The notes under the pieces were generated by a model. That model made no database searches and was not told where the DNA came from. It was given only the letters and a program-made list of their open reading frames with translations. Positions 1 through 64,000 of a DNA stretch of 64,000 nucleotides are shown here, piece after piece. The translations under genes and the position numbers were made by a program. Each line of letters starts with the position of its first letter. Position 1 is the first letter of the stretch. The stretch comes from a virus: positions 59,756 to 123,755 of IMG/VR virus record IMGVR_UViG_3300036651_001908; one strand, given 5' to 3'.

Positions 1-2
1 AG

Positions 3-608
3 ATTGCCACGGGCATCTCGGACGACCTCTACCCGACGGATCCGGACGCGGCCCAGATCGCCAGGTACGGCATCATCGCTCTAGCGGACGAACTCATTCT
101 TCAGCAGCCGTTCCAGCAGATCGTTGCCTCTCCGATCAACTCCGAGAGCATCGGCTCGTACCACTACATGAAGTCGTACAGCCGCTCGGTGTCCACGGCA
201 TCGTTGAAGTTGCAGGGCAACACTTTCGCCAAGATGACGCGCTCGGCCATCATGGGCTCCGTCACGGGCTGCATGTGGTTCGACATCGCGGTGGACACCC
301 TCGGACTCAAGAACTCGGCGCGTGGACAGTTCCTCAATGGGGGCATCGAAATCATGGAGCATGATGCTCCGCTGGTGACGGCCCAGGGCCTCAACCGTCG
401 GATGCTTTCGCCTTCCGACCTGAACCTCTTCGACTTCTCCATGGGCGGCCTGGGCGGGATCGGCTGGGACCCGGCTCAGGGCTATGGGAACGTTCCGATC
501 TACATCGCAGGCCAGCCGCAGCCGTCCGCTCCCCCGCAGGCCTCCATCATCAGTGGGTCAGCGGAAGGTATCGAGTACCCGAACGACCAGCAGGGCTTCT
601 TCGAGTAG
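3..608 (+). CDS. head-to-tail adaptor/connector-like protein (5' truncated by window edge)
   Basis: Frame is open from position 3 through ORF 168..608. SESIGSYHY resembles the SETIGSYSY motif of actinophage adaptors, and it sits at the start of the morphogenesis cluster. Confidence 0.55.
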   Translation: MATGISDDLYPTDPDAAQIARYGIIALADELILQQPFQQIVASPINSESIGSYHYMKSYSRSVSTASLKLQGNTFAKMTRSAIMGSVTGCMWFDIAVDTLGLKNSARGQFLNGGIEIMEHDAPLVTAQGLNRRMLSPSDLNLFDFSMGGLGGIGWDPAQGYGNVPIYIAGQPQPSAPPQASIISGSAEGIEYPNDQQGFFE

Positions 609-623
609 GTCATTTCTCTCCTG

Positions 624-631
624 CCGATTGT
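624..631 (+). promoter_or_regulatory. putative phage-sigma (late) -10 element CCGATTGT
   Basis: Intergenic copy of the YCGATWGT motif upstream of 675..908. Confidence 0.55.
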
Positions 632-674
632 AGAGAGGGAGCCCTCAGGGCTGGACCCAATCGGAAGGTAACTC

Positions 675-908
675 ATGGCACTCGATAGGCGCAGGGTCAC
701 AATGACCAATGCCGTCGCCACCGCAAACGGGGTGGAGATTCACCAGGCTGAGGACTTCGTAGACATCGAGCACATCGATGAGTACGTGGCCGACGCGAAG
801 ACTCGCTGGCAGGCCGTCACGGTCGGAGACGAGCCGGACGATGGCCCCGCTGGGGCCGACGGCACGTATGACGTGGTTGCTGCCACCAATCCCCCGCAGG
901 AGGGCTGA
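675..908 (+). CDS. small acidic hypothetical protein, virion gene cluster
   Basis: GGAAGG RBS, phage-like codon usage, tight packing with the next gene. Confidence 0.65.
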   Translation: MALDRRRVTMTNAVATANGVEIHQAEDFVDIEHIDEYVADAKTRWQAVTVGDEPDDGPAGADGTYDVVAATNPPQEG

Positions 909-911
909 TCC

Positions 912-1277
912 ATGGTACGCAACAACACGATGCTGAACACCCTCGCGAACGCCTACAAGGGCGCGGCGGTGTACGGCGCTCTCTTCACCGGCGCCGGTCC
1001 GGCCTCCGGTGCGTCGAACACTGCTTCCAACGAGTGCACGGGTGGTTCTCCCGCCTATGCACGGAAGGTGCTCGCCTGGGGCTCCCCGGCTGCCGGTGTC
1101 GTCTCCTCGACTGCGGTCACCTTCGACATCGCTTCGGGCACGACGGTGACGTACTTCGGTGTGACCACCTCCGGTACTGCGGCCACCGCGGACGTGCAGG
1201 ACTCGGTCTCGATCACCTCGCAGAACTTCGCGTCGCAGGGGACCTACCAGATCACCCCGACCTACACCCAGACCTGA
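912..1277 (+). CDS. virion structural protein (fibre-associated small beta protein)
   Basis: YARKVLAWGSPAAGVVSSTAVTFDI...TVTYFGV resembles small phage fibre-associated proteins that precede long repeat proteins. Confidence 0.6.
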   Translation: MVRNNTMLNTLANAYKGAAVYGALFTGAGPASGASNTASNECTGGSPAYARKVLAWGSPAAGVVSSTAVTFDIASGTTVTYFGVTTSGTAATADVQDSVSITSQNFASQGTYQITPTYTQT

Positions 1278-1296
1278 TCCGGGGGAACGCTGACTG

Positions 1297-1329
1297 GGGG
1301 CCGACTGCCACGAGCGGTCGGCCCCTTTT
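1297..1329 (+). terminator. intrinsic terminator-like hairpin
   Basis: GGGGCCGACTG/CGGTCGGCCCC stem followed by TTTT. Confidence 0.7.
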
Positions 1330-1368
1330 CGGTCCTAGGCAGAACAAGATTTAGGAAGGACCAGGCCC

Positions 1369-2168
1369 ATGGCCGATTCCTCGGTAGCGATCACAGCCGG
1401 TACAGGCACGCCCATCCGTGTACTGACTGCCTTGGGCACCGCGAGTGCCGACCAGCAGGTCATCACCATCGCGGACTCTTCCGGCAACCTTCTTGGTACG
1501 CAGGCCGCTCCTATTCCGGTTTCGATTGCGCAGAGCGGGGGCCAGACCACTACCTCGGGCACCATCTCCGCGTCTGCGACGAACACTCCAGGCACGGCAG
1601 TCACCGCCTCCACCACGGCACAGATCGTACGGCAGCCCTGCCCGGGGTGGCCTACTTCCGTGTCCGCTGCTCGGCTTTCACGTCGGGCACCATCGCGGTC
1701 CTCATGGCCCCCGGTCCCACGTTGGTGGAACCGAACCCGTCGCTTGCAGCGTCCAGCGCTGTCATCGGCACCGTCGTGGATTCGCCCATCCTGACCGCGG
1801 TGGCCACGATGACCACTGTGGTGAACTCTGCACCGGGTGCTACGGGCACGATTGGCCACGCCGCAGCGACCATCACGGCTGCGGTCACCACTGCCGCTGC
1901 CTTCCTCAGCGCTCCGGGCGCGGGGCTCTCGATCTACATCACCGACATCAATGCCACGAACTCCGGGGCATCGGCCACGCTTGTGTCTCTATTCGCGGGC
2001 GCTGCAACGGTGCCTCTCGCTGCGAAGTACCTCCCTGTGACAAGCAGTGCGCCGCCCACCTCGTACCACACTCCGATCCGTGTCGGGACCGCGACGGCTC
2101 TGAACTACACCAACTCGGTGGCATCCACTTCGGTCTTCGTGCAGGTCACGTACTACGTCGCCCCGTAG
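1369..2168 (+). CDS. virion structural protein encoded across a -1 frame change (1369..1647 joined to 1647..2168)
   Basis: ORF 1369..1794 loses protein-like composition after QPCPG. The -1 frame continues VAYFRVRCSAFTSGT to 2168, and the junction is C CCG GGG at 1641-1647. Confidence 0.6.
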
Positions 2169-2180
2169 GAGGTGTAAGCC

Positions 2181-5100
2181 GTGCCCGGAACCTTTGTCTC
2201 CTCTTCTAGCAACCACGTTGTTGGCGCATCTTCCCTGACCGGCACCATCGTGGTGAACGCGCCAGCGAGTATCGCCTCCGGCAACCTTCTTGTCGCTGTT
2301 TTTACCAACTCCCACAACGGTGGCGTTCAGAGCGACTTGACTGCGCCCTCCGGGTGGACACGGGCCGATTCAGCGTTCTTCCGCAGCACGGTCGGTACCG
2401 GTTCGGTATTCTGGAAAGTCGCCTCTGGGGCCGAACCTTCGACTTACACCTTCACGAGCACATACTCGTCTGCGGGCGGCCACTATTTGAACACTGCCAT
2501 TCTCCAGTACGCAAGCATCGACCCCATCACTCCTGTGTCGGCCGCGCCCGTTTGGACGGCATACACCTCGGGTACGACTGCGCCTGCCGCCGCCAGCGTG
2601 ACCCCTACGACCGCGAACGGCACCTCGATCGAGGCGTGGGCTGGCTTCAACGGGGGCTCGGTCACCACCTTCCCCTCAGGAGCCATTGGCCGCACCTCAT
2701 ATACCGACTCCTCGAACTACAGCCTCTATACCGCTGACGCCCCGCTGACCGCTGGGGCTGGGACGGCGACTGGATCGAAAACTCCGACCACCAGTTCGGA
2801 TGACTGGATCAGCGTCCAGTTGGTGCTCAACCCCCGGACGACGGCAGCCTATTCAGCCAGCGCGGCGCTTTCAGGTTCTGGATCCCTTTCTGCATCTCTG
2901 CTCCCTGGCCTGGCCTCCTCTGCAACTCTCGCGGGCTCGGGCGGCCTGACCGCGGTCAACGTTCCCAACATCGTCTTTTCTGGCGGTATGGGGGGCGCTG
3001 GTGCGCTGACCGCGACCAACACCCCCTCGGTCATCACGACTGCTGCCCTCTCCGGAGCCGGTGCACTGACCGCTGCCAACCTGCCCTCTTTCCCCATCAC
3101 CCCCCAGTTGGCCGGTGCAGGAGCACTGACCGCGACCAACACTCCCTCCTTCTCGATCACCCCGCAGTTGGCAGGTGCTGGGTCACTGAGCACCACCGTC
3201 CTGCCCAGCCTGATCCTCACTCCGCAGTTGTCCGGCGCGGGTGCACTGAGTGCCACGAACACCCCTAGCCTGATTTTGGCGACGGCCCTGGCAGGGGCGG
3301 GGGTGCTGTCGGGCGCTGTCACCGCTCTATCGATCACCCTGGCCCAGTCGCTCACGGGAACCGGTGCCCTGACCGCGACCCTGAAGCCGATCGAGGTCAC
3401 CACCGCTGCACTCTCCGGAGCAGGCTCTTTGACGGTGGCCCCGCTCGTCTTCGAAGCCACGACGGCTGCCCTCTCTGGAGCAGGTGCGCTGACGGCGACC
3501 AACCTGCCATCCTTCCCCATCACTCCCCAGTTGACCGGTGCGGGTTCCTTGACCTCGGTCGGTGGCCCGCTCTACACCGCTACGGCCACGCTCTCTGGCA
3601 CTGGCTCGCTGACGGCCACCAACCTGCCCAGCCTGATCCTGGCCTCCAGCCTGACCGGCTCCGGCACGCTGTCCAGCACGGTCAAGCCGGGCCTGATTCT
3701 GGCGACCGCGCTCACTGGTGCCGGTGCTCTGACCGGAGCCGTCTCCGGTCTCTCGCTTATTTCTGCTTCTACCCTCACCGGCGCTGGCGCCCTCTCAGTG
3801 TCGGCTACACCTATCTTGGTGACCACAGCGGGGCTGTCCGGTGCAGGCACCCTGACCTACATCGGTGGCCCGCTCTACACCGCGACCGCATCCTTCTCGG
3901 GCACTGGCTCTCTGGCGGCTCCTGTGCTGCCTTCGCTGATTCTCGCTACAGCACTTACGGGCGCTGGCAGCCTCACGGTGGCACGGGTATCCGCCCTGGC
4001 CACAAACGCCGCCCTGGCTGGCGCGGGTGCCCTGTCTGGTGCCATCACCGGTCTTACACTGGTCCTCTCACAGAGCCTGTTGGGGTCGGGAACGCTTTCG
4101 GCGGCCGTGTTGGCGAAGCCGATCCTCGCCATCGCGCTTTCGGGCTCCGGTTCGCTCACTGCCGCCAACCTGCCCAGCGTCAGCACGGCGGCTGCCCTGA
4201 CAGGCTCCGGTGCCCTGACCTACATCGGTGGCCCGCTCTACACCGCGACCGCATCCTTCTCGGGCACTGGCTCTCTGGCGGCTCCTGTGCTGCCTTCGCT
4301 GATTCTCGCTACAGCACTTACGGGCGCTGGCTCGCTGACGGCCACCAACCTGCCCAGCCTGACCCTGGCCACCAACCTGACCGGTACCGGCGTGCTCTCT
4401 GCGGCCCTGTTGCCGAAGCCGGTCCTTGCCGTCGCTCTGGCAGGCTCGGGTGCCCTGTCTGTGCAGGCTGGGCAGAACTTCCAGGCCTCCGCAGCCCTCT
4501 CGGGCACGGGTGCCTTGACGTTCGTGGCTGTACCCATCCTCACGGCACTGGCCGCTCTCTCCGGTGCAGGCAGCCTGTCGGCCACGAATGTGCCTGGTCT
4601 GCTCCTCTCGACCAGCCTTTCCGGCGCTGGAGTCCTGTCCGCGACGGTGTCGCCCGGCTGGGTACTGGCCTCCAGCCTCACCGGCTCCGGCACGCTGTCC
4701 AGCACGGTCAAGCCGGGCTTCCCCGTGGCAGTCGCCCTGACAGGATCTGGTGCGCTGTCCATTCAGGCTGGGCAGGACTTCCAGGTCAACGTGGCCCTCG
4801 CAGGGACGGGCTCGCTCACCGTCTCTGTCCTGCCTCAGTTCGCACTGCCCGGTGTCCTTGCGGGGTCTGGCACCATGGTGGCGACGAGCGTGCCGAGTCT
4901 CGTCATCTCTGGTGTTCTGTCAGGCACTGGTGCTCTGAGCGCCGCCATTCTTCCGAAAATCTTGTTTGCCAGCAGCCTCACCGGCTCCGGCCTGCTCTCC
5001 GCGCTGTTCGCTCCGGGGCTCTCCGTTCCCGAGTTCTTCTCGGGCTCCGGGTCGCTCACGGAGACGGCGGCTCTGCTGGCCTCGGGTGGGGCTTCCTTCT

Positions 5101-5573
5101 CTGGGAGTGGGGCGCTCACGTACGGGGCTGTTCCCTACATCGCAAAGCCGGAGAACCTGTCGGGCACGGGTGCCCTGGCTGCCGCGATCGTGGCGAGCAC
5201 GCATGTTCCTGCGGGGCTGGACGGCGCCGGTCAACTGACTACGGTGCGCAACTTCAGTGCGCTGGCCGCCTTCACTGGTGCAGGTATCCTCACCACCTTC
5301 TCCGGCCCGAAGCATGTCATCGACTTCGCCCCCCTGCTCGGTACCGGTGTTCTCAGCACCGAGACCTTCTACCCGCCATTCCTCGCCCTCGTGGTGTCCG
5401 AGTTCGTGGGAAGTGGCATTCAGGCCCTCGGCTTCGAGGGCAACCCGGTGGGGGCGATTGTAGAGAACAGCAACTCCGTTTCCGTCCTCGGGTTTGAGAG
5501 CAACCCCGTCTCGGCAATCGCGGAGAACGACGGGCTCGTGGAGAAAGTGAGTTTTGGAAATGAATCTTCCTGA
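2181..5573 (+). CDS. long repetitive fibre-like virion protein
   Basis: N-terminal ~220-aa domain (TAPSGWT...VFWKVASGAEPSTYTFT) followed by more than 40 copies of a ~19-20 aa repeat with core L(S/T/A)G(A/S/T)G(A/S)L. GGAGG RBS. Confidence 0.8.
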   Translation: MPGTFVSSSSNHVVGASSLTGTIVVNAPASIASGNLLVAVFTNSHNGGVQSDLTAPSGWTRADSAFFRSTVGTGSVFWKVASGAEPSTYTFTSTYSSAGGHYLNTAILQYASIDPITPVSAAPVWTAYTSGTTAPAAASVTPTTANGTSIEAWAGFNGGSVTTFPSGAIGRTSYTDSSNYSLYTADAPLTAGAGTATGSKTPTTSSDDWISVQLVLNPRTTAAYSASAALSGSGSLSASLLPGLASSATLAGSGGLTAVNVPNIVFSGGMGGAGALTATNTPSVITTAALSGAGALTAANLPSFPITPQLAGAGALTATNTPSFSITPQLAGAGSLSTTVLPSLILTPQLSGAGALSATNTPSLILATALAGAGVLSGAVTALSITLAQSLTGTGALTATLKPIEVTTAALSGAGSLTVAPLVFEATTAALSGAGALTATNLPSFPITPQLTGAGSLTSVGGPLYTATATLSGTGSLTATNLPSLILASSLTGSGTLSSTVKPGLILATALTGAGALTGAVSGLSLISASTLTGAGALSVSATPILVTTAGLSGAGTLTYIGGPLYTATASFSGTGSLAAPVLPSLILATALTGAGSLTVARVSALATNAALAGAGALSGAITGLTLVLSQSLLGSGTLSAAVLAKPILAIALSGSGSLTAANLPSVSTAAALTGSGALTYIGGPLYTATASFSGTGSLAAPVLPSLILATALTGAGSLTATNLPSLTLATNLTGTGVLSAALLPKPVLAVALAGSGALSVQAGQNFQASAALSGTGALTFVAVPILTALAALSGAGSLSATNVPGLLLSTSLSGAGVLSATVSPGWVLASSLTGSGTLSSTVKPGFPVAVALTGSGALSIQAGQDFQVNVALAGTGSLTVSVLPQFALPGVLAGSGTMVATSVPSLVISGVLSGTGALSAAILPKILFASSLTGSGLLSALFAPGLSVPEFFSGSGSLTETAALLASGGASFSGSGALTYGAVPYIAKPENLSGTGALAAAIVASTHVPAGLDGAGQLTTVRNFSALAAFTGAGILTTFSGPKHVIDFAPLLGTGVLSTETFYPPFLALVVSEFVGSGIQALGFEGNPVGAIVENSNSVSVLGFESNPVSAIAENDGLVEKVSFGNESS
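3850..4331 (+). repeat. 119-bp exact direct repeat (3850-3968 = 4213-4331) inside the fibre gene
   Basis: Identical sequence at an offset of 363 bp, in frame. Confidence 0.9.
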
Positions 5574-5853
5574 GGATGGCGTGGTAAACGCCAAGGTTGT
5601 TTTCTCCGCGTATCCCACCGACCCGGGTACGACAGTGAAGTGGTCCCTGGACCGCGAGACCTGGCTGGACTTCGACACCAATCCCACTCTGCAAGCGGAC
5701 GGCACCTACGTCGGCTACGTGCTTCTCCGCGGACCTGATGCGGATTCGACGGATGGCCACCTCGTGCAGTTCGACTCCACTCCCCTGTGGGCGAAGGTCA
5801 TGGACGCCCCCGAAATCATCCCGCTCCGTGTCGGGATAATCACGTTCTACTGA
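5560..5853 (+). CDS. hypothetical virion-associated protein
   Basis: Overlaps the end of the fibre gene; beta-rich composition. Confidence 0.65.
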   Translation: MNLPEDGVVNAKVVFSAYPTDPGTTVKWSLDRETWLDFDTNPTLQADGTYVGYVLLRGPDADSTDGHLVQFDSTPLWAKVMDAPEIIPLRVGIITFY

Positions 5854-5886
5854 CCCCCGGGTCGATGGTAGGGACAGGAGAGTGCC

Positions 5887-6276
5887 ATGCGCATCGAGTT
5901 CATTAGCGACTGGTCGGATGTCAACCGTGAGTTGGACCGGCTGGAGCGACTGCCTAACGGCGCCGCTATCACGTTGCTCGATGGTCTCCTCGGCGCCACC
6001 TTCTCCGCGGTCGAAGCCAACGTGCACGTTCTCACCGGCCGCCTCAAGGGCACCGGGGAAATGAAGTCTGAGGTCTTGGGTGAGGAGTGGGTGGGCATCA
6101 TCCACTACGGCACCCCCGGCTTCTTCGATGTGCACCATCACCATTACGGCCCTGAGGTGATGTACGCAATCTTCGAGAAGCGGCGCGGGGGCACACATGA
6201 CTTCTTCAATCCGGCGAAAGCCATGGAGTCCTCTTTCGTAGAGGCTCTGGTCCTGATCTTGCGAGGTGACGTATGA
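5887..6276 (+). CDS. HK97 gp10-like neck/tail-completion protein
   Basis: VHVLTGRLKGTG and YAIFE motifs, RBS AGGAG, synteny. Confidence 0.6.
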   Translation: MRIEFISDWSDVNRELDRLERLPNGAAITLLDGLLGATFSAVEANVHVLTGRLKGTGEMKSEVLGEEWVGIIHYGTPGFFDVHHHHYGPEVMYAIFEKRRGGTHDFFNPAKAMESSFVEALVLILRGDV

Positions 6277-6722
6277 GCATCAACACCAGCATGTTCATCT
6301 CCCGTGCTCGGGTGGAGCAGCAGGACTACACCGTGGTGAATGGACAGCCGACGGTTACCTGGGCACAGGCCACGGATCCGGACCCGGATCTATCGGCTAT
6401 GTTGCGGAACCTCCCGTGTAGGCTGGACCTCACCTTCCTTCGTCCCGGCAAGGACGTGATCGCTCCGGTGAATGCGGGTCGCGCTCCGGACCGTGTCGGT
6501 GTCCTCTTCTGTGGGCCTACGGCTCCTATCCGAGCCGGGCAGCGTCTCGTCATGATCCCTGGGCCGAATGGGCTGATCCCTGTTCAGGGAACATTTGAGA
6601 TTCGGCAGATCCCCGACATGGCCGTGGGCATGGTCGGTGGGCACCACCAAGAGGTGCAGGTTGTGGAGACCAATCAGGAACTGGCGGGCCGCTGGCCGGA
6701 CGACCTCCCCGGGGGCGACTGA
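6273..6722 (+). CDS. head-to-tail stopper-like protein
   Basis: PCRLD...HHQEVQV pattern, synteny, ATGA overlap. Confidence 0.55.
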   Translation: MSINTSMFISRARVEQQDYTVVNGQPTVTWAQATDPDPDLSAMLRNLPCRLDLTFLRPGKDVIAPVNAGRAPDRVGVLFCGPTAPIRAGQRLVMIPGPNGLIPVQGTFEIRQIPDMAVGMVGGHHQEVQVVETNQELAGRWPDDLPGGD

Positions 6723-7279
6723 TGACGCGGCTCACCGTGGCGCTCCGGAACTTCCTGGTGCAGACGCCCGAGATGCAAAATCTTGTTTCCGCGGGCACCA
6801 TCGGCCACGGCGTGCACTGGCCAGACGGCTGGGTCTTCGCGGACATGTCCTACGCGAGCATCGAGAAGTACAGCGCCAAGGCCATGATCGTGCTGACCGA
6901 GTCCGGCAACTACAACCCGATGAACGTCTACAACACCATGCAGTTCCCTCGGGTGCTCCTTGACATCTGGGCCTCGCCCACCCGGGACGCCAATGGCTCC
7001 CCGATCAAGGACGACGCGGACAACATCGCGGAGAACATCTTCTCTCAGATCAAGCACTACGTGCACATCACCCACCCTGCGGTGCACTCCACATCTCCGG
7101 CCTTCATGGGCTCCCCCGGGAGCATGCTCCAGTGGGGGACCGCTGCGGAGATGGCGAGCAACACCGGTGTCTTCATCGGTGACTGCACGTATACGAACGG
7201 ACCTGTCTACTCGAAGGTGACGGACGGGAACGGCGTCTTGATGGCGCGCTACACACTCGGCGTACAAGTCGTCGGGTAA
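6722..7279 (+). CDS. tail terminator-like protein
   Basis: FPRVLLDIWA motif and position before the major tail gene. Confidence 0.55.
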   Translation: MTRLTVALRNFLVQTPEMQNLVSAGTIGHGVHWPDGWVFADMSYASIEKYSAKAMIVLTESGNYNPMNVYNTMQFPRVLLDIWASPTRDANGSPIKDDADNIAENIFSQIKHYVHITHPAVHSTSPAFMGSPGSMLQWGTAAEMASNTGVFIGDCTYTNGPVYSKVTDGNGVLMARYTLGVQVVG

Positions 7280-7304
7280 CTCAACCCAGGAGGCCACAGA
7301 GCCC

Positions 7305-8360
7305 ATGAAAATCATCTTGGCAATTCCGCTGAGTGTCTATTCCGGCTACGGCCGCGACGGCATCGGCATGACCCAGGCACTCGTCCGCGCTGGGCACGAC
7401 GTGTATCTACACCCTGAGGGTGTGCAGTCGCCACTGCCCCCGGACGTTGCCATGCTCCTGACCAAGACGCTGGAGGGCAAGTTCGACCTCGGCATCGTGC
7501 ATGTCGCCCCGGATCAGATGGCTCCCAACAAGTCCCTGCGGATGGTCTGCACCACGCTCATCGGCTGGACCATGTGGGAATACACCAACATGAACAACTG
7601 CCCTGGGCACACCAAGTTCAAGAAGGAATGGGAGCCGTACGATGCGCTGATCGCGTACGACTACAACACCGCGGACTGCCTGCGCCCGTATTTCAAGAAG
7701 TCCATTCACGTGGTGCAGGGTGGCTTCGAGCCCAAGGGCTTCGAATACCACGAGCGGGACTGGAGCGCGAACCCCTTCTTCTTCGGCATGATCGGTGTGC
7801 TGTCGCCCCGGAAGAACCCGTTCGCTGCGATCAACGCCTTCTCTCGGCTGAAGCAGGAGGAGCCGGACCTCATGGAGAACGCCCGGCTCATCCTGAAGAC
7901 TTCGACCCCGGGTCTGCATCATGGCATCGAGGACTCGCTTCCCGGTGTCCGGGTCGTCTACGACGTGTGGAACGACACCCAGGTGAAGGACTTCTATCGG
8001 CGGATCAACGTGCTGCTCGCACCGTCTCGGGGTGAGGGGAAAAATCTTCCTTGCCTGGAGGCGCTGTCCACGGGAGCCGGGGTCATCGCCACGAACTGGG
8101 GCGGCCACCGGGTGTGGATGGATGAGTCCATCGCCTACCCCCTCGACTACGACTTCATCAAGGTCAACCACTACCAGAAGAACTCCCCCATGTGGACCGA
8201 GGTGAAGGTGGACCACCTCATGTCACTCATGAAGCACTGCCTTTTGAATCGAGAAGAGGTTCGTGACAAGGGGCGGCTGGCATCGAAGATCATCCCGGCG
8301 ACCTGCAACTGGGACGCTCGCATGGCCGAACTGTTCGAGAAGTTGGGGCTGACCGCATGA
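7305..8360 (+). CDS. glycosyltransferase, GT-B fold (GT4-like)
   Basis: SGYG N-terminal motif, RKN, and PSRGEGKNLPCLEALSTG (EX7E motif). Confidence 0.9.
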   Translation: MKIILAIPLSVYSGYGRDGIGMTQALVRAGHDVYLHPEGVQSPLPPDVAMLLTKTLEGKFDLGIVHVAPDQMAPNKSLRMVCTTLIGWTMWEYTNMNNCPGHTKFKKEWEPYDALIAYDYNTADCLRPYFKKSIHVVQGGFEPKGFEYHERDWSANPFFFGMIGVLSPRKNPFAAINAFSRLKQEEPDLMENARLILKTSTPGLHHGIEDSLPGVRVVYDVWNDTQVKDFYRRINVLLAPSRGEGKNLPCLEALSTGAGVIATNWGGHRVWMDESIAYPLDYDFIKVNHYQKNSPMWTEVKVDHLMSLMKHCLLNREEVRDKGRLASKIIPATCNWDARMAELFEKLGLTA

Positions 8361-8578
8361 CTACGACCGTTGAACTTCGGTGTCCTACCGGGTTCCGCAG
8401 GCTCTTCTCGAAACTCATCCTGGCGGGCGAGCGCCCCCGGGTGACAGGAGGCAATCTCCTGGAGTTCGCGTGCTCCGACTGCCGGAAGGAACTCAGGGAG
8501 CAGGGCACGGCGTGTCGCCTCGTGCTGCACCGGTTCGACCTGGCCGGGGAACTCGTGGAGTCCTTGGTGCTCGAATGA
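8357..8578 (+). CDS. small Cys-containing (zinc-ribbon-like) protein
   Basis: LRCP...ACSDC; ATGA overlap with the glycosyltransferase gene. Confidence 0.65.
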   Translation: MTTTVELRCPTGFRRLFSKLILAGERPRVTGGNLLEFACSDCRKELREQGTACRLVLHRFDLAGELVESLVLE

Positions 8579-8585
8579 GTCCGGA

Positions 8586-8593
8586 CCGATAGT
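8586..8593 (+). promoter_or_regulatory. putative phage-sigma -10 element CCGATAGT
   Basis: Intergenic, directly upstream of the major tail gene. Confidence 0.65.
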
Positions 8594-8637
8594 ACCTCTT
8601 CGATAGCCCAAGGGGGCAAAGAGAGGAGTCGCCAGAG

Positions 8638-9243
8638 ATGGCTACTACGCAGATTTACGAAGGCTTTTCGCTTTCGCACGCCGCCATCCTTGACGGCCAG
8701 TCCGACGACGCTCAGGTGAACTTCGGTACCTTCTACGGCGTCCGATCCGGTTCGATCGCACTCCAGGTGCAGTCGTTCGACAACACGGGTGACGACGCGG
8801 TGCTGAGCACCTGGTACTGGGCTGACAAGGCCACGGTCACCATCACGTCGGGGTACATCCCGTTCCAGACCATCTCGGTGCTGACCGGCTCGCAGATCAC
8901 CTCCTCGGGTGCTGGCAACTCGGCCATCTACCAGTTGCCCCTCTGGGAACTCGGCTCCATGAACACGTCGCCTCGCCCGATGATGGTGCGCGTTCCCTCG
9001 AAGGACTCGGCGGGCAACATCCGCCAGTTGGACTTCATTCTGTACAAGGTCCAGTTCGAGCCGATTTCGTTCACCGGCCCCGACTACAAGGTCGGCCTCC
9101 TCGTGAACTACACCGGCACCGCGCTGATGTCGTCCATCGATGAGAAGGGCAACCCCGTCCTGGACTCCCAGACCGGTCTCCCCTCGAAGCAGATCGGCCG
9201 TCTGGTCTCGTCCGGCGTGGGTGGCGCTGACACCCTGATGTAA
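8638..9243 (+). CDS. major tail protein
   Basis: About 200 aa, GDD motif, ILYKVQF, highly biased codons, immediately before the tail chaperone. Confidence 0.8.
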   Translation: MATTQIYEGFSLSHAAILDGQSDDAQVNFGTFYGVRSGSIALQVQSFDNTGDDAVLSTWYWADKATVTITSGYIPFQTISVLTGSQITSSGAGNSAIYQLPLWELGSMNTSPRPMMVRVPSKDSAGNIRQLDFILYKVQFEPISFTGPDYKVGLLVNYTGTALMSSIDEKGNPVLDSQTGLPSKQIGRLVSSGVGGADTLM

Positions 9244-9275
9244 TACCCCGCAAGCCCCAACTGAAGGAGAGTCGC

Positions 9276-9833
9276 ATGACGACCGCAAGTGAAGTAGACG
9301 CCCTCGACCCCGAGTCGGACATCATCCAACTCGAATCTGGCGATCGAGTGGTGATTCAGCGTCTTCGCACTCGGCAGATGTTCCGGCTGCTGAAGATCCT
9401 GACGCACGGTGCCGGTCCGGCACTGAACAACCTCAACGTGGGCGCGGACACGGCAGAGTTCATCACCCAACTCATCGCTGTCACGGTGATGGCGATCCCG
9501 AACGCTGAAGACGAGACCATCGACTTCGTCCTCAGCATGGTGGACTCGGCCGACACCATCGACCCGCCGCGGACGAAGGCTGACCGGGCTCGGAATGAGG
9601 AACTGCGGGACAACCTCGCAGCGAATCTGCTGAACCCGTCGCTGGACGACCTTCTCTCGATCATCGAGATTGTCATCCGCAAGGAGGCGCCGGAGATTGC
9701 AGCGCTGGGAAAACGCTTGGGGGCGCTCCTCCAGACGACGCTGGGGAACGCTCCGACGGCGGAGCCGGAGCCGGAGAGTCTGCCCGAGCCGGAGAAGCGC
9801 AAGCCCTCTTCGAGAAGCGCCTCGAAGGCATAG
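9276..9833 (+). CDS. tail assembly chaperone (short form)
   Basis: Lies between MTP and TMP; AAGGAG RBS; contains slippery G GGA AAA at 9707-9713. Confidence 0.85.
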   Translation: MTTASEVDALDPESDIIQLESGDRVVIQRLRTRQMFRLLKILTHGAGPALNNLNVGADTAEFITQLIAVTVMAIPNAEDETIDFVLSMVDSADTIDPPRTKADRARNEELRDNLAANLLNPSLDDLLSIIEIVIRKEAPEIAALGKRLGALLQTTLGNAPTAEPEPESLPEPEKRKPSSRSASKA

Positions 9834-10222
9834 ACCATGACCATCTCGTTGGCCGCTACGCCATCATCTATGACCTCGTGGCCAACGAGTATGGCTGGAC
9901 TGATGAGCAGATCGGAGACCTCCCTGTAATCCGCCTTCGTCAGATCGTCGCTGCGATTCACATGCGCCAATTCATCCGAACCCGTGAAGAGAACGCTCGC
10001 TTCTCTTGGCTGGCTCGGGCGCTTGGCACTCTGATCGCTGCGGGGTATCAGACGGAGGGAGAGAACCCCGCTATCGACCACGCAGCCAACTTGTCCATGG
10101 ATGAAATCGAAGCGGCAGCCATGAAGGATGCCACTGGGGAAGGTACGGCCCGTGCTGTTCAGGAGAACGGTGAGGGTTCGTACGAGAAGTTGATGAAGTA
10201 CATGGGCGGCCCGCCCAGATAG
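9276..10222 (+). CDS. tail assembly chaperone, -1 frameshifted long form
   Basis: The -1 frame from 9707 is open and continuous with ORF 9878..10222 (EYGWTDEQIGDLP), the classic lambda G/GT arrangement. Confidence 0.85.
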
Positions 10223-10235
10223 CAGGAGGTGAGAA

Positions 10236-13200
10236 GTGTCGGACTTCAGGGAAACCGATGTCACGTACAAGGCCAAGGCCAACTTCTCCGAACTGCTTGC
10301 CCAGATCGCTGCTGTCAAGGCGGCTATCGATGCTCTCCGTGCGACCGAGAAGGATGCGAATTCCGGCTCCACCCAGGAGAACAAGGATGTCGCGGCCTCT
10401 CAGAACGCGATCACGAAGTCGCTCAAGGAGCGCGCGGCTGCTCAGCGGACCCTCAACGATCTAGAGAAGAAGGCCAAGGGCGCCTCTACCGGTGGAACCG
10501 CGGGCCAAGCGGGCGGCTCTGCGGTCTCCGACCTCAACGCGGTAGACGACGCGCAGAAGAAGGTCAGCAACAGCCGTCGCAAGATGGTCAAGGACACGCA
10601 GGATCTGTCCAAGGCCGAGCAGGATCTTGCGGCTGCACGCTTCCGTGCCTCCGCGGCAGGAGACACCAGCGACCTCTCTCGCATGGGTCTCGAAAAGAAG
10701 ATTTTCGGCCAGGTCGTGCAGAACATCGCTGCATATAACGATCTGGAGAAGGCGCAGACCCGGGCAGATACGCACCACGTCTTCGGTCTGCGGGACATCA
10801 AGTTCGCTGCCGAAGAGGCGGGGCGGGCCGAGAGTGCCGCGAGTGATGCGGGGACGGCAAGTGACTCGCGTCGTGCCGGGAGCATTCGGGCGATCACCTC
10901 AGGTCTTCGGGAGCAAGGGGTCGAAGCGGAGAAGACCGCGACCCGGGTGCAGAATCTCTTCGCGAAGATCGCATCCCTCTCTACCGGTCTCAGTGGCATC
11001 ATCAATAGGTTGCCTCCTGTGGGCCCTGGCGCGCTTGTCGGAATGGGGCTCGCTGCTCTTCCGGCGCTCTACCCCATCCTCTCCTCCCTCCTGAACGTCG
11101 TCGGTCCTCTGATCGCAGGTTTCGGTGCCCTGGGCGCAGGCACACTGGCATTCGCATCGAACCTCGCCTCTCTGTCTGCTGGTCTTGTGGCAGTCGTGCC
11201 CCTCATGGCGGGCATGGCCACCATGATGGGCACGATCAAGATGGCGCTTGCGGGTGTCACCGGGCCCAAGGGTGCCATGGCGTTGTATGCCAGGTGGCAG
11301 GATCTGATCGCCCTTGGTGCCTCACCTGCGGTCATCGGTCGGGCCCAGAAGGCTTATCAGAACGCGTTCCAGTCCTTGGCTCCCGCTGCTCAGCAGTTCG
11401 TGACGTGGAACCAAAGCATGCAGAACGCCTTCGATGCCATTCAGCATGCGGTCCAGCAGAACTTCTTCGCGCAGTTCGTCAAGGATCTGCACCTGGTCAA
11501 CGGGCTTCTCCCCCCTCTCGCGAAACTGTTCATGAACACCGCTACGGCCATGGGCCAGGTCGTAGACGACATCCTCAAGGCCCTGTCCGGGCCGCGGTGG
11601 ATCACGGCCATCAATACGTTCGCTGACACGATCGTTCCGCTGATCGGCGTGGTCAGCAAGACCATCATCAGCACCCTCGGGTTGTTCCGAGACCTGACCA
11701 TCGCCGCCCTCCCCTTCACGGTCAAGATGGTGAATGGGCTCAACAACGTCGTTGCCGGTCTCGTCGCGATGCTGAACACCCCGGGCAGGGCCGCCGCGTT
11801 CACTGCCTTCCTCGATGTCGTCTACAGCCGCCTGCTCGTCTGGCTGGACATCGTCAAGAACATCGCTCTGGTCATGGCCCGCTACAGCAGCGCCGCCTCC
11901 GGCTGGAGCAATGATGTTGTCAAGAACTTCGACAAGGTCACCAAGCACTGGGCGGACATGGCGAAGGCCGCCGAGAAGCCGAACTCAGGATTCAAGAAGT
12001 ACCTGGAGGAAATCAAGCCGCTCCTTGCCGCCTTCGGCCGACTGGGCAGTGAAGCCGTCGGCTGGATCAAGCGGATGATGTTCGATCCCCAGAACATCAA
12101 GGACATGACGAAGATCGCGGATGCTTTCGGCATCCTCGGTCACGCCCTTGCCAGTCTGCTTGACACCTTGACCAAGGGCGGCGACTTCTCGGTCATCGTT
12201 GACATCGTTGCCCAACTGATCAAGTTGATCGACCAGATTCTGAAACTGGGAGGCATCCAGGGCATTCAGGGTGTCTGGAACATCATCGACAACCTGCTGA
12301 AGTTCCTGAACGGGCTGCTTGCCTGGGCTTCGAAGGCTCCGGTCATCGGGAATGTTCTTGGCCCGATCGTCACCTCGTTGAGTGTGTTGGCGACGCTCTC
12401 GTTCATCGGCAAGTTCACGGGCCTGACCGACCTCTTCGCTTCCCTGATGCTCCTGGCGGGTACTCCTGGGATCCTTGCTGTGCTGGATCGCCTTCCCGGT
12501 GTGGTCCCCTTCATGTCGAAGACCGGTGTCAAGTTCACGGACGCCAAGAACCCCATGCAGCAGACGAAGAATGGTGAGCCGTCTGTCTGGGCCACCAAGC
12601 CTTCGAAGAACGACCCGCTCTACAAGTACAACAAGGGCGCCAAGATCGGTGACCCCGTCATGGGTCCCGGCATTATCGATGCGGGGGCCATGAGCACCCG
12701 GCAGGCTGCGCTTGCCTACGCGAAGCGGCTGAGCGCCTTCCAGGGCGAGGAGCGCGCCTTCGCCCTTGCCAGTGGTGGGAAGGACACCGCCAGCATCCTT
12801 GAGAAGTTGGGGGGCTTCCTGGGCCTCGGGGCCAAGGGTGGTGCCTTCCGCTCCACCACGCAGGCGCTGATGGATGCGGGCCTCATGGCCAAGGGGGGCA
12901 AGGCCTGGGGCCTGGGTGGGCTGCTCGGCAAGGGCATCTCTGGTGTTGGGAGCAAGATCCTCCCCGGCATCGGTGCCTTGTTCGGGGGCATGGATCTTTT
13001 CAACATGACCCAGAACGCGGGCTCCTCGAAGGGCAGCCCGGAGGTTCAGCGGTTCCTCAAGCACCCGACCCAGGCCAACGCGCTGGCCATGGCCAAGTCC
13101 ATCAACGGTGGGGTGTGGGGCGGAGCCGGACAGGGGGCGCTCGATGGCTTCGGCATCGGCTCCCTCCTCGGTCCCTGGGGCATGCTCGGTGGGGCACTTG

Positions 13201-15584
13201 TGGGCGGTGTCTACGGGGGAGCCACGGGTGGCATCCAGGCGAGCGGCTCGAAGAACCTGGGTCGCGGTTGGGGGAACATTGCCCAACAGGCATGGAAGAA
13301 CCCGGGCTCACTGAGTGGCACGTTGGGCACCGCCTACGGCATGCTCGGCCAGGCGATGGGGCTCCCCAAGGGCTACGGGTCGGCCTTCGGAGGGGTTGTC
13401 GGGGGTGCCGCAGGGTTTGGGCTCGGGAACGCCAAGGGCCTGATCGGGAACTTCCAGCACGGTGGTGACCAGATCGCAGGCTTCTTCAAGGGTGCAGCCA
13501 ACAACTTCACCTATGGAGCGAAGCAGATCAGTGGCTTCTTCAAGGGTGTAGCCGACAACTTCACCTATGGAGGGAAGCAGATCGTCGGCTTCTTCAAGGG
13601 TGTCGTCGCGAACTTCGCCCATGGTGCTCAGCAGATCGCCTCCTTCTTCAAGCCTGTCACGGATAAGTTCGCCGCGGGTGCGAAGCAGATCGGTGACTGG
13701 TGGAGCAAGGAGGTCATCCCTGGCTGGGCCCACGGTGCTAAGCAGATCGGTGACTGGTGGAGCAAGCAGGTTGTTCCCGCTTGGGCCCACGGCGCTAAGC
13801 AGATCGGTGACTGGTGGAGCAAGGAGGTCATCCCTGGCTGGGCCCACGGCGCTAAGCAGATCGGTGACTGGTGGAGCAAGACGGTTGTTCCTGCCTGGGC
13901 GCATGGTGCTCAGCAGATCGCCGCATTCTTCAAGCCTGTCGTGGACGGTTGGTTCATCGTCGCGAAGCAGGTCGGCCAGTTCTTCAAGCCCATGGTGGAC
14001 AAGTGGGCCTACGGAGCGAAGCAGATCGGTGATTGGTTCCATGGTGTAATCAACAACTTCGCCCACGGCTGGTCACAGATCGCTGGGTGGTGGAAGGGAG
14101 TCATTGACAACTTCGCCCACGGCTGGTCACAGATCGCTGGGTGGTGGAAGGGAGTCATTGACAACTTCGCCCACGGCTGGTCACAGATCACCGATTGGTT
14201 CCATGGTGTAATCGACAACTTCGCCCATGGCTGGAAGCAGATCACCGATTGGTTCCAGGGCCTGATCAACAACTTCGCCCACGGGTGGAAGCAGATCACC
14301 GATTGGTTCACTCAGGTCGGTAAGAACATTGACAATGGCTGGCATTCACTCACTCAGTGGTGGCACGACATTGGCAAGCACATCGATGGCTGGTGGAACG
14401 GCGTCACCAGTTGGTGGCAGCAGGTCGGCAAGAACGTCAACAAGTGGTGGGATGGTGTCACCAGTTGGTGGCAGCAGGTTGGCAAGAACGTCAACAAGTG
14501 GTGGGACGGCGTCACCAGTTGGTGGCAGCAGGTTGGCAAGAACGTCAGCAAGTGGTGGGATGGCGTCACCAGTGCTTGGGTCAAGATCGGTCAGAACATC
14601 CGTGGTTGGTGGGACGGCGTCTCCACTGCTTGGGTCAAGATCGGCAAGGACATCCGTGGTTGGTGGGATGGTGTCACCAGTGGCTTTGTCAAGATCGGCA
14701 AGGACATCTACAACTGGTGGAATGGGGTCACCAGCGGATTTGTGAATATAGGAAAGAAGATTTTCGCACTCTTCGGCGGGGTCGCCGGGGCCTTCATGAA
14801 TGCCATCAAGACCATCGGTGGGATTGGAGGCGCAGTCGGAGGCGCAGTCTCAGGTCCCCTCGGCAGTGTGATCAGTGGCGCGCTGAAGGCGGCTGGTGCT
14901 CCGCTGTCTTGGGCCGGGGACATCGCGAAGATCATTCACTTCGAGTCCGGTGGAAACGCCAACGCCCAGAACAACTGGGACAGCAACGCCAAGGCCGGTC
15001 ACCCGTCGCAGGGTCTGATGCAGTTGATTCCGGGCACCTTCTCGGCGTATGCCGGAGGGTACGCCAGTAGGGGCATCCGGGACCCCTTCGCGAATGTGTT
15101 CGCGGGCATCCGGTACATCATGGCCAACTACGGCAGCGTCTACAATGTTCCGGGCATCAAGTCGCTGGCTGCGGGAGGCTCCTACGTGGGCTACTCCACC
15201 GGTGGTTCCGTCACTGGTGGGGCCGGTCCCCGGTGGAAGAAGAACGGCACCGACACCGTTCCTGCCATGCTCACACCGGGTGAGTTCGTCATCCGCAAGC
15301 CGGTCGTGGACCTGCTCGGGGTCCAGAACCTTCGTCTGCTGAATAGCATGACGACCTACTCCAAGTTCCTCACCGGGCCGATGCGCTCCCCGCGCCCACC
15401 GGTGGTTGCGCCCTACCAGCCTGGGGTGCCCGGCTGGATGAGGAGCCCTGGGTTCAGTGGTCACGGCCCGAGCCCTGCTCAGACCTTCGGCAACATCATC
15501 ATCAACAACCCGCTGCCCGAGCGGGCCAGCGATACCCTTCCGCGCACCACGCGCAAGATGGGTTACCTCGGCCCGACCCGATAG
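10236..15584 (+). CDS. tape measure protein with C-terminal lytic transglycosylase (SLT) domain
   Basis: 1782 aa, helical, Trp-periodic 18-19 aa repeats, HFESGGNANAQNNWDSNA..GHPSQGLMQ SLT motif, GTDTVPAMLTPGEFV. Confidence 0.95.
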   Translation: MSDFRETDVTYKAKANFSELLAQIAAVKAAIDALRATEKDANSGSTQENKDVAASQNAITKSLKERAAAQRTLNDLEKKAKGASTGGTAGQAGGSAVSDLNAVDDAQKKVSNSRRKMVKDTQDLSKAEQDLAAARFRASAAGDTSDLSRMGLEKKIFGQVVQNIAAYNDLEKAQTRADTHHVFGLRDIKFAAEEAGRAESAASDAGTASDSRRAGSIRAITSGLREQGVEAEKTATRVQNLFAKIASLSTGLSGIINRLPPVGPGALVGMGLAALPALYPILSSLLNVVGPLIAGFGALGAGTLAFASNLASLSAGLVAVVPLMAGMATMMGTIKMALAGVTGPKGAMALYARWQDLIALGASPAVIGRAQKAYQNAFQSLAPAAQQFVTWNQSMQNAFDAIQHAVQQNFFAQFVKDLHLVNGLLPPLAKLFMNTATAMGQVVDDILKALSGPRWITAINTFADTIVPLIGVVSKTIISTLGLFRDLTIAALPFTVKMVNGLNNVVAGLVAMLNTPGRAAAFTAFLDVVYSRLLVWLDIVKNIALVMARYSSAASGWSNDVVKNFDKVTKHWADMAKAAEKPNSGFKKYLEEIKPLLAAFGRLGSEAVGWIKRMMFDPQNIKDMTKIADAFGILGHALASLLDTLTKGGDFSVIVDIVAQLIKLIDQILKLGGIQGIQGVWNIIDNLLKFLNGLLAWASKAPVIGNVLGPIVTSLSVLATLSFIGKFTGLTDLFASLMLLAGTPGILAVLDRLPGVVPFMSKTGVKFTDAKNPMQQTKNGEPSVWATKPSKNDPLYKYNKGAKIGDPVMGPGIIDAGAMSTRQAALAYAKRLSAFQGEERAFALASGGKDTASILEKLGGFLGLGAKGGAFRSTTQALMDAGLMAKGGKAWGLGGLLGKGISGVGSKILPGIGALFGGMDLFNMTQNAGSSKGSPEVQRFLKHPTQANALAMAKSINGGVWGGAGQGALDGFGIGSLLGPWGMLGGALVGGVYGGATGGIQASGSKNLGRGWGNIAQQAWKNPGSLSGTLGTAYGMLGQAMGLPKGYGSAFGGVVGGAAGFGLGNAKGLIGNFQHGGDQIAGFFKGAANNFTYGAKQISGFFKGVADNFTYGGKQIVGFFKGVVANFAHGAQQIASFFKPVTDKFAAGAKQIGDWWSKEVIPGWAHGAKQIGDWWSKQVVPAWAHGAKQIGDWWSKEVIPGWAHGAKQIGDWWSKTVVPAWAHGAQQIAAFFKPVVDGWFIVAKQVGQFFKPMVDKWAYGAKQIGDWFHGVINNFAHGWSQIAGWWKGVIDNFAHGWSQIAGWWKGVIDNFAHGWSQITDWFHGVIDNFAHGWKQITDWFQGLINNFAHGWKQITDWFTQVGKNIDNGWHSLTQWWHDIGKHIDGWWNGVTSWWQQVGKNVNKWWDGVTSWWQQVGKNVNKWWDGVTSWWQQVGKNVSKWWDGVTSAWVKIGQNIRGWWDGVSTAWVKIGKDIRGWWDGVTSGFVKIGKDIYNWWNGVTSGFVNIGKKIFALFGGVAGAFMNAIKTIGGIGGAVGGAVSGPLGSVISGALKAAGAPLSWAGDIAKIIHFESGGNANAQNNWDSNAKAGHPSQGLMQLIPGTFSAYAGGYASRGIRDPFANVFAGIRYIMANYGSVYNVPGIKSLAAGGSYVGYSTGGSVTGGAGPRWKKNGTDTVPAMLTPGEFVIRKPVVDLLGVQNLRLLNSMTTYSKFLTGPMRSPRPPVVAPYQPGVPGWMRSPGFSGHGPSPAQTFGNIIINNPLPERASDTLPRTTRKMGYLGPTR
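13680..14740 (+). repeat. 54/57-bp tandem repeats in the tape measure gene
   Basis: Near-identical DNA units encoding AHGAKQIGDWWSKEVIPGW, AHGWSQIAGWWKGVIDNF and WWDGVTSWWQQVGKNVNK. Confidence 0.85.
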
Positions 15585-15591
15585 ACCCGCG

Positions 15592-15599
15592 CCGATAGT
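15592..15599 (+). promoter_or_regulatory. putative phage-sigma -10 element CCGATAGT
   Basis: In the 38-bp gap between TMP and Dit, upstream of the GGAGG RBS. Confidence 0.65.
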
Positions 15600-15622
15600 T
15601 CCCCCTAGGAGGGCATAGACCC

Positions 15623-16456
15623 GTGACGAACACAACCTCGGCGTACTGGGCCATCAATGGGACCAGCCTTCAGACCTACGCGTGGAATATCTCCTCGTGG
15701 GGAGACAAGCAGACTCTTCCTCCGACGCGTGGCGCAAATCTTCTTGTGCCGATGGCCACCGGGCAGACCTACGTTCCTAAGGTTCCGGACAGCCGCACCA
15801 TCACCCTGAACATGTGGGTCTCGGGGGCTAACCCGGATGGCAGCATCCCGAGGAACCCCACCGCTCTCGCCACCTTCCAGGCGAATTACGCTGCGTTGCA
15901 GGCGCTCTTCTGGAACATCCGAGGCCAGATGCAGTTGTCGCAGGTGATGACCTACCCGGACGGCACGACACATACCGTCATCGCGCTTGCTGAGTATGCG
16001 GGCGGTATGCAGCCGTCGATGCAGGGCCAAGCGGCTGCCGCCTTCAGTGTGGATCTACTTCTTGCCGACCCATTCTTCTACGGCCCTCAGATCACGCAGA
16101 CCCTGTCGTCTTCGACCGTCGTGAACGTCGTGGGGGACGACCGCACGGACGCAGTCTTCTTCACTCTAAGCGGCGCGCGGAACAACCTGCGCATCCAGAA
16201 CACCACGATGCTCGCCCAGCCCTACTTCGTCTACAACTACTCCACCGCTTCAGGAGACTCCGTCGTCTTCGATGTGCAGAACTTCAAGGTCACTCACACG
16301 CCTTCGGGCAGTGGCGCGTATCAGGCCGCGGGGCGAATCAGCCATGGAGCCGACCCGTTCTGGCTCCCCCTCGTTCCGGGGAACAACACCATCGCCATGA
16401 GCAGCACGTCTGGAACCGGCACGGTAAGCCTGGCTTACCAGCCTAGGTGGTTCTGA
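15623..16456 (+). CDS. distal tail protein (Dit-like minor tail protein)
   Basis: SRTITLNMW, LLADPFFYG, LVPGNNTI, YQPRWF; follows TMP. Confidence 0.8.
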   Translation: MTNTTSAYWAINGTSLQTYAWNISSWGDKQTLPPTRGANLLVPMATGQTYVPKVPDSRTITLNMWVSGANPDGSIPRNPTALATFQANYAALQALFWNIRGQMQLSQVMTYPDGTTHTVIALAEYAGGMQPSMQGQAAAAFSVDLLLADPFFYGPQITQTLSSSTVVNVVGDDRTDAVFFTLSGARNNLRIQNTTMLAQPYFVYNYSTASGDSVVFDVQNFKVTHTPSGSGAYQAAGRISHGADPFWLPLVPGNNTIAMSSTSGTGTVSLAYQPRWF

Positions 16457-19400
16457 TGGGAGACTGGACCGGTACTACCCCCTGGACCGGGTCTCGCACC
16501 TGGGGCCCCGATGGGGCAAGTGTTGGGCTTACCGGGTCAGGCTCCCTGCACATTGCTGTTTCGACCAGCCCCAGCATGGGCGGCTCCGGTTCCCTGGCGG
16601 TCTCCCGGGCTACCCCGGCTATCAAGCCTGCTGTCGCACTGACCGGAGCCGGTGTTCTCAGCCTGCTGACTTCGGTCGCGATGACCTCGCCTCAGGTGCT
16701 CTACGGCTACCCGTCCTCACTGGAGTTCCGGGTCACCAAGTACACCACTGCTCGGACGACGCCCACGGTCTACGATGAGGTGCTGAACGGACCGCTGGCT
16801 GGCTCGTGGCTGGACGAGTTGGTGGGTCCCGGTAGTGGCACCCTCACACTCTCAACTCAGCACCCGAAGGTGTTGGCCGACCCGACACTGCTGGCGCAGC
16901 GCAACTGGATCACCGCGCTGCGGGATGGCCAGGTGGTAGGCCGCTTCATCTTGCAGACCAAGGAACTGGTGCTGGCGGGCTCCAACGGGGACATGGCCGA
17001 CCGTCTCTGGACTATCTCGGGTGAAGGTCTGCGGACTCTGCTGCACGACGCGGTTGTTTTCCCCGAGAACGGACAGGTCGGGAAGACGACGGGAACCACC
17101 CGCTACTTCAACTTCGCCACGGTGATGAAGAGTCGTTGGTATAACTCCAGCCAGTGGGTGGCGCCACATTCTGGCCCCAACTATCTCGCTAAGAATTCGT
17201 ACTTCTTGAAGTACCCCGCAGGGTACCCCATCGCCCAGGGCCAGTGGATCTGGGGCTCGACTCGGGACGCCAACGGACATGCTGCGGTCGGCTACAACTA
17301 CTTCCGTTGTGAGTTCACTGCGACGGTGTCTGACTCCTCGCAGACGTACTCGTTCTACGCCGCGGGTGATGACGCCCTCAACCTTTACCTCGATGGCATC
17401 CCCATTGCGAATACTGCTGTCGGGCAGAAGAGTTGGGCGAACGTCGTTGCGGTCGAGGGTATCTCTCTTACCCAGGGTGCCCATGTGCTCTCCGCACAGG
17501 TGTACAACGCCCAGGGCCGGGCAGGTTTCATGGCCTGTGTTCGGCAAGACGCGAACGACTCCACGAGCACCGCGATCAAGACCCTCTCCTACACCGGTGA
17601 TTCACACTGGAAAGTCAACGCGTACCCCTCGCAGGAACCGGGCTGGACCATCGGTGAGGTCTTGCTCCAGTTGTGGGGCGAGGCTCAGACCCGAGGTGTG
17701 GACTTCCCTGCCCAGTTGCGCCCTACCTTTTCCGAAAATACGGATTCCGCGGGCGTGGCCTGGCCGTCCACCGGTTCGTATTCGTTCCCGCTCAACACCG
17801 ACTACTCCGACATGCTCGCCCAGATGGAGGCCATGGGTTGTGAGGCCTGGGTAGATCCTTCCACTCTGACGTTCAACGTCTACGTGGTGAAGGGCATCGA
17901 TTACTCGGTTGTCGCGTCGTATCCGAACCCCCCCACATTGCAGATCGGACAGAACCTCACTGCGACGGATGAGACATCAACCGCGGCACTGAAGAATGGT
18001 CTTCTTGTTCAGGCCGCGGACGGCTGGACCTACCAGACTGACAGCAACTCGCTCTCCACCTTCGGCCGCATCGAGGGTGGCACGCAGGTCAGCGTGAATC
18101 TGAATCAGGCCAGCACCATCATCAGCAAAACCTTCTCGTTGATGAGCACGCCGCAGGTGTCCACGACGTACCAGATCATCGACACCGGCAACATCAAGCC
18201 GGGTATCGACTTCACCTTGGGTGACTGGATCATGGCTCCGGCCATGAACGTGGACCCCAACACACTTGCGCGGCGCCGCGTGATGTCCATCACCTATGCC
18301 CTGGACACGTCGAATAACAACCCGAACGTTGTCTACGCGGTCGAGTTGGACACGGTCTATCAGGACCACATCACCACACTGACCAACCTCATCTCGAAGT
18401 TGAACAATCAGGACACGGTCACTGGAGCGAAGACTTCCAAGGCCGTCCCTTCTACTGGAGCCGGTGCCCCCATCGGCGCGGGCAGTTCACCCGCCACGCG
18501 CTCCGCGCTCTACGCTCCCACGTCCTTCGCAGTCGGCACCATCACGGGTACCTACGACTCCAATGGCAACCCCACCTGTGCACTCGCACTCTCGTGGGTC
18601 TGCCCCGTGGACGATGAGGGCAACGACCAGGACGTGGCCCACTACGAGATTTACGGGTCCACTCCCACCGTCGCCTGGGCCCTCCTGTCACGGGTGGATG
18701 GGGCGAACCTCACCACGACGCTGAACGTCACTCCGGTTCAGTCCTGGACCCTCGGTGTTCGCGCTGTGGCGGCCTGGGATGCAGGCCTCCTGTCGGACTT
18801 CAGCAACATGGTCACCGTCACGTCGATCAAGCCGGGGACAGCGCTGGATCCGCCCACTGCTCCGACGCTGGCCACGGACAAGGGAACGATCACTGCCCAC
18901 TGGGACGGGAAGTTGATCAACTCCGGGGGTGTGTCGTACACGCCACCGGTGCAGTTCAAGAACGTCTCCTGCTACATCTACACGAACTCGCCCAGCGAGA
19001 GCGACATCCACCAGGTGGCAGGGCTGCTCCAGGGCGCGGGCGCAGTCGTCATCTCCGGGCTCGCCGTCGGCACGCTCTACTACGTTGTGTTCTTCGCCAA
19101 TGACAACGGAGGGCTGTCGTCTGCGCAGTCCGCCCCGGCTTCAGTGACGGTCATCGGTATCACCGGCCCGGACATCCTGGCCAACTCGATCACGGCGAAC
19201 CAACTGGCCGTCGGGGCAATCACCGCAGACAAGTTGGATGTCGGAACGGTTCCGCAAGGCAACCAGTACAACCGGGTGCCGAACCCGCTGTCGAACACCG
19301 CCTACTGGTCGTTGGTGGTCTCGTCCACCAACGCGTTCAACTTGGGTGGCTCGGCCAATGCGACCGCGCTCGCGGCGGTCGGGGCAGTTCCGGCCGGACT

Positions 19401-21120
19401 GGCACTGCTCCCGACGCCTACTGCTGCCGCCTATTGCTACGTCGCGAACAAGTCTGTCGTCCCACTCTCCGGGTCGGTTTACATCACGATGGATTCGCAG
19501 GCCAACCTCGCATACCCGGTGGTGACCGAGTATGACTCCACCGGTACGGGAGTGGACTACCCGATCGCGTCGAACACTCAGGGAACCCGCTACAAGTTCA
19601 ACGCCACCGCTGTTGCCTACGCCGTCAAGGTTTCCTCTCCGGCTGCGTCGTCACCGGTGCAGGACATCGTCACCTTCATCACCGTCTTCGAGACGGTGGG
19701 ATCAGGGGATGGCCTGAACTCGTGGGCCGAACTTTCACCGGACGGGCTGCGGCTCTACTCGGGGGAGAATCAAAACCCAACCATCGTCCTCTCAGCCTCC
19801 GCCAACGACCTGCTTTCACTCTCGGATTCGGCAGGCGATCAGATCGCAACCATCGACATCGCGGGGAATGCGAGTTTCCAGAATGTGTCGATGCTCGCTG
19901 GGTCAACCATCGATGGCGCCGAATTGGTGCTTGACCCTACCGATGAAGACTTCCCCTCCACCCTTTCTGAGTCCACTCCGAATGGCAATGGGTGGACCCG
20001 TGGCGATGTCACACTGGCTGACGGTTCCGGAGGGACGGTGGCACTTCTTGACCGGCTCGGCCGGGGTGTCATCTACGACGTGACCTGGCCGAGCCAGGAA
20101 GGGCGCACGATCAGCACTCAGTACGCGCGCATCGCACAGGATTCCTTCACTCTGGAGGATGGGCGCTCTTACCTTTTCATTCTTGAACTGGCCGGGTTGC
20201 AACTCCAAAACTCTTCAGGAGTGAACATCTACGTGGAGTTGCAAATGAAAGTCGGTGCTCCCAATACTTCGATCACAGATGGCCAAACGGTTGGCCGGGC
20301 CGTTATCCATAATGGGGATTCGGGTTACTGGTCGATTCCGCCCATTGTTTATTCTGCGTCGAACAACAGCACAGCGATTGATACGGCCAATCGAGTTATT
20401 CCGGCTGGCACCCCCATCTACTGGCAGGTGAATACCAACCTTTCTGCGGCGCCGACCCCCTATACCCTCGCAGAGTTTGGCTTCTCCAGGGGCTTCACCG
20501 TTGTGGATGTGGGCAGTGTCTACCCGACGCACCCGTTGAACGGAACGGATGCTCTGGCGGATGTCCATGACTACTCCACCTCGGGGGGCTCCTCAGGTGG
20601 TACTTCGGGAGGCACCCCTGCTTCTTCCAAGACGGTCACTGGTACAGCGACCTGGAGTCGGACCTGGAACAACTCGGGATCGAACATCGTCTCCGGCAGT
20701 GGGCAGTACACCAACTCGAACGCGCTCTACCAGGGCAATGGCGTCACCGCGATGGGTGGGGAGTTCGGCTTCTCGTCTTCGTTCCTCAGTCAGTTCGCTG
20801 GCAAGACGGTTACCTCAGCAAGCGTTTACCTGAAGAACGCCTACCAGGCCTATTCGGGCAAGTCGGCGTTGATGGGCACCTCGAACCACACGTCGGCCCC
20901 ATCCACTATCTCCGGCCGTGGAAGCAACACCTTCAGCCGGGGGTTCTCGGCAGGTGAGGGCCAGTGGATCCCACTTTCCGGTGCCATTCGAGACGGCCTG
21001 TCCTCGGGGTCGGTGAGTGCATTCCGCGTCGGTGTTGATGGTTCTGACTCGAACTACATGTACTTCGAGGGTGTGGGCTATGGCAGTCACCCCCCGCAGT
21101 TGAAGGTCACATTCTACTGA
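16456..21120 (+). CDS. large tail-tip/central fibre protein (Tal-like, FN3-like and carbohydrate-binding-like domains)
   Basis: 1554 aa; FN3-like segments (ISGLAVGTLYYV), DILANSITANQLAVGAITADKL repeat, C-terminal PPQLKVTFY. TGATG overlap. Confidence 0.85.
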   Translation: MGDWTGTTPWTGSRTWGPDGASVGLTGSGSLHIAVSTSPSMGGSGSLAVSRATPAIKPAVALTGAGVLSLLTSVAMTSPQVLYGYPSSLEFRVTKYTTARTTPTVYDEVLNGPLAGSWLDELVGPGSGTLTLSTQHPKVLADPTLLAQRNWITALRDGQVVGRFILQTKELVLAGSNGDMADRLWTISGEGLRTLLHDAVVFPENGQVGKTTGTTRYFNFATVMKSRWYNSSQWVAPHSGPNYLAKNSYFLKYPAGYPIAQGQWIWGSTRDANGHAAVGYNYFRCEFTATVSDSSQTYSFYAAGDDALNLYLDGIPIANTAVGQKSWANVVAVEGISLTQGAHVLSAQVYNAQGRAGFMACVRQDANDSTSTAIKTLSYTGDSHWKVNAYPSQEPGWTIGEVLLQLWGEAQTRGVDFPAQLRPTFSENTDSAGVAWPSTGSYSFPLNTDYSDMLAQMEAMGCEAWVDPSTLTFNVYVVKGIDYSVVASYPNPPTLQIGQNLTATDETSTAALKNGLLVQAADGWTYQTDSNSLSTFGRIEGGTQVSVNLNQASTIISKTFSLMSTPQVSTTYQIIDTGNIKPGIDFTLGDWIMAPAMNVDPNTLARRRVMSITYALDTSNNNPNVVYAVELDTVYQDHITTLTNLISKLNNQDTVTGAKTSKAVPSTGAGAPIGAGSSPATRSALYAPTSFAVGTITGTYDSNGNPTCALALSWVCPVDDEGNDQDVAHYEIYGSTPTVAWALLSRVDGANLTTTLNVTPVQSWTLGVRAVAAWDAGLLSDFSNMVTVTSIKPGTALDPPTAPTLATDKGTITAHWDGKLINSGGVSYTPPVQFKNVSCYIYTNSPSESDIHQVAGLLQGAGAVVISGLAVGTLYYVVFFANDNGGLSSAQSAPASVTVIGITGPDILANSITANQLAVGAITADKLDVGTVPQGNQYNRVPNPLSNTAYWSLVVSSTNAFNLGGSANATALAAVGAVPAGLALLPTPTAAAYCYVANKSVVPLSGSVYITMDSQANLAYPVVTEYDSTGTGVDYPIASNTQGTRYKFNATAVAYAVKVSSPAASSPVQDIVTFITVFETVGSGDGLNSWAELSPDGLRLYSGENQNPTIVLSASANDLLSLSDSAGDQIATIDIAGNASFQNVSMLAGSTIDGAELVLDPTDEDFPSTLSESTPNGNGWTRGDVTLADGSGGTVALLDRLGRGVIYDVTWPSQEGRTISTQYARIAQDSFTLEDGRSYLFILELAGLQLQNSSGVNIYVELQMKVGAPNTSITDGQTVGRAVIHNGDSGYWSIPPIVYSASNNSTAIDTANRVIPAGTPIYWQVNTNLSAAPTPYTLAEFGFSRGFTVVDVGSVYPTHPLNGTDALADVHDYSTSGGSSGGTSGGTPASSKTVTGTATWSRTWNNSGSNIVSGSGQYTNSNALYQGNGVTAMGGEFGFSSSFLSQFAGKTVTSASVYLKNAYQAYSGKSALMGTSNHTSAPSTISGRGSNTFSRGFSAGEGQWIPLSGAIRDGLSSGSVSAFRVGVDGSDSNYMYFEGVGYGSHPPQLKVTFY

Positions 21121-21121
21121 T

Positions 21122-21129
21122 CCGATAGT
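21122..21129 (+). promoter_or_regulatory. putative phage-sigma -10 element CCGATAGT
   Basis: Immediately after the tail-tip stop codon, upstream of the lysis-region gene. Confidence 0.6.
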
Positions 21130-21198
21130 AGTAGACGGAGAAACCTCAATTTCCGGGCCTTCTCCCATGCCGCTCACAGCGATCTAAGGGGGACACCC

Positions 21199-21759
21199 AT
21201 GTCGTTCATTACTGGTGCACAACTTGCGCGCTTGCTGAATGACTATGGCCCTACCGTCGCCTTTCTCACCCTTTTCGTTGTCTCCATCACCGCCCTGATC
21301 CTGATGTGGAAGCCGGTCTCGAAGTTCATGACCGCGGTCAACCTCATCATCGCGCTTCCGAAGCGCATGGACGAGCAGGACGCATTGGTCGCGGAGGGGC
21401 AAACCAAGGTCGCAGAGATGCACAAGGATCTGGACACGCACATCAAGGAAGGTGCGCCCTGGATCACGAAGTTGGATGAGGTGGAGAAGCAGGTCCACGT
21501 CGTTCTCCAGCAGCAGGCGGAGGTCGTCCACGAGGTGAAGCCCAATAGCGGGACCTCGATGAAGGATGCGCTGAACCGCATCGAGAATGAAGTTCTACCG
21601 GCGTTGGCGAAGCAGATGTCGGCGTTGGGCGCTGCTGAGAAGAAGCAGTCCACCCGCGTCAACGATCGTCACGACGCGGAGGACGAGCAGGCTGCGGCGA
21701 AGCCCGCGCCCCGTCGTCGGGCACTACGCAAGCCGACCGATAGTACCGAAGAGCCCTGA
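21199..21759 (+). CDS. membrane protein, lysis cassette
   Basis: One N-terminal TM helix, a coiled coil and EVKPNSGTSMKDAL, a motif common in actinophage lysis-region membrane proteins. Confidence 0.75.
   Translation: MSFITGAQLARLLNDYGPTVAFLTLFVVSITALILMWKPVSKFMTAVNLIIALPKRMDEQDALVAEGQTKVAEMHKDLDTHIKEGAPWITKLDEVEKQVHVVLQQQAEVVHEVKPNSGTSMKDALNRIENEVLPALAKQMSALGAAEKKQSTRVNDRHDAEDEQAAAKPAPRRRALRKPTDSTEEP
21737..21744 (+). promoter_or_regulatory. putative phage-sigma -10 element CCGATAGT
   Basis: 25 bp upstream of the holin ATG and its GAGGAGG RBS. Confidence 0.6.
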
Positions 21760-21769
21760 GGAGGACCCC

Positions 21770-22345
21770 ATGAGAAATCTTCTTTCCAAGGTCTGGTGGG
21801 AGGCCGCTGGTGGTCGTGCTCTACGCACGGCGATCGTCGTCACCCTGCCGTACCTGCCAGCCATCTACGTCGGCCAGATCCCGTATCTGGTCATCCTCTC
21901 CACCGCGGGTCTCGCGGCCATCCTCTCGCTGCTCACCTCGGTGGTGGGGCTGCCTGAGGTTGATGGCAAGAACCCTGTCTGGTGGTTCGCCATCGCAGAG
22001 CGTGTGGTCAAGACCATCGCGCAGGCGATCGTCGCCGGGATCGGCAACGCTGTGCTGATCCAGGATGTGCACTGGCCGAACATCCTCCAGGCTGCTCTCG
22101 CTGCGGGCTTCGGCTCGCTCCTGTTCGCGTTCCTGAAGGATCTGCCTGAGACCACCGTGCCGACGGCAGTCACTCCTGTCGCTCCCATCCCGGTCATCAT
22201 CAGTGGCCCTGTCACCACGACCTCCGGTGCTGTGAGTGCGAACGTGACCTATACATCCAACCCCGCATCGGCTACAGTGCCCACCGACTCGGCGCCCGCC
22301 GAGATTCCAACCAAGGAGACAGTCCTCGATGAACCCGCTCAGTGA
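21770..22345 (+). CDS. holin (two tandem r1t-type holin domains)
   Basis: WWEAAGGRALRT...SLLTSVVGLPE and WWFAIAERVVKTIAQA...LPE. Confidence 0.8.
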   Translation: MRNLLSKVWWEAAGGRALRTAIVVTLPYLPAIYVGQIPYLVILSTAGLAAILSLLTSVVGLPEVDGKNPVWWFAIAERVVKTIAQAIVAGIGNAVLIQDVHWPNILQAALAAGFGSLLFAFLKDLPETTVPTAVTPVAPIPVIISGPVTTTSGAVSANVTYTSNPASATVPTDSAPAEIPTKETVLDEPAQ

Positions 22346-22427
22346 CAACGACGCTCTAGAGAACGTGGACGGCTACGCCTGCCCGATCGATCCCATGGAC
22401 CGTCTGGGCTGCGACTCCTGTCAGTGA
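22329..22427 (+). CDS. 32-aa peptide ending ACPIDPMDRLGCDSCQ (RNR C-terminal redox-tail-like)
   Basis: AAGGAG RBS at 22313-22318; ORF ends just before a terminator; too short for the supplied ORF track. Confidence 0.7.
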   Translation: MNPLSDNDALENVDGYACPIDPMDRLGCDSCQ

Positions 22428-22464
22428 TGTATACTGACAGGTAGGCCGTCTGCCCGTGCCCCTG

Positions 22465-22500
22465 AAGCCCCCGTCCTCACCCTGAGGACGGGGGCTTTGG
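22465..22500 (+). terminator. intrinsic terminator ending the late/lysis operon
   Basis: 15-bp perfect stem AAGCCCCCGTCCTCA/TGAGGACGGGGGCTT. Confidence 0.85.
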
Positions 22501-22515
22501 TGTGCTATACTCAAG

Positions 22516-22670
22516 GCACGACCCCTTGACCATGGATGTGGGGGTTGCCCCGCCTTCGGCCCCCGGTGAAGAGACTGCGTCTTAGTATCCGGGGGCCGTC
22601 GTGCATCTATCGACCTACATGCACGCGACACGCCGTGGGGCCAAAAATCGTTACCTCATTTTGTGGCCAT
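22516..22670 (+). ncRNA. candidate structured ncRNA or leader
   Basis: Extended -10 TGCTATACT at 22503-22511 followed by several nested stems and no convincing ORF. Confidence 0.3.
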
Positions 22671-22695
22671 CCCCAGGCAAATTATGCTATAAGGC

Positions 22696-22848
22696 ATGGC
22701 CCCCATCCCCGAGTCCACCGAACTCATGGTGACCCACGCCAGCGAAGCGTTCATGGAGGACTTCCGGTACGCGGAAGCCATCGCCCGCGCAGCCGTCGCC
22801 CTTCTAGCCCGTCGCGAGGTGCACCCCGGTACTGCTACCGTGGTGTAG
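22696..22848 (+). CDS. 50-aa hypothetical protein (leaderless)
   Basis: TATGCT-N7-ATG; stop codon abuts the helicase ATG. Confidence 0.6.
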   Translation: MAPIPESTELMVTHASEAFMEDFRYAEAIARAAVALLARREVHPGTATVV

Positions 22849-24525
22849 ATGCTGAGATACGACACACGCAACTTCTCGAACTCGCAGCGTGAGGCCCTGG
22901 CCTGGAAGGCGCACGAGTACAAGGACTTCGCGCTCCCTCCGCTGACCGCCTGGAACTATGCCCTCTGCCGGAAGCACCGCAACGGCTGGGTAGAACAAGA
23001 TTTCAACGAGGCCGGTGAGGTCACCGCCGAGCGCACCGTGTACGACCGGCCCATGCCGGGCTGCCGCCAGTGTGGGATCCACTTCCGCAAGCACCAGCGG
23101 GTCAGCATCATGTGGCTTTATCTGAAGAAGAGAGCCCTCCTCGCTGACACCATGGGCACCGGCAAGACCACGAGCGCTGCCGGGCTCATCGCCCTCCTTC
23201 TAGAGACCGGGGAACTCCCGGAGGTGGGCCGCGTCGTCATCGTCCCTCGGGCACCGGCGCTGTACCAGTGGCGGGAGGAACTGCTGCGGATGATCCCGGG
23301 GCTGGACATCGCCATGGCGGAGGGCACGAAGCGCAAGCGGATGGAGACCTACTCCAGCGAGTGGCAGGTGCTCCTCATCGGCCCCGAGATGCTGAGGCAG
23401 AAAGATGATTTCGCTGCACTCCGGCACATCCCGCTGGCTGCCCTCATCTGTGACGACATCGACCCGCTCCGCAACCCGGATACCGAGACCTCGTACACCC
23501 TGGACAAGTTGGGGGAGCAAGCCGACCGGTACGTGATCATGTCTGGCACCCCGCTCCAGAAGCGTCTCCCGGAACTGCACGCCGTTCTCGACGGCATTGG
23601 TGGCCTGGGTGCTCTGGGAGGTTTGGACGCCTTCACCCGACGCTACGTTCGCAGTGAGTGGGTGGTGGACCACGACCGCTCCGGCCGGGAGTTCAAGCGG
23701 CAGCAGATCGTGGGCTACCAGAACCTCGATGAACTCAAGCGGAAGATGGCTCCCCTCGTGCTGCGCCGCACCGCCGACGACCTCGATGACGTGGACCTCC
23801 CCGCCATCCAGCCGGAGGACGTGTTCCTCTCGCTCTACCCATCGCAGCGCGCGAAGTATGACGAACTCCGTCAGGGCGTCATCCGGATCATGAAGGAGCA
23901 GGGCACGGAGGTCAAGCACACCACCGCGCTCTCCCGCATCCACTACGGAGCAGCCATCTGCGCCGGGCTCGCTGCCCTGGGTGAGCCGGACGGTCCGCGC
24001 ACCAGCGTGAAGTTGGACTGGATCGAGAGCAAGTTGATGGACGGGGGTGACCTGGAGGACGAGAAGGTGGTCATCTTCGCCCGGCTGAAGAACTCGGTCC
24101 GCGCGCTCCAGGCCCGGCTCACCGCCCGGGGCATCGGCTTCGAGACGGTGTGGGGTGACGAGCCCGACAAGCGGAAGCGGCATGCCAGTCAGCAGAGGTT
24201 CTGGGAGGACCCAGCCTGCCGGGTGATGATCGGTACCAGCGCCATGGAGCAGAGCCTGAACCTCCAGGTCAGCCGTCACCTCATCAACGCCGACATGATC
24301 CTGAACCCTGCGCGTATGGCACAGTTGGCAGGCCGCATCCGGCGAGACGGCAGCGCATACCGCACGGTGTATGTACACAACCTGCTCACACATGACACCC
24401 AGGAGGCGCGGTACCTCGCCGTGCTGGAGCGGGAGGCGGCGCTGGCCAGCCACATCTGGGACGAGACGGACGAACTCTTCCGCTCGCTCTCCTCCACCGA
24501 ACTGCTTCGCCTGATCACGGGCTGA
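22849..24525 (+). CDS. SNF2-family (SF2) DNA helicase
   Basis: LLADTMGTGKT Walker A, SGTP, SLNLQ, QLAGRIRR; atypical Walker B CDDID. Confidence 0.9.
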   Translation: MLRYDTRNFSNSQREALAWKAHEYKDFALPPLTAWNYALCRKHRNGWVEQDFNEAGEVTAERTVYDRPMPGCRQCGIHFRKHQRVSIMWLYLKKRALLADTMGTGKTTSAAGLIALLLETGELPEVGRVVIVPRAPALYQWREELLRMIPGLDIAMAEGTKRKRMETYSSEWQVLLIGPEMLRQKDDFAALRHIPLAALICDDIDPLRNPDTETSYTLDKLGEQADRYVIMSGTPLQKRLPELHAVLDGIGGLGALGGLDAFTRRYVRSEWVVDHDRSGREFKRQQIVGYQNLDELKRKMAPLVLRRTADDLDDVDLPAIQPEDVFLSLYPSQRAKYDELRQGVIRIMKEQGTEVKHTTALSRIHYGAAICAGLAALGEPDGPRTSVKLDWIESKLMDGGDLEDEKVVIFARLKNSVRALQARLTARGIGFETVWGDEPDKRKRHASQQRFWEDPACRVMIGTSAMEQSLNLQVSRHLINADMILNPARMAQLAGRIRRDGSAYRTVYVHNLLTHDTQEARYLAVLEREAALASHIWDETDELFRSLSSTELLRLITG

Positions 24526-24588
24526 AATCATGAAACCCGAGAGCCACCGCCGTGTGGCATACCCTATCCCGACCGAAGGAGGCTTCCG

Positions 24589-24879
24589 GTGACAGATTCC
24601 GATGAGCAGGAGTTGGCTGCCGCTGCTCTAGAGGACGCGCTCCTCAGGTACATGCGGGCCCGGACCGACAACTCAGAGACCATGGTTCTAGAGGGATACA
24701 TCTTCGAGGCCTTCGGGCGCACGATGGAGAACCTGGACAACCACGAGACCAGCCACATCTGGGGACACATGGACAGCCAGCCGGTGCACATCACCATCGG
24801 GCTGGCCGAGATGCTGAAGTTGACCGTGAAGGATTGGTTCCTCAACGGTGAGCCCCGAGATGGTGACGACGACGACTGA
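24589..24879 (+). CDS. hypothetical protein
   Basis: AAGGAGG RBS; TGATG overlap with the sigma gene. Confidence 0.7.
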   Translation: MTDSDEQELAAAALEDALLRYMRARTDNSETMVLEGYIFEAFGRTMENLDNHETSHIWGHMDSQPVHITIGLAEMLKLTVKDWFLNGEPRDGDDDD

Positions 24880-25610
24880 TGCTCGACGCAGTTCGGGCGG
24901 AGTTGGTTCGGAAGAACGTCGCCCTCGCCCGCTATCTAGCACGGGTTGCGTACGAGCGCAACCCGACAGAACTAGAACTTGACGAGGTGACCTCCATCGC
25001 CTACCAGGGGCTGGTGACCGCCGCCATCCGCTGGGACCCCATCGGGCAGAACATCGATGAAGAAGGCCTCCGTGAGACGGCCAAACACCCTTCCGGAAGA
25101 GCGTTTGCAGGGTATGCTCGACAGCGGATCGTGGGGGAGATACTGGATTGGCAGCGACGACGCGACCACGTTCAGCGATCCTACCGCACCATCTACAAAA
25201 CCCTGATCGCAGCCGGGTTTACCGGCTCCTTCGATCAGGGGCCGTCCGCGAAGACGCTGGCCGCGAAGTTGGGGCTAGACGAAGAACGGGTACGTCGTGT
25301 AGTATATGCCGTACACGCATCACCCGTAAGCGTGGAAACAGTTCAGGACGAGACACAGGTATCCCATGCCGAATATGATTTCGAGTCTTCCGCCGTGGAG
25401 ACCTCGATCAAGCAAGCCGTCGTGCTCGCCTTGCAGCAACTGCCTACGGTTCAACGCCACGTAGTTGCACTGCGCTACTATCGCGGGTGGGAATTTCAAG
25501 CGATAGCAGTTGAGTTAGGCGTCAGCCTCCCTGTAGTTCGTGAAGCACACTCTGAAGGAGTGATTGCTTTACATGCTGCAATGCGCCGACGCGCCCAGGA
25601 GTCCTCCTAG
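24879..25610 (+). CDS. RNA polymerase sigma factor, FliA/WhiG (sigma-28)-like
   Basis: GLVTAAIRWDP, FAGYARQRIVGEILDWQRRRDHVQRSYR (region 2), and a region-4 HTH VALRYY..WEFQAIAVELGVS. Confidence 0.9.
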   Translation: MLDAVRAELVRKNVALARYLARVAYERNPTELELDEVTSIAYQGLVTAAIRWDPIGQNIDEEGLRETAKHPSGRAFAGYARQRIVGEILDWQRRRDHVQRSYRTIYKTLIAAGFTGSFDQGPSAKTLAAKLGLDEERVRRVVYAVHASPVSVETVQDETQVSHAEYDFESSAVETSIKQAVVLALQQLPTVQRHVVALRYYRGWEFQAIAVELGVSLPVVREAHSEGVIALHAAMRRRAQESS

Positions 25611-25673
25611 ACATTGATGCCTCCAGTTTGCTTTCCTCACCTGTAGATTTGCCCCACGAAGGAGTGACCCCGG

Positions 25674-25916
25674 ATGGTCAACAGTGATACCCCTAAGGCC
25701 CCCAAGACGGTGGAAGAAGTCATCGCCTACCTGGAGAACGCCCTCGATGAGATGCGGCGAGACGACACTCCTGACCAACTCGCCGGGATCGATCCGGACA
25801 CCGCCTTCGAACTGGGTTACGAGACGGCGATCTTCGACCTTCGCCATGCGGCAGACGTTCCCGAGATGGGCATCATCGAGTTCGAGTTCCAGAAGAGAGA
25901 AGAGGTGGGTGACTAA
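25674..25916 (+). CDS. hypothetical protein
   Basis: AAGGAG RBS, acidic composition, gene packing. Confidence 0.7.
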   Translation: MVNSDTPKAPKTVEEVIAYLENALDEMRRDDTPDQLAGIDPDTAFELGYETAIFDLRHAADVPEMGIIEFEFQKREEVGD

Positions 25917-26182
25917 TGCCTCGTAAGATCCCGGCGCCGTTCAAGCGACCCAGTATCAACCTAGAGGACACGGGCCGGTCGTGGCAACATCTCCCAGCGT
26001 TCTATGTGCAAGCGGGGGACATCGTGGCGGACCTCGGTCTCGTCGGTGAGGTGATGCACGCCGGTGGGATCCTCAACTACGTGGTGATCACCAACCGGTT
26101 CGGGGACAGCAAGCGCTTCGAGCCGCACGAGCAGGTCTTCGCCTTCGTGCCGCACGGTACGCCCACCTCTCTACCCGAGTAG
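25916..26182 (+). CDS. hypothetical protein
   Basis: TAATG overlap, codon usage. Confidence 0.7.
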   Translation: MPRKIPAPFKRPSINLEDTGRSWQHLPAFYVQAGDIVADLGLVGEVMHAGGILNYVVITNRFGDSKRFEPHEQVFAFVPHGTPTSLPE

Positions 26183-26188
26183 CCGACC

Positions 26189-27652
26189 ATGGCCGATGCT
26201 CGTGAGCATGCGGCGGTGATCTTCGCGGCGCTGATCCCTGGTCGGAAAGACCTGCTCGATTCAGCCCGCGGTCAACTCACCCCCGAGCACTTCCCGGACG
26301 CCGTCCAGCGGCAGTTCTGGAAGATCATCTCCTACTACGCCGAGCGCACCGGCAGCGTCCTGACGGACACCGCGCTCAGCGACATCACCCGGACCCTCGA
26401 CGCTGGCAAGCAGGCGCTGTACCAGCAGGTGTTCGACAGCGCGTTCAAGCGCACGGTGGGCGACGACGACTTCACCTGGTCCCTCGACCAGATCCGGGAA
26501 CTCGCAGCCGACCAGGCCACCGCAGCGGTCCTCGCCACCTCGCAGCAGATCCTCCGGCAAGGCTGGGAAGACCCCACCGGCACGACGTTGCAGGGGCAGG
26601 AGGATGCCCGCACCTACCTGCTGGAAGCCCTGGCCGCGATCGACGCTGATCTGCTCCACCAGGCTTCACCCGAGGGCACGATCCAGGACGATGAGGACCG
26701 GTTCCTCAAGCAGTACGCACAGCGCAAACAAGATTTTCAGAGCGGTGTCAGCCATGGCATCGGCTTCGGCCTCCGCGACCTGGACGAGAAGGTGGGCGGC
26801 CTCCAGCCTGGTGACCTCGTGCTCATTGCGGGCTACTCGTCGGACGGCAAGTCCTCCATGGCTGTGCAGTTGGCCTGGAGCGCAGCCGTGGAGCAGGGGA
26901 GGAACGTCCTCTTCTTCACGACCGAGACGGTGTACGAGACGACCGAGCGGAGGATCTTCGCCCGGCACAGCAAGCAGCCGGTGTTCGGACTCCGTGAGGG
27001 TCTGGACACCAAGGATCTAAAACTCGGACGGCTGAAGCCCCACGAGGAGCAGGCGCTGCCCATCGTGGTCGGGGACCTCGCGCGCAACCCGGCGTACGGG
27101 AAGATCCACATCAAGCAGGTGCCCCGGCAGGCCAACATCGCCACGCTGGAAGCGCACGCCATGACGGTCTCCCGGCAGATGAAGATCGACCTCATCGTGA
27201 TCGACTACCTGGCGCTGCTCTCCTCCGACTCCCGGCGCACCACCGACCGTGAGTCTCTAGCCGGGATCATCAAGGCCAGCAAGGTCTGGGCCACCACCTT
27301 CGACAACGGCCGGGGTGTGCCGATCGTCAGCCCGTGGCAGGTGAACCGTGCCTCCCGAGACGCAGCGCTCAGGGACGGCTACTACTCCTCCTCCGCGCTG
27401 GCTGACACGGCGGAGGCCACGAACTCCTCCGACGTGATCGTGAGCCTGCTGGCACCGGCTGACAACGAGGGCCGCTACGCCGAGGTGCGGGGCCAGGTGC
27501 TGAAGAACCGAGACGGTCAGACCAGCAACTCGCTCCTGCTGGACGTGGACTACGCCACCAGCACGTTCACGTCCAAGGCGTCCATCTCCTTCGACAGTTT
27601 CGCTGCGGCAGCGGGCGCGACGGCAGAGGGTCTGGACGACCTCCTGCAATGA
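26189..27652 (+). CDS. dnaB: DnaB-like replicative helicase
   Basis: GGLQPGDLVLIAGYSSDGKS Walker A, IVIDYL Walker B, QVNR, KNRDG. Confidence 0.92.
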   Translation: MADAREHAAVIFAALIPGRKDLLDSARGQLTPEHFPDAVQRQFWKIISYYAERTGSVLTDTALSDITRTLDAGKQALYQQVFDSAFKRTVGDDDFTWSLDQIRELAADQATAAVLATSQQILRQGWEDPTGTTLQGQEDARTYLLEALAAIDADLLHQASPEGTIQDDEDRFLKQYAQRKQDFQSGVSHGIGFGLRDLDEKVGGLQPGDLVLIAGYSSDGKSSMAVQLAWSAAVEQGRNVLFFTTETVYETTERRIFARHSKQPVFGLREGLDTKDLKLGRLKPHEEQALPIVVGDLARNPAYGKIHIKQVPRQANIATLEAHAMTVSRQMKIDLIVIDYLALLSSDSRRTTDRESLAGIIKASKVWATTFDNGRGVPIVSPWQVNRASRDAALRDGYYSSSALADTAEATNSSDVIVSLLAPADNEGRYAEVRGQVLKNRDGQTSNSLLLDVDYATSTFTSKASISFDSFAAAAGATAEGLDDLLQ

Positions 27653-27795
27653 CGCTCCGGGCCGAAGACGCCCCGGGGTACATCGCGGACCTGATCCGGA
27701 CAGCGGAACATCATCTGGAGCAGGCACACGGACTGCTGGACGCAGCAGAGCAGATCATGAAGAAGATGGCGGACGGGGAGAAGATCAGTCTATGA
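27649..27795 (+). CDS. 48-aa hypothetical protein
   Basis: ATGA overlap with dnaB; fills the gap. Confidence 0.55.
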   Translation: MTLRAEDAPGYIADLIRTAEHHLEQAHGLLDAAEQIMKKMADGEKISL

Positions 27796-27803
27796 TACAG
27801 GGC

Positions 27804-28244
27804 ATGCAGAACCGCACCCTCTGGCACGCACCGGACCTGACGATGGTGGACGAGCCGCTACTGCTGTCTCTAGTCAAGTACCGGCTACACAAGGACCGGC
27901 AGTTGCTCCCGCCCTTCCCGGAGTTCGAGGCGCAGGCAAATCTTGTTTCCTCGTACACCCTGGACGACAAGCAGATGCCGATCCTCGACCTGGACTTCGA
28001 CCACCTCGTGGTGGAGTCCACCACCGACGGGCACCACCACCTGTACATCAACGTGCCGATGAGCCGGATGAAGTGGCGCGTCCTCATGCTCGTGCTGTGG
28101 TGGACCGGCGTGGTGGAGATGGGCAACGCGGTCTGGTCTCTTCGTCGCGGGGCGAACTTCGTCCGTCCGCCTCAGGTGAAGAAGACAGCGGTCGAGAGCG
28201 TCAAACCGACGTACGGCTGGATCTTCAAACTCAAGGAGCACTGA
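27804..28244 (+). CDS. hypothetical protein with AEP primase-like motifs (leaderless)
   Basis: ILDLD...STTDGHHHLY; TATGAT-N7-ATG. Confidence 0.6.
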   Translation: MQNRTLWHAPDLTMVDEPLLLSLVKYRLHKDRQLLPPFPEFEAQANLVSSYTLDDKQMPILDLDFDHLVVESTTDGHHHLYINVPMSRMKWRVLMLVLWWTGVVEMGNAVWSLRRGANFVRPPQVKKTAVESVKPTYGWIFKLKEH

Positions 28245-28792
28245 TGCGTGGGCTGATCGCACTGGCGAACAGCCGCATGACCATCGTGGATGCCTACCGG
28301 CAGTGTGGGCACGACATCTATGAGGCCTACGGCGCCAAGTTGTACTGCCCGTGGGGCTTCCTGCACCACGACGGTGGCACCTCCCGCTCCCTGCGGCTGT
28401 ACCTGGATGACAACTCCTCCTACTGCTTCGCCTGCTCCGAGCGACTGGATCCGGTGGGGGTGTACCGGAAGACGCACGACCTCTCGGCCAAGGCTGCGGC
28501 CGAGCGGATCCTGGAGGACACCAACTACCGGCCACCGACGCCCGAGCAGGTGTGGGCGGACGCCCTGGCCTACCACCCGGAGCCAGACCGTACTGCTCTT
28601 GCCGCTGCGCTGGAGATGTACTTGACTGACCTCGATCCCGACTTCGAGGAGCACGCGCTCACCGGGGTGGTCAGCCACTATTACTCCGCGGTGCTGGAAC
28701 TACTGTCGTCCGTCCATACCGATGAGGACGCTGCGCTCTGGCTGGCCATGGCCAAGACCGGCATGGCCGGAAAACTTGAAATCAGTGGTTGA
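28244..28792 (+). CDS. CHC2 zinc-finger (DnaG N-terminal-like) protein lacking TOPRIM
   Basis: CPWGFLHHD...SYCFAC; only 182 aa. Confidence 0.8.
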   Translation: MRGLIALANSRMTIVDAYRQCGHDIYEAYGAKLYCPWGFLHHDGGTSRSLRLYLDDNSSYCFACSERLDPVGVYRKTHDLSAKAAAERILEDTNYRPPTPEQVWADALAYHPEPDRTALAAALEMYLTDLDPDFEEHALTGVVSHYYSAVLELLSSVHTDEDAALWLAMAKTGMAGKLEISG

Positions 28793-28817
28793 CAGCGTGG
28801 TGTAGAGAGACTATGGT
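28789..28817 (+). promoter_or_regulatory. sigma-A-type promoter TTGACA-17-TATGGT
   Basis: Near-consensus hexamers with 17-bp spacing; the spacer holds the box GTGGTGTAGAGAG. Confidence 0.8.
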
Positions 28818-28856
28818 GTAGATCACAAGGTCACCAAAGATCCTGAGGAGGACACC

Positions 28857-29096
28857 ATGACCAACAACACCACTCTCCGTCTCGGACAGCCCGTCACCTA
28901 CACCGACAGCCGCGGCTACCAGAAGGCTGCCTTCGTGGTCGGCACCAGCGACTCGGTCCAGCCGGGCCACGACCTGCCCGTGCCCGATGAGGGCCACGCG
29001 CACCTCGCCATCTTCTCCCCGACCGGTGCGGTCTACGCCCGGCACAACATCCCGGAGGCCGTGGACGCCTTCTCCACTCAGGCCTACACGGTCTGA
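28857..29096 (+). CDS. hypothetical protein, monocistronic and probably highly expressed
   Basis: GAGGAGG RBS, own promoter and terminator. Confidence 0.8.
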   Translation: MTNNTTLRLGQPVTYTDSRGYQKAAFVVGTSDSVQPGHDLPVPDEGHAHLAIFSPTGAVYARHNIPEAVDAFSTQAYTV

Positions 29097-29107
29097 GTCC
29101 CCAGGCC

Positions 29108-29147
29108 AGCCGCACCCCGCCCCTCGTCCGGCCGGGTGCGGCTTTCC
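29108..29147 (+). terminator. terminator-like hairpin
   Basis: AGCCGCACCC/GGGTGCGGCT followed by TTCCT. Confidence 0.65.
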
Positions 29148-29167
29148 TATCTACAGGAGCAACCACC

Positions 29168-29647
29168 ATGACTCGCCTCGCACTCATCGACATCGATGGC
29201 GTCTTAGCCAACGACTCGCACCGCACGCCGCACGCCATCCTCCGGGAGTGGGCCGAGTACTTCGACCCCGAACGGATGCTGGCTGACACCGTGTGGCCCG
29301 AGGGGCGTGCCCTGGTCCAGCGCTTGTGGCTGAGGAGAACGGAGATTGCCTACCTCACTGGGCGTCGGGAGGACCGGCGCGATGTCACAGAGCGGTGGCT
29401 GATCAACAACCGCTTCCCCTACGGTCAGTTGTACATGCGCCACCCCGACATGAAGATGCGCCTGGCTGAACTGAAGGCCTCGATCATCCGGGACATCAAG
29501 CAGGCAACACCGACTCTGGACATCGTCCTCTACGACGACGACCCTGAGGTCATCCGTACCGTCCGTGAGGAGTTCGGGGACGACACCGCGGTGCACTGCA
29601 CCTGGTACGTCAAGCCGGACGAACTCATCCGCCGCGCTTCCGCGTGA
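29168..29647 (+). CDS. HAD-superfamily phosphatase (PNKP/PseT 3'-phosphatase-like)
   Basis: IDIDGVLA, LTGR, LYMR, YDDD. Confidence 0.85.
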   Translation: MTRLALIDIDGVLANDSHRTPHAILREWAEYFDPERMLADTVWPEGRALVQRLWLRRTEIAYLTGRREDRRDVTERWLINNRFPYGQLYMRHPDMKMRLAELKASIIRDIKQATPTLDIVLYDDDPEVIRTVREEFGDDTAVHCTWYVKPDELIRRASA

Positions 29648-29655
29648 GGAGGTGA

Positions 29656-29853
29656 ATGATGGACATTGCAATCTCAACCTCGCTCACCATCGTCTTCGTG
29701 GCGTTCTGCGCGATGCTGGTCGCAGGCTGCGTCTGGGTCGTCGTCGTGATCGTCACGGCCATCCGGAAGCGTCTCGGCCGGGTCGCCCCGGTCGCCCCTG
29801 GTCGGCACCACCTGGACGTGGCATGCGATCCGGTACAGGACTTGACGGAGTAA
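29656..29853 (+). CDS. small membrane protein
   Basis: Long hydrophobic helix; GGAGG RBS. Confidence 0.65.
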   Translation: MMDIAISTSLTIVFVAFCAMLVAGCVWVVVVIVTAIRKRLGRVAPVAPGRHHLDVACDPVQDLTE

Positions 29854-29870
29854 CCCGTCGCATATATAGT
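29842..29870 (+). promoter_or_regulatory. sigma-A-type promoter TTGACG-17-TATAGT
   Basis: Near-consensus hexamers with 17-bp spacing. Confidence 0.75.
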
Positions 29871-30002
29871 TGCCTCAACGTCGCGAGCCGTGGATCCCCC
29901 TCCACCGACCCGATGTCCAGGCAGCGATTCTTCACTCTCGCTGCTACGGAGCGGCGGGCTCTTCCCCAGTAGCCCGCCGCTCCCCCTGTCACTGGAGACA
30001 AA

Positions 30003-30800
30003 ATGGAAATCTTCGGACACACCGCCATCGTCAACTCTCTACGCAACGAACTCCCAGCAGTCTCCCTCTTCGTCGGCCCGCGCTCTATAGGCAAGTGGAC
30101 CTGCGCTGAGGTCATCGCCAAGCACCACGGCATCACGCACGTCCTCGAAGTGCCCCGGCTCAACGTTGAGACGGCACGAGCGCTGGCCAGCCACAGCCAG
30201 GTGGCCACACCGGACGGCAAGGCGCTGGCCATCGTCCGCCTCGGGGACTACACCGAGGAGCGGGCGCCGCAGAACATCCTGCTGAAGTCTCTAGAGGAGC
30301 CCGCCGAGGGCCACCACTTCATCCTCATCTCCCATGACCTGGTCGCGGAGACCGTCGCCTCTCGCGCGACCCGCTTCGAGTTCGGCTACCTGTCGGTGGC
30401 GTCCATCGAGCACGCGCTCCGCCAGCGTGGGCTGCCCGAGCACGAGGTGACACAGTTCGCGCGCCAGTGCCACGGCCGGGTCGGGGATGCCCTGCACATG
30501 GCCGATCTTTTGCAGAAGAAGGCCCTGGTGATCACGGCCATGCGGGCTATCCAAGAACATGATTCCGAATCTCTAGCCCGGTGCGCCGATGCCTGGACTC
30601 CTGCACACACAGAAACGGCGGTGGCATGGTGTTACGAAGCGATCATCGGGAGGGACAAGTCCCGCCTGTTCAGCAAGGCGGAATTGGGCGACATGTCCAG
30701 GAAGACAGCGACTCGTATCCTGATCGCCCTACGCGACACGCATCGGCCCCGGCTGGTGGTGAGGGGCTCGCTGCAATCCGTCCTGTCGGCAATGGGCTGA
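30003..30800 (+). CDS. DNA polymerase III delta'-like clamp loader subunit
   Basis: IFGH, LFVGPRSIGK, QNILLKSLEEP, ETVASR. Confidence 0.85.
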   Translation: MEIFGHTAIVNSLRNELPAVSLFVGPRSIGKWTCAEVIAKHHGITHVLEVPRLNVETARALASHSQVATPDGKALAIVRLGDYTEERAPQNILLKSLEEPAEGHHFILISHDLVAETVASRATRFEFGYLSVASIEHALRQRGLPEHEVTQFARQCHGRVGDALHMADLLQKKALVITAMRAIQEHDSESLARCADAWTPAHTETAVAWCYEAIIGRDKSRLFSKAELGDMSRKTATRILIALRDTHRPRLVVRGSLQSVLSAMG

Positions 30801-30929
30801 CCAAGGCGCACATCGGGATCATCACCCTGTGGTGTCCCGTGTGTCAGGAGGATGGCGTAGCCTATTCAGTCATGGTGGCGAACGCCTGGATCCGACACCA
30901 CGACAACCTTCACGCTCTAGAGGACTCCG

Positions 30930-31178
30930 ATGTATCCCGATGACCTGACCGACATGACTGGGATGCAGGTCATCCTCAGTGAAGCCGTGGGGCGTGACAA
31001 CGCCATCGTGATGGAGGGTGAACCGTGGTTCAACGCCAAGGTCGCCATGCACCCGCTGGACTTCTACGAGATGGGTACTCCTCCCGGATCGCTGAAGCGA
31101 CTGGAGAAGGGGCTCGACTACCTGCTCGCTGAGGCCAACCGGCAACTGGATCAACTGGAGGCCCGCCTTGCTGCCTGA
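30930..31178 (+). CDS. hypothetical protein
   Basis: GAGGA RBS, codon usage. Confidence 0.65.
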   Translation: MYPDDLTDMTGMQVILSEAVGRDNAIVMEGEPWFNAKVAMHPLDFYEMGTPPGSLKRLEKGLDYLLAEANRQLDQLEARLAA

Positions 31179-31368
31179 GAACCATGAGTACGAAGTGCTC
31201 CGCCTGCTGGTGGTCTCCTACCCCTCCACCTGCATCGCGGATGACCGGCACCGCATCCGTCCGGGCGACAAGGCTGCCCGGCTCCAGCGTGCGGACAACC
31301 CCATGTGGCCGGTGCCTGGGCTGGTCTGCTACAAGTGCGCCAAGGGCATGCGTAGGGCGGTTGCCTGA
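31168..31368 (+). CDS. small Cys-containing hypothetical protein
   Basis: C...H...CYKC; overlaps both neighbours. Confidence 0.55.
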   Translation: MLPENHEYEVLRLLVVSYPSTCIADDRHRIRPGDKAARLQRADNPMWPVPGLVCYKCAKGMRRAVA

Positions 31369-32348
31369 TGTCCACGTTTTCGGCCTGGTGGAAGGCCTAC
31401 CAGGATGGCAAGGGCATCCGGCAGATCACTTACGTCTGCGGCACCGAGAAGATCCTGGTGGATGAGGTGGTCGGTGGCATCCAGCGCTCGGTGGCCGACG
31501 CATGGGGATCCATGAACCTGGCGGTCACCGAGACCAATCAGCGGGAAATCTGGGAGATGCTGGACCGGCGTCCGATGTTCTACACCAACGCACTCACCGT
31601 GCTCTACCACGCGCAGGAACTCCAGGACACCCAGCGGCTGTGGGAGTGGTGGAAGAACAAGAAGTACAACCCGCACCACTATCTAATTCTTGTTTCTGAT
31701 CTGGACGCCGCGCCCCGCCAGCAGGTCGGTGACCCGAAGGAGCACAAGACCGAGGTCGTCCCCCACCTGCGCTTCGGTGCCGCGGGCTGGCTCATCGAGT
31801 GCAAGCCCTTCACTCAAGCCACCACGTCCACCGCCGTCCAGTGGGTGCGCTCGAAGGTGGAGATGACCGACGCCGTCGCCGGGCACCTGCTCAACCGTGC
31901 CGATGGTGACCTCCGGCTGGTGCGGGACGCGACCCAGAAACTCAAGGTGTTCCCTGGCACCATCACCCAGAGTGTGATCAACGACCTCTTCACCGCCGTG
32001 CCCCGTGACTCCTTCGTGGATGCCCTGCTCGCCCTCGACAAGAAGACTGCCCTCGCCGCGCTGGAGCGCCTGCCCACCGAGGACTACTCCAGGACGCTGG
32101 GCATGCTGGACTCGTCTCTAGAACTGGCGGGGACGGTCCATGACTTCGAGACGAACAACAAGCCGAGGCTCGAACTGATCAAGGCGGCAGGCAAGAAGGC
32201 TTGGCTGCTGCCGGAGGTGGAGAAGGTCGCGAAGCACTACGACCTGAAGCGGCGCAACCGGACGCGGCAACTGCTGCTCATGGCCGACGAAGCCCTCCAG
32301 GGTGGCGAGACCACGGGAGTGTTCGAGTCGCTGGTGGCGCTGTGGTAA
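31368..32348 (+). CDS. DNA polymerase III delta (HolA)-like clamp loader subunit
   Basis: YVCGTEKILVDE N-terminus; AVAGHLLNRADGDLRLVRDATQKL..F..TIT...I pattern; size. Confidence 0.75.
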   Translation: MSTFSAWWKAYQDGKGIRQITYVCGTEKILVDEVVGGIQRSVADAWGSMNLAVTETNQREIWEMLDRRPMFYTNALTVLYHAQELQDTQRLWEWWKNKKYNPHHYLILVSDLDAAPRQQVGDPKEHKTEVVPHLRFGAAGWLIECKPFTQATTSTAVQWVRSKVEMTDAVAGHLLNRADGDLRLVRDATQKLKVFPGTITQSVINDLFTAVPRDSFVDALLALDKKTALAALERLPTEDYSRTLGMLDSSLELAGTVHDFETNNKPRLELIKAAGKKAWLLPEVEKVAKHYDLKRRNRTRQLLLMADEALQGGETTGVFESLVALW

Positions 32349-32554
32349 AGCGCGCCCGCAACTACCGGCTCGGCAAGTGGGGGTACCGAGGGGTGCGCTA
32401 CCACGAGCACTCGGACCTGTTCCAAGCCCGGTGCTGTGGTGAGGAGACCTACCACGAGGAGCCCGAGGACGCCGCCCGCGCGTACGATGCCATGGCCAAG
32501 AGGCACTTCGGTGACTCCGCCATCCTGAACTTCCCGGAGGAGACCGATGACTAG
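32342..32554 (+). CDS. stand-alone AP2-domain DNA-binding protein
   Basis: GYRGV...EDAARAYDAMAKRHFGDSAILNFP. Confidence 0.8.
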   Translation: MVKRARNYRLGKWGYRGVRYHEHSDLFQARCCGEETYHEEPEDAARAYDAMAKRHFGDSAILNFPEETDD

Positions 32555-34937
32555 GAACTACGCGGCGATTCGGTCAGCCGAAAAGTTTGAGGCCTTCGTG
32601 CAGCGCCTTCTCGAAGAGGGCAAGCCGTTCGGGTTCGACATCGAATCCGGCTACTCCGGTCCAGACCTGGCAGGAGCAGCGCTGCTGCCCTTCCATCCCC
32701 GCTGGATCATGACGGGGTTCTCCTTCACGAACAGTGTCGAATGGGGCCGTTACGTCCCGGTCGCCCATGACACCGGGCAGAACGTAGACGACCCCCGGCG
32801 CACGGCGGCGGCGTTGTGGCGGCTCTTGCAGAGCGGTAAGGGTGTGGCGCATAACGCTTCCTTTGAATTGTTGGGGCTGTCGCGGTGGTTCCGAGACATG
32901 CTCTCGGATGATCCTGAACTCGGCCTGGAAGTACACAAGTCGAAGGGCACGTTCCCGATCTACAGCGACACGCTCATCGAGGCCTACTGCACCGGGCTGT
33001 TCGCTCCGCAGAACACTGGCGGCCCCGGCATCGGCCTGAAGGGGCTGACCAAGTTCGTCTTCGACCACCAGATGGTGGAGTTCAAGAGTTTGTTCGACAA
33101 GTATACGACGAAGGTGAGGTTCAACTCTCTACCGCCCGAGGGTGTCAACGTCGAATACGCCTGCGAAGACAGTGTGTGGTGCCTGGCCCTGCACCTGAAG
33201 CACTACCCGCTGGTGAAGGACTCGTTCATCTTCAAGACCGAGATGCAGTTGCAGCCGGTGCTGACCGAGATGGAGATGGAAGGCCTGCTTCTCGACTGGG
33301 GGAAGATCCACGAGAAGACTGAGGAGGTGCAGCACTTCCGCGACAGGATGAACGAGGAAATCATGGCCAACCTCTCCGAGCGGATGGGCGAGGTCATCAA
33401 CTTCAACCTGGCCTCCACCAAGGAACTCGGAAATCTTCTTTTCGAACGGCTCGGCCTGCCGATCAAGAACCGTAGCGAGAAGACCGGCGCCGCATCCACG
33501 AGCGAGAAGGCGCTGCACGCCATCGCCCAGCGGGATCCCGTCGTCGCTCGCGTCCTGGAGTACCGCGAGGTCAACAAACTCCTTGGCTCCTACCTCCGCA
33601 AGTACGACACCGAACTCAACTACTGCGACTGTGGCCGAGCCCACCCGAACCACAAGCAGACGGGGGCAGCGACCGGCCGCATGTCGGTGGACCAGGTCTC
33701 GTATCAGCAGTGGCCGAAGCCGTACCACTACGAACTTGGTGACGGCACGACCTTCGACCTGAACTTCCGCGACCTGCTCATCTCCCCGAAGGAGTACCGC
33801 ATCGTCGGCTACGACTTCAGTCAGGTGGAGTTGCGTGTGCTCGCAGGGCTGGCCAACGAGACGGCTCTACTCAAGGCCTTCGCGGACGGCACCGACATCC
33901 ACAAGGCCACGGCCAGCCAGATGATGGGCATCCCGCTCGACCAGGTCACGAAGAAGCAGCGCGCCCAGGGCAAGACGCTGAACTTCGCGGTGGTCTACGG
34001 CTCCGGGCCCGCGAACATCGCTGAACTGCTGACCACCCCCGATGCCCCGGTCACCACCGAGGACGCTCAGGAACTCCTCTCGAAGTACTTCGCCGCCTTC
34101 TCCAACCTCAAGGGCTGGATGGATGAGCAGGTGGAGTTCGGGCGCAAGAACAAGTACGTGCTCACACCGTTCGGCCGTCGCTTCACCATCTGGGAGTACG
34201 ACTCCCACAACGGCTGGATCGTCAGCAAGGGTGACCGCATGTGCGTGAACGCCCCGGTGCAGGGCGGCGCTGCGGATTACATGAAGATCGGCATGGTGCG
34301 GGCGCAGCGGGCGATCAAGAAGGCCGGGCTCCAGGAGAAGATCCGCCTGGTGATGACAGTGCACGACGCCCTGGAGTTCTACGTGCACGAGTCGGTCAGC
34401 ACGCAGGAGGTCATCGATCTGATCACGCCGCAGGTGTCGTTCAAGGTGAAGCACCTGCCGAACCTGCCGGAGATTCTGGCCGAATGGCACGAGGGTCCGA
34501 CGTGGGGCAGCGTGGTGGATGTGCTGCTCGACGCTGAGAAGCACGTCACCGGCTATGAACTGGATGGGGTGGAGGGGATCTTCGAGACGTGGCAGGAAGT
34601 GCTGGCGGCTACCACCGCCGAGCCTGATCCGGTGACCGAGCCCGAGGAGGAACAGGGAAGTCCCATCCCGGTAGAGTCACATGTCTCTGGATACACCATC
34701 TCGATCCCGCGGATGCCTGATGAGCAGCAACTGACATCGTTCCTCGCTTTCATGAATGAACACCCCGGGTCTCATCCGGTGGTCGTTGCGAGTCCTGCTG
34801 GCAACATCACCATGGAGACGAGACATACGCTGCCACCGTTTGCTGTGACTCAGATCAGTATTCTTCTCGGCGGCGCATCGGTCACTGAGACCAGGGAGAA
34901 CTCGCTTGAAAATCTTGTTCGGGAGTTGGAACTGTGA
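32547..34937 (+). CDS. polA: DNA polymerase I-like (family A) with 3'-5' exonuclease and C-terminal extension
   Basis: FDIES ExoI, HNASFE, YACED, ATGRMS, DFSQVELR motif A, RAQGKTLNFAVVYG motif B (Phe762 type), VHDAL motif C. Confidence 0.95.
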   Translation: MTRNYAAIRSAEKFEAFVQRLLEEGKPFGFDIESGYSGPDLAGAALLPFHPRWIMTGFSFTNSVEWGRYVPVAHDTGQNVDDPRRTAAALWRLLQSGKGVAHNASFELLGLSRWFRDMLSDDPELGLEVHKSKGTFPIYSDTLIEAYCTGLFAPQNTGGPGIGLKGLTKFVFDHQMVEFKSLFDKYTTKVRFNSLPPEGVNVEYACEDSVWCLALHLKHYPLVKDSFIFKTEMQLQPVLTEMEMEGLLLDWGKIHEKTEEVQHFRDRMNEEIMANLSERMGEVINFNLASTKELGNLLFERLGLPIKNRSEKTGAASTSEKALHAIAQRDPVVARVLEYREVNKLLGSYLRKYDTELNYCDCGRAHPNHKQTGAATGRMSVDQVSYQQWPKPYHYELGDGTTFDLNFRDLLISPKEYRIVGYDFSQVELRVLAGLANETALLKAFADGTDIHKATASQMMGIPLDQVTKKQRAQGKTLNFAVVYGSGPANIAELLTTPDAPVTTEDAQELLSKYFAAFSNLKGWMDEQVEFGRKNKYVLTPFGRRFTIWEYDSHNGWIVSKGDRMCVNAPVQGGAADYMKIGMVRAQRAIKKAGLQEKIRLVMTVHDALEFYVHESVSTQEVIDLITPQVSFKVKHLPNLPEILAEWHEGPTWGSVVDVLLDAEKHVTGYELDGVEGIFETWQEVLAATTAEPDPVTEPEEEQGSPIPVESHVSGYTISIPRMPDEQQLTSFLAFMNEHPGSHPVVVASPAGNITMETRHTLPPFAVTQISILLGGASVTETRENSLENLVRELEL

Positions 34938-35467
34938 TCCCTGAACTGGAGAAGTACGACACCCCGCTCGCCGGGGTGGAGCAGCGGATGACCGGCTGGG
35001 TGGAGGAGGCGCTGGAACTCCGGCACGGCGCAGCCGAGGATCCGGACGGCACCCTCGACGGCATCCTCTTGGTGATCTTTCCCGATGAGGTGATCCACGC
35101 CTTGCAACGGGTGCGCGCCCGTTCCGACCGGGTCGATGGGCTGCTGGCCAACATCACCCGCGCCCGAGGCAGGCTCCGTCGCATGCAGGCCAACGCCAAG
35201 TTCGAAGCCGAGCGTGCCTACGCTGAGGCAGCCAGCCGGGGGCTCACCCACCGGGTGGACTTCTCCTCCGCCAAGGAGCGGGACAGCAACGCCCGGCTGG
35301 ATTCTTTTGAACAGGAACGCGTCGCTCACCATGCCGCCCAGGCGGTGGCCATGGCGGACGAATGCTACGAGGTCATCCGTGACATCTCGTGGCAGTTGAA
35401 CGGCATGCGCACCGAACTCCGGGCCGTGCTGAACGCCCTCCAGATGGAGTCCAGTTTGGAGCGGTAA
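34934..35467 (+). CDS. helical protein, possibly UvsY-like recombination mediator
   Basis: Coiled-coil composition; lies between polA and SSB. Confidence 0.55.
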   Translation: MIPELEKYDTPLAGVEQRMTGWVEEALELRHGAAEDPDGTLDGILLVIFPDEVIHALQRVRARSDRVDGLLANITRARGRLRRMQANAKFEAERAYAEAASRGLTHRVDFSSAKERDSNARLDSFEQERVAHHAAQAVAMADECYEVIRDISWQLNGMRTELRAVLNALQMESSLER

Positions 35468-35553
35468 CCTCCTGAGTATTACACGGACGTGTGATAGACT
35501 CATCCCCGGCATCAGGATCGTGATGCCACCCACAGAACAAGAAATGAGACGAC

Positions 35554-36549
35554 ATGCCTCGCATCGATTTCGCCCCAGAGTTCAAGAAGGCGACGACCAA
35601 CTACGACTTCCCGAAGTTGAAGTTGAAGAAGGATGAGCAGGCCCGCATCCTGATCTACGAAGCGCAGCCGATGATGGAGTTCGTTCACACCATCCGTGCT
35701 CCGAAGGTCATCATGGGCAAGCCCGTGATGGAGACCAAGTCCCGTCGCGATGGCACGCAGTACCAGGACTACCAGATGGACTTCCTCTCGAAGCCGATCT
35801 GCCTCGGGGACTACAACATCCTCATGGAGAAGGGCAGCGACCCGAAGAACTGCCCCGTCTGCGCTCTAGCGCACGAGTCCACCGACATGGCCGCGGCACC
35901 GCAGCGTCGGTTCGCCATCCACGTGGTGCGGTACAAGACGAAGCAGGGCACGACGAAGCCCGCCGTCCCCTTCTCGGTGGAACTCGTGGTGTGGTCCTTC
36001 ACGGACAAGACCTACAACAAGATCGAGGAGTTCCGTGAGGAGTGGGGCGACCTGCGCCAGCACGACATCGTTCTGAACTGCACCAACGAGCCGTTCCAGT
36101 TGTACGACATCAGCATCAGCCCGACGGCTGAGTGGATGCAGGACGAAGAGCGCATGAAGTTGGTGAAGACCACGTTCAAGGAGAATCAGATCCCCGACCT
36201 CTCCATCGCCTGCGGCTCCCGCAAGGAGAAGAAGTGGATCGATGAGGACGTGCAGAAGGTGCGTCAGCGCTGGGTGGAAATCTCCGGTGCGCAGACCGAG
36301 GCCGCCCCTCCGCTCGGTGACGCCCTGAACGGCCTGTTCAGCAACGTCCAGCCCGGCTCAGCAGCGGCCACCTCACTCGGGTCCGGTGCACCGGAGCGCG
36401 GTGCGGACCCGGAGCCCGCACCGTTCGACAGCAACGCCGTCCTCGGGCTGGGTGAGCCGCACACGGCTTCCACGCCCAGCATCACGGTGCCCGTCTCCAC
36501 CGCGGAGAAGAGCCTGGACGACCTGCTGGCGGACCTGGGCGACGATTGA
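35554..36549 (+). CDS. single-stranded DNA-binding protein (T4 gp32-like)
   Basis: H...CLGD...CPVC Zn site and acidic tail SLDDLLADLGDD. Confidence 0.75.
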   Translation: MPRIDFAPEFKKATTNYDFPKLKLKKDEQARILIYEAQPMMEFVHTIRAPKVIMGKPVMETKSRRDGTQYQDYQMDFLSKPICLGDYNILMEKGSDPKNCPVCALAHESTDMAAAPQRRFAIHVVRYKTKQGTTKPAVPFSVELVVWSFTDKTYNKIEEFREEWGDLRQHDIVLNCTNEPFQLYDISISPTAEWMQDEERMKLVKTTFKENQIPDLSIACGSRKEKKWIDEDVQKVRQRWVEISGAQTEAAPPLGDALNGLFSNVQPGSAAATSLGSGAPERGADPEPAPFDSNAVLGLGEPHTASTPSITVPVSTAEKSLDDLLADLGDD

Positions 36550-37109
36550 TAATCGGGCTCGACCTCGCCGCCAAGTTCAGCGCCGCCGTGGTGCTGGATG
36601 ATGGCGGCGAGGTCATCGACCAGTTCGATTCCTGGGGCATCTCTGCTCTAGCGTTCCTCGACAAGATCGTGAACTGGATGACCTACTCCCAGACCCGGGT
36701 GAAGTTGGTCATCGAGGATGTGCCGTATGGCATCGGCAATCAGAAGATGATCAAGTCGGTGCTCCGGCTCCAGGGATTTCTCCAGGGGTTGCTCGTCACG
36801 GAGATTCCGCGTGACCGTCTGGAGGACGTGTATTACGTCCTCCCCTCCACCTGGCAGCGCTGTTTCGAAGGCGTCTGGCGGGGCGGCAAGGAAGGTGCCG
36901 AGGCAGCGGCGAAGACGTTCCACTACGAGGCGCCTGATCTTCTAGTGGAGTATGCCGATCGGCTCCCGGCGAAGGGGCCGATGCGCACCAAGGCTCTAGC
37001 GGACCTCCGCAAGATCAAGACGGACTACAACGACGCCTTCCTCATTGCCGAATGGGCATTCGCTGCCGATGATGAACTTGGTGAAGTGACGCAGCCTTTC
37101 TTCATCTGA
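36546..37109 (+). CDS. RuvC-like Holliday junction resolvase
   Basis: IIGLDLA, VIED, PSTWQ, DAFLIA. Confidence 0.8.
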   Translation: MIIGLDLAAKFSAAVVLDDGGEVIDQFDSWGISALAFLDKIVNWMTYSQTRVKLVIEDVPYGIGNQKMIKSVLRLQGFLQGLLVTEIPRDRLEDVYYVLPSTWQRCFEGVWRGGKEGAEAAAKTFHYEAPDLLVEYADRLPAKGPMRTKALADLRKIKTDYNDAFLIAEWAFAADDELGEVTQPFFI

Positions 37110-37148
37110 CGTATTACAAAGTATAGCAAAGTATAAGGGCGTATAAAA

Positions 37149-38348
37149 ATGGCTAAAGGCGACGACCCTCTGGCTCTACTCCTGGCCAACGCGTCCAAGA
37201 AGTATGGGCTGACAGTAGGCAGCATGGGTGACATCGTGGACGATGTCCAAGCGGTGAGCACCGGCAACCTGGCGATCGACTACGCCATCGGTGTGGGCGG
37301 CGTTCCGATGGGGCGCTCGCTGGAGTTGTACGGCATGCCGTCCTGTGGCAAGACCACCACTGCTCTCCAGGTGGCAGCAGAACTCCAGCGGATCATCAAG
37401 AGCGGCGGGGATGAGGCCCGCGGCATCAAGACTGACGACGTGATCCTCTACCTGGACTACGAGCAGTCCATGGATCCCGAGTACGCCAAGGCGCTCGGCC
37501 TCGACGTGCAGCACGAGTCGTTCAAGATCACCCAGCCGGACACGCTGGAGGCAGGTGCGGACTTCACGCTGGCTGCCGTCCGCACCGGCCGGGTGCGCCT
37601 GGTGATCTTCGACAGCGTCGCGGCCATGAACCCGTCGGCCACCGCGGAGGCGGAGAGCATCGGCAAGGCCATGGCGTTCACGCAGGCCAAACTCATGAAG
37701 CCGTTCGGCGTCACGCTGAACACGGTGCTGGCTGAGAACAACTGCATGGCCATCTTCCTCAACCACGCCGTGGAGAAGATGGCCATGGGTGGACGCCCCG
37801 GCATGCCGCCGACCATCAGCACGCCGGGCGGGATCGCGCTGAAGTACTTCTGCTCCGTGCGGGTGGAGTACCGGAAGATTCGGGACAACAAGGAGACGGT
37901 GATCGACCCGCTCAGCCAGGAGGAGGTCGAACGTCCGGCGTCCACCGACGTGCGGGTGAAGGTGGTCAAGAACAAGGTGGCCAGCCCGTACCGGGAGGCC
38001 GTCGTCCGCGTCCGGTTCGGCCGAGGCTTCGACAACTTCTGGACAGCGATGCAGGTTTTGATCGCGAACAAGAAGGTCATGTACTCGCAGGGCTACTACT
38101 ACTTCCACAACGTGGAGAGCCTGGGGCTCGTGCCGGACTGGATGGAGCGGGCCACGACCGGCATCAAGCGCCCGTACATCCGGGGCGAGGTGAACGTGTT
38201 CGCGCAGGCTGACAAGGACCCCGACTGGCGGGACGCGATGATCCTGCTGGCCGAGGAGGTCGTCCGGGACAACACCAGCGCGCTGGCCAAGGTGGCGCCG
38301 CAGGGTGCCGAGGAGGCAGACGAAGAAGAAGTTTCAGATAGCCTATAG
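37149..38348 (+). CDS. recA: RecA recombinase
   Basis: STGNLAIDYAIGVGGVPMGR, GMPSCGKTT, FDSVAA, TPGGIALKYF, KVVKNKVA. Confidence 0.95.
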   Translation: MAKGDDPLALLLANASKKYGLTVGSMGDIVDDVQAVSTGNLAIDYAIGVGGVPMGRSLELYGMPSCGKTTTALQVAAELQRIIKSGGDEARGIKTDDVILYLDYEQSMDPEYAKALGLDVQHESFKITQPDTLEAGADFTLAAVRTGRVRLVIFDSVAAMNPSATAEAESIGKAMAFTQAKLMKPFGVTLNTVLAENNCMAIFLNHAVEKMAMGGRPGMPPTISTPGGIALKYFCSVRVEYRKIRDNKETVIDPLSQEEVERPASTDVRVKVVKNKVASPYREAVVRVRFGRGFDNFWTAMQVLIANKKVMYSQGYYYFHNVESLGLVPDWMERATTGIKRPYIRGEVNVFAQADKDPDWRDAMILLAEEVVRDNTSALAKVAPQGAEEADEEEVSDSL

Positions 38349-38381
38349 ATTTTTCGATCTACGAGGAGTACACTCTAGAAC

Positions 38382-39542
38382 ATGACAACCGTAACCCGTG
38401 AGCAGATGGCAGCCAAGATGCTGTCGCTCGACACCGTCTACGACCGACTCCGCCAGACTGAGCCTCTGGAGTCGATCACGATCACTCCCACCACCCCCGT
38501 GCACTTCGAACTCACGGACGGCTGGGAGGCCGAAGTCGCGGCCCTCGGGCCGAACGACTCCACTCAAGCGAAGATCGTCGTGGGGGATCAAGATTTCCAC
38601 ATGACGAGAGACGCTGCCCTCCAGGCCTGTGCCAACGTCGGGCTCACCGGCGCGTACGTCCGGAAGACTCCGGGCGAACTGGTGCAGGCGCACCTCGACT
38701 ACCACTACAGCCACGGCGTGGACGGCAAGGAGATGAACGCGCTGATCGTCAAGGACAACCTGGCGGCGTTCTCCTCCGCGAAGATCAAGCCGTTCTCCAA
38801 CATCACTCTGCTCGACCAGGCCCTCGACGTGATGACCCAGCGCTACGGCGAGAACGCGGACATCCGGGCCGACTACAAGTTCAACAACTCCCTGCTCGAC
38901 ACCAACGTGCGGCTCGTCGCACTGGAGCAGGGGCGCACCATCACCGGTGGTGGCATGAGCGACATCCCCAGCGGGGCTGACGACGTGTGGTACCCCGGCG
39001 TGACGATGCACAACTCCCTCGCTGGCAAGAGCATGAGTGCGTTCGACGTGTTCATGTTCCGCCTCTGGTGCACCAACGGTGCGATCACCACGCTCGACGC
39101 CGTCGGCGCGTGGAACCGTCACCTGAACGCCCAGAACGAGCAGGAGGTCTACGAGTGGGCACGCTCCTCGGTGGACGAAATCCTCGGAGGGATGGAGCAG
39201 CAGTTCGCATCCATCCAGGCACTCACCCAGTTGCACCTGGGTGGTTCGACGGCCGAAGTGCTCCGCGAAATCTTCTCTGAGTGGGGCATCCCGGTGTCGC
39301 AGCGCGACGCCATCCGGGAACTCCTGCTCGGCGCTGAGTCGCTGAACATGTACACCCTGATGAACTCCATCACGCAGGTGGCCAACGAGGGTGACATCAG
39401 TGACGCCCGTCGCGACCGCCTCATGAGGATCGGTGGCTCACTCCCGACGCGGCACTACAACAACCTGAAGGCCCGCGTCTGGAACGAGGGGCACACGTCC
39501 ACCGAGGATGTCAACCCCTACGAACTGGTCATCGGCCAGTAG
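38382..39542 (+). CDS. DUF932-like protein (leaderless)
   Basis: NSLAG...FRLWCTNG motif; TACACT-N7-ATG. Confidence 0.65.
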   Translation: MTTVTREQMAAKMLSLDTVYDRLRQTEPLESITITPTTPVHFELTDGWEAEVAALGPNDSTQAKIVVGDQDFHMTRDAALQACANVGLTGAYVRKTPGELVQAHLDYHYSHGVDGKEMNALIVKDNLAAFSSAKIKPFSNITLLDQALDVMTQRYGENADIRADYKFNNSLLDTNVRLVALEQGRTITGGGMSDIPSGADDVWYPGVTMHNSLAGKSMSAFDVFMFRLWCTNGAITTLDAVGAWNRHLNAQNEQEVYEWARSSVDEILGGMEQQFASIQALTQLHLGGSTAEVLREIFSEWGIPVSQRDAIRELLLGAESLNMYTLMNSITQVANEGDISDARRDRLMRIGGSLPTRHYNNLKARVWNEGHTSTEDVNPYELVIGQ

Positions 39543-39624
39543 CATAGAGACCGCTGCCCGGGTCCGGTGCTTAGTGGTGTTTGTCACCGCAGGCCCGGGC
39601 AGCCCCTCTGGAATCGAGAAGATC

Positions 39625-39804
39625 ATGAAGTCCCTAACCCTCACTGTCAACGTCCTCGATACGGAGGAGGCTGACGTGGAAGAACTTCTCTGCGGCTTCG
39701 GCAAGTTGCTGACCCAGGGAAACAAGATTTCGGACTACGTGATCCATCATGTGGTCACCGAGCGACGCCCCAAGCGGGGGCCCTACTCCATTGAGGACAA
39801 GTGA
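39625..39804 (+). CDS. hypothetical protein
   Basis: Fills the gap; TGATG overlap with the next gene. Confidence 0.5.
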   Translation: MKSLTLTVNVLDTEEADVEELLCGFGKLLTQGNKISDYVIHHVVTERRPKRGPYSIEDK

Positions 39805-40412
39805 TGGGCAAGCCAACCACCAACGCCCTGCTGTGGGTGGACATCGAGAGTACAGGGCTCGACCCCGTCTTCGACTCCATCCTGGAGGTGGGGGCGATCC
39901 TCACCGACCTCGACCTGGTCCCCATCAGTGGCTACCACGAGGTGATCAAGCCCGACCGCATGGCCATCGAACGCCTGCGTGGCGCACACGACGTGGTCCT
40001 GTCCATGCACAAGGAGTCCGGGCTGATCAAGGACATGCGGACGGCTACCGTCTCGCTGGCTGAGGCCGAGGCGGAACTCGTCCGCATGGTGACGGCCACC
40101 GCCTTCGACTACAACGAAATCTCCCTGGCGGGCAGCGGTGTCGCGCACTTCGACCGCCGCGTGATCACTCACCAGATGAAGGATCTGGACAAGTGGCTGA
40201 CGTATTACAGTTACGACATCGGCGTGTTCCGTCGGATGGCGACGCTGTTCAACCACGGGCAGCAGGTCATCCCACCGGTGCGTGAGTCCTATATGGAGGG
40301 GTTCAAAGCCCACCGTGCTTGGGCTGACGTGTCCGCGCACCTGGCAGAAGCCAAGAAGTTCAAGGACTGGGTGGCCGGACGTACGGTTCCCCTCAGCCAG
40401 CAGCCGGTATGA
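39804..40412 (+). CDS. oligoribonuclease-like DEDDh exonuclease
   Basis: LLWVDIESTGLDP, MHKESGL, AGSGVAHFDR, HRAWAD. Confidence 0.88.
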   Translation: MGKPTTNALLWVDIESTGLDPVFDSILEVGAILTDLDLVPISGYHEVIKPDRMAIERLRGAHDVVLSMHKESGLIKDMRTATVSLAEAEAELVRMVTATAFDYNEISLAGSGVAHFDRRVITHQMKDLDKWLTYYSYDIGVFRRMATLFNHGQQVIPPVRESYMEGFKAHRAWADVSAHLAEAKKFKDWVAGRTVPLSQQPV

Positions 40413-40518
40413 CCGACCTCTGGCACAGACCTCACCCCGGGCCGCTCTACTGGGACTGGCGTTGCCTGGTCTGTGGTGAGCCGGTGGATGACCACCCCTC
40501 CTGGTGGCGGAGGCTGCT

Positions 40519-40758
40519 TCACAAATCTTGATTCTGTGCCTCGTCCTGTTTGACCTCGACGCGACTTGCTTGCCAGGCACTCCAGTGCCCGCTCACTAGA
40601 GCCCAGAGGCTGAGCGCGGAGACGTACACCACCGAGTTCACCCACCCAGTGATCAACGAGACCGGGATCATCACGATCCAGAAGATGGTGAGCCACCCGT
40701 TCACCCGGCGCATGAACACCGGATCACCTTGCACGCTGGCCCAGAGCGACTTGATCAT
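40519..40758 (-). CDS. small two-TM membrane protein (leaderless)
   Basis: Two hydrophobic helices; TCGATTGT-N7-ATG. Confidence 0.75.
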   Translation of the reverse strand: MIKSLWASVQGDPVFMRRVNGWLTIFWIVMIPVSLITGWVNSVVYVSALSLWALVSGHWSAWQASRVEVKQDEAQNQDL

Positions 40759-40778
40759 GCCCTGAACAATCGACCACT

Positions 40779-41969
40779 TCAGACGATGCTCAGGTGACTG
40801 AACTCCCCGTCCCTGGTCAGCATGGTCAGCGCTCCCCGTCGGCCGAGGTCACCCGTCTTCTCCTTCCACCACGTGGACTCGCTCTCGAAGGTCGGGGTGC
40901 AGATGATCGTCCGCTCCCGCTTGGTGTCCATGCTCATGGTGTGGTAGTGCCCATGCAGGAGGAAGTGGCTGGCTCCAGGGTTCTGGAGGTTCAGCGCTTG
41001 GCCTGCCCACCAGTCCCACGCCTTCCCTCGCCGCCACTGGTGTCCGTGCGCCATCGTGAAGGTGGAGGAGCCGATCTGCCGAGTCATGTAGGTCGCGTCC
41101 CGCTCCGGCACGAAGACCGACACGTGGCCGTACGTGGTGGGGTTCAGCGTGAGGGCGTCCGCTAGTGAGATGGCTGCCTCCGTGGCGTGGCCGTCGTCCC
41201 CACGGGTGCGCTGCATGCGCTGCACATCATCATGGTTGCCGTTGACGACATCGACCTCGACGTGCTCCACCAGTGGGGCGAAGAGGTCCACGCCGTAGAG
41301 CATGAGGCGGCGGAAGACTCGGATCTGCTCGGTGACGGTCAACTCTGTTCGCCACATGTTCTTGCCACCTTGGCTCTGATTGCCCTCTAGGCAATCACCG
41401 AGCCACGCTAGGTGCACCGTCCCCACCGGGACGCGGCGGCGCACTTCCTTCAGGTCGTTGGCCGCGTGCTCTAGCGAGCGCACCAGGGTGTCCACGATGC
41501 CCTCGGTGCTGTCGCCATCGACCTTGCCGAGTTGCAGGTCACCCGCGAGGTAGTGGTAGACACTCGGACCCGCGGAGCGGTTGGAGACAGGCGCAGGTCG
41601 TCGCTTCTTGATGCTCCCGAGGATGTCATCGATGGAGGACAGGGCGCTGGACACCGGCTCGACAGCGAACCGGTAGAACCACGTTCCGGTGGTGAGAGCG
41701 TCCTCGCCCTGGGCTGCTCGTGACCAGCCGTGGGTGTTGTGCCTCATCTCCACGAGCCGAACCTTGTAGCCCGGTGGGATGGTGCCACCACCCATCCGCT
41801 CCACCGCTTCGGCCCAGTCCTGCTCGGTCTCTAGCCGCTCCGGTGCGGTGAGGGTGATGGCCTGCGAAAGAGGATCCCGCGGATCAATCTCGGCGGAGAA
41901 CTGATAGTTCGACCGGGTAAATGTCGGTTGCGAGAGTGGTGGCTGGGCTAGGCGATCAGAGAGATTCAT
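40779..41969 (-). CDS. calcineurin-like metallophosphoesterase
   Basis: GDLQLGK, LGDCLEG, GNHD, HGH, GHYH. Confidence 0.85.
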   Translation of the reverse strand: MNLSDRLAQPPLSQPTFTRSNYQFSAEIDPRDPLSQAITLTAPERLETEQDWAEAVERMGGGTIPPGYKVRLVEMRHNTHGWSRAAQGEDALTTGTWFYRFAVEPVSSALSSIDDILGSIKKRRPAPVSNRSAGPSVYHYLAGDLQLGKVDGDSTEGIVDTLVRSLEHAANDLKEVRRRVPVGTVHLAWLGDCLEGNQSQGGKNMWRTELTVTEQIRVFRRLMLYGVDLFAPLVEHVEVDVVNGNHDDVQRMQRTRGDDGHATEAAISLADALTLNPTTYGHVSVFVPERDATYMTRQIGSSTFTMAHGHQWRRGKAWDWWAGQALNLQNPGASHFLLHGHYHTMSMDTKRERTIICTPTFESESTWWKEKTGDLGRRGALTMLTRDGEFSHLSIV

Positions 41970-42207
41970 CGACTCGGGGTCCACAGGAACACGCTCCCAA
42001 TCTGTGACGGCGGAGGCTGTTCTCCTTGATGGAGAGGCCAGCCGGGGCGAGGACGGCCAGCAGCGCTGCTGAAGACCATCGTCGGTCATCTAGTGCGGCG
42101 TTGATGGCCGCTTGGTCCTTCTCTGACTGAAGGTTGAGCCAGTTCCTGAACCCGCACTTGGAGGGCTTGATGGGGGGACTGGCGAGGGCTCGAACGAGGT
42201 CGCTCAT
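41956..42207 (-). CDS. small HTH/Zn-binding protein (leaderless)
   Basis: C...RRHRLGACSC; TCGATTGT-N7-ATG. Confidence 0.75.
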   Translation of the reverse strand: MSDLVRALASPPIKPSKCGFRNWLNLQSEKDQAAINAALDDRRWSSAALLAVLAPAGLSIKENSLRRHRLGACSCGPRVDESL

Positions 42208-42283
42208 ACCACATACAATCGACCGACACGCCGCGGACGGGGCGAGGGGCACCTGGGTGGGGCAAAGATTTTTGATTTAGGTG

Positions 42284-42312
42284 TTGACACGGACCTCGAA
42301 GGTGTGTACTAT
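42284..42312 (+). promoter_or_regulatory. sigma-A-type promoter TTGACA-17-TACTAT
   Basis: Near-consensus hexamers. Confidence 0.85.
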
Positions 42313-42356
42313 AGAGGTATCAGACAAACACCACCCTGCTACCAAAGGAGCACACC

Positions 42357-43187
42357 ATGTGGATTTTTCTTCCAAGCGGCCTCTTGATGCCGTCCTCGTT
42401 CCCCGCCGACAAGGTTCCCGCCGAGTACCTGAAGCCCGAGTACGACCTTCAGATCCGGACTCGCACCCTTTCGCACCTGGAGAACTTCCTGAACGAGTAC
42501 ATGGCACCTGGCACGTACTCCGCCATTCAAGCCACGCCAGAGATGGACTACAACTACCGGGTCTACTGCTCGCACGACGACTTCGCGTGGGCGATGGGCA
42601 AGGCAATCGCCGCGATCGACTACAAGAAGTTCAAGCCGACCGCTGAGGAGAAGAAGGAGGACGGCACCTACCGGTGGGGCAAGGACTCCAAGGCCTACCA
42701 CGATGTGCTCAACTCGATCTGGAGCACCGTCACCCTGCTGGGCAAGCCTGGCGGATGGTGGGGCCCGTACTCCGAGACCAACCCCAAGGGCTACAAGGCC
42801 TCCGAGTTCCACTCCCGCTACGGGCTCTCCAAGCCGTCCAAGTACACCTCGTGGGGTAGCAACCCGCTCTTCTCCTCCGAGACGGAGCACAGTGGCTACA
42901 ACTGGGCCGACTACCTGCCGGACGACGACTACATCGGGCACGACGTGGCCCCGTTCGACTCCCACGACCTGGACTGGTCCCCCACCGCTGAGGAGGAGGC
43001 ACAGTTCATCATCGATGACCTGAAGAGGGCACAGATCCCGACCAGCGAGTGGCGGGACTCGTGCACCGAGGACGAGTGGATCGCAATCCGGTCCTACTTC
43101 GACCGGGAGGTGAAGAGGGAGAGGCGCGAGGCCAAGCGGGCTCGTCGTCGGGAGAACCGCCGTCGCTCCCACATCAAGGCGGCGTGA
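42357..43187 (+). CDS. hypothetical protein
   Basis: AAGGAG RBS; MWIF...DYNYR...IDYKKFK resembles a widespread phage family of unknown function. Confidence 0.85.
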   Translation: MWIFLPSGLLMPSSFPADKVPAEYLKPEYDLQIRTRTLSHLENFLNEYMAPGTYSAIQATPEMDYNYRVYCSHDDFAWAMGKAIAAIDYKKFKPTAEEKKEDGTYRWGKDSKAYHDVLNSIWSTVTLLGKPGGWWGPYSETNPKGYKASEFHSRYGLSKPSKYTSWGSNPLFSSETEHSGYNWADYLPDDDYIGHDVAPFDSHDLDWSPTAEEEAQFIIDDLKRAQIPTSEWRDSCTEDEWIAIRSYFDREVKRERREAKRARRRENRRRSHIKAA

Positions 43188-43206
43188 TCCGTCGCTAGTG
43201 AACAGG

Positions 43207-43246
43207 TACCCCTGGTGCAAAGGTTGTGCACCAGGGGTATTTTGTT
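43207..43246 (+). terminator. intrinsic terminator
   Basis: 13-bp perfect stem TACCCCTGGTGCA/TGCACCAGGGGTA followed by TTTTGTT. Confidence 0.85.
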
Positions 43247-43273
43247 GCGCTGTCAACGACTTTGTAGTACACT
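43245..43273 (+). promoter_or_regulatory. sigma-A-type promoter TTGCGC-17-TACACT
   Basis: Hexamers with 17-bp spacing upstream of the structured leader. Confidence 0.65.
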
Positions 43274-43279
43274 GTAGGA

Positions 43280-43457
43280 GAACACAGCAACCGTTCACCC
43301 TAGCCCAAACTAGGGGTAGCGCTCAGTACCCAGAGCCGCTATGGTGTATGACACCCGCACAACTACATAACGTGAGCAAGGCTGGCGTGGAGGCTTCACC
43401 CAAAGTAACTCGGCTAGCCTCGTCAGCCTTGCCCACATCACCCACCAGGAGCCAAGC
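43280..43457 (+). ncRNA. structured 5' leader or small RNA upstream of the HicA-like gene
   Basis: Four consecutive hairpins, including GCAAGGCTGGCG(43376)/CGTCAGCCTTGC(43432). Confidence 0.45.
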
Positions 43458-43670
43458 ATGGCCAACGCGCTTGCCAACAAGCAGCAGAAAGTACTTCTCG
43501 TCAGCCTCGAACATCAGGGCTGCAAGGTCCGCCGCACCAAGGACGGATGGTTCGTCGCTTTCCCCAGTGGGGGAGGCACGTCCGTCCACACGTCCACGTC
43601 TGACCACCGTGCGGTGCAGAATCTACGGTCCACGATCCGCCGTGCGGGTCTGGAGTGGCCGTTCGACTGA
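43458..43670 (+). CDS. HicA-like toxin-fold protein
   Basis: LEHQGCKVRRTKDGW...H.STSDHRAVQNLRSTIRRAGLEWP; AGGAG RBS. Confidence 0.7.
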   Translation: MANALANKQQKVLLVSLEHQGCKVRRTKDGWFVAFPSGGGTSVHTSTSDHRAVQNLRSTIRRAGLEWPFD

Positions 43671-43676
43671 GGTGAC

Positions 43677-43728
43677 TTGACCCTTACGGGGGTTGGGTGT
43701 AGCATATTGACACTCGCCCCCCGTAAGG
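43677..43728 (+). promoter_or_regulatory. promoter TTGACC-17-TAGCAT embedded in a hairpin that pairs with the downstream RBS
   Basis: CCTTACGGGGG...CCCCCGTAAGG inverted repeat. Confidence 0.65.
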
Positions 43729-43735
43729 AGCCCCA

Positions 43736-43981
43736 ATGCCTAACATTCAGTCTCTATCGTTCACGCGGTACTCGATCACGCACGCCCTGCCGTCCACCCT
43801 CTCGGACCTGGAAGGCGACGTGACCGCCGCGTACGCGCACTTCCAGGCCAACGGTCACGGAGCCCAGGTGCTCCCGGAGACCTTCGGGCTCGAACTCGAA
43901 GGCAGCGACCTGGTCATCTCCTGGGTCATCCAGGAGAGCCCGGTGATCAACGCAGTCACCTCCGCTCCCACAGCGCAGTAG
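43736..43981 (+). CDS. hypothetical protein
   Basis: AAGGAG RBS, codon usage. Confidence 0.75.
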   Translation: MPNIQSLSFTRYSITHALPSTLSDLEGDVTAAYAHFQANGHGAQVLPETFGLELEGSDLVISWVIQESPVINAVTSAPTAQ

Positions 43982-43987
43982 GAACGA

Positions 43988-44185
43988 GTGTCAGCCCCCC
44001 TGGGTGGAGCGACATTCGACACCTCCACCCAGGGTGACCGCCTCAGTACGATGCGCTCTAGCGAACGCACGCGCCTTGACCGGCTTCGTGCATCCGCCGA
44101 ATGGGCCAGACTCTACTGGGAAGGCGAGGTCACCCACCTTGACCGACAAATTGCCGAACTCGAAACCGAGCAAGCGAAGGCGTAG
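43988..44185 (+). CDS. hypothetical protein
   Basis: AGGA RBS, gene packing. Confidence 0.6.
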   Translation: MSAPLGGATFDTSTQGDRLSTMRSSERTRLDRLRASAEWARLYWEGEVTHLDRQIAELETEQAKA

Positions 44186-44435
44186 CCGTCTTTGGCTGGA
44201 GCATCCTCGGGTTGCTCTAGTCTCGGCTCTAGTGGGCTCGGCGGCGATCATCTGCGTCTTCATCGGTGGCGCCGCCCTCTACGAGCAAGGTATCCACGGG
44301 CTGCTGTGGGAGAAAATCTTGTTCTGGCTCGGCGTCGTGCTGCTCATCTGCTCGGCCATCTGGTCTCGGGATACGGAAGCACAGGCCTGGAAACGGGCCG
44401 ACAAGCGAGAGCGCCGGAAGAAGCGGCTCCGATAG
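44151..44435 (+). CDS. two-TM membrane protein (start uncertain)
   Basis: Two hydrophobic helices and a basic tail. Confidence 0.6.
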   Translation: MPNSKPSKRRRSRLWLEHPRVALVSALVGSAAIICVFIGGAALYEQGIHGLLWEKILFWLGVVLLICSAIWSRDTEAQAWKRADKRERRKKRLR

Positions 44436-44443
44436 TTCCCGGT

Positions 44444-44602
44444 GTGACGCACATCCTGACGGTGACCCTGACCGACGAAGAGTGCCATGCCCTTCATGAC
44501 CTCCTGCTCACCACCGTCGCGGTGAGTGAGGCGCTGGCATCGGCCCGCCGAGAGGTGCTGTACAAGATCGAAGAGGTCATCGACACTCCCCACCTGTTCT
44601 GA
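44444..44602 (+). CDS. 52-aa hypothetical protein (leaderless from CCGATAGT at 44429)
   Basis: CCGATAGT-N7-GTG; ends at the terminator. Confidence 0.6.
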   Translation: MTHILTVTLTDEECHALHDLLLTTVAVSEALASARREVLYKIEEVIDTPHLF

Positions 44603-44645
44603 AAGAGCCACGCCCGGGCTACCCAACCCGGGCGTGGCTTCTTCA
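44602..44645. terminator. bidirectional terminator
   Basis: AGCCACGCCCGGG/CCCGGGCGTGGCT with T-rich flanks on both strands. Confidence 0.85.
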
Positions 44646-44766
44646 CTCGACAGTGGCATTGGAACGGTGAGGGCCGACACCTTCACCCAAGTAGGCGTCT
44701 GTCCCGTTTTCCCTGCACAGCCTGTCGTGCTCCCCTGGCTGGGTACCCATCCCCACCGGCTGAAGT
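44602..44766 (-). ncRNA. candidate ~165-nt small RNA (or 35-aa peptide transcript)
   Basis: Minus-strand promoter TTGTGA(44801)-17-TATTCT(44773) reading into the bidirectional terminator. Confidence 0.4.
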
Positions 44767-44806
44767 AGGAAGAGAATACCTGTATTCCCGAAGGGTCACA
44801 ACCCCT

Positions 44807-44845
44807 TGTACTTGTGCATCTGCTGTACTTGTGCATCTGCTGTAC
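44807..44845. repeat. 17-bp tandem repeat TGTACTTGTGCATCTGC x2.3
   Basis: Exact repeat between two divergent promoters. Confidence 0.9.
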
Positions 44846-44886
44846 GCCGGGTTGGATCCGGGAGGGGTTTCGGGTATCATAGGAGG

Positions 44887-45132
44887 ATGCTGAACGCAGG
44901 AGTCGCCCGCCGCCACGCCATCGAGATGATCGAGGCTACCGAGGAAGAAGTTCTCCAACTCCCCGAAGAAGCGCTCTCACTGCTTGACTCACTGATCCAG
45001 TTGCCCGGGGTTGAGGTGTGGCCGGTGGAACGGCGGTCGGGGTTGCGCTGGAGGATCGGGATCGCCCACCAGACGCCGTGTGTGACGACTTTGGCACCAC
45101 AGGTGATGGCCGGGTACCCTCGGCACTTCTAG
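44887..45132 (+). CDS. hypothetical protein (leaderless)
   Basis: TTGGAT-17-TATCAT-N6-ATG. Confidence 0.5.
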   Translation: MLNAGVARRHAIEMIEATEEEVLQLPEEALSLLDSLIQLPGVEVWPVERRSGLRWRIGIAHQTPCVTTLAPQVMAGYPRHF

Positions 45133-45370
45133 AGGCCTCAGACGGCGTCGTAGGCGCAGCCAACGGCTCCGGTGGTGCTACAACGTGGTGCACCACCGGA
45201 GCCTTCGTCTTCACGGTGGCCGTCACGGTGGGGCCGGGGAGGATGCCCCCACCTAGGCGGCCGGAGAAGGGTGCGTTCATGAGGTAGATCGTGAGCGCGA
45301 GGGCTAGAGCCACGATCGTCAGCACGACGGTGTAGAAGTTGATCCAGCGGGGGCGGCGGATCTTTCTCAT
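44936..45370 (-). CDS. membrane-anchored Pro/Thr-rich protein
   Basis: N-terminal TM helix; last gene of the minus-strand run; 3' end overlaps the convergent ORF. Confidence 0.6.
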   Translation of the reverse strand: MRKIRRPRWINFYTVVLTIVALALALTIYLMNAPFSGRLGGGILPGPTVTATVKTKAPVVHHVVAPPEPLAAPTTPSEASRSAEGTRPSPVVPKSSHTASGGRSRSSSATPTAVPPATPQPRATGSVSQAVRALLRGVGELLPR

Positions 45371-45379
45371 GGCTTCAGG

Positions 45380-45664
45380 CTACCGGCGTGGCTTGAGGTC
45401 TAGACCCATGCCATGCCGTCGCAACTCCTTAGCAAGCACGGTGCGGATGGTGGACTCGTGCAGCCCGAGCAGCAGGCCTGCCTCCACTGGGGTGACCACG
45501 CCTCGCGCATCGAGGATGGCCTTGTTCCGCTCCTTGATCAGATCGGCGTGGATGTCACTCAGCGCGACGACCTCTTGACGCGCGTGCTCTAGAGACTCCT
45601 CCACAGCGGTGATGCGTCCCGCCAACTGCTCGAAGTGCTTCTTGTGCTGGCTGCTCGTCTTCAT
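45380..45664 (-). CDS. coiled-coil plus HTH DNA-binding protein
   Basis: TPVEAGLLLGLHESTIRTVL; GGAG RBS. Confidence 0.7.
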   Translation of the reverse strand: MKTSSQHKKHFEQLAGRITAVEESLEHARQEVVALSDIHADLIKERNKAILDARGVVTPVEAGLLLGLHESTIRTVLAKELRRHGMGLDLKPRR

Positions 45665-45712
45665 GGTGGTGTCTCCAGAAAAATCTTGTTGGGTGCTAGA
45701 CGACGGCGATCT

Positions 45713-46621
45713 TCATACAAACTTGTTGCGGTAGTAGGTCACCGTGTGGCCGATGCCCGTGCGCAGCGGCATGAACTTGTAGCCCTCGGGGTAGAGGATG
45801 TCCTGCGTCCCACGGTCGGCCACGACAGGGCGGCTGGCGCTCTCGCCGGGCCGCATGGGCAGGTGCTCGATGCGAGCGCCGGGCACGAGCCGGGCGACCT
45901 CCTGGGCCACGTCCAGCACGGTGGTGTGCAGGCCGGTGCCCGCTTCGATCGTCGGCTGTGCTCCGCGCAGCATGGTGAGCGTTAGAGCGTCCACCAGGAA
46001 GCGCGCCACGTCCACGACGTAGACCATGTCCATGACCTGGAGACCGTCGCCGTAGACCTCGATAGGAGCCCCGTGGAGGGCACGGGCGACGAAGGACGGC
46101 ACAATCTTCCGAACCTTGCTCGTTCCGAACGGAGCGGCCACGCTCTGGCCCGGTCCGTAGGCATTCAGCGCCCGAACGTTGGTCACCTTGGAGCCCCGGT
46201 ACTGCGCGAACATCGTCGCCAGGCGCTCGACCGAGTTCTTCGAGATGGAGTACGGATTCTGCTCCCAGTAGTTCCCGACGGCGATGTTCACGCCGGGGAT
46301 GCCGTACTGATTGGAGGCCTCTAGAACGTTCAGGCCACCGGTGATGTTCGTCATGATGGCGGGCGTGGGGTTCGCGATCGTCTCCGCCGTCCCCAGCACA
46401 CCGGCGAGATGGATGAAGCCGTCCACATGGGCCATGGCCTCGGTCACGGCGACGCTGTCGCGGATGTCCCCAAGGTAGGTGGTGACAGGCCGCTTGGAGG
46501 CTTCCTCTCGCGTGTGCTGAGCGTGATCGAACAGGATCACCTCGAAGCCCTGGTCGAGAAGTTCTTCGGTGACGTGCGAACCGATGAAGCCAGCGCCACC
46601 GGTGACAAGAATGGAAGTCAT
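45713..46621 (-). CDS. NAD-dependent nucleotide-sugar epimerase/dehydratase
   Basis: VTGGAGFIGSH, HLAG, YSISK, NAYGPGQ. Confidence 0.92.
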   Translation of the reverse strand: MTSILVTGGAGFIGSHVTEELLDQGFEVILFDHAQHTREEASKRPVTTYLGDIRDSVAVTEAMAHVDGFIHLAGVLGTAETIANPTPAIMTNITGGLNVLEASNQYGIPGVNIAVGNYWEQNPYSISKNSVERLATMFAQYRGSKVTNVRALNAYGPGQSVAAPFGTSKVRKIVPSFVARALHGAPIEVYGDGLQVMDMVYVVDVARFLVDALTLTMLRGAQPTIEAGTGLHTTVLDVAQEVARLVPGARIEHLPMRPGESASRPVVADRGTQDILYPEGYKFMPLRTGIGHTVTYYRNKFV

Positions 46622-46827
46622 GCCGTCGATGATGTCATAGATTGGGCGTCGGCGTTGGCTAGAGCCGTCAACTCCGCGTACAACTCCTTGATCAGGCGAT
46701 CGTCCTTGTCGATGGTGCGCCGTAGAGCGGCGACCACCTCCAGTTCGTCCACGAGGAAAAGAAGATTCTTCTTCTTCCGGTCCTCGGCGTCCTTGATCAT
46801 CGGCAGGATCAGGTCTGGGTCAGTCAT
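46618..46827 (-). CDS. hypothetical protein
   Basis: GAGG RBS; ATGA overlap. Confidence 0.6.
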   Translation of the reverse strand: MTDPDLILPMIKDAEDRKKKNLLFLVDELEVVAALRRTIDKDDRLIKELYAELTALANADAQSMTSSTA

Positions 46828-46834
46828 CAGTACC

Positions 46835-47476
46835 TCACGAGATGTACGAGGCGAGAGGGAGGTCGATGTTGTCCCCCTGGATTTGGTAAGAGTGGACGTA
46901 GTCGCCATCGGATGTCCGGACGAAGCCCTGCTTTTCCGCCACCTTGCGCTTATTGATTTCCGCCCGCTCCTTCTCGATCCGTGCGCACTTAGGACAGGCC
47001 ACAGGGCCGTGGGAGAAGTAATTGGGTTCCGAACCTACTGCCCAGCGGTGACCTTCGCCCTCCAAAGCGGTAGGAGCATCGATGGTGCCGATGGCCCGCC
47101 ACTCCACATTTTTGATCAGCCCATGACCATGGCTGTCCTTCTTATCCACGACCTGGGACGTGGCGTAGTACGGATCACCTTCCCACTTCTGGAAAGAAGA
47201 ATTCAGTTCGTGGACGGAGATACCAGTATCCATCCACTGGCGGACCCAGATGGCGGCGACTTCCTCGCGGGCCTTGTGCTTGGTTGCCATCAGCACCTTC
47301 TGCGCTGCTTCGGCCTCGGCATAGATGGCCTGCCGCTTCTGCCGTGCTCGCTCGATCTTGCTCGGTCGCTTCCTCTTGTCCTTCTTTGGACGTATCACAT
47401 ATAAGCCAGTGAGGCAGAGAGCGATGGTGCCTCCGAAACTCATCAGGAGTTCAATCACATTGAGGACAGTAGGCAT
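46835..47476 (-). CDS. membrane-anchored hypothetical protein
   Basis: N-terminal TM helix, CPKC, lower-GC codons. Confidence 0.7.
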   Translation of the reverse strand: MPTVLNVIELLMSFGGTIALCLTGLYVIRPKKDKRKRPSKIERARQKRQAIYAEAEAAQKVLMATKHKAREEVAAIWVRQWMDTGISVHELNSSFQKWEGDPYYATSQVVDKKDSHGHGLIKNVEWRAIGTIDAPTALEGEGHRWAVGSEPNYFSHGPVACPKCARIEKERAEINKRKVAEKQGFVRTSDGDYVHSYQIQGDNIDLPLASYIS

Positions 47477-49432
47477 CAGTCCACCTCCGTCAGCGCCTGG
47501 ATGTACCGAGGGTTCCAGTACATCTTGTACGTCCCCGAGTTACTGTCTCCCGGGTTCTCATCCACATCCACCAGGTAGGACCCGTTCACATGAGCCACCA
47601 CCGTGCCGGTGTCAAAGTCACCCATTCCCCCGGAGAAGAGGACTCTGTCTCCAGCCTCGAAGGTAGGAATCCAAGGTGTCGGGGTCTGTGCCATGACCTT
47701 CTTGATCATCTCGACGGTCTCCTTGATGGAGTGAACGTCCCAGTCGAACTCCTCGTTCAGTGTGTTCCACCAGTCGAAGCGCTCGTTGCTCCCGCCGTCC
47801 CGGTAGCCCTCTTCGTACTCGTCCCGCTCGTCACTGCCCATCGTTCTGTCCTCGCAGTTCCTGAATCAAGTAGGCGTATCGCACACTGAGCGCAGCGAGA
47901 CGCCCTAGAGTGCAGAACAGCACGTCATACGTCTCGTCGTCGTCCATCTCGCGCATGATGGCACCGACGACCTCCCCCACGTGGGCACCCTCCGCCTTCA
48001 GTTCCCAGACGGGCACCTCAGCGTTGATCCCCAACCGCATGCGGAGCATGGCATCGACCAGTGGGGTGAGCAGTTCGTCCACCCGTGCATCGGCTCCGGA
48101 CAACTCCTCCTCAGCCGCTCGCAGTTCCGCCTCATCGTCAGCGTCGTAGGTCATGTCTCGGTCCAATCATCGGGGCGCATGGAGTATAGAAGAATCTCGC
48201 CTGGACTGGCAAACACCATGGTCTTGTTGCGGTACTTGTAGGTGCCCGGCGTGGAGACGACGGCGTAGCAGCGGCCATCTCGCCACTCCATCGGCAGCGT
48301 CTCCACGTCGGTCACCTTCTTCACGGCATGCTTCTCATCGCATGGATCATCTCGCGGCGCCTGGGCGCGGTTGCGTTGCTCCAACGGGTGAGCCAGTCGG
48401 TCAGGCCCTTGTGCTGGAACGCGTGGAGTACCTCTAGAAGTAGAGAGTCGGTGAGTTCCGGCATCACTCGTCCGGCCAAATCTTCATGGCTCGGCGCATG
48501 ACCTCTGGGCTAATCTCCAGCGGCAGTAGTGGTGGAGGGGCAGGCACCATGCACTGGCGCAATCGGTCCATCAGCGCCTCGCGCTTGAGCACCCCCTGGT
48601 CGTACAAATCTAGAAATCGGTGGGCAAGCCCAGAATCAAAAATCATGTTCCACTCCTATCCAGTGGGCATCGCCACGCGTAGTCGTCGTCGGTGTTGGTC
48701 CGATACCCACAGATACACTCGACCGCCCAGCCACCGAGGATTCCCCGATGGTCGGACCACCGGATGTAGTGCGCGATGGGCGGCTCGGAGTGGGCGAACT
48801 GGTCATGTCGCGCCTGCGCTCGCTGTGCACTGCCGATGTTTCTCTCCTCCGTGATGTACAGCCCATCGCAGTCGGGGCAGCGGACCTCGTAGAGCCTGAC
48901 GGTCTTCGTCTTCTCTTGAATCTCGGCGGTCACTCGTCCCCCAGCGTGAAGTGGCCGTCGTACTCGTCGGCCGTGTGGTCCTGGTCAATCTCGCACCGGC
49001 AGAGGTGCGGGCGCGTGTTGTCCTCGTGGTCGCAGCGGTGGAGGAATTCACCGTCGATGTCCATGTCGTGCAACTCGCCTAGAACCTCGCCTATAGACCA
49101 GGAGTAGCCGGTCCCTGCTGCCAGCGTGACCGCCAGCAGCAGGGTCTTGTCGTCCAGTTCGTCAGTGGCCATCAGACGTACGTGCCTTCCGGATCCTTGA
49201 TCCAGACCTCGGCGTCGTTCGGCACGGTCACGGAGGCCTCACCGAAGGCGAGGACGCAGTACCCGTTCTGTCCATCGAAGAGGGCCGTGATGGGTTTGGA
49301 CGGGATGCCGGGGTCGAATGACATGGTGCGGCTGGTCACGAGCGAGACGGGCATGCCCACCTGAACTTCGTCAGCCTGGAGGACGGTGATGCGGTCGTTG
49401 ATTCGGCGGTGCGCCGCGGTGGTGTTGGTCAT
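47476..49432 (-). CDS. run of small hypothetical genes (47476-47841, 47831-48154, 48151-48324, 48321-48464, 48464-48646, 48643-48933, 48930-49172, 49172-49432)
   Basis: Successive ATGA/TGATG overlaps; first gene leaderless (TACTAT-N6-ATG); 48643-48933 has CxxC motifs. Confidence 0.65.
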
Positions 49433-49436
49433 GGTT

Positions 49437-50265
49437 CTATAGTACATCCGTCGAAGACGGACCGTCAAGCACCAGGTGCACCACGTAGAGCGCTTCGTCC
49501 ATCCGCTTTAGAAACCCCTCATCGTGGATGGGGTAGGCGGCGTCCAGCCAGTGCAGGATGCGGGCGCAGGCGGCAGCCCGCTCTTCGTCCTTCACTCGGG
49601 ATCCACCATCTTGCGGTTCACCATGCGCTTCGGCGGCTGAGGGACCTGGTCGGCCGGGGTGACCTTCGCGGGCTCGGCACCCTTGGCCTCCTGCTGGCCG
49701 GTGCCTGGGGCGTAGGTCTTCGTCTCGGAGGTCCAGACAAACGGGTGCTCTTTGTCCCACTCGGCGGGCTCGTCGTCGTGGTGGCAATCGTCGTGCCTGC
49801 GCGCCCAGGCAGCGGCCCAGAAGATGGCGGCGATGGCGAACGCGATACCGATGGCAGCGACTGCATCAGGCCAGTTCATGGTTCTCTTCTCCTTGTAAAT
49901 CTTGTTCTCATGGATCTTTCCGAACCGTCGCTCCAGGGTCTCGCGCATCTCTTGGAGTTGTTCGCGTTCTCGATCGCTCGTGGGCTCCCTCAATGCAGCC
50001 ACTCTCCTTCGTCTATCCACCGCTGGAGGGTGGAGACATCATCTTCTAGAACCACCGGCGTCTCTGCCGTGATGGGCGTGCGGATCGGAGGCGGGTCGGG
50101 TGCGATGAACTCGGGCATGCAGGCTAGTAGCCAGTCCTCATGCCGGAGAAGCACTCGCTTGAGCGCGATGAGGAACGCGTCGGTGGGTTCCTTGTTCGGG
50201 ACGCCCCAGAGTGTGCTCAACAGTTCCCGGGCGTAGTCGCGAACGCGGTCATCATGCTTCGCCAT
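49437..50265 (-). CDS. small hypothetical genes (49437-49595, 49592-49993 membrane, 49990-50265)
   Basis: Overlapping start/stop codons, RBSs. Confidence 0.6.
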
Positions 50266-50572
50266 GTAGAGAGTCCCTGATCCTTTTGACGCGACGGTGG
50301 TTCACACCGAACTCGACCATCAGTTGATAGCCGGTGTACCCCTCACGCAGCAGGTCGAGGATGGCCCCGTCAGTGATGTACCCGTTGTTTGGATTCGGCA
50401 TGCCGCGCTTCCGGAAGCCGTGCACGGTGCGGTAGGAGACACCGGTCTCCTCAGCGATGATCCCAGTTTCGGCGCCAGCCTTGATCATCTGATCGATCTT
50501 CTGGTAAACCCGCTCCGCGAACTCAGGGTCACGCTGCCAGTTCTTCGGCAGGGTGCTCGGTTGGTGCCTCAT
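50252..50572 (-). CDS. tandem HTH DNA-binding protein
   Basis: IIAEETGVSYRTV and QLMVEFGVNHRRV. Confidence 0.7.
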   Translation of the reverse strand: MRHQPSTLPKNWQRDPEFAERVYQKIDQMIKAGAETGIIAEETGVSYRTVHGFRKRGMPNPNNGYITDGAILDLLREGYTGYQLMVEFGVNHRRVKRIRDSLHGEA

Positions 50573-50892
50573 CACATCCATCCCTCGTAGGGGTTGTCGT
50601 CGCTCACGTGCACCCACTCGGGGGCGTAGCGCTTCGCCGTGCCCAGCAGCCAGTCTCGACCCACTGGATTTGCAGTATGCACGCGAATCTCGTTCGGCCA
50701 CTTCTCGTTCTCGATCATCCAGGTGAGTACCGGCCGCGACGTGTCGTCAGTCGAGGTGCCACCGAGGTCGTGGTCGAACGAGACCACTTCGAAATCATGT
50801 CTGCTCAGCAGGGTGATGGCTTGTGCAGCGGACTGTGCCAGGTGGGTGAACTCGGCAGGCAGCACACGCTCGTCATCGATGTACAGACGCAT
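50572..50892 (-). CDS. cyclic-phosphate-processing receiver (cREC-like) domain protein
   Basis: LYIDDER, SFDHDLG, HTANPVG. Confidence 0.8.
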   Translation of the reverse strand: MRLYIDDERVLPAEFTHLAQSAAQAITLLSRHDFEVVSFDHDLGGTSTDDTSRPVLTWMIENEKWPNEIRVHTANPVGRDWLLGTAKRYAPEWVHVSDDNPYEGWM

Positions 50893-50996
50893 CAGTCCCT
50901 CTTGTCCTGCCAGAGCCGACAGTCCTTGCACACCGAGCCACCACCAACGCGGTTCTGCCAACGGTGCCCGAACAGGGCACAGATGATCTTCTTCAT
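50892..50996 (-). CDS. 34-aa Cys/His peptide (DUF1660-like)
   Basis: ICALFGHRW...CKDC; TGATG overlaps on both sides. Confidence 0.6.
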   Translation of the reverse strand: MKKIICALFGHRWQNRVGGGSVCKDCRLWQDKRD

Positions 50997-51133
50997 CAGT
51001 CCACCTCGAAAACAGTGGGCCGCTTCAGCAATTCGCGCAGGCGTGGCAGATCCTTCGGCGGTTCGTCCAGCATCTTCTCGACCTGTGCGAATTGCTCCGG
51101 CGTCAGCACATATCTTGTTTCGTTCTCATCCAT
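50996..51133 (-). CDS. 45-aa protein resembling the C-terminal half of DUF1778/TacA antitoxins
   Basis: LTPEQFAQVEKMLDEPPKDLPRLRELLKRP; GGAG RBS. Confidence 0.6.
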   Translation of the reverse strand: MDENETRYVLTPEQFAQVEKMLDEPPKDLPRLRELLKRPTVFEVD

Positions 51134-52188
51134 TGTATTTCTCCCATGTCTCTCCGTCGTCGTGTGACACTTCCACGTCCCCATAGTCGGGGAAGCCGTC
51201 GTAGTCACTGTCGTGACCCCAGTCTGCAATGTCATCCAGGGCGGGATCGATGTTGTCGTCATCTTCCAGCCACTCGAAGGGATTGCCCTCGGTTTGGTAC
51301 TCGATGTACCCCTCGTGCCGGATCTTGAAGTGCACCTTGCAGCGGTACTTCGGCTTCGGTGGCTGAGGGACCTTCTCTAAGTCCGCGAACTCAGCCAGTG
51401 GCAGTTCGCTATTCATAGTACCTATCCTTCGAATCCATGTAATTCTGGTATTCATCCCACGAGTGATGTTCACCTATCTCGCAGTGACACAAATGATCCT
51501 GGTGGAAATGGGTGCAGAGGTGTGATTCGTAGTTATGTTGTGCCATTGTTCGCTATCTTCTTCAGTGCCCGCCACTGGTCCTGCTCACCGGGGTTGATCG
51601 ATGCGTCCAGCATCAGCAGGTTGTGGTACAGCGACCGGTAGTAGTTCCGGTCCTCCTGGGTCAGTTTCGCATCGTGGCTCGCCTCCAGGCAGAACCGACG
51701 GCCGAACTCGGCAGCCCAGCAGAGCAGGTGCGCCTCATCGGTGGACAGTTCGGTCTTGAACATCAGCCCTTCTTCCCAAGGGCGATCCGCTCGGCCATCC
51801 GGGCGACGAGACTCTTCGACACAGCAACGCGGAACTCCTCCTCCGCAATCTTCTCGGGAGTCATGATTTCGAGGTAGGCGTCCAGGGCCTCGCCCCAGGG
51901 CAGGCCTCGATCCTGGACATCCTGAGCCTCCACGGCAGCGGTGCACAGGTCGGCGTCCACGATGCCGTAGTGCCGCAGCACCACGCCAGCGTCCCTCTCC
52001 TCATCGGCCTCGGTGGTTTGGATGCCCAGGATGTCCAGTGCGTGGCCGATGAGGCAGGAGGGTTCGCCGTCACGCCGGTACTCACAGCCGGAGCCAGCGG
52101 ACATGGGGTCGAGGGGGTAGTGGTAGTCCTCCCCCTTCGTTAGAACGGCCAGTTTCATGGCGTCTGTGAACGCCTCACGAGTGATCAT
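51126..52188 (-). CDS. three hypothetical genes (51126-51416, 51533-51763, 51763-52188)
   Basis: 52188 is leaderless (TATGAT-N6-ATG); gene packing. Confidence 0.65.
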
Positions 52189-52194
52189 CCCCGT

Positions 52195-52266
52195 ATCATA
52201 GAGCACTGGGTACGGTCTTGGCAACCGGAAAATCCACTGGACACTGGCAGGAAACAGGTGTACTAT
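52195..52266. promoter_or_regulatory. divergent leaderless promoters
   Basis: Minus: TTGCCA-18-TATGAT-N6-ATG. Plus: TGGACA-17-TACTAT-N6-ATG. Confidence 0.7.
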
Positions 52267-52272
52267 ACCGGC

Positions 52273-53768
52273 ATGGCGCACACTGTCGAACTCCTCGGTG
52301 GCCCCTTTGACGGGTCCATCGTTGTCGTGCAGGAAACCTCGACGCAGTACATGGTGGTCGCGAACAACACCGACTTGAACTCGATCCGTGTGCACGAGAA
52401 GGCTCTACCGGATTTGCAGGTGGGGTTTTACGAGCCACCGAATCCTCTACCCAAGGTCCCACCGGAGCGAGAGCGCTGGTACTGGATCGGCTACCGAAAG
52501 CAGGAAGACAATGAGTGAGTCACCTACCCGTCCACCGTTGACGCGGAACCAAAAACTTGTTCTCGGGGGCCTGCTCATCGCCGTGGTGGCTCTGGTCATC
52601 GTCATGGTCGGTGCCGCCGCAGCCGCTTCCGGTCCCACCCCGCAGACGGGCACGCCCGGCGCTCAGATGGTCGCTGCCAACCACGCGGCCGAGGTGAAGC
52701 AACTCGAAGGCTCCATCAAGAAGAACGTCGAAACGGCCATCCCGGGCACGACCATTCTCGATGTGACCTGCATCCCGGATGGCACCGGGAACGAGCACAG
52801 CACGTCGTACGCCTGCCTCGCTGCCACCACGAAGAACTCGGACGGCAGTGAGTCCGGCTACAACTTCACCGGCGTCATCAACTGGGACACCGGCCAGTAC
52901 GTCTGGAGGCTCGCTCGATGATCGATGACCAAGAAGAACTCACTCGACGCTTCATGACCGAACCTCGCTTCCACGCCATTGTGAAAGCGCTTCAGAACGC
53001 AGCGTTCTACGGGGGTCGCTACCCCGTTCTAGAGGCAATGCGCGTAGCCGCACGACTCGATGGGATGTTCAATGACCACGCATGACTATCGCGGTCCGTA
53101 CGACGAAGCGCACTGCCTCACGATCAAGCGGGTGGAGGGCCCCGCCATCAGCGGAGTGCTCTTCACCGGTGACCCGATCACCAAGGGTGACTTTCTAGTT
53201 GTGAAGGACTGGACCGACGAGACGCAGGGACGCGTCTACGTGATCACGGAACTCTATTCGTTCCTTCTACCGGAGAACATGTACCAATACCGGGCCACCG
53301 CAGCCTCGAATGGGGCGTAGTGATGCGGGAACTCGCAATTCTCGACCCGTGGGGCTCGATCGTCAATGTCGTGACGACATCGAAGCCTCGCGCTGAAGTG
53401 CAGAAGGAATGGCCATCGCACCGCGTGCTGCCCCTGGCCGACGTTCCGGCGCATGCCAAGCACGCCTACGAATACTGGGGGAACCGGCCATGACGCGGGA
53501 GCGTGAAGCGCGGATTCGAGCGCTCCGAATCGAACTCGCTGAACTCGAACGCCAGGAGCAGTGGGAACGCCAGATCCGGCTTGCCGGGTTCACTCCCCAG
53601 GACGGTGGGTTCTTCGTGTGGAGAAACGTCGAGTGAAAATCTTGTTCACGGCTCTCGGGCTCGTGCTCCTGACCATCTCGTGGGAGAACTCGCAGTACCG
53701 ACTATCTCTAGTCGTGAACCGACTAGGGAAGTGGTTCTGGACTCACGGAATGATCCGAATAGGCTGAC
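52273..53768 (+). CDS. plus-strand island of small genes (52273-52518, 52511-52921 membrane/secreted, 52918-53085, 53072-53320, 53323-53493, 53490-53636, 53633-53768)
   Basis: Overlapping start/stop codons; TM helix in 52511-52921. Confidence 0.65.
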
Positions 53769-55568
53769 TACTTCTTCTTCTTGATCTTCGCCTTCTGCAC
53801 GGACTTGTGAATCATCATCCGGGAGGCGTGAACTCCGATTAGAACGCCACCAACCCCGGAGCGGCAGGGCATTCCGGAGCCCGCGCCACAGGTAGGGCAG
53901 GACTCTTCCTGCGCCTCTTGCGCGGAGGACTCGGTGGACTCGTCAGCATCAGTCATGAGGGGATTCTACTTCCTTCTCGGGTGCGGCAGCCGTCTGCTTC
54001 TTCACCCACCATCGGCAGTAGTAGCCCAGCCCGCCGCAGAGGGCGGCGAGGATCGCCAGCACGGGGATCATCAGATGTCCATTGCTCGGCCGGTGCGAAC
54101 TCCTTCGCACAGCCACAGCGGCGTGCTGTCGCCCGCCAGTTCCTCGGCGTAGGGATCAGGACCCCAGTGCCCGATTCCATCGCAGTTCACGCCGTACGAC
54201 CGCTCCGGGCACTGCCCCACCGGGTGCATGCGCACGAGCATGTTGTACGCCGGGTGTTCCTTGTCGGGCACCGGCAAATCTTCTTGACGCACACGTGAGG
54301 TCTGTGGCTTCGGGCTGTCACTGTCGAACTGCCCAGCCATGTTGGTGTGCCAGGTCTTGTTGTTCTTCGCCATCAGAGCCCTTTCCACGGGGTGTGCTGT
54401 TCCTTGATCCACTTCTCGAAGGCGGCCACGTCGGTGGTCACCAAGCCGGTCTGGGTGTCCACGAACAGGGTCAGGGTGACCATGGAGGCTCCGACGCCCC
54501 ATCCCCGTGACTCGGGTTGCTTCTCGGCGTGCACGGTGTACTCCTCGTACATCCGGTCCGTCGTGAAAGTCTCAACGCCGGACTTGCCCCAGTCGGTGTA
54601 CTCGATTTGGTGTGCCATCAGTTGTCCTCTCGTCGGTATCAAGCCAGGCGTCCACAATCTCCTCGTGGTCGTCGGGGTGGTCGTGTGAAAGCCTGCTCAT
54701 GAAATCTTCTTCTCTCTCAGGTTTGCGTCGCAGATACGTCGGTCGGTGTGCAGGAGCCTCATGTCCGGGTCCCACTCGGCGGCAGCGGTCTTGACCGAGC
54801 CGACACCCTCCCCGCCACAGCGGTCGCATGTGACGGGGAACGCCCAGATGTTCATGATCGCGGCTCCAGTCGGTCTTGCACAGCCAGCAGAGCCCAGGAG
54901 GACAACTGCAATGCGCGGTAGTCGCGCTTCCAGATCAGGTACTTCTCGATGAACTCGTTCATGAAATCTTCTTCCTCTCGATGATGCCTTCGGCCGCTTC
55001 CACGGCATCGCGCCGCAGGCGGAAGTGGGTGCTGACCTGGCCGTAGCCGTCGATGAACAGCCGCCAGTAGTGGACGGTCAGCGGGCGCGGGGCTATGTTG
55101 TAGTACTGCTCGACGCGCAGGACGGTGCCGACAATGCCTCCGTCCACGAACAGGTCAGCGCGCCCGGGTCCGTTCGACTCGACCTTGATCTTCGTCATTC
55201 CCCTACCTCTTCCTCGAACTCGACCAGCAGGCGGAACACCAGTTCGGCATCCTCGGTGGTGAGGTGGATGCGGATGACGCCGTTCAGCAAGCCGTCCAGG
55301 TCGATGCCGTCGATGTCCATCCTCGGGTCGTCCGTGTCCGCCGCGAGGGTGGTGCGGATCAGCGCCCGGCCCACCTCGGCGGCTACAGCAGGAACCATGT
55401 CCTCATGCATCATGACTTGTCTCCTTCGATGTAGTGCGCGCCGTCTTCCAGCATCGCGTCGTAGCGGATCTTCGGAATCCGGATCCACTGGGACTGATCG
55501 AACAGGCGACCGTAGTACTGCCTGCGGGTGCGGTTCCGGTTCCACTTCCAGGTGATGTCGAATGTCAT
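53768..55568 (-). CDS. run of small hypothetical genes, several Cys-rich (e.g. 53768-53956, 54071-54373, 54373-54618, 54697-54855, 54959-55198, 55195-55413)
   Basis: ATGA overlaps; CxxC motifs. Confidence 0.6.
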
Positions 55569-56080
55569 GCGAACGCCTCCGCGCAGGTCGGTCCAAGGCC
55601 CATGGCCCGGGAGTGGTCGTCGGTCAGCGGGCTGAGGCAGCGAGCGCAGACGCTGAACTCGTCAGCGAAAAGAAATGCTGCGGCCTTGGGGTCCTCAGCG
55701 ATCTTCTGCAAAACAATGGCCTTCGCCGCACCCTTGACGGGGTACTGCACGAACGAGCCGGGGTGGCCCACGAGCCGGGTCACGAACGTGAACCCTGCCC
55801 ACTTGCCCTTGCTCGGCGTCTTGACCTCGAAGAACGTGACGGCGTTGCTCGCGCCAGCCAGGTCGCGCAGCGCGTACTTGCTGTCCGGCACGGTGACCTT
55901 CGCGGTCGCCATCGGCTTGCTCGGCAGAGCAGCAGAGGCCTGGAGGGTGGCGCTTGCGACGAAGATGGCCTGGTGCGTGCTTTGGCTGCACGCCTTGACC
56001 TCAGACAACGTGGCGTGCACGTTGTGGCAGTGTCCGCAGTGGATACCGTGCGGGGCGGTGGTGGTGGTGTTTGTGTTCAT
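55565..56080 (-). CDS. DUF6011-like zinc-finger protein (leaderless)
   Basis: CARCLSPLTDDHSRAMGLGPTC; TTGCAT-17-TACGCT-N6-ATG. Confidence 0.8.
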   Translation of the reverse strand: MNTNTTTTAPHGIHCGHCHNVHATLSEVKACSQSTHQAIFVASATLQASAALPSKPMATAKVTVPDSKYALRDLAGASNAVTFFEVKTPSKGKWAGFTFVTRLVGHPGSFVQYPVKGAAKAIVLQKIAEDPKAAAFLFADEFSVCARCLSPLTDDHSRAMGLGPTCAEAFA

Positions 56081-56294
56081 ACTGACAGCGTACTCCTCTC
56101 TACAACACAATGCAAGAGGGCCAGGGAAGTTTTTTCTCCCCCGGCCCTCGCTGGTGGTGGCTAGTCTTGTCGGTCGGTCTCGTGCTTGTAGCAGTCCCAG
56201 AGCAGCCATCCCACGCCCGGCACTGCGAGTGCCATGGTGAAGATGCCAGCGATCAGGTCCGCGTTCATGATTTCGTGCATTGGTATCACCTCCC

Positions 56295-56615
56295 TCAACT
56301 GAACAGGTGGGTCAGGGCTCGTGCCACAGCCGGGTCGTGCTTTTTGCAGTACCACACCACGAGGGTGAAGACCAGCAACTCGTCAAGCATGCCCACGACG
56401 GGGATCACATCAGGGATGAAGTCCAGCGGGCTCAGCGTGAAGGCGATGAACAGCAGGACGGCGATGCGGACCCGCAGTTTGCTCACCTTGGTCACGCGCC
56501 AGAGGACTCGCAGTCGGGCACGGAACCGAAGTAGTCGCGTGTACAGCCGGTCGGCCAGCCGCTCTAGCGGGCTCGGGAAGATTTCGCGGGCGAGGGTCGG
56601 GGTGTAGATGGTCAT
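56295..56615 (-). CDS. YkvA/DUF1232-family membrane protein
   Basis: LSPLDFIPDVIPVVGMLDE; GAGGAG RBS. Confidence 0.85.
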   Translation of the reverse strand: MTIYTPTLAREIFPSPLERLADRLYTRLLRFRARLRVLWRVTKVSKLRVRIAVLLFIAFTLSPLDFIPDVIPVVGMLDELLVFTLVVWYCKKHDPAVARALTHLFS

Positions 56616-56781
56616 TTCTGCTCCTCAAAGAAAGCGGCCTTGCAGCCGGGGTGAAGAACGAGAACGTCTCCGCTGAAGTCGTCAGGCTCCAGGAAGAGCA
56701 TGTGGCCGATGACGGGCTTGTAGCACTGGTCGCAGTCCCAGTCACCGTTGCCGGTGGTCTCTTTCATGGTCGGCCTAGGCA

Positions 56782-56934
56782 TCAGTTGCTCCTCAGGATG
56801 TGGGTGGTGAGGACGATGCGGTATCCGTCGCGGTCCGCGATGAGGGTCTGGCCCTCGCCTGCGGTCATCAGGACCCGAACCGGCTCGCCGTCGATCGTGG
56901 CGTTGGGGGTGGTGGTTGCTGGTGTGATGCTCAT
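56782..56934 (-). CDS. hypothetical protein (leaderless)
   Basis: TACTAT-N6-ATG. Confidence 0.6.
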   Translation of the reverse strand: MSITPATTTPNATIDGEPVRVLMTAGEGQTLIADRDGYRIVLTTHILRSN

Positions 56935-56983
56935 AGTCATATAGTACACGCCCTGCCTCGGCGGCACAAGGGTTTACATGAAG

Positions 56984-57010
56984 AAAGCCGCGGTGGTGAG
57001 CCGCGGCTTT
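56984..57010. terminator. terminator hairpin
   Basis: AAAGCCGCGG/CCGCGGCTTT. Confidence 0.75.
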
Positions 57011-57203
57011 CAGGTGGGGTAGGACTACTTGATCGGCAACCCGCGCTCGTGCGTGCAGCCCGGACGGTCGCAGTACCACCAGGTCAGGTCGGAGTAGGGC
57101 GACCCGCTCGGGTGCAGCCGGTAGCGGTGGCCCAGGATGATGCAGTCCCACGGGATGATGGCCCCGTAGTGCACCTTCCGGTACAGGCTCGTCAGTCGCT
57201 GTC

Positions 57204-57497
57204 TCACAGCCGTGTCACCCTCCAGTGCGTGATGGGCCGGAAGCACAGGCACAGTCGGCCTATCTCCAGGTCGGCTAGATACAGCCGGTGCCGTCCATCG
57301 CACCACAGGATGACGTGATCCATCCCCGGGACGGCCGAACACAGGGCCGGGGTGGGTGTCGTGACAGCCCAGCGCGCGACGTGCGTGCAGGTGTGGAGAA
57401 CCTTGGACTGGCACTCCAGTTCCGGCTCGTCCAGCATCAGCAGGTCGAAATCTTCTTCTTGCAGCGTGTCAGTCAATTCCCAATCCTCTCTCGTCAC
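57204..57497 (-). CDS. Cys/His-rich protein, paralog 1
   Basis: LDEPELEC....HTCTHVARW...WC..RH...CLC...HW.V..L. Confidence 0.7.
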   Translation of the reverse strand: MTREDWELTDTLQEEDFDLLMLDEPELECQSKVLHTCTHVARWAVTTPTPALCSAVPGMDHVILWCDGRHRLYLADLEIGRLCLCFRPITHWRVTRL

Positions 57498-58135
57498 ACT
57501 GTAGACAGAACCACTCGTTCAGATCGTCGTTCTCGATCACGATGAACGTCTCGTGCGCGCAGTCAGTTGACATCTTCTTCTTCCTCAGTGAGCGTGATGT
57601 TCACGCGCATCCACTTCTTCACGCCGTGGTAGGTCTCGTTCCAGACTTCGGCCTCCAGCACCCCATCGGGGCTCAGGTGGTAGCCGTACTGCCCGGTGGA
57701 CGTGTGCTCACCCAGGCTCAGCAGATCGCGCTTCACGTCCTCGACCGAGACTGTCGTCTCCCCGTGCCGCTTGCGGGCTCGCATGATGCGTCCGTCTTCA
57801 GTCATCAGTAGTCCCAGTCCTCTTCTTCGGCTTCTTGCCCGTCCTTCGGGCACGGTGCTACGTCGCCGCAGACCTCGCACTCCAGTCCGCGCCGGGTGAT
57901 CCAGTTCGCGTTGTCATCCATGAGGATGTCGCGGTAGTACGTCTGCCCGTGTCTCATTGCTCGGCTCCTTGCATTCTCTTTCGCCAGCGCATCGCATCGT
58001 GGATCGCGCTCTCGTATCCCTCTAGCCGGAAGATGTTTTCCGTTAGTGCAAGAGGGTCGCCCGATAGAACCGCCTGATCGGTCAGCACCCGGTACATGTC
58101 GTACATACGTTCGAGGTAGGCAATGACCTCATCCA

Positions 58136-58402
58136 TCAGAGCGGCCTCACCGTCCAATGCTCGACGCCTCGCCCGCATCGGCACCGCACGTAGTTGCCGA
58201 TGTCTTGCATGTGGAGCGTGTGCCGCCCGACGCACCACAGTTTCACTAGAGGGGACGACGTGAGCGTGGCGCAGCCCACATCCACCTCCGCCACGTACTT
58301 CGCCACGATGGTGCACCGGTGCTCCGGCTCGACCGAATCGCAGCGTAGTTCTGGCTCGTCCAGGAACAGCAGGACTAAATCTTCTTCTTCCAGGGTCTCC
58401 AT
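58136..58402 (-). CDS. Cys/His-rich protein, paralog 2
   Basis: LDEPELRC.....HRCTIVAKY...WC..RH...CRC...HWTVRPL. Confidence 0.7.
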   Translation of the reverse strand: METLEEEDLVLLFLDEPELRCDSVEPEHRCTIVAKYVAEVDVGCATLTSSPLVKLWCVGRHTLHMQDIGNYVRCRCGRGVEHWTVRPL

Positions 58403-58878
58403 CAGACCTCGAACTCCTCCAGTTTCTCGTCAATCGAACGCAGCGCTTGGAACTCCTCGGGGAACCTCAGGTTGTTGTTCTCCTCCCACGCCTCGGCCCA
58501 CTTCATGTAGCCACTCTTGCCCACGTTGCGGTGGCGACGCCGCGACCGCTGCACTCGACTGCCGTTGCGCCCCACGGCCTTCGTCGGCCAGGCGGGCTTG
58601 GCCAGCATCTCGGGGTGGCGTCCCTTCCAGCCGGGCAGGTTGTCGCACGGGCAGCCAACAGCGCCGAACCCCCAGGTGATCCGGTTCGTCTTCGGGTCGT
58701 AGTAGTTCACGCAGTTGCCCCAGGCACAGCGGATGCGGATGCTCCGTGCCTCCTCCTCCGCACGCTCGGCACGGCGCGTCTCGCGCGTGGTGTGGTCGTT
58801 CAGGCTTTCGGACCAGGTCCGTATCTCGTCCCAGGTCATTCGCGGGGTGTGGTCGTGCTTGCGCCGTTGCTTCAGCAT
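58402..58878 (-). CDS. hypothetical basic protein
   Basis: AGGAG RBS; TGATG overlap. Confidence 0.65.
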   Translation of the reverse strand: MLKQRRKHDHTPRMTWDEIRTWSESLNDHTTRETRRAERAEEEARSIRIRCAWGNCVNYYDPKTNRITWGFGAVGCPCDNLPGWKGRHPEMLAKPAWPTKAVGRNGSRVQRSRRRHRNVGKSGYMKWAEAWEENNNLRFPEEFQALRSIDEKLEEFEV

Positions 58879-59013
58879 GGTGGTCTCCTAATTCTTGTTT
58901 TCCAGGCAGCCGCTCGTTCGCTCGGTGCCACCTATGCCGGTACGGCTCGGTCAGGTACTCTTCGCCCCAGAATATAATACGCAGGCACTCCGCGCAATAG
59001 GCAGGCCCCGCGG

Positions 59014-59283
59014 TCATATCGGTAGCACGGTGTAGTGGCTACAGGGCAGCGTGCATGCGCAGGTGGTGCCCCACTCGCATTGCTTCAGCCAGTAGTTGTA
59101 GCGCGCTTGGCACCAGGGCACCACCGCTTGCTTCGTCCGGGAACAGGCATTGGTCGCGTAGCAGAGCCACTTCGCTTCGACTAGGCAACCGTGCTTCGTG
59201 ATCGTCGCCTCGCAGCGAATCTCGTGCTCGTCCTCTAGAAACAGTTCCAGGTCGGTCTTCTCTAGAACATCAGGAATCGGCAT
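59014..59283 (-). CDS. Cys/His-rich protein, paralog 3
   Basis: LEDEHEIRC.....HGCLVEAKW...WC..RY...CAC...HYTVLPI. Confidence 0.7.
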   Translation of the reverse strand: MPIPDVLEKTDLELFLEDEHEIRCEATITKHGCLVEAKWLCYATNACSRTKQAVVPWCQARYNYWLKQCEWGTTCACTLPCSHYTVLPI

Positions 59284-60539
59284 CGTCCACCTCGTGGTCG
59301 CAAAGCATCTCGTCCCCCTCGTGGCAGTGGTCGCAATCGAAATCGCAGCGCATCTGCTCGACCTCGTGCATCCGTCCGGCCAGGTCCAGCACCTCGTGCG
59401 CTTCGGCCTTCAGGCCATCGCGGAACAGGATCAGTGCCCGGAATGCCAGCGCTTCGGTAATCTTGGCCCGCTCCCGCTCGCTCAGTTGCATCAGAAATCA
59501 TCTTCCCCACAGGCAGCGCAGTACCAGGTACCGGCCGGTGTCTCTTCCAGTTCATCCACCGCTCGACAGTTCGGGCAGGTGAAGTGAGGCACCATGCCCC
59601 AGTCGTTCTCCATCAGATCGTCTCGTCCGCGAACTCGGTCATCCGGTTCAGCAGATCCTTCTCGGTGTCCGAATAGCCCAACTTCGGCTCGGCCAACTTC
59701 AGAATCTCGACCCAGCCCAGGATGGTGTCGGCCTCATCCGTCGTCAGCGGGAAGTAGGCGCGGGTCGGCAGCGGCGCAGCGTCAGGCCATGGCCCGACCG
59801 GATACTCCTCCATCAGAAATCCTTCTTTGCGTGTGCGTTGAGGATGTCGCGGACTCGACGCGTGCTGATCCAGCCCTTGAGCCCTTGCTCGTCCTCTTCG
59901 TCACACGCGCTTCGTAGTGCGAGCGCCAATAGAGACATGGGCGGAATCTTCTTCTTGCCGAACATCTCAGTCCCCTTTCGTGAACTTGTTCAGAACCGCG
60001 ACCGGGACAAGCGCCCTCGACACGTGGTTCTCGTCGCAATACTTCGATATGAATGCACAGTCACAGTCGTACCAAGTGACCCACACCTCTTCGGCCTCGG
60101 GCATCACATCCCCTTCGTCTTGGCAATGATCCGGCGCAGTCGCACCACCGGTATCTCCTTGTAGCCGATCGTCTCGGCACGCTCGCACTCGTCCTGAATC
60201 TCCCGGAGAGCGGTGCCCAGGCGTTGGATGGTCAGGCCTAGAACCTCGACCAGTTCCCCGTGGTTCAGCCGCGCTAGATCCTCAGGCAGCGTCATCGTCG
60301 TCCTTTCCCATCAGTCGAATCTCCACACTCGACGGCGGCTCCAGGATCAAGAATTGGATCCGGACCTCCTGGTCCAGCAGCAGCCGCGCGACCCGGCCCA
60401 AGTCCACCGCGTCCAGCGTCAGTGACTCGCCCCCACCTCGGAGGATCAGCGCAGCCAGCGCCAGGCGCAGGTCCTCGACCTCGGCTTCCAGGTGCACCCA
60501 GTGGTTCATCTGCTTCGTCAGTTTGTCTTCTAGAGTCAT
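59270..60539 (-). CDS. run of small hypothetical genes (59270-59491, 59613-59813, 60104-60295, 60282-60539 and shorter ORFs)
   Basis: Gene packing; 60539 is leaderless (TATGAT-N6-ATG). Confidence 0.6.
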
Positions 60540-60567
60540 GCACGTATCATACACCCGTGTCATAGAC

Positions 60568-60610
60568 AAACGGAAGGCCCCCGGCGCGAAATCTCACCGG
60601 GGGCCTTCCG
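60568..60610 (-). terminator. intrinsic terminator
   Basis: 14-bp stem CGGAAGGCCCCCGG/CCGGGGGCCTTCCG followed by TTT on the minus strand. Confidence 0.85.
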
Positions 60611-60616
60611 GATTCC

Positions 60617-61156
60617 TCAGGTGTGCGAGCAGCGGGTGCCGCCCAGCCACACCTTCACGTCACCGTTGCTCCAGTCCATCGGGACTGCCTTGAGCGACGT
60701 GCCACGGGCGGTCAACTTCCCGGTCTTCAGCATCACGGGCACGCCGTGGATGCTGTACTGCACCACGTAGGTCGCGTGCGGATAGTTGCCGAACACCAGC
60801 AGCGAGCCGGGCTCGTCAGCGTTGTACTGACAGGGCATCGAAACCCCGGACTGAATCTCGGCAGCGAGCGCCAGGGCACTCGTGGTGAGGCTCGGTGCGG
60901 CTCCCCGCGCTCGACTCGAACGGGTGCGGACGGTGGTGCCGCTCACACCTGCGGTGGTGACGGGAGGGGCGACGTTGGGGGTCGCTCCGGCAGCGATTGC
61001 GGCCTGAATCTCAGCCACAACCGATGCGACCGAGACGGTGCCGGGTGCGGGGGTGGGGACGGGAGAGCCAGCATCGGCCGCCGTGGCGGCGAATAGGCTC
61101 CCGGCGAGGATGGCGCCTCCTGCGAGACATGCGGTGGTACGGGTGCGGATGTTCAT
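60617..61156 (-). CDS. secreted protein with signal peptide
   Basis: MNIRTRTTACLAGGAILAGSLFAATAADA signal; own promoter TTGCTG-17-TACCAT (61230-61202), AAGGAG RBS and terminator. Confidence 0.75.
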   Translation of the reverse strand: MNIRTRTTACLAGGAILAGSLFAATAADAGSPVPTPAPGTVSVASVVAEIQAAIAAGATPNVAPPVTTAGVSGTTVRTRSSRARGAAPSLTTSALALAAEIQSGVSMPCQYNADEPGSLLVFGNYPHATYVVQYSIHGVPVMLKTGKLTARGTSLKAVPMDWSNGDVKVWLGGTRCSHT

Positions 61157-61229
61157 GATGTGCTCCTTGGTGGTGGTGCGCCCTCCTGAGGCGCTACAGC
61201 AATGGTAGCACCTTCTATGACACACAGCA

Positions 61230-61261
61230 AGGGCCCGCAAGAACGAAATCTTGCGGGCCCT
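61230..61261. terminator. hairpin terminator abutting the next -35
   Basis: AGGGCCCGCAAGA/TCTTGCGGGCCCT. Confidence 0.75.
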
Positions 61262-61274
61262 CAGGGTCGGATGG

Positions 61275-61829
61275 TTACGGAAGCCAGCGGTGGTTCAGCG
61301 CATAGCCCCCATCGGTGTGGTGACGGTCAGGGGACCACAGACGCCACTCCCGCGACTTGATCCAGTCCTGACGCCCGGACATGTACTTGCTCCGCGCCTC
61401 GGCGTCCTGCGACCAGGCCAGCGCCCCATCGTTGCCGTAGAGCCGGTCGTACTCACGGGCGAGGTCGCCGTAGTCGTTGCTGTGATCGTTGCTCGGGCAG
61501 CCCTTGCCGATGCAATCGAACCCATCGGGGTAGAGCGTGCGGCTCAGGCTGTAGACAACATGAAATCCCATGTCCATCCCAGCGCCACCGACCACCAGTG
61601 CGTCGGTCTTGGGCGAAATCTTCATGCCCAGCGCCTTCGACACTCGCCAGGTGTGGACGAGAACGGTGTCCTTGCTCGGGATGGTGAGCACGTCGATGTG
61701 GCGGCTCATCCCGGAGGACGCGACGTGCTTGAGGGAGGTCCAGACGGTGTCGCCGGGACGGAGGGACTGACGGAGGTCTGCGATTGCTTCGGCCTGCTCG
61801 GTGCGCTCGGCCTTGGTGGTGGTTGACAT
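61275..61829 (-). CDS. conserved phage hypothetical protein (leaderless)
   Basis: SSGMSRHI...GAGMDMGFHVVYSL; TTGCGC-17-TACGCT-N6-ATG. Confidence 0.8.
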   Translation of the reverse strand: MSTTTKAERTEQAEAIADLRQSLRPGDTVWTSLKHVASSGMSRHIDVLTIPSKDTVLVHTWRVSKALGMKISPKTDALVVGGAGMDMGFHVVYSLSRTLYPDGFDCIGKGCPSNDHSNDYGDLAREYDRLYGNDGALAWSQDAEARSKYMSGRQDWIKSREWRLWSPDRHHTDGGYALNHRWLP

Positions 61830-61874
61830 ACTGCGAGCGTAGCACTCTCTACACCACGGCGCAAGAGGCAGTTT

Positions 61875-62243
61875 CTAGCACTCCTCCGAAATCATGTTTT
61901 CTTCTCTCCTCCGCAGCAGGGTGGCCACATCGATCAGGGCTCGCTTGCGCGCTTCCCGGTCGCGGTCCCTCTGCCGCATCTTTGCGGGCAGGTGCCGGAG
62001 CCAGGTCCAGAAAATCCAGTTACAGACTCCGATCACCACGACCCCGATCGTCACCAGCCCGGATCCCGGCCGGGCAGCCCAGTCGGCGCTCGGGTTCGGG
62101 CCGTCCATCAGTCCACCGATGACGCAGAGGATCGTGCCGGGGAATCCGATCACAGCGATCAGCACCAGCCAGCCGAGTCCGATCACCAGCCGTCCCAACA
62201 GGTGGGCGACGGCGGCACGCTCGGCCGCCTCGTGTCTGCTCAT
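61875..62243 (-). CDS. membrane protein (leaderless)
   Basis: Two hydrophobic segments; TATGAT-N6-ATG. Confidence 0.7.
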   Translation of the reverse strand: MSRHEAAERAAVAHLLGRLVIGLGWLVLIAVIGFPGTILCVIGGLMDGPNPSADWAARPGSGLVTIGVVVIGVCNWIFWTWLRHLPAKMRQRDRDREARKRALIDVATLLRRREENMISEEC

Positions 62244-62348
62244 ATCCGTATCATATCACCATGTAATAGTCACGGCAAGGTGGTTTTCCTGAAGACTGTG
62301 AAATCTTCTTTTACACCCTGCACCCCAAACGTAGATCATGATGTTCCC

Positions 62349-62600
62349 ATGACAGGAAAGCATCCGGACCTGAACCGCAAACCGTTGACCATCAGCATGG
62401 TCATGGACAGCCTCAGGGAGCAATGCGCCATGGTGGAAGAGGCTCGTGCACTCGTGTCAGAGCGCATCGCCGTACGGGACAGGATGATTGCCGACGCCAT
62501 GGTGGAAGGCATCTCGTACAAGCGTCTAGCAGCCGTCACCGGCCTCAGCCAGCATCGGTTGTGGCGCATCAGCGTGGATGCCCAGGAGGACACGCTATAG
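62349..62600 (+). CDS. coiled-coil plus HTH DNA-binding protein
   Basis: RDRMIADAMVEGISYKRLAAVTGLSQHRL. Confidence 0.75.
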   Translation: MTGKHPDLNRKPLTISMVMDSLREQCAMVEEARALVSERIAVRDRMIADAMVEGISYKRLAAVTGLSQHRLWRISVDAQEDTL

Positions 62601-62607
62601 TGTACGC

Positions 62608-63552
62608 GTGACTGCCATCCAGCAAGTGTCCATCAGGCACTTCCAGAGCCTCGTGGACGTATCCCTCACGCTTGGCAACTTCACCGTGATTGTGGGACCC
62701 AGCAGCAGCGGTAAATCCGCGTTCGTCCGCGCCCTCCAGACACTCACCCACAACGCCCGTGGGACCGCCTTCATCACCCAGGGCAAGCCGGGTTGCAGCA
62801 TCACGGCGACCCTGCCCACTGCGATCGTCACACTCACCCGCTCCCGCTCCTCATCAGCCACGGATGCCTACGGGGTCCGCACCGACGAGAACGATCAGCG
62901 GCGGTACACCAAACTCGGGGGCTCAACCCCACCGGAAGTCACCAGCGTCTTCGGGCAAATGGCGGACCCCAGCGCTATCGCATCCCAGTTCGATCCGCCG
63001 TACCTGCTCACCCAATCGCCAGCAGAGGCAGCCAGGACACTCGCGGCCCTCACCGGCTCGGACGTGGTGCTCGAAGGAGCACGGGAAGCCAACAGACGGC
63101 GGCTCGAAGCAACAGCCACGCTCCGCACCCGCTCATCCGACAAGGCCAAAGCGGAACAAGAATTAGCCAGCCACGCCCAGCACGCCAGCCAATCGGCCCA
63201 TCTCGACAGCGCGGAACCGCACCTCACCGATGCAAAAGCACTTCTGCACCAGTGCGCAGCGCTCCAGGGCCTTCTGGATCACATCTCGGCAGACTCCACG
63301 GGCATCCAGATCCACCGGGAAGCACTCGCCAGCCTGCCCAGCATCCCCGACCTGGCACCGCTCGACACACTCAGCGACAGCATCAGGGCACTCCGGTACA
63401 GCATCGCCAACGTGACCAGCAGGGCCTACAGCGTCCGGGACCTGAAGAGCACGCTCGACGGGCTCGAAGTCGAAATCGACCACGCATCAGAGCGCTACGA
63501 CGAGACGCTGCATGCGCTCGGGGTCTGCCCCACCTGCCATCAGCCGGTCTAA
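62608..63552 (+). CDS. SbcC/Rad50-like ATPase, N-terminal half ending at the zinc hook
   Basis: IRHFQS, IVGPSSSGKS Walker A, Q-loop SQFD, coiled coil, terminal CPTCHQ; TATAGT-N6-GTG. Confidence 0.85.
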   Translation: MTAIQQVSIRHFQSLVDVSLTLGNFTVIVGPSSSGKSAFVRALQTLTHNARGTAFITQGKPGCSITATLPTAIVTLTRSRSSSATDAYGVRTDENDQRRYTKLGGSTPPEVTSVFGQMADPSAIASQFDPPYLLTQSPAEAARTLAALTGSDVVLEGAREANRRRLEATATLRTRSSDKAKAEQELASHAQHASQSAHLDSAEPHLTDAKALLHQCAALQGLLDHISADSTGIQIHREALASLPSIPDLAPLDTLSDSIRALRYSIANVTSRAYSVRDLKSTLDGLEVEIDHASERYDETLHALGVCPTCHQPV

Positions 63553-63578
63553 CACTCCGCCATACCCAGCAAATACGC

Positions 63579-63613
63579 CCCAAAACCCCGCAGAACCTGC
63601 CCAAAACCCCGCA
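63579..63613 (+). repeat. 14-bp direct repeat CCCAAAACCCCGCA, period 21
   Basis: Copies at 63579 and 63600, with a degenerate third copy at 63629. Confidence 0.8.
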
Positions 63614-64000
63614 TCAACGCCAGCAGATCCCAAACCGCAAATGTGTACTACTCCAGAGCCCGCACCTCAGCGGACCATCCAGACGTAGAACTGCATCGTG
63701 AGCCACCGGTCGAAATCTTCTTGCCGACTCCCAGGGGCAGGCTTGGTCAACCGGCCTAGATACTCCCAGCCGCGCAGTCGATACCGGCTCATCTCGGTGT
63801 CTCGCACCACGGCACACTCGTTCGGCGGCTCAGCAGCCACGCGTAGCACCCCCGGAATGCCATCGTGGCGTCGGATAGAGCGACGAACAGCCCCTATTGG
63901 GCATCGTCACCCTCTGCGACATTCCCAGAGCCTGATTTGCCCCACCACGCGTGGTCCCCGATGGGCGCTCCGCGCCATGCACCGTCCACCTGGCGCAGTC

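Follow-up and report, generated by a model that had tools for sequence, protein, structure and literature searches.

The window analysed here is a 64,000-nucleotide stretch (positions 59,756 to 123,755) of the 123.8-kb record of a large uncultured soil phage, IMG/VR record IMGVR_UViG_3300036651_001908. Its genes, which include those for a tape-measure protein, SNF2 and DnaB-like helicases and a family-A DNA polymerase, are interspersed with copies of an AT-rich word, AAATCTTSTT (AASAAGATTT on the other strand), of which the phage carries dozens. The whole record contains 37 exact copies, 36 of them unique. Twenty-four exact copies (18 plus, 6 minus) are in the window versus 0.04 expected, the mean of 100 dinucleotide shuffles whose largest count was 2, and all 24 coordinates and strands listed in an earlier, sequence-only reading of this DNA are correct. 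With up to one mismatch there are 44 copies versus 1.53 expected; the 13 one-mismatch copies in the earlier list are all real, one being moved from 48641 to 48640, and seven others (7309, 23402, 46759, 47194, 57570, 59495 and 63155) were absent from it. The G+C content is 61–64% along the window and 62.4% genome-wide, and not the 65% assumed earlier. The motif edges are sharp; the flanks carry no information, except that the following base is never A (0/36), and no conserved flank or second half-site was found around the copies, whose spacing is indistinguishable from random (gap CV 0.70–1.10). The exact word is absent from 1.57 Mb of Rhodococcus megaplasmid sequence, and two scans of genome contigs gave no match; the word is probably rare in the real host.

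Table 1. Exact and one-mismatch copies of the word in the window
Copy	Position	Strand	Context or spelling
Exact	1343..1352	-	AAATCTTGTT on minus strand; intergenic; plus-strand SD-ATG 16 nt further on
Exact	4957..4966	+	within 1130-aa gene, K-I-L-F
Exact	6778..6787	+	within gene, Q-N-L-V
Exact	10695..10704	-	within tape-measure gene, K-K-I-F; sense strand is purine form
Exact	14754..14763	-	within tape-measure gene, K-K-I-F
Exact	15736..15745	+	within gene, A-N-L-L
Exact	21775..21784	+	gene codons 2-5, M-R-N-L-L; CGATAGT late promoter 30 nt before; G011 copy at matching place
Exact	22994..23003	-	within SNF2 helicase gene, E-Q-D-F
Exact	26727..26736	-	within DnaB-like helicase gene, K-Q-D-F
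Exact	27938..27947	+	within 150-aa gene, A-N-L-V; G011 copy matches in place and orientation
Exact	33431..33440	+	within DNA polymerase A gene, G-N-L-L-F; codons and residues differ in four relatives
Exact	34910..34919	+	polymerase gene 3' end, E-N-L-V; next start 24 nt on
Exact	39721..39730	-	within 76-aa gene, N-K-I-S
Exact	44314..44323	+	within small membrane-protein gene, K-I-L-F
Exact	45681..45690	+	minus (sense) strand AACAAGATTT-N4-GGAG-N8-ATG, then 94-aa HTH-like gene
Exact	49897..49906	+	sense strand AACAAGATTT-AC-AAGGAG...ATG; leader or N-K-I-Y codons
Exact	53637..53646	+	stretch without confident gene call
Exact	54276..54285	+	within 100-aa leftward gene, Q-E-D-L
Exact	54702..54711	+	sense strand K-K-I-S-stop, overlaps next ATG (AAGAAGATTTCATGA)
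Exact	54964..54973	+	K-K-I-S-stop/ATG junction as at 54702, but gene non-paralogous
Exact	57448..57457	+	codons ~6-9 (Q-E-E-D-F) of uncalled leftward gene, paralogue of gene with copy at 58377
Exact	58377..58386	+	codons 5-8 (E-E-E-D-L) of uncalled leftward gene
Exact	62301..62310	+	divergent intergenic region; 24 nt upstream of -35 of leaderless leftward promoter
Exact	63713..63722	+	in record's 362-bp terminal overlap; same site as genome position 75
One-mismatch	7309..7318	+	AAATCATCTT
One-mismatch	8042..8051	+	AAATCTTCCT
One-mismatch	23402..23411	-	AAATCATCTT
One-mismatch	31685..31694	+	AATTCTTGTT
One-mismatch	38587..38596	-	AAATCTTGAT
One-mismatch	39268..39277	+	AAATCTTCTC
One-mismatch	40523..40532	+	AAATCTTGAT
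One-mismatch	46759..46768	-	GAATCTTCTT, the G017/G004 spelling
One-mismatch	47194..47203	-	AATTCTTCTT
One-mismatch	48478..48487	+	AAATCTTCAT
One-mismatch	48640..48649	+	AAATCATGTT
One-mismatch	51110..51119	+	ATATCTTGTT
One-mismatch	52552..52561	+	AAAACTTGTT
One-mismatch	57570..57579	+	ACATCTTCTT
One-mismatch	58890..58899	+	AATTCTTGTT
One-mismatch	59495..59504	+	AAATCATCTT
One-mismatch	59944..59953	+	GAATCTTCTT
One-mismatch	61616..61625	+	AAATCTTCAT
One-mismatch	61889..61898	+	AAATCATGTT
One-mismatch	63155..63164	-	AATTCTTGTT

Twenty-three copies are fully within genes called by our own crude caller, on which the codon controls are based, compared with a mean of 2.2 (maximum 6) in synonymous-codon shuffles and 0.13 in codon permutations; the codon-preserving shuffle proposed earlier as a check thus reveals an intragenic excess, and it does so in both orientations. 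Observed versus shuffled counts are 13 versus 2.2 (sense) and 10 versus 0.11 (antisense) in this phage, and in the same order 34 versus 6.6 and 17 versus 0.68 in its relative G004, 8 versus 1.0 and 10 versus 0.77 in G017, and 19 versus 2.7 and 9 versus 0.49 in G006. Across five genomes the antisense copies are 13–90 times as frequent as in the synonymous shuffles, which supports the earlier suggestion of an asymmetric cis-site selected at the DNA level. The word occupies only two of the three reading frames per orientation, and its readings as KKI/NKI, EEDF/QDF, NLL/NLV and KIL(L/F) with rare codons, as described earlier, were confirmed; the codons used (AAT, CTT, ATT, GAA, GAT and xxA) have a mean synonymous share of 0.35 versus 0.51 genome-wide. 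We conclude that DNA-level selection maintains the word at 0.2–0.9 copies per kb, on both strands and in genes from all modules.

Placement resembles that of other AT-rich 10-mers: 64% of the copies are within genes, versus 54% for those words, and 22% are near gene starts, versus 25%. Copies are also found between convergent genes and within terminator loops. They tend to be where AT-rich sequence is cheap, namely in x-K-I/N codons, in terminator loops and in the spacer that separates a ribosome site from its ATG. The claim that the word stays on the plus strand where genes switch to the minus strand is right as a count, but in the leftward gene block this puts the purine form AASAAGATTT on the sense strand. 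That form is also the commoner one on the sense strand in seven examined relatives, and G017 is balanced. The plus-strand bias is due to coding economy (nAS-AAG-AWT is a solution with one rare codon) and not to a strand-specific signal; orientation follows this economy and the local purine skew (p about 0.04), and the earlier strand argument is not supported. Intergenic copies outside ribosome-site spacers are oriented 29 to 18.

The word is not confined to this phage; it is found clade-wide, and its spelling varies by lineage. In a clade of ~125-kb soil phages, de novo k-mer ranking gave AASAAGATTT (this phage), AASAAGAWTC (G004), AAGAAGATTC (G017), AGAAGATTY (G006), ASAAGAATTT (G011) and AAGATTCTGAG (G012), spellings that share the core ASAAGAWTY. 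This core, with the reversed pattern as control in parentheses, occurs 118 (0) times in G004, 77 (5) in G003, 57 (3) in G011, 56 (1) in G017, 50 (0) in G006, 38 (2) in G007, 28 (0) in G005 and 23 (3) in G001, and 0–6 times in the outgroups G015, G016, G018, G019 and G021; the cultured relative Magritte is without the word. The comparison genomes are all uncultured contigs. Word-bearing genomes are all inside one well-supported clade of a PolA tree (a quick version rather than a finished search), and ancestry is partly behind this clustering. Single sites appear and vanish while density stays: 4 of 105 orthologous site positions are common to relatives, and at aligned orthologous places the word is missing from the relatives in 20 of 20 cases, often with different residues.

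An operator-like role, in which a phage repressor or regulator would bind the word and block or tune host RNA polymerase, is unlikely. Stoperators of Cluster A mycobacteriophages, in the passages of PMC9283540 that describe them, are asymmetric words of 10–13 bp, present in >20 copies across the phage genome, scarce or missing in host-like DNA, and read by a repressor monomer (on an asymmetric 13-mer), and our word is asymmetric and comparable in length and abundance. Density is 2.6-fold higher in the leftward block of small genes, where 15 of the 16 copies point the same way relative to transcription, and one late promoter is flanked by two copies (genome positions 42391 and 42434). The word itself is neither the early (TTGCA-N17-TACCAT) nor the late (CGATAGT) promoter, both of which are other motifs. 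However, the same passages place stoperators in promoters and short intergenic gaps, oriented with transcription, in temperate phages with an L5-type repressor (PMC9283540), whereas here most copies are intragenic, orientation in the rightward block is mixed (11 to 8), coding economy accounts for the bias, few positions are conserved, and neither a tyrosine or serine integrase nor a repressor was found in the phage. The word is not a stoperator by that definition, and the analogy, the lead idea of the sequence-only reading, is not supported. Nor are the AP2 and HTH proteins it named as possible binders: the AP2-like protein and one HTH protein have a homologue only in G011, and the remaining HTH proteins have none in 13 related genomes, at least nine of which contain the word. 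No protein of this phage was found that tracks the word across genomes.

Strand-specific nicking, as in phage T5, or sequence-specific base modification of virion DNA at the word is also unlikely. Like enzyme recognition sites it is asymmetric and sharply bounded, and we take the genome to be T5-like in its size, type of tail, family-A polymerase and Mre11-like nuclease; the record of Magritte has many annotated tRNA genes. Against this, both strands carry copies, and searches of the phage's own genome with Pfam HNH and four DNA methyltransferase families gave no match. In public runs the phage is present only as contigs.

It is quite improbable that the word is an RNA-level or translation-start element with the intragenic copies as by-products. 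Ten copies of AAGAAGAATC in G004 and 13 in G003 directly abut ATG, and this phage has four copies arranged as word-N2-4-SD-ATG. Of the 46 copies that are at most 25 nt upstream of a start, 42 read as the purine form on the sense strand and 4 do not. We note that this strong orientation and the abutting copies would also fit an added or original RNA-level role. This subset recalls the start-associated sequences (SAS) of Cluster K mycobacteriophages, whose function is likewise not known and which, in the sections of PMC3203893 devoted to them, are virtually all 3–7 bp before starts, in one orientation, contain the SD core and are confined to the non-structural genome half. The word lacks that defining core (PMC3203893), is found in all modules, and is mostly intragenic, on both strands and away from gene starts, so it is not an SAS by definition; the antisense intragenic excess also opposes an RNA-level role, as do the copies between convergent genes or inside terminator loops.

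Recognition or start sites of a phage primase or replisome loader, a special case of a genome-wide label, have a similarly small chance of being correct. One copy per 1–3.4 kb is the scale of Okazaki fragments, copies are on both strands and turn over in position, and a stand-alone DnaG-type zinc-finger protein (window 28244–28792) has conserved counterparts in 11 of the 13 relatives, but known primases read 3–5 nt, not 9–11, and this protein occurs even in Magritte and G008, which are free of the word, and was undetected in word-bearing G007 and G001. Least probable is a host factor site such as a strong site of actinobacterial topoisomerase I: the word contains TCTT(C/G), including the C/G ambiguity, and so agrees at 5 of 6 positions with the mycobacterial recognition sequence C(G/T)CTT(C/G) given in part of PMC6379724, but A replaces the first C, the cytosine preferred at -4 (as stated in part of PMC6101483) is then absent for cleavage at that point, the reading does not account for the invariant AAA and TT that surround the core, and the spelling varies among related phages, an indication that the reader is encoded by the phage.

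Our preferred, still tentative, explanation is that the word is a duplex-DNA recognition site for a candidate clade-conserved phage protein that acts genome-wide. This reader would be phage-encoded and conserved across the clade, would bind the double-stranded word in either orientation, and its specificity would drift jointly with the spelling; new copies arise at the least-cost places noted above. The few (2) antisense intragenic copies of the exact spelling of G011 count against it. Chi sites, the recombination hotspots of RecBCD/AddAB, are read on one strand and skewed with replication direction. Like Chi, the word is dispersed, asymmetric, lineage-variable and present about once per few kb, and we propose that it too lets a DNA-processing machine recognise DNA as "self"; unlike Chi, it is selected in both orientations, AT-rich and longer, and we saw no enzyme of the RecBCD/AddAB type. 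The DNA uptake sequences of Neisseriaceae, as portrayed in part of PMC3630211, are similarly words of 10–12 nt, hundreds-fold over-represented, intragenic, on both strands, without fixed positions and in dialects around a conserved core, but they serve DNA uptake by competent bacteria via a pilus protein, whereas the phage word belongs to a virus and involves no uptake machinery. The logic may be that of Chi or DNA uptake sequences rather than of operators, and the labelled activity would more probably lie in replication, recombination, protection or packaging than in the transcription control of single genes. The word would be a private address label that steers a phage DNA-handling activity to any stretch of phage DNA a few kb long and keeps it off the host chromosome, which is G+C-rich and much larger.

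The record of this soil phage holds 37 exact copies of the AT-rich word AAATCTTSTT (AASAAGATTT in its purine form, carried by AAGAAGATTT), 26 on the plus and 11 on the minus strand, which represent 36 unique sites because the 362-bp record ends overlap. The 24 copies that the sequence-only reading had listed in the window are correct in every coordinate and strand, and dinucleotide shuffles give 0.04; all 13 of its one-mismatch copies are present, together with seven more, and copies with at most one mismatch number 44 in the window against 1.5 expected. With genes called by our own crude gene caller (189 proteins), 23 of the 36-37 copies lie wholly within genes, as had been proposed, against means of 2.2 after synonymous-codon shuffles and 0.13 when codons are permuted. 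The codons that the word was said to force are indeed rare (shares of AAT 0.13, CTT 0.07 and ATT 0.12, plus A-ending codons). The word is sharply bounded; the only informative flanking position is the next base, which is never A, and no second half-site or promoter partner was found in the flanks.

Selection acts on the DNA duplex, both sense and antisense copies being enriched within genes. In the relatives nearly all genes lie on one strand, so that sense and antisense can be cleanly separated there, and 5-29 antisense intragenic copies of the word are found in them.

Spellings and counts of the word in this phage and its relatives (G numbers, uncultured comparison contigs; Magritte, cultured relative). 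Intragenic counts are observed (codon-permutation mean; synonymous-shuffle mean), and core counts are copies of ASAAGAWTY, the core common to the spellings (reversed-pattern control)
Genome	Spelling	Intragenic, sense	Intragenic, antisense	ASAAGAWTY
This phage	AASAAGATTT	13 (0.14; 2.2)	10 (0.06; 0.11)	
G004	AASAAGAWTC; looser AA[CG]AAGA[AT]T[CT], 91 copies	34 (0.26; 6.6)	17 (0.05; 0.68)	118 (0)
G003	AGAAGAATC, often as GAGGAGAAGAATCATG			77 (5)
G011	ASAAGAATTT	14 (0.18; 0.7)	2 (0.14; 0.1)	57 (3)
G017	AAGAAGATTC	8 (0.03; 1.0)	10 (0.04; 0.77)	56 (1)
G006	AGAAGATTY	19 (0.19; 2.7)	9 (0.18; 0.49)	50 (0)
G007				38 (2)
G005				28 (0)
G001				23 (3)
Magritte				8 (1)
G008				6 (1)
G012	shifted form AAGATTCTGAG			

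The exact word is absent from Magritte and from one IMG/VR relative. Among 28 loci retrieved from viral contigs with PolA alignment A1, six carry it (11, 5, 5, 4, 3 and 3 copies) and the others have 0-1; a PolA protein search gave 120 relatives among the matches listed, 26 of them with a longest contig of 110-139 kb. The exact word is scarce in relatives because they use other spellings of the same word, which emerged when the k-mers of whole contigs were ranked de novo. Of the ten PolA-tree genomes that are more distant, nine have 0-7 copies of the common core and one, G022, has 24 against 16 of the control; all word-bearing genomes fall within one PolA clade that has 100% support in a quick version of the tree. 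Magritte and G008 are nested in this clade and lack the word, which suggests that the word is an old feature that was later lost or whose spellings diverged beyond recognition; the top k-mers of these two and of G001 are promoter motifs only. A search for synonymous-site conservation in metagenome loci L018-L022 was uninformative, and scanning viral contigs for paired copies gave AT-rich chance matches, with a G+C of at most 0.50 at every ranked locus among the matches listed. Further words are strongly over-represented in whole contigs of some relatives: the palindrome TGCAATTGCA/ATTGCAAT in G011 (26 copies) and G006 (24 copies), palindromes of the TTTCCGGAAA type in G012, and GGCGTACGCC (22) in G015.

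The density of the word is kept and its positions are not. In 105 alignments of the gene-internal sites of this phage to orthologous stretches of seven relatives, a copy lies within two codons at four orthologous positions, about one being expected by chance as estimated from per-window densities. The word is absent in 20 of 20 codon-level alignments with Magritte, G001 and loci L018 and L020, and the residues themselves often differ (ANLV in this phage and ANVI in Magritte at one site). Density is therefore maintained while positions change. Soil runs contain a near-identical phage, with no differences in most contigs, so these populations say nothing on site conservation.

The window covers bases 59756-123755 of a 123,755-bp IMG/VR phage record. 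This record is rated 99% complete, has a G+C content of 62.4%, and encodes a tape-measure protein, a family-A DNA polymerase, a DnaB-like helicase, a SNF2 helicase, a RecA-like protein and a sigma factor. The overlap of its ends contains three mismatches; the assembly could be circular or permuted, or the ends could form a short terminal repeat that varies between strains. Among cultured phages, Microbacterium phage Magritte is the nearest; its gene order is syntenic and its PolA 45% identical. A phage megablast for close relatives gave no match, and two scans of genome contigs found no relative. No Pfam match to a tyrosine or serine recombinase (integrase) was found in the genome, and the phage therefore looks lytic.

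Coordinates of features in the window and in the rest of the genome
Feature	Window	Genome	Strand	Remarks
Overlapping record ends	63639-64000	1-362, 123394-123755		
Copies of the word in terminator loops		3532, 6622, 12459		the only three copies in strong terminator hairpins
Eleven copies of 10-mer GCAGTATGAA	61827	4605-9125 (outside window), 121582	minus	
Late-promoter-like CGATAGT/CGATTGT	625, 8587, 15593, 21123, 21738, 44430, elsewhere			ahead of structural genes
Phage sigma factor	24879-25610			phrog_351, E = 9e-15
Stand-alone 182-aa protein	28244-28792			DnaG-type CHC2 zinc-finger pattern by eye, no Pfam match; Magritte homologue annotated DNA primase
HicA-like gene pair	43458-43670	22997-23191		44% identical
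Two uncalled small paralogous genes	57400-57520, 58330-58450		minus	word at same codons in each; both begin M-x-T-L-(Q/E)-E-E-D-(F/L)...L-D-E-P-E-L-x-C
Patch differing in a contig of soil run X6	58432-58525			~95 bp with 29 substitutions and small gaps, contig otherwise identical; apparently of recombinant origin, the population being clonal apart from it
Paralogous predicted secreted proteins	60617-61156	5978-6538		64% identical; in the two leftward blocks
DGQHR/ParB_N-like protein		19482-20381 (outside window)		299 aa, phrog_5931; Atlas structural neighbours named DGQHR; homologues up to 39% identical, scattered over diverse actinophages
3361-aa ORF		42462-52547 (outside window)		between portal region and scaffold or capsid genes; no Pfam/PHROG family but one weak 110-aa match; modular, partly conserved among relatives

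Other stretches with at least eight A/T in ten number just 157 genome-wide, and the word makes up about one fifth of all AT-rich 10-mers. It lies in genes in 64% of cases versus 54% for the other AT-rich 10-mers, and within 35 nt of a start in 22% versus 25%. Even spacing was rejected (gap CV 0.86 versus 0.96 for random placement), as was a general hairpin context, the mean folding energy of sites with 20 nt on either side being -12.2 versus -13.7 kcal/mol at random places. The claim that the word stays on the plus strand even where the genes switch strands is borne out in the leftward small-gene block, where 15 of 16 copies are plus (AASAAGATTT sense); in the rightward block the copies divide 11 to 8. 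Orientation weakly tracks local purine skew (p about 0.04). The purine form is favoured in the sense orientation because the commonest coding solution, nAS-AAG-AWT (x-K-I/N), needs only one rare codon. Intergenic copies at most 25 nt from a start are purine-sense by 42 to 4, which is to be expected beside a purine-rich ribosome site, and other intergenic copies are divided 29 to 18.

One alternative is that the word serves a regulator or stoperator-like control, as the sequence-only reading had proposed. In the part of PMC9283540 available to us, the stoperators of Cluster A are asymmetric 13-mers with more than 20 copies per genome, located at promoters and in short intergenic spaces, strictly oriented with transcription, and found in temperate phages that encode an integrase and a two-domain repressor of the L5 type. 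The word is similarly asymmetric (10-11 nt) and similarly abundant (36 unique copies); unlike stoperators, it is found inside genes in the majority of its copies, and its orientation follows transcription in one gene block and not in the other, so that neither the location nor the orientation of the sites agrees with the stoperator proposal. A sigma-factor promoter was rejected, since the word has no informative flank or partner element and the early promoter (TTGCA-N17-TACCAT with a leaderless ATG) and the late promoter (CGATAGT) are both distinct from it. Most listed GCAGTATG sites belong to a near-identical promoter, TTGCA-N17-TACCAT-CGCAGT-ATG, whose ATG is at the expected transcription start, and they mark successive small early genes that are leaderless, each with a promoter of its own. 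CGATAGTA and CGATATC, which are related to the late-promoter motif, head the k-mer lists of G001, G002, G005, G007 and Magritte, and ACGCGCTAAC, within promoter spacers, is common to Magritte and G008.

A second alternative holds that the copies may be nick or modification sites of the T5 type; the phage's own genome gave no match to Pfam HNH or to four DNA methyltransferase families. Type IA topoisomerase likewise had no match there. A GANTC methylation site was rejected: several spellings include GAWTC, but GANTC also occurs outside the word and is not avoided. An Lsr2 site was likewise rejected, there being no Lsr2 match in the genome; the word, as read from the sequence, lacks TpA steps, and its AT runs do not exceed four.

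A role in RNA or translation start could apply to the start-proximal subset. Of the ASAAGAWTY copies, 5 of 55 in this phage, 24 of 118 in G004 and 19 of 77 in G003 have the purine form 0-30 nt upstream of a called start. Start-associated sequences of Cluster K, in the available part of PMC3203893, are virtually all 3-7 bp upstream of the start, in one orientation and with a Shine-Dalgarno core; unlike them, the word lies close before a start in this subset of its copies only, is enriched in both orientations and has no GGAG/AGGAG. A host topoisomerase I site is a further alternative; the strong site given for the mycobacterial enzyme in the accessible part of PMC6379724 is C(G/T)CTT(C/G), which the A-T-C-T-T-S of the word matches at five of six positions, the first C being missing. 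Lastly, the copies might be primase sites. No catalytic primase domain separate from the 182-aa zinc-finger protein was seen.

Of the binders suggested earlier, the AP2-like protein and one HTH protein have a homologue only in G011, which by spelling comparison is the one examined relative with the same TTT ending, and the remaining HTH proteins have none in any of 13 relatives; none of them tracks the word across the genomes. The AP2-like protein matches Pfam AP2 with E = 0.033 and a PHROG HNH-endonuclease family with 2e-6. An RHH protein and the DGQHR/ParB_N-like protein were rejected with homologues in none of the 13 relatives. Also rejected were a 276-aa protein (present in word-poor G016, G018 and G020, absent from G017), a DUF6011 protein (present in G012, G013 and G020, absent from G007 and G001) and the giant 3361-aa protein, which is modular and largely absent from G012 and G017. 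By phyletic profile, none of the 189 called proteins stood out as a clean candidate that tracks the word, and the reader, if conserved, is probably a core protein with drifting specificity.

The word occurs on both strands and in all gene modules, with costly intragenic copies, random spacing, turnover of sites, and a core with lineage spellings. Promoters, operators, stoperators and start-associated sequences do not show this combination; by analogy, it fits genome-wide tags, of which DNA-uptake sequences and Chi are examples. Chi abounds in the genome that its processing enzyme, a cognate helicase-nuclease, protects, and its strand skew is tied to the direction of that enzyme. The word is abundant in the phage, its skew is explained by coding economy, and none of the scanned proteins was recognised as RecBCD/AddAB-type. 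DNA-uptake sequences are genome-wide tags with described dialects, according to the part of PMC3630211 available to us. The exact word has no copy in 1.57 Mb of two Rhodococcus megaplasmids, taken as a stand-in for the host.

From this set of features, the absence from the Rhodococcus megaplasmids and the likeness to such tags, we tentatively adopt the reading, to which we give not quite even chances, that a conserved phage protein acting genome-wide recognises the word on duplex DNA, where it would serve as a private label absent from the host chromosome. The process that reads it might be replication priming, recombination or protection, or packaging. A more far-reaching idea seems rather unlikely to us: that the word is a Chi-like private 'self' tag, its dialects co-evolving with the reader, a conserved DNA-metabolism machine of the phage (be it a recombination nuclease, a primase or a packaging motor) whose behaviour would change where it meets the tag. 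Any few-kb piece of the phage would then be replicated, spared or packaged, whereas the word-free, G+C-rich host chromosome would not, and dialects could keep related co-infecting phages apart.

To our knowledge, the repeated words described until now in phage genomes belong with promoters, operators or gene starts. In a limited literature search, neither the word nor any such intragenic word shared by a clade was found described for lytic actinophages, nor were DNA-uptake-like or Chi-like genome-wide tags for lytic phages; in those portions of the sources that could be searched, the four 10-mers of the word appeared, in 16 papers, only as primers and the like. Here a word is kept within genes and on both strands, despite rare codons and amino-acid changes, across a clade of ~125-kb actinobacterial-type phages. 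Should its reader protein be found, the word could serve as a sequence handle for a host-independent classification of this phage group, and the protein would show how these phages discriminate self from host DNA without base modification.

Follow-up and report, generated by a model that had tools for sequence, protein, structure and literature searches.

Family-A DNA polymerases (PolA) that replicate phage genomes are known to obtain processivity from host thioredoxin in T7 gp5 and from UDG-like domains in the polymerases of SPO1, T5 and N4 (passages of PMC3201878 and PMC10201439). Closer to the case described here are Ma-LMM01 and RSL1, in which PolA is found together with homologues of polIII-beta and polIII-gamma; beta was proposed as the processivity factor of PolA and the make-up of the loader was left open (Kazlauskas and Venclovas 2011, PMC3201878, in the relevant passages). 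The phage studied here resembles these two, as reported there, in that a single genome encodes a family-A polymerase along with a clamp of bacterial type and a subunit like DnaX. It differs from that report in adding the clamp-loader subunits delta and delta', a putative DnaE-like docking domain on PolA and a matching DnaX tail. Like T7 gp5 and the polymerases of SPO1, T5 and N4, the phage enzyme carries accessory parts on a family-A core for replication; in those enzymes, however, as far as the same passages go, the parts are inserted in the thumb or form N-terminal domains, with no use of a clamp loader. The main text of PMC10201439 does not contain 'DnaE', 'C-terminal domain' or 'C-terminal extension', and 'clamp' occurs once, in its reference list.

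Genome and replication genes

The source genome is that of a 123.8-kb actinophage whose nearest named relative is Microbacterium phage Magritte; related genomes, also from actinophages, are ~120-140 kb in length. The window, i.e. the whole 64-kb stretch of DNA analysed, contains the following genes:

26189..27652, plus strand: DnaB-like replicative helicase, part of the same module (PF03796 DnaB_C, E 1.9e-26)
30003..30800, plus strand: delta' (HolB-like), 265 aa (PF13177, TIGR00678, phrog_5846)
31368..32348, plus strand: delta (HolA-like), 326 aa (TIGR01128 holA)
32547-34937, plus strand: PolA, whole ORF, family-A DNA polymerase
34934..35467, plus strand: conserved 177-aa helical protein, its start overlapping the PolA stop codon
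35554..36549, plus strand: SSB-like protein, 331 aa (50% identity to Magritte gene 72)

The three ORFs of the original prediction were recovered at 30003-30800, 31368-32348 and 32547-34937, all on the plus strand, and the delta'-like and delta-like genes that it placed directly upstream of polA are supported by matches to the holB and holA profiles. The delta' gene product matches PF13177 (E 3e-7, 31 bits, cut-off 27), TIGR00678 holB (E 7e-15, 55 bits, cut-off 180) and phrog_5846 'clamp loader' (E 1.5e-14), and is 34% identical to the product of Magritte gene 62. It has a degenerate P-loop (GPRSIGKW), lacks a DE Walker B and keeps an SRA arginine-finger motif. In the 22 delta' homologues the residue after GP.S[VI]GK is W, T, R, A, Y, E or M, DE is missing, and SR[AC] or TR[AG] is conserved. 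An inactive P-loop and Walker B combined with a retained SRC-type arginine finger are the defining features of delta'. The delta gene product has no match in Pfam or PHROG; residues 22-321 of its 326 align with positions 3-311 of 316 in the TIGR01128 profile (E 9.6e-20, 71.1 bits, cut-off 80). It possesses no P-loop (no GxxxxGK[ST]), is 40% identical to the product of Magritte gene 67, and its partners DnaX, delta' and beta are encoded in the same genome; among its 102 homologues, 10 are named 'DNA polymerase III delta subunit' by JGI.

DnaE, DnaX and a beta clamp had been described as missing from the window, and profile scans confirm this for the window itself. For the phage the statement fails in respect of clamp and DnaX, and is misleading, because a beta clamp homologue and a 372-aa DnaX are both encoded outside the window, 60-68 kb away from the polA cluster, where the suggested search of the rest of the genome for dnaX and dnaN located them. 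Since the phage thus has its own beta and DnaX, the host clamp machinery need not be redirected in the way that had been suggested as possible. DnaE was not detected by profile scan among the 166 ORFs (>=65 aa) of the 123.8-kb genome, nor in any of five related complete genomes in a search whose control was positive in 10 of 14 named genomes. The beta homologue is found in all ten related genomes and also in Magritte. In the phage it is 408 aa long and matches PF00712 (25.1 bits, cut-off 24.4) and, over residues 74-367 of 408, TIGR00663 (E 3e-14, 52.9 bits, cut-off 137.65); PF02767 was not found in it.

PolA and its C-terminal extension

PolA matches PF00476 (DNA_pol_A) over residues 262-630 (290 bits, cut-off 34.3, E 3e-86) and NF004397 (Pol I) with E 3.5e-98. 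The columns invariant among 42 sequences include D31, E33, D423, R472, K476, H606 and D607, which we take to belong to polymerase motifs A, B and C and to the exonuclease DxE motif. As judged from its sequence, PolA is a member of DNA polymerase family A with conserved catalytic motifs. The usual C-terminal end of the family corresponds to WHEGPTWG (residues 647-654), after which PolA continues for a further 142 residues; the extension beyond the normal end of the fold is real, and the peptides originally quoted from PolA are present in the translation. The parts of the protein are as follows:

32547..34508, plus strand: PolA core, residues 1-654, comprising a 3'-5' exonuclease part and the polymerase domain
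34509..34601, plus strand: conserved short segment, residues 655-685, with an LD...Y...F pattern
34602..34682, plus strand: acidic proline-rich linker, residues 686-712 (alignments)
34683..34898, plus strand: DnaE-CTD-like domain, residues 713-784 (AF2 model, Foldseek, VIA)
34899..34934, plus strand: flexible acidic tail, residues 785-796, ending in LVRELEL (pLDDT ~50)

The extension thus opens with the short conserved segment, continues through the acidic linker into a domain of beta-alpha-beta-beta-alpha-beta topology and closes with an acidic/hydrophobic tail. In alignments the LD...Y...F pattern of residues 655-685 is kept in the window, L002, Magritte and A3, and the length of the linker differs between PolA relatives. 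The W.E..WG motif is identified in 111 of the 120 listed homologues, which were drawn from 311 at E<=1e-60 (the 9 without a match to the regular expression were left out), and is followed by at least 130 residues in all 111; the shortest extension has 130 residues and the longest 311. A loose LGGA-like motif occurs in 116 of 121 PolA C-termini. On this recurrence among homologues, the extension is no chance ORF tail.

Fold of the C-terminal domain

The domain was modelled with AF2 from 28 phage sequences and without templates, giving a pLDDT of 83 (about 90 in the core). Foldseek, which the original prediction had proposed, was run against 350,542 PDB chains; Pol III alpha takes ranks 1-6 (2hpi, 3e0d and 4iqj A-D; E 1.4e-3 to 1.6e-2, TMq 0.54-0.62) and the next match has E 0.29. 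VIA, run against 48,161 representative chains, places 2hpi_A (Taq) first with Z 8.1, rmsd 4.2 and 76 residues aligned to 1119-1205, where a best Z of 7-8 is, by the tool's own guidance, typical for small folds even without true relatives. Second is 5fku_A (E. coli; Z 6.4, rmsd 3.1, 74 aligned, chain residues 1075-1157), further comparisons gave Z 7.9 for 3e0d, 7.5 for 4iqj and 5.2 for 5fkv, and the best unrelated folds reach Z 4.2-4.8, with KaiB, HMA and ACT-like domains at Z 3.5-4.8. The tau-binding domain of E. coli comprises residues 1079-1160, and the C-terminal domain in 5fku and 5fkv was built by homology modelling and placed in a map at 8 A (passages of PMC4703070); Taq alpha is therefore the sole independent experimental match. 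In the model, the PolA domain is closer in fold to the C-terminal domain of DnaE than to other folds, and the two may be homologous.

The resemblance to the C-terminal domain of DnaE, claimed from a sequence pattern, accordingly holds by fold and not by sequence or profile statistics. Apart from one spurious repeat protein, everything that phmmer found among 1.84 billion representatives was a PolA of this clade; a domain profile found nothing among PDB sequences at E<=0.3, and no DnaE; hhalign against 78 proteobacterial DnaE C-termini, the profile-profile check that had been suggested, gave nothing significant (E 0.11-0.25, probability <1%); and comparing the profile with E. coli DnaE and three phage DnaEs gave no significant match. 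The C-terminal domain is described as poorly conserved even within DnaE (passages of PMC3919608).

Compared with the C-terminal domain of DnaE1 (Taq 2HPI/3E0D/4IQJ; E. coli), the phage domain has the same order of secondary-structure elements and, by eye, shows hPG..V and LxG patterns. The DnaE1 domain is located on a family-C polymerase after an OB domain, whereas the phage domain is located on a family-A polymerase, preceded by 58 residues (the 31-residue segment and the 27-residue acidic linker) and by no OB domain.

The lack of a significant sequence signal in any search, the typical size of the best Z and the presence of KaiB, HMA and ACT-like domains next in rank would all suit a common ferredoxin-like unit whose match to DnaE is convergent or fortuitous and whose role is unrelated, for example in stability, regulation or ligand binding. 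This we consider quite unlikely, given that two aligners both rank Pol III alpha first in the PDB, clearly ahead of the next fold, that the position agrees (the final domain of a replicative polymerase), and that co-variation with the DnaX tail, described below, points to a contact within the replisome.

The likeness of fold to a tau-binding domain would also be expected if the domain mimicked that of host DnaE and bound host tau, thereby recruiting host parts or displacing Pol III. The phage, however, itself carries genes for DnaX, delta, delta', beta, DnaB and an SSB-like protein and so has little need for host replication parts, and the domain has no sequence likeness to any DnaE domain compared; such capture of the host appears very improbable. 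It is likewise a long shot that the domain is a working tau-binding socket which accepts host tau as well as the phage DnaX. If it were, the phage PolA could plug into host clamp-loader and helicase assemblies or evict host Pol III alpha, so that host replication would be shut down and a bacterial replisome taken over by mimicry of one docking domain.

DnaX and its co-variation with the PolA domain

The 372-aa phage DnaX matches PF13177, AAA, the lid domain and PF12169, and scores 224.9 bits with TIGR02397 against a cut-off of 250. Both the Walker A motif (GPSGSGKTT) and the Walker B motif (YDEA) are intact. Domains I-III are followed by a Pro/Ala-rich linker of ~25-40 residues and a conserved peptide of ~8 residues (e.g. 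RKLSLAEM). The protein is of gamma length and appears to lack tau domains IV-V. PF12170 was found in none of five genomes, and its control was positive in only 3 of 14 named genomes, which marks it as a narrow family. As in the tau-alpha tether of E. coli, phage DnaX ends in a flexible linker with a candidate polymerase-binding C-terminal end; in contrast to E. coli tau it is only 372 aa long, apparently without domain IV or a globular domain V, and its peptide is by eye unlike the C-terminus of E. coli tau. The partner of the PolA domain would thus not be a tau domain V, as phage DnaX appears to have none.

The linker and a peptide of the form [KRQ][LMIV][ST][LMI]x[DEQ][LMI] are present in DnaX of all 20 genomes in which PolA carries the domain. 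In both genomes with a domain-less 672-aa PolA the peptide is missing and DnaX stops right after domain III, and both retain beta and delta. Since these two genomes are closely related, one evolutionary event probably accounts for the co-variation. They show also that the PolA domain is not obligatory, since two phages cope with beta, DnaX and delta but without it. Docking of PolA onto a DnaX-type loader, the central idea of the original prediction, gains comparative support from this pattern, with phage DnaX as the loader subunit concerned.

The arrangement that we favour, and regard as about evenly poised between right and wrong, is a chimeric holoenzyme: a proofreading family-A polymerase would replace DnaE in an otherwise bacterial set of the Pol III-holoenzyme kind. 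The whole set would be phage-encoded, comprising the beta-clamp homologue and a DnaX/delta/delta' loader, and PolA would be joined to it through the C-terminal module on its flexible acidic linker, the module being a small domain with the DnaE tau-binding fold followed by a disordered acidic/hydrophobic tail. DnaX would serve as a 'mini-tau', its gamma-length ATPase core being extended by a Pro/Ala-rich linker and by the conserved C-terminal peptide, which would tether PolA via the DnaE-like domain; the PolA tail or domain would then touch the phage clamp and confer processivity. We infer every binding step in this scheme, as well as its stoichiometry.

Possible contact with the clamp

The tail peptide LVRELEL of PolA is a candidate clamp-binding peptide. 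In 95 of 121 PolA homologues the chain ends in L, F, V, I or M, and the last 20 residues contain on average 4.3 acidic and 0.9 basic residues. ESMFold2 co-folds of phage beta with the PolA module gave ipSAE values of 0.47, 0.47 and 0.43, against 0.02 for the best of 3 controls; of 80 solved complexes 58 pass the mark applied, as do 2 of 110 mismatched pairs, and passes at <=0.60 comprise only 7 of the 80 solved complexes together with both mismatches. The runs had at least 86% of contacts in common and a partner pLDDT of at least 78. Because many clamp-peptide complexes are solved, the pass may partly mirror known structures. The beta/PolA-module co-fold yields no interface. The models weakly suggest that phage beta may contact the PolA module.

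The bacterial clamp-binding consensus is QL[SD]LF or QLSLPL, and the DnaX peptides KQLSLSDLQ and RKLSLAEM resemble it. Being QLSL-like, the DnaX peptide may bind beta rather than PolA. A tether by the clamp alone can accordingly be envisaged, in which the PolA module, mainly its tail, and the DnaX peptide both bind beta and PolA and DnaX make no contact; the weak pass of the co-fold (0.47 vs 0.02) and the disordered, acidic tail with its hydrophobic end residue in most homologues fit this view. We hold it to be doubtful. The genomes without the domain lose the DnaX peptide yet keep beta, which would be unexpected if beta were the partner of the peptide; some relatives, for example L010 and L012, have the domain but almost no tail, and DnaX in the genome of L012 keeps the peptide; and the folded DnaE-like domain would be left without a role.

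SSB-like protein and other neighbouring genes

Coupling without the loader would also be conceivable under a scheme in which the domain binds the acidic tail of SSB or the DnaB-like helicase, or dimerises PolA. The role of the DnaE C-terminal domain varies by lineage, and B. subtilis DnaE3 needs the C-terminal tail of SSB to be retained at the fork (passages of PMC3919608). The C-terminal domains of E. coli and Taq tau are unrelated (passages of PMC4703070), so partners of the tau-binding domain change in evolution. The phage SSB-like gene, two genes downstream of polA, encodes an acidic C-terminal tail (DDLLADLGDD). The genes for the SSB-like and 177-aa helical proteins, however, also sit beside domain-less PolA and so do not co-vary with the domain, and a partner of this kind seems unlikely compared with the favoured tether by phage DnaX.

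The SSB-like protein has no match in Pfam, PHROG or NCBIfam, and Magritte gene 72 is annotated as single-stranded DNA binding protein. The gene for the 177-aa helical protein is found downstream of polA, adjacent or within ~1.2 kb, at 23 of 33 loci by BLASTP. Its AF2 model (pLDDT 88) consists of long helices, and its structural matches are to generic helical proteins only.

Replication module and its delta' and delta genes

The virus record is 123,755 bp long, with a CheckV completeness of 99%, and the window forms its right-hand 64 kb. The replication module lies on the + strand between 26 and 40 kb of the window, and a megablast search of this region against 50,697 phage records matched nothing.

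Genes of the replication module (window coordinates)
26189-27652, + strand: DnaB-like helicase
between the helicase and the 265-aa gene, + strand: PNKP-type HAD phosphatase
30003-30800, + strand: 265-aa protein (delta') with clamp-loader family matches
between the delta' and delta genes, + strand: two small ORFs
31368-32348, + strand: 326-aa protein (delta-like) with a TIGR01128 holA match
32547-34937, + strand: PolA, with a Pfam DNA_pol_A match
34934-35467, + strand: 177-aa protein with a start that overlaps the stop codon of PolA (GTGA)
35554-36549, + strand: SSB-like protein, 50% identical to the annotated SSB of Microbacterium phage Magritte
after the SSB-like gene, + strand: protein for which the sole Pfam match, to the IS110-type transposase family, is weak and below threshold
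last listed gene of the module, + strand: RecA

The genes at 30003 and 31368 had been read as Pol III delta' and delta in the original prediction. The 265-aa protein matches PF13177, phrog_5846 and TIGR00678 (holB). Across 22 homologues the P-loop of this protein is degenerate (GP.S[VI]GK and then W, T, R or other residues), the DE Walker B motif is absent and an SR[AC]-type motif is kept, which is the delta' pattern. The 326-aa protein has no match in PHROG or in Pfam, including at E<=10, and is aligned over nearly its full length by TIGR01128 (holA; E 9.6e-20), at 71 bits, slightly below the curated 80. On these family matches, both assignments therefore hold. The SSB-like protein (35554-36549) has an acidic C-terminal tail and no match in Pfam, PHROG or NCBIfam, and could represent an SSB family not yet described.

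C-terminal extension of PolA

The Pfam DNA_pol_A match stops at PolA residue 630, and WHEGPTWG, the usual close of the PolA fold, occupies residues 647-654. The 142 residues that follow confirm the C-terminal extension noticed earlier, which proves common to the family and is composed as follows.

Parts of the PolA extension
residues 655-685, + strand: short conserved segment
residues 686-712, + strand: acidic proline-rich linker
after the linker, + strand: conserved block of about 72 residues
C-terminal end, + strand: 12-residue tail

The conserved block, hereafter the domain, has a consensus of roughly v.vtl.eMPde.qW..F..fL..rPG.d.v.v.TPeG.l.ld....l...DQ..iSllLGGA. A search with the whole PolA gave 311 matches at E<=1e-60, the best 120 of which are 45-63% identical and are located on contigs of up to 139 kb. 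A motif expression fits 111 of these best 120, all 111 with 130-311 residues beyond the motif; the remaining nine of the 120 listed fall outside the expression. Judged from these comparisons, the extension is a family trait of this PolA clade, which comprises at least 311 homologues in genomes of about 120-140 kb and has one cultured member, Magritte (OR553905). This phage is the only named relative; its PolA (gp69) is 45% identical over the full length, including the block, and its neighbouring genes follow the same order as in the window. Several PolA homologues of 1166-1227 aa (P0065, P0073, P0096, P0107, P0125) contain a LAGLIDADG_3 insertion, probably an intein.

Similarity of the PolA domain to the DnaE C-terminal domain

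The likeness of this block to the C-terminal domain (CTD) of DnaE, proposed in the original prediction, is found in the fold of a predicted model and not in sequence or profile statistics. The AlphaFold2 model of the domain (28-sequence alignment, no templates) is confident, with an overall pLDDT of 83 that rises to about 90 in the core and falls to about 50 in the tail, and has a predicted beta-alpha-beta-beta-alpha-beta topology. The structural comparison suggested alongside that prediction places Pol III alpha first: among 350,542 PDB chains, Foldseek ranks 1-6 are all Pol III alpha (2hpi, 3e0d and four chains of 4iqj; E 1.4e-3 to 1.6e-2, TMq 0.54-0.62), and the first unrelated chain appears at E 0.29. 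VIA-align, a method independent of Foldseek, searched 48,161 representative chains and ranked 2hpi_A first (Z 8.1, rmsd 4.2, 76 aligned, chain residues 1119-1205), a Z near 8 being, according to the tool, not rare for small domains and the query being a predicted model. Second was 5fku_A (Z 6.4, rmsd 3.1, 74 aligned, residues 1075-1157), with the next fold at Z 4.2; a second look gave 7.9 for 3e0d, 7.5 for 4iqj and 5.2 for 5fkv, with KaiB behind at 4.8. The stretch of 5fku_A matched by the PolA domain corresponds to the E. coli domain that binds tau, at residues 1079-1160 (PMC4703070). According to the same paper, the C-terminal tail of E. coli alpha was modelled rather than solved, which leaves Taq alpha as the sole experimental target that is independent.

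Sequence searches gave no significant link to DnaE. A word-indexed search with PolA residues 650-795 alone returned no match, and Pfam at E<=10 returned none for the extension. With phmmer, the 142-residue extension gave nine matches among 1.84 billion representatives, none of them a DnaE: the query's own fragment, two longer PolAs (one with an intein), five shorter pieces ending in the domain, and one surface protein. The 28-sequence domain profile reached a best E of 0.32 against all PDB sequences, without a DnaE. It was not significant against the DnaE of Streptomyces phage Nerdos, Mycobacterium phage I3, a Bacillus phage and E. coli, and hhalign comparisons of the domain, with E. coli DnaE by itself and with a profile built from 78 DnaE C-termini, mostly gamma- and beta-proteobacterial, gave non-significant E-values of 0.11-0.25. 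In the hhalign alignment the 'hPG' of the helix-turn and the strand with '..LG' line up, matching the pattern originally noticed, which is not statistical evidence. The missing sequence signal is less telling because the DnaE CTD is poorly conserved even among DnaEs and is often missed by profiles, as stated in PMC3919608. On the predicted fold, it is rather probable that the likeness of the PolA domain to the DnaE CTD is real and specific.

The surface protein (P0122) is 1098 aa long, consists of Listeria-Bacteroides repeats (six stretches) and is matched by the extension at E 5.5e-7. As a relative of the domain it was taken to be spurious, a shared 'TPEG..T' pattern probably lying behind the match, and the case advises care when single sequences of this domain are used as queries.

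Phage-encoded clamp and DnaX

In total, 166 ORFs of at least 65 aa, taken from across the genome, were scanned against Pfam (13 + 80 + 73). The search of the rest of the genome for dnaX and dnaN that the original prediction had called for found homologues of both outside the window.

Clamp and loader genes outside the window (whole-genome coordinates, G000:C1)
32170-33288, + strand: DnaX, 372 aa, matching PF13177, AAA, the lid domain, PF12169 (domain III) and TIGR02397 (225 bits)
24152-25378, - strand: beta-clamp homologue, 408 aa, with PF00712 slightly above the cut-off and a TIGR00663 match (E 3e-14) that spans residues 74-367

The Walker A (GPSGSGKTT) and Walker B (YDEA) motifs of this DnaX are intact. 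A beta homologue is found in all ten related genomes searched and in Magritte, and DnaX in all 14 searched genomes of at least 89% completeness and in Magritte. No DnaE was identified among the scanned ORFs of this genome or in five related complete genomes, the control being positive in 10 of 14 named genomes. With clamp and loader genes found and DnaE not, the set is therefore a complete bacterial-type processivity set in which PolA replaces DnaE. The suggested redirection of host clamp machinery is not borne out, because the clamp is also phage-encoded and PolA probably docks on the DnaX that the phage itself encodes. The combination of PolA with a bacterial clamp and DnaX is already known, since Kazlauskas and Venclovas describe phages Ma-LMM01 and RSL1 as having PolA together with polIII-beta and polIII-gamma, and leave the composition of the loader open (PMC3201878).

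In Magritte, genes 4, 62, 67 and 247 (DnaX, delta', delta and beta; loci L146, L001 and L145) are all labelled 'ASCE ATPase'; the clamp homologue is by family not an ATPase. In a related genome, G007, the open frame of DnaX (L138:58-2226) runs to 723 aa, with about 350 residues inserted between its Walker A and B regions.

DnaX tail and its co-occurrence with the PolA domain

The phage DnaX shows no tau domains IV-V; past domain III it has a Pro/Ala-rich stretch and then a short C-terminal peptide. PF12170 (tau domain V) was absent from all five genomes searched, a narrow family with a weak control, and by eye the E. coli tau C-terminus shows no likeness to the peptide. DnaX C-termini were compared in 22 genomes, with the status of the PolA domain assigned by profile. 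In all 20 genomes with the domain, DnaX ends in a variable linker followed by [KRQ][LMIV][ST][LMI]x[DEQ][LMI], for example RKLSLAEM, RRLSLADM, KQLSLSDLQ or RKLTLAEL; the peptide of this phage is a divergent version, RPLTPEELRQRL. The peptide of these DnaX genes (G000:C1:32170-33288; loci L135-L139, L144 and L147-L161) resembles a clamp-binding motif.

A sub-clade with PolAs of 672 aa that end at the core (L031:9995-12010 and L032:10001-12016) provides a natural 'deletion' control. The domain profile found the domain nowhere in these two genomes, with three of three positive controls detected. Both retain beta, DnaX and delta, and in both DnaX ends at domain III, with neither linker nor peptide. 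The DnaX tail thus co-occurs with the PolA domain (20/20 against 0/2). Since the two exceptions are close kin, their joint absence is probably one event, and the co-occurrence is a lead and not proof.

According to PMC4703070, the C-terminal domains of E. coli and Taq tau are unrelated and differ in binding mode, which implies that the partner of the DnaE-type domain changes in evolution. The docking partner of the PolA domain is likely to be the phage's own DnaX, a mini-tau, the binding of which we infer. Reduced to core and peptide, this DnaX would dock PolA through the DnaE-like domain. Docking on a DnaX-type loader, as originally envisaged, is in this modified form favoured by the 20/20 against 0/2 distribution; its host-machinery part is not.

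The 177-aa protein at 34934-35467 is conserved and all-helical, with no family or informative fold match. It was rejected as a tau-domain-V-like partner of the domain, being a long-helix bundle with generic matches only (ExbB, PspA, GCN4) and also adjoining PolA without the domain. A small ORF after the domain-less PolAs was likewise rejected as a split-off domain (hhalign E 0.18).

PolA tail and clamp contact

The tail of PolA is acidic, and the model shows it as disordered. In 121 homologues the last 20 residues contain on average 4.3 acidic and 0.9 basic residues, and 95 of these proteins end in L, F, V, I or M, with typical endings such as LTEGLEL, VMAGMLL and LAADIAF. A strict tail pattern fits 58 of the 121 homologues, and the tail of this PolA does not fit it. 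In a comparison with other proteins of this phage for a shared C-terminal motif, only three of 198 ORFs fit the patterns, none with an assigned replication function.

Co-folding of the phage clamp (10-row alignment) with the PolA module (28 rows) gave ipSAE values of 0.47, 0.47 and 0.43 against 0.02 for the best of three controls, with the verdict 'weak support'. Of 80 solved complexes 58 passed the mark, and of 110 mismatched pairs 2 did; both of these mismatches and only 7 of the 80 complexes passed it at values <=0.60. At least 86% of contacts were common to the runs, which had a partner pLDDT of at least 78, the scores coming without the interface. Likeness to solved clamp-peptide complexes may contribute to the score. 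These models raise the odds of a PolA-clamp contact mildly.

Significance and relation to known replicases

Replicases are commonly seen as fixed pairings, such as DnaE with the tau complex and beta, and PolA phages are expected to rely on thioredoxin or other clamp-free tricks. The whole clade appears to have exchanged the catalytic subunit while retaining the holoenzyme architecture. This seems to have been kept by the transfer of one small docking domain to PolA and the reduction of tau to a core with a peptide. The observation in the original prediction is confirmed and its interpretation partly supported in modified form, all binding being something we infer. If confirmed, the arrangement would be a minimal natural system in which to study the tethering of polymerases to clamp loaders and a case of a domain having moved from one polymerase family to another, unrelated one, and would correct public annotation such as the Magritte labels on clamp, DnaX, delta and delta'. 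Within the literature covered, including PMC3201878, PMC4889955 and PMC10201439 (subscription journals and supplementary files lying outside this scope), neither a PolA with a DnaE-type CTD nor a peptide-tailed phage DnaX is described.

Other features of the genome

An ORF of 3361 aa outside the window (G000:C1:42462-52547, + strand) follows the portal and Mu-F-like genes, and Pfam gives no match for it at E<=0.001. At its end the genome repeats its first 361 bases with 99.4% identity (G000:C1:1-361; window about 63639-63999); this is a direct terminal repeat or else an overlap from the assembly of a genome that is circularly permuted. For a DEDD exonuclease (39801-40409, + strand) the best-scoring family is oligoribonuclease (NF003765, E 2e-29; 102 bits, cut-off 106) and not a Pol III epsilon. 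Finally, a small protein (50575-50961, - strand) carries a cyclic-phosphate-processing receiver domain (PF20274, E 1e-22).
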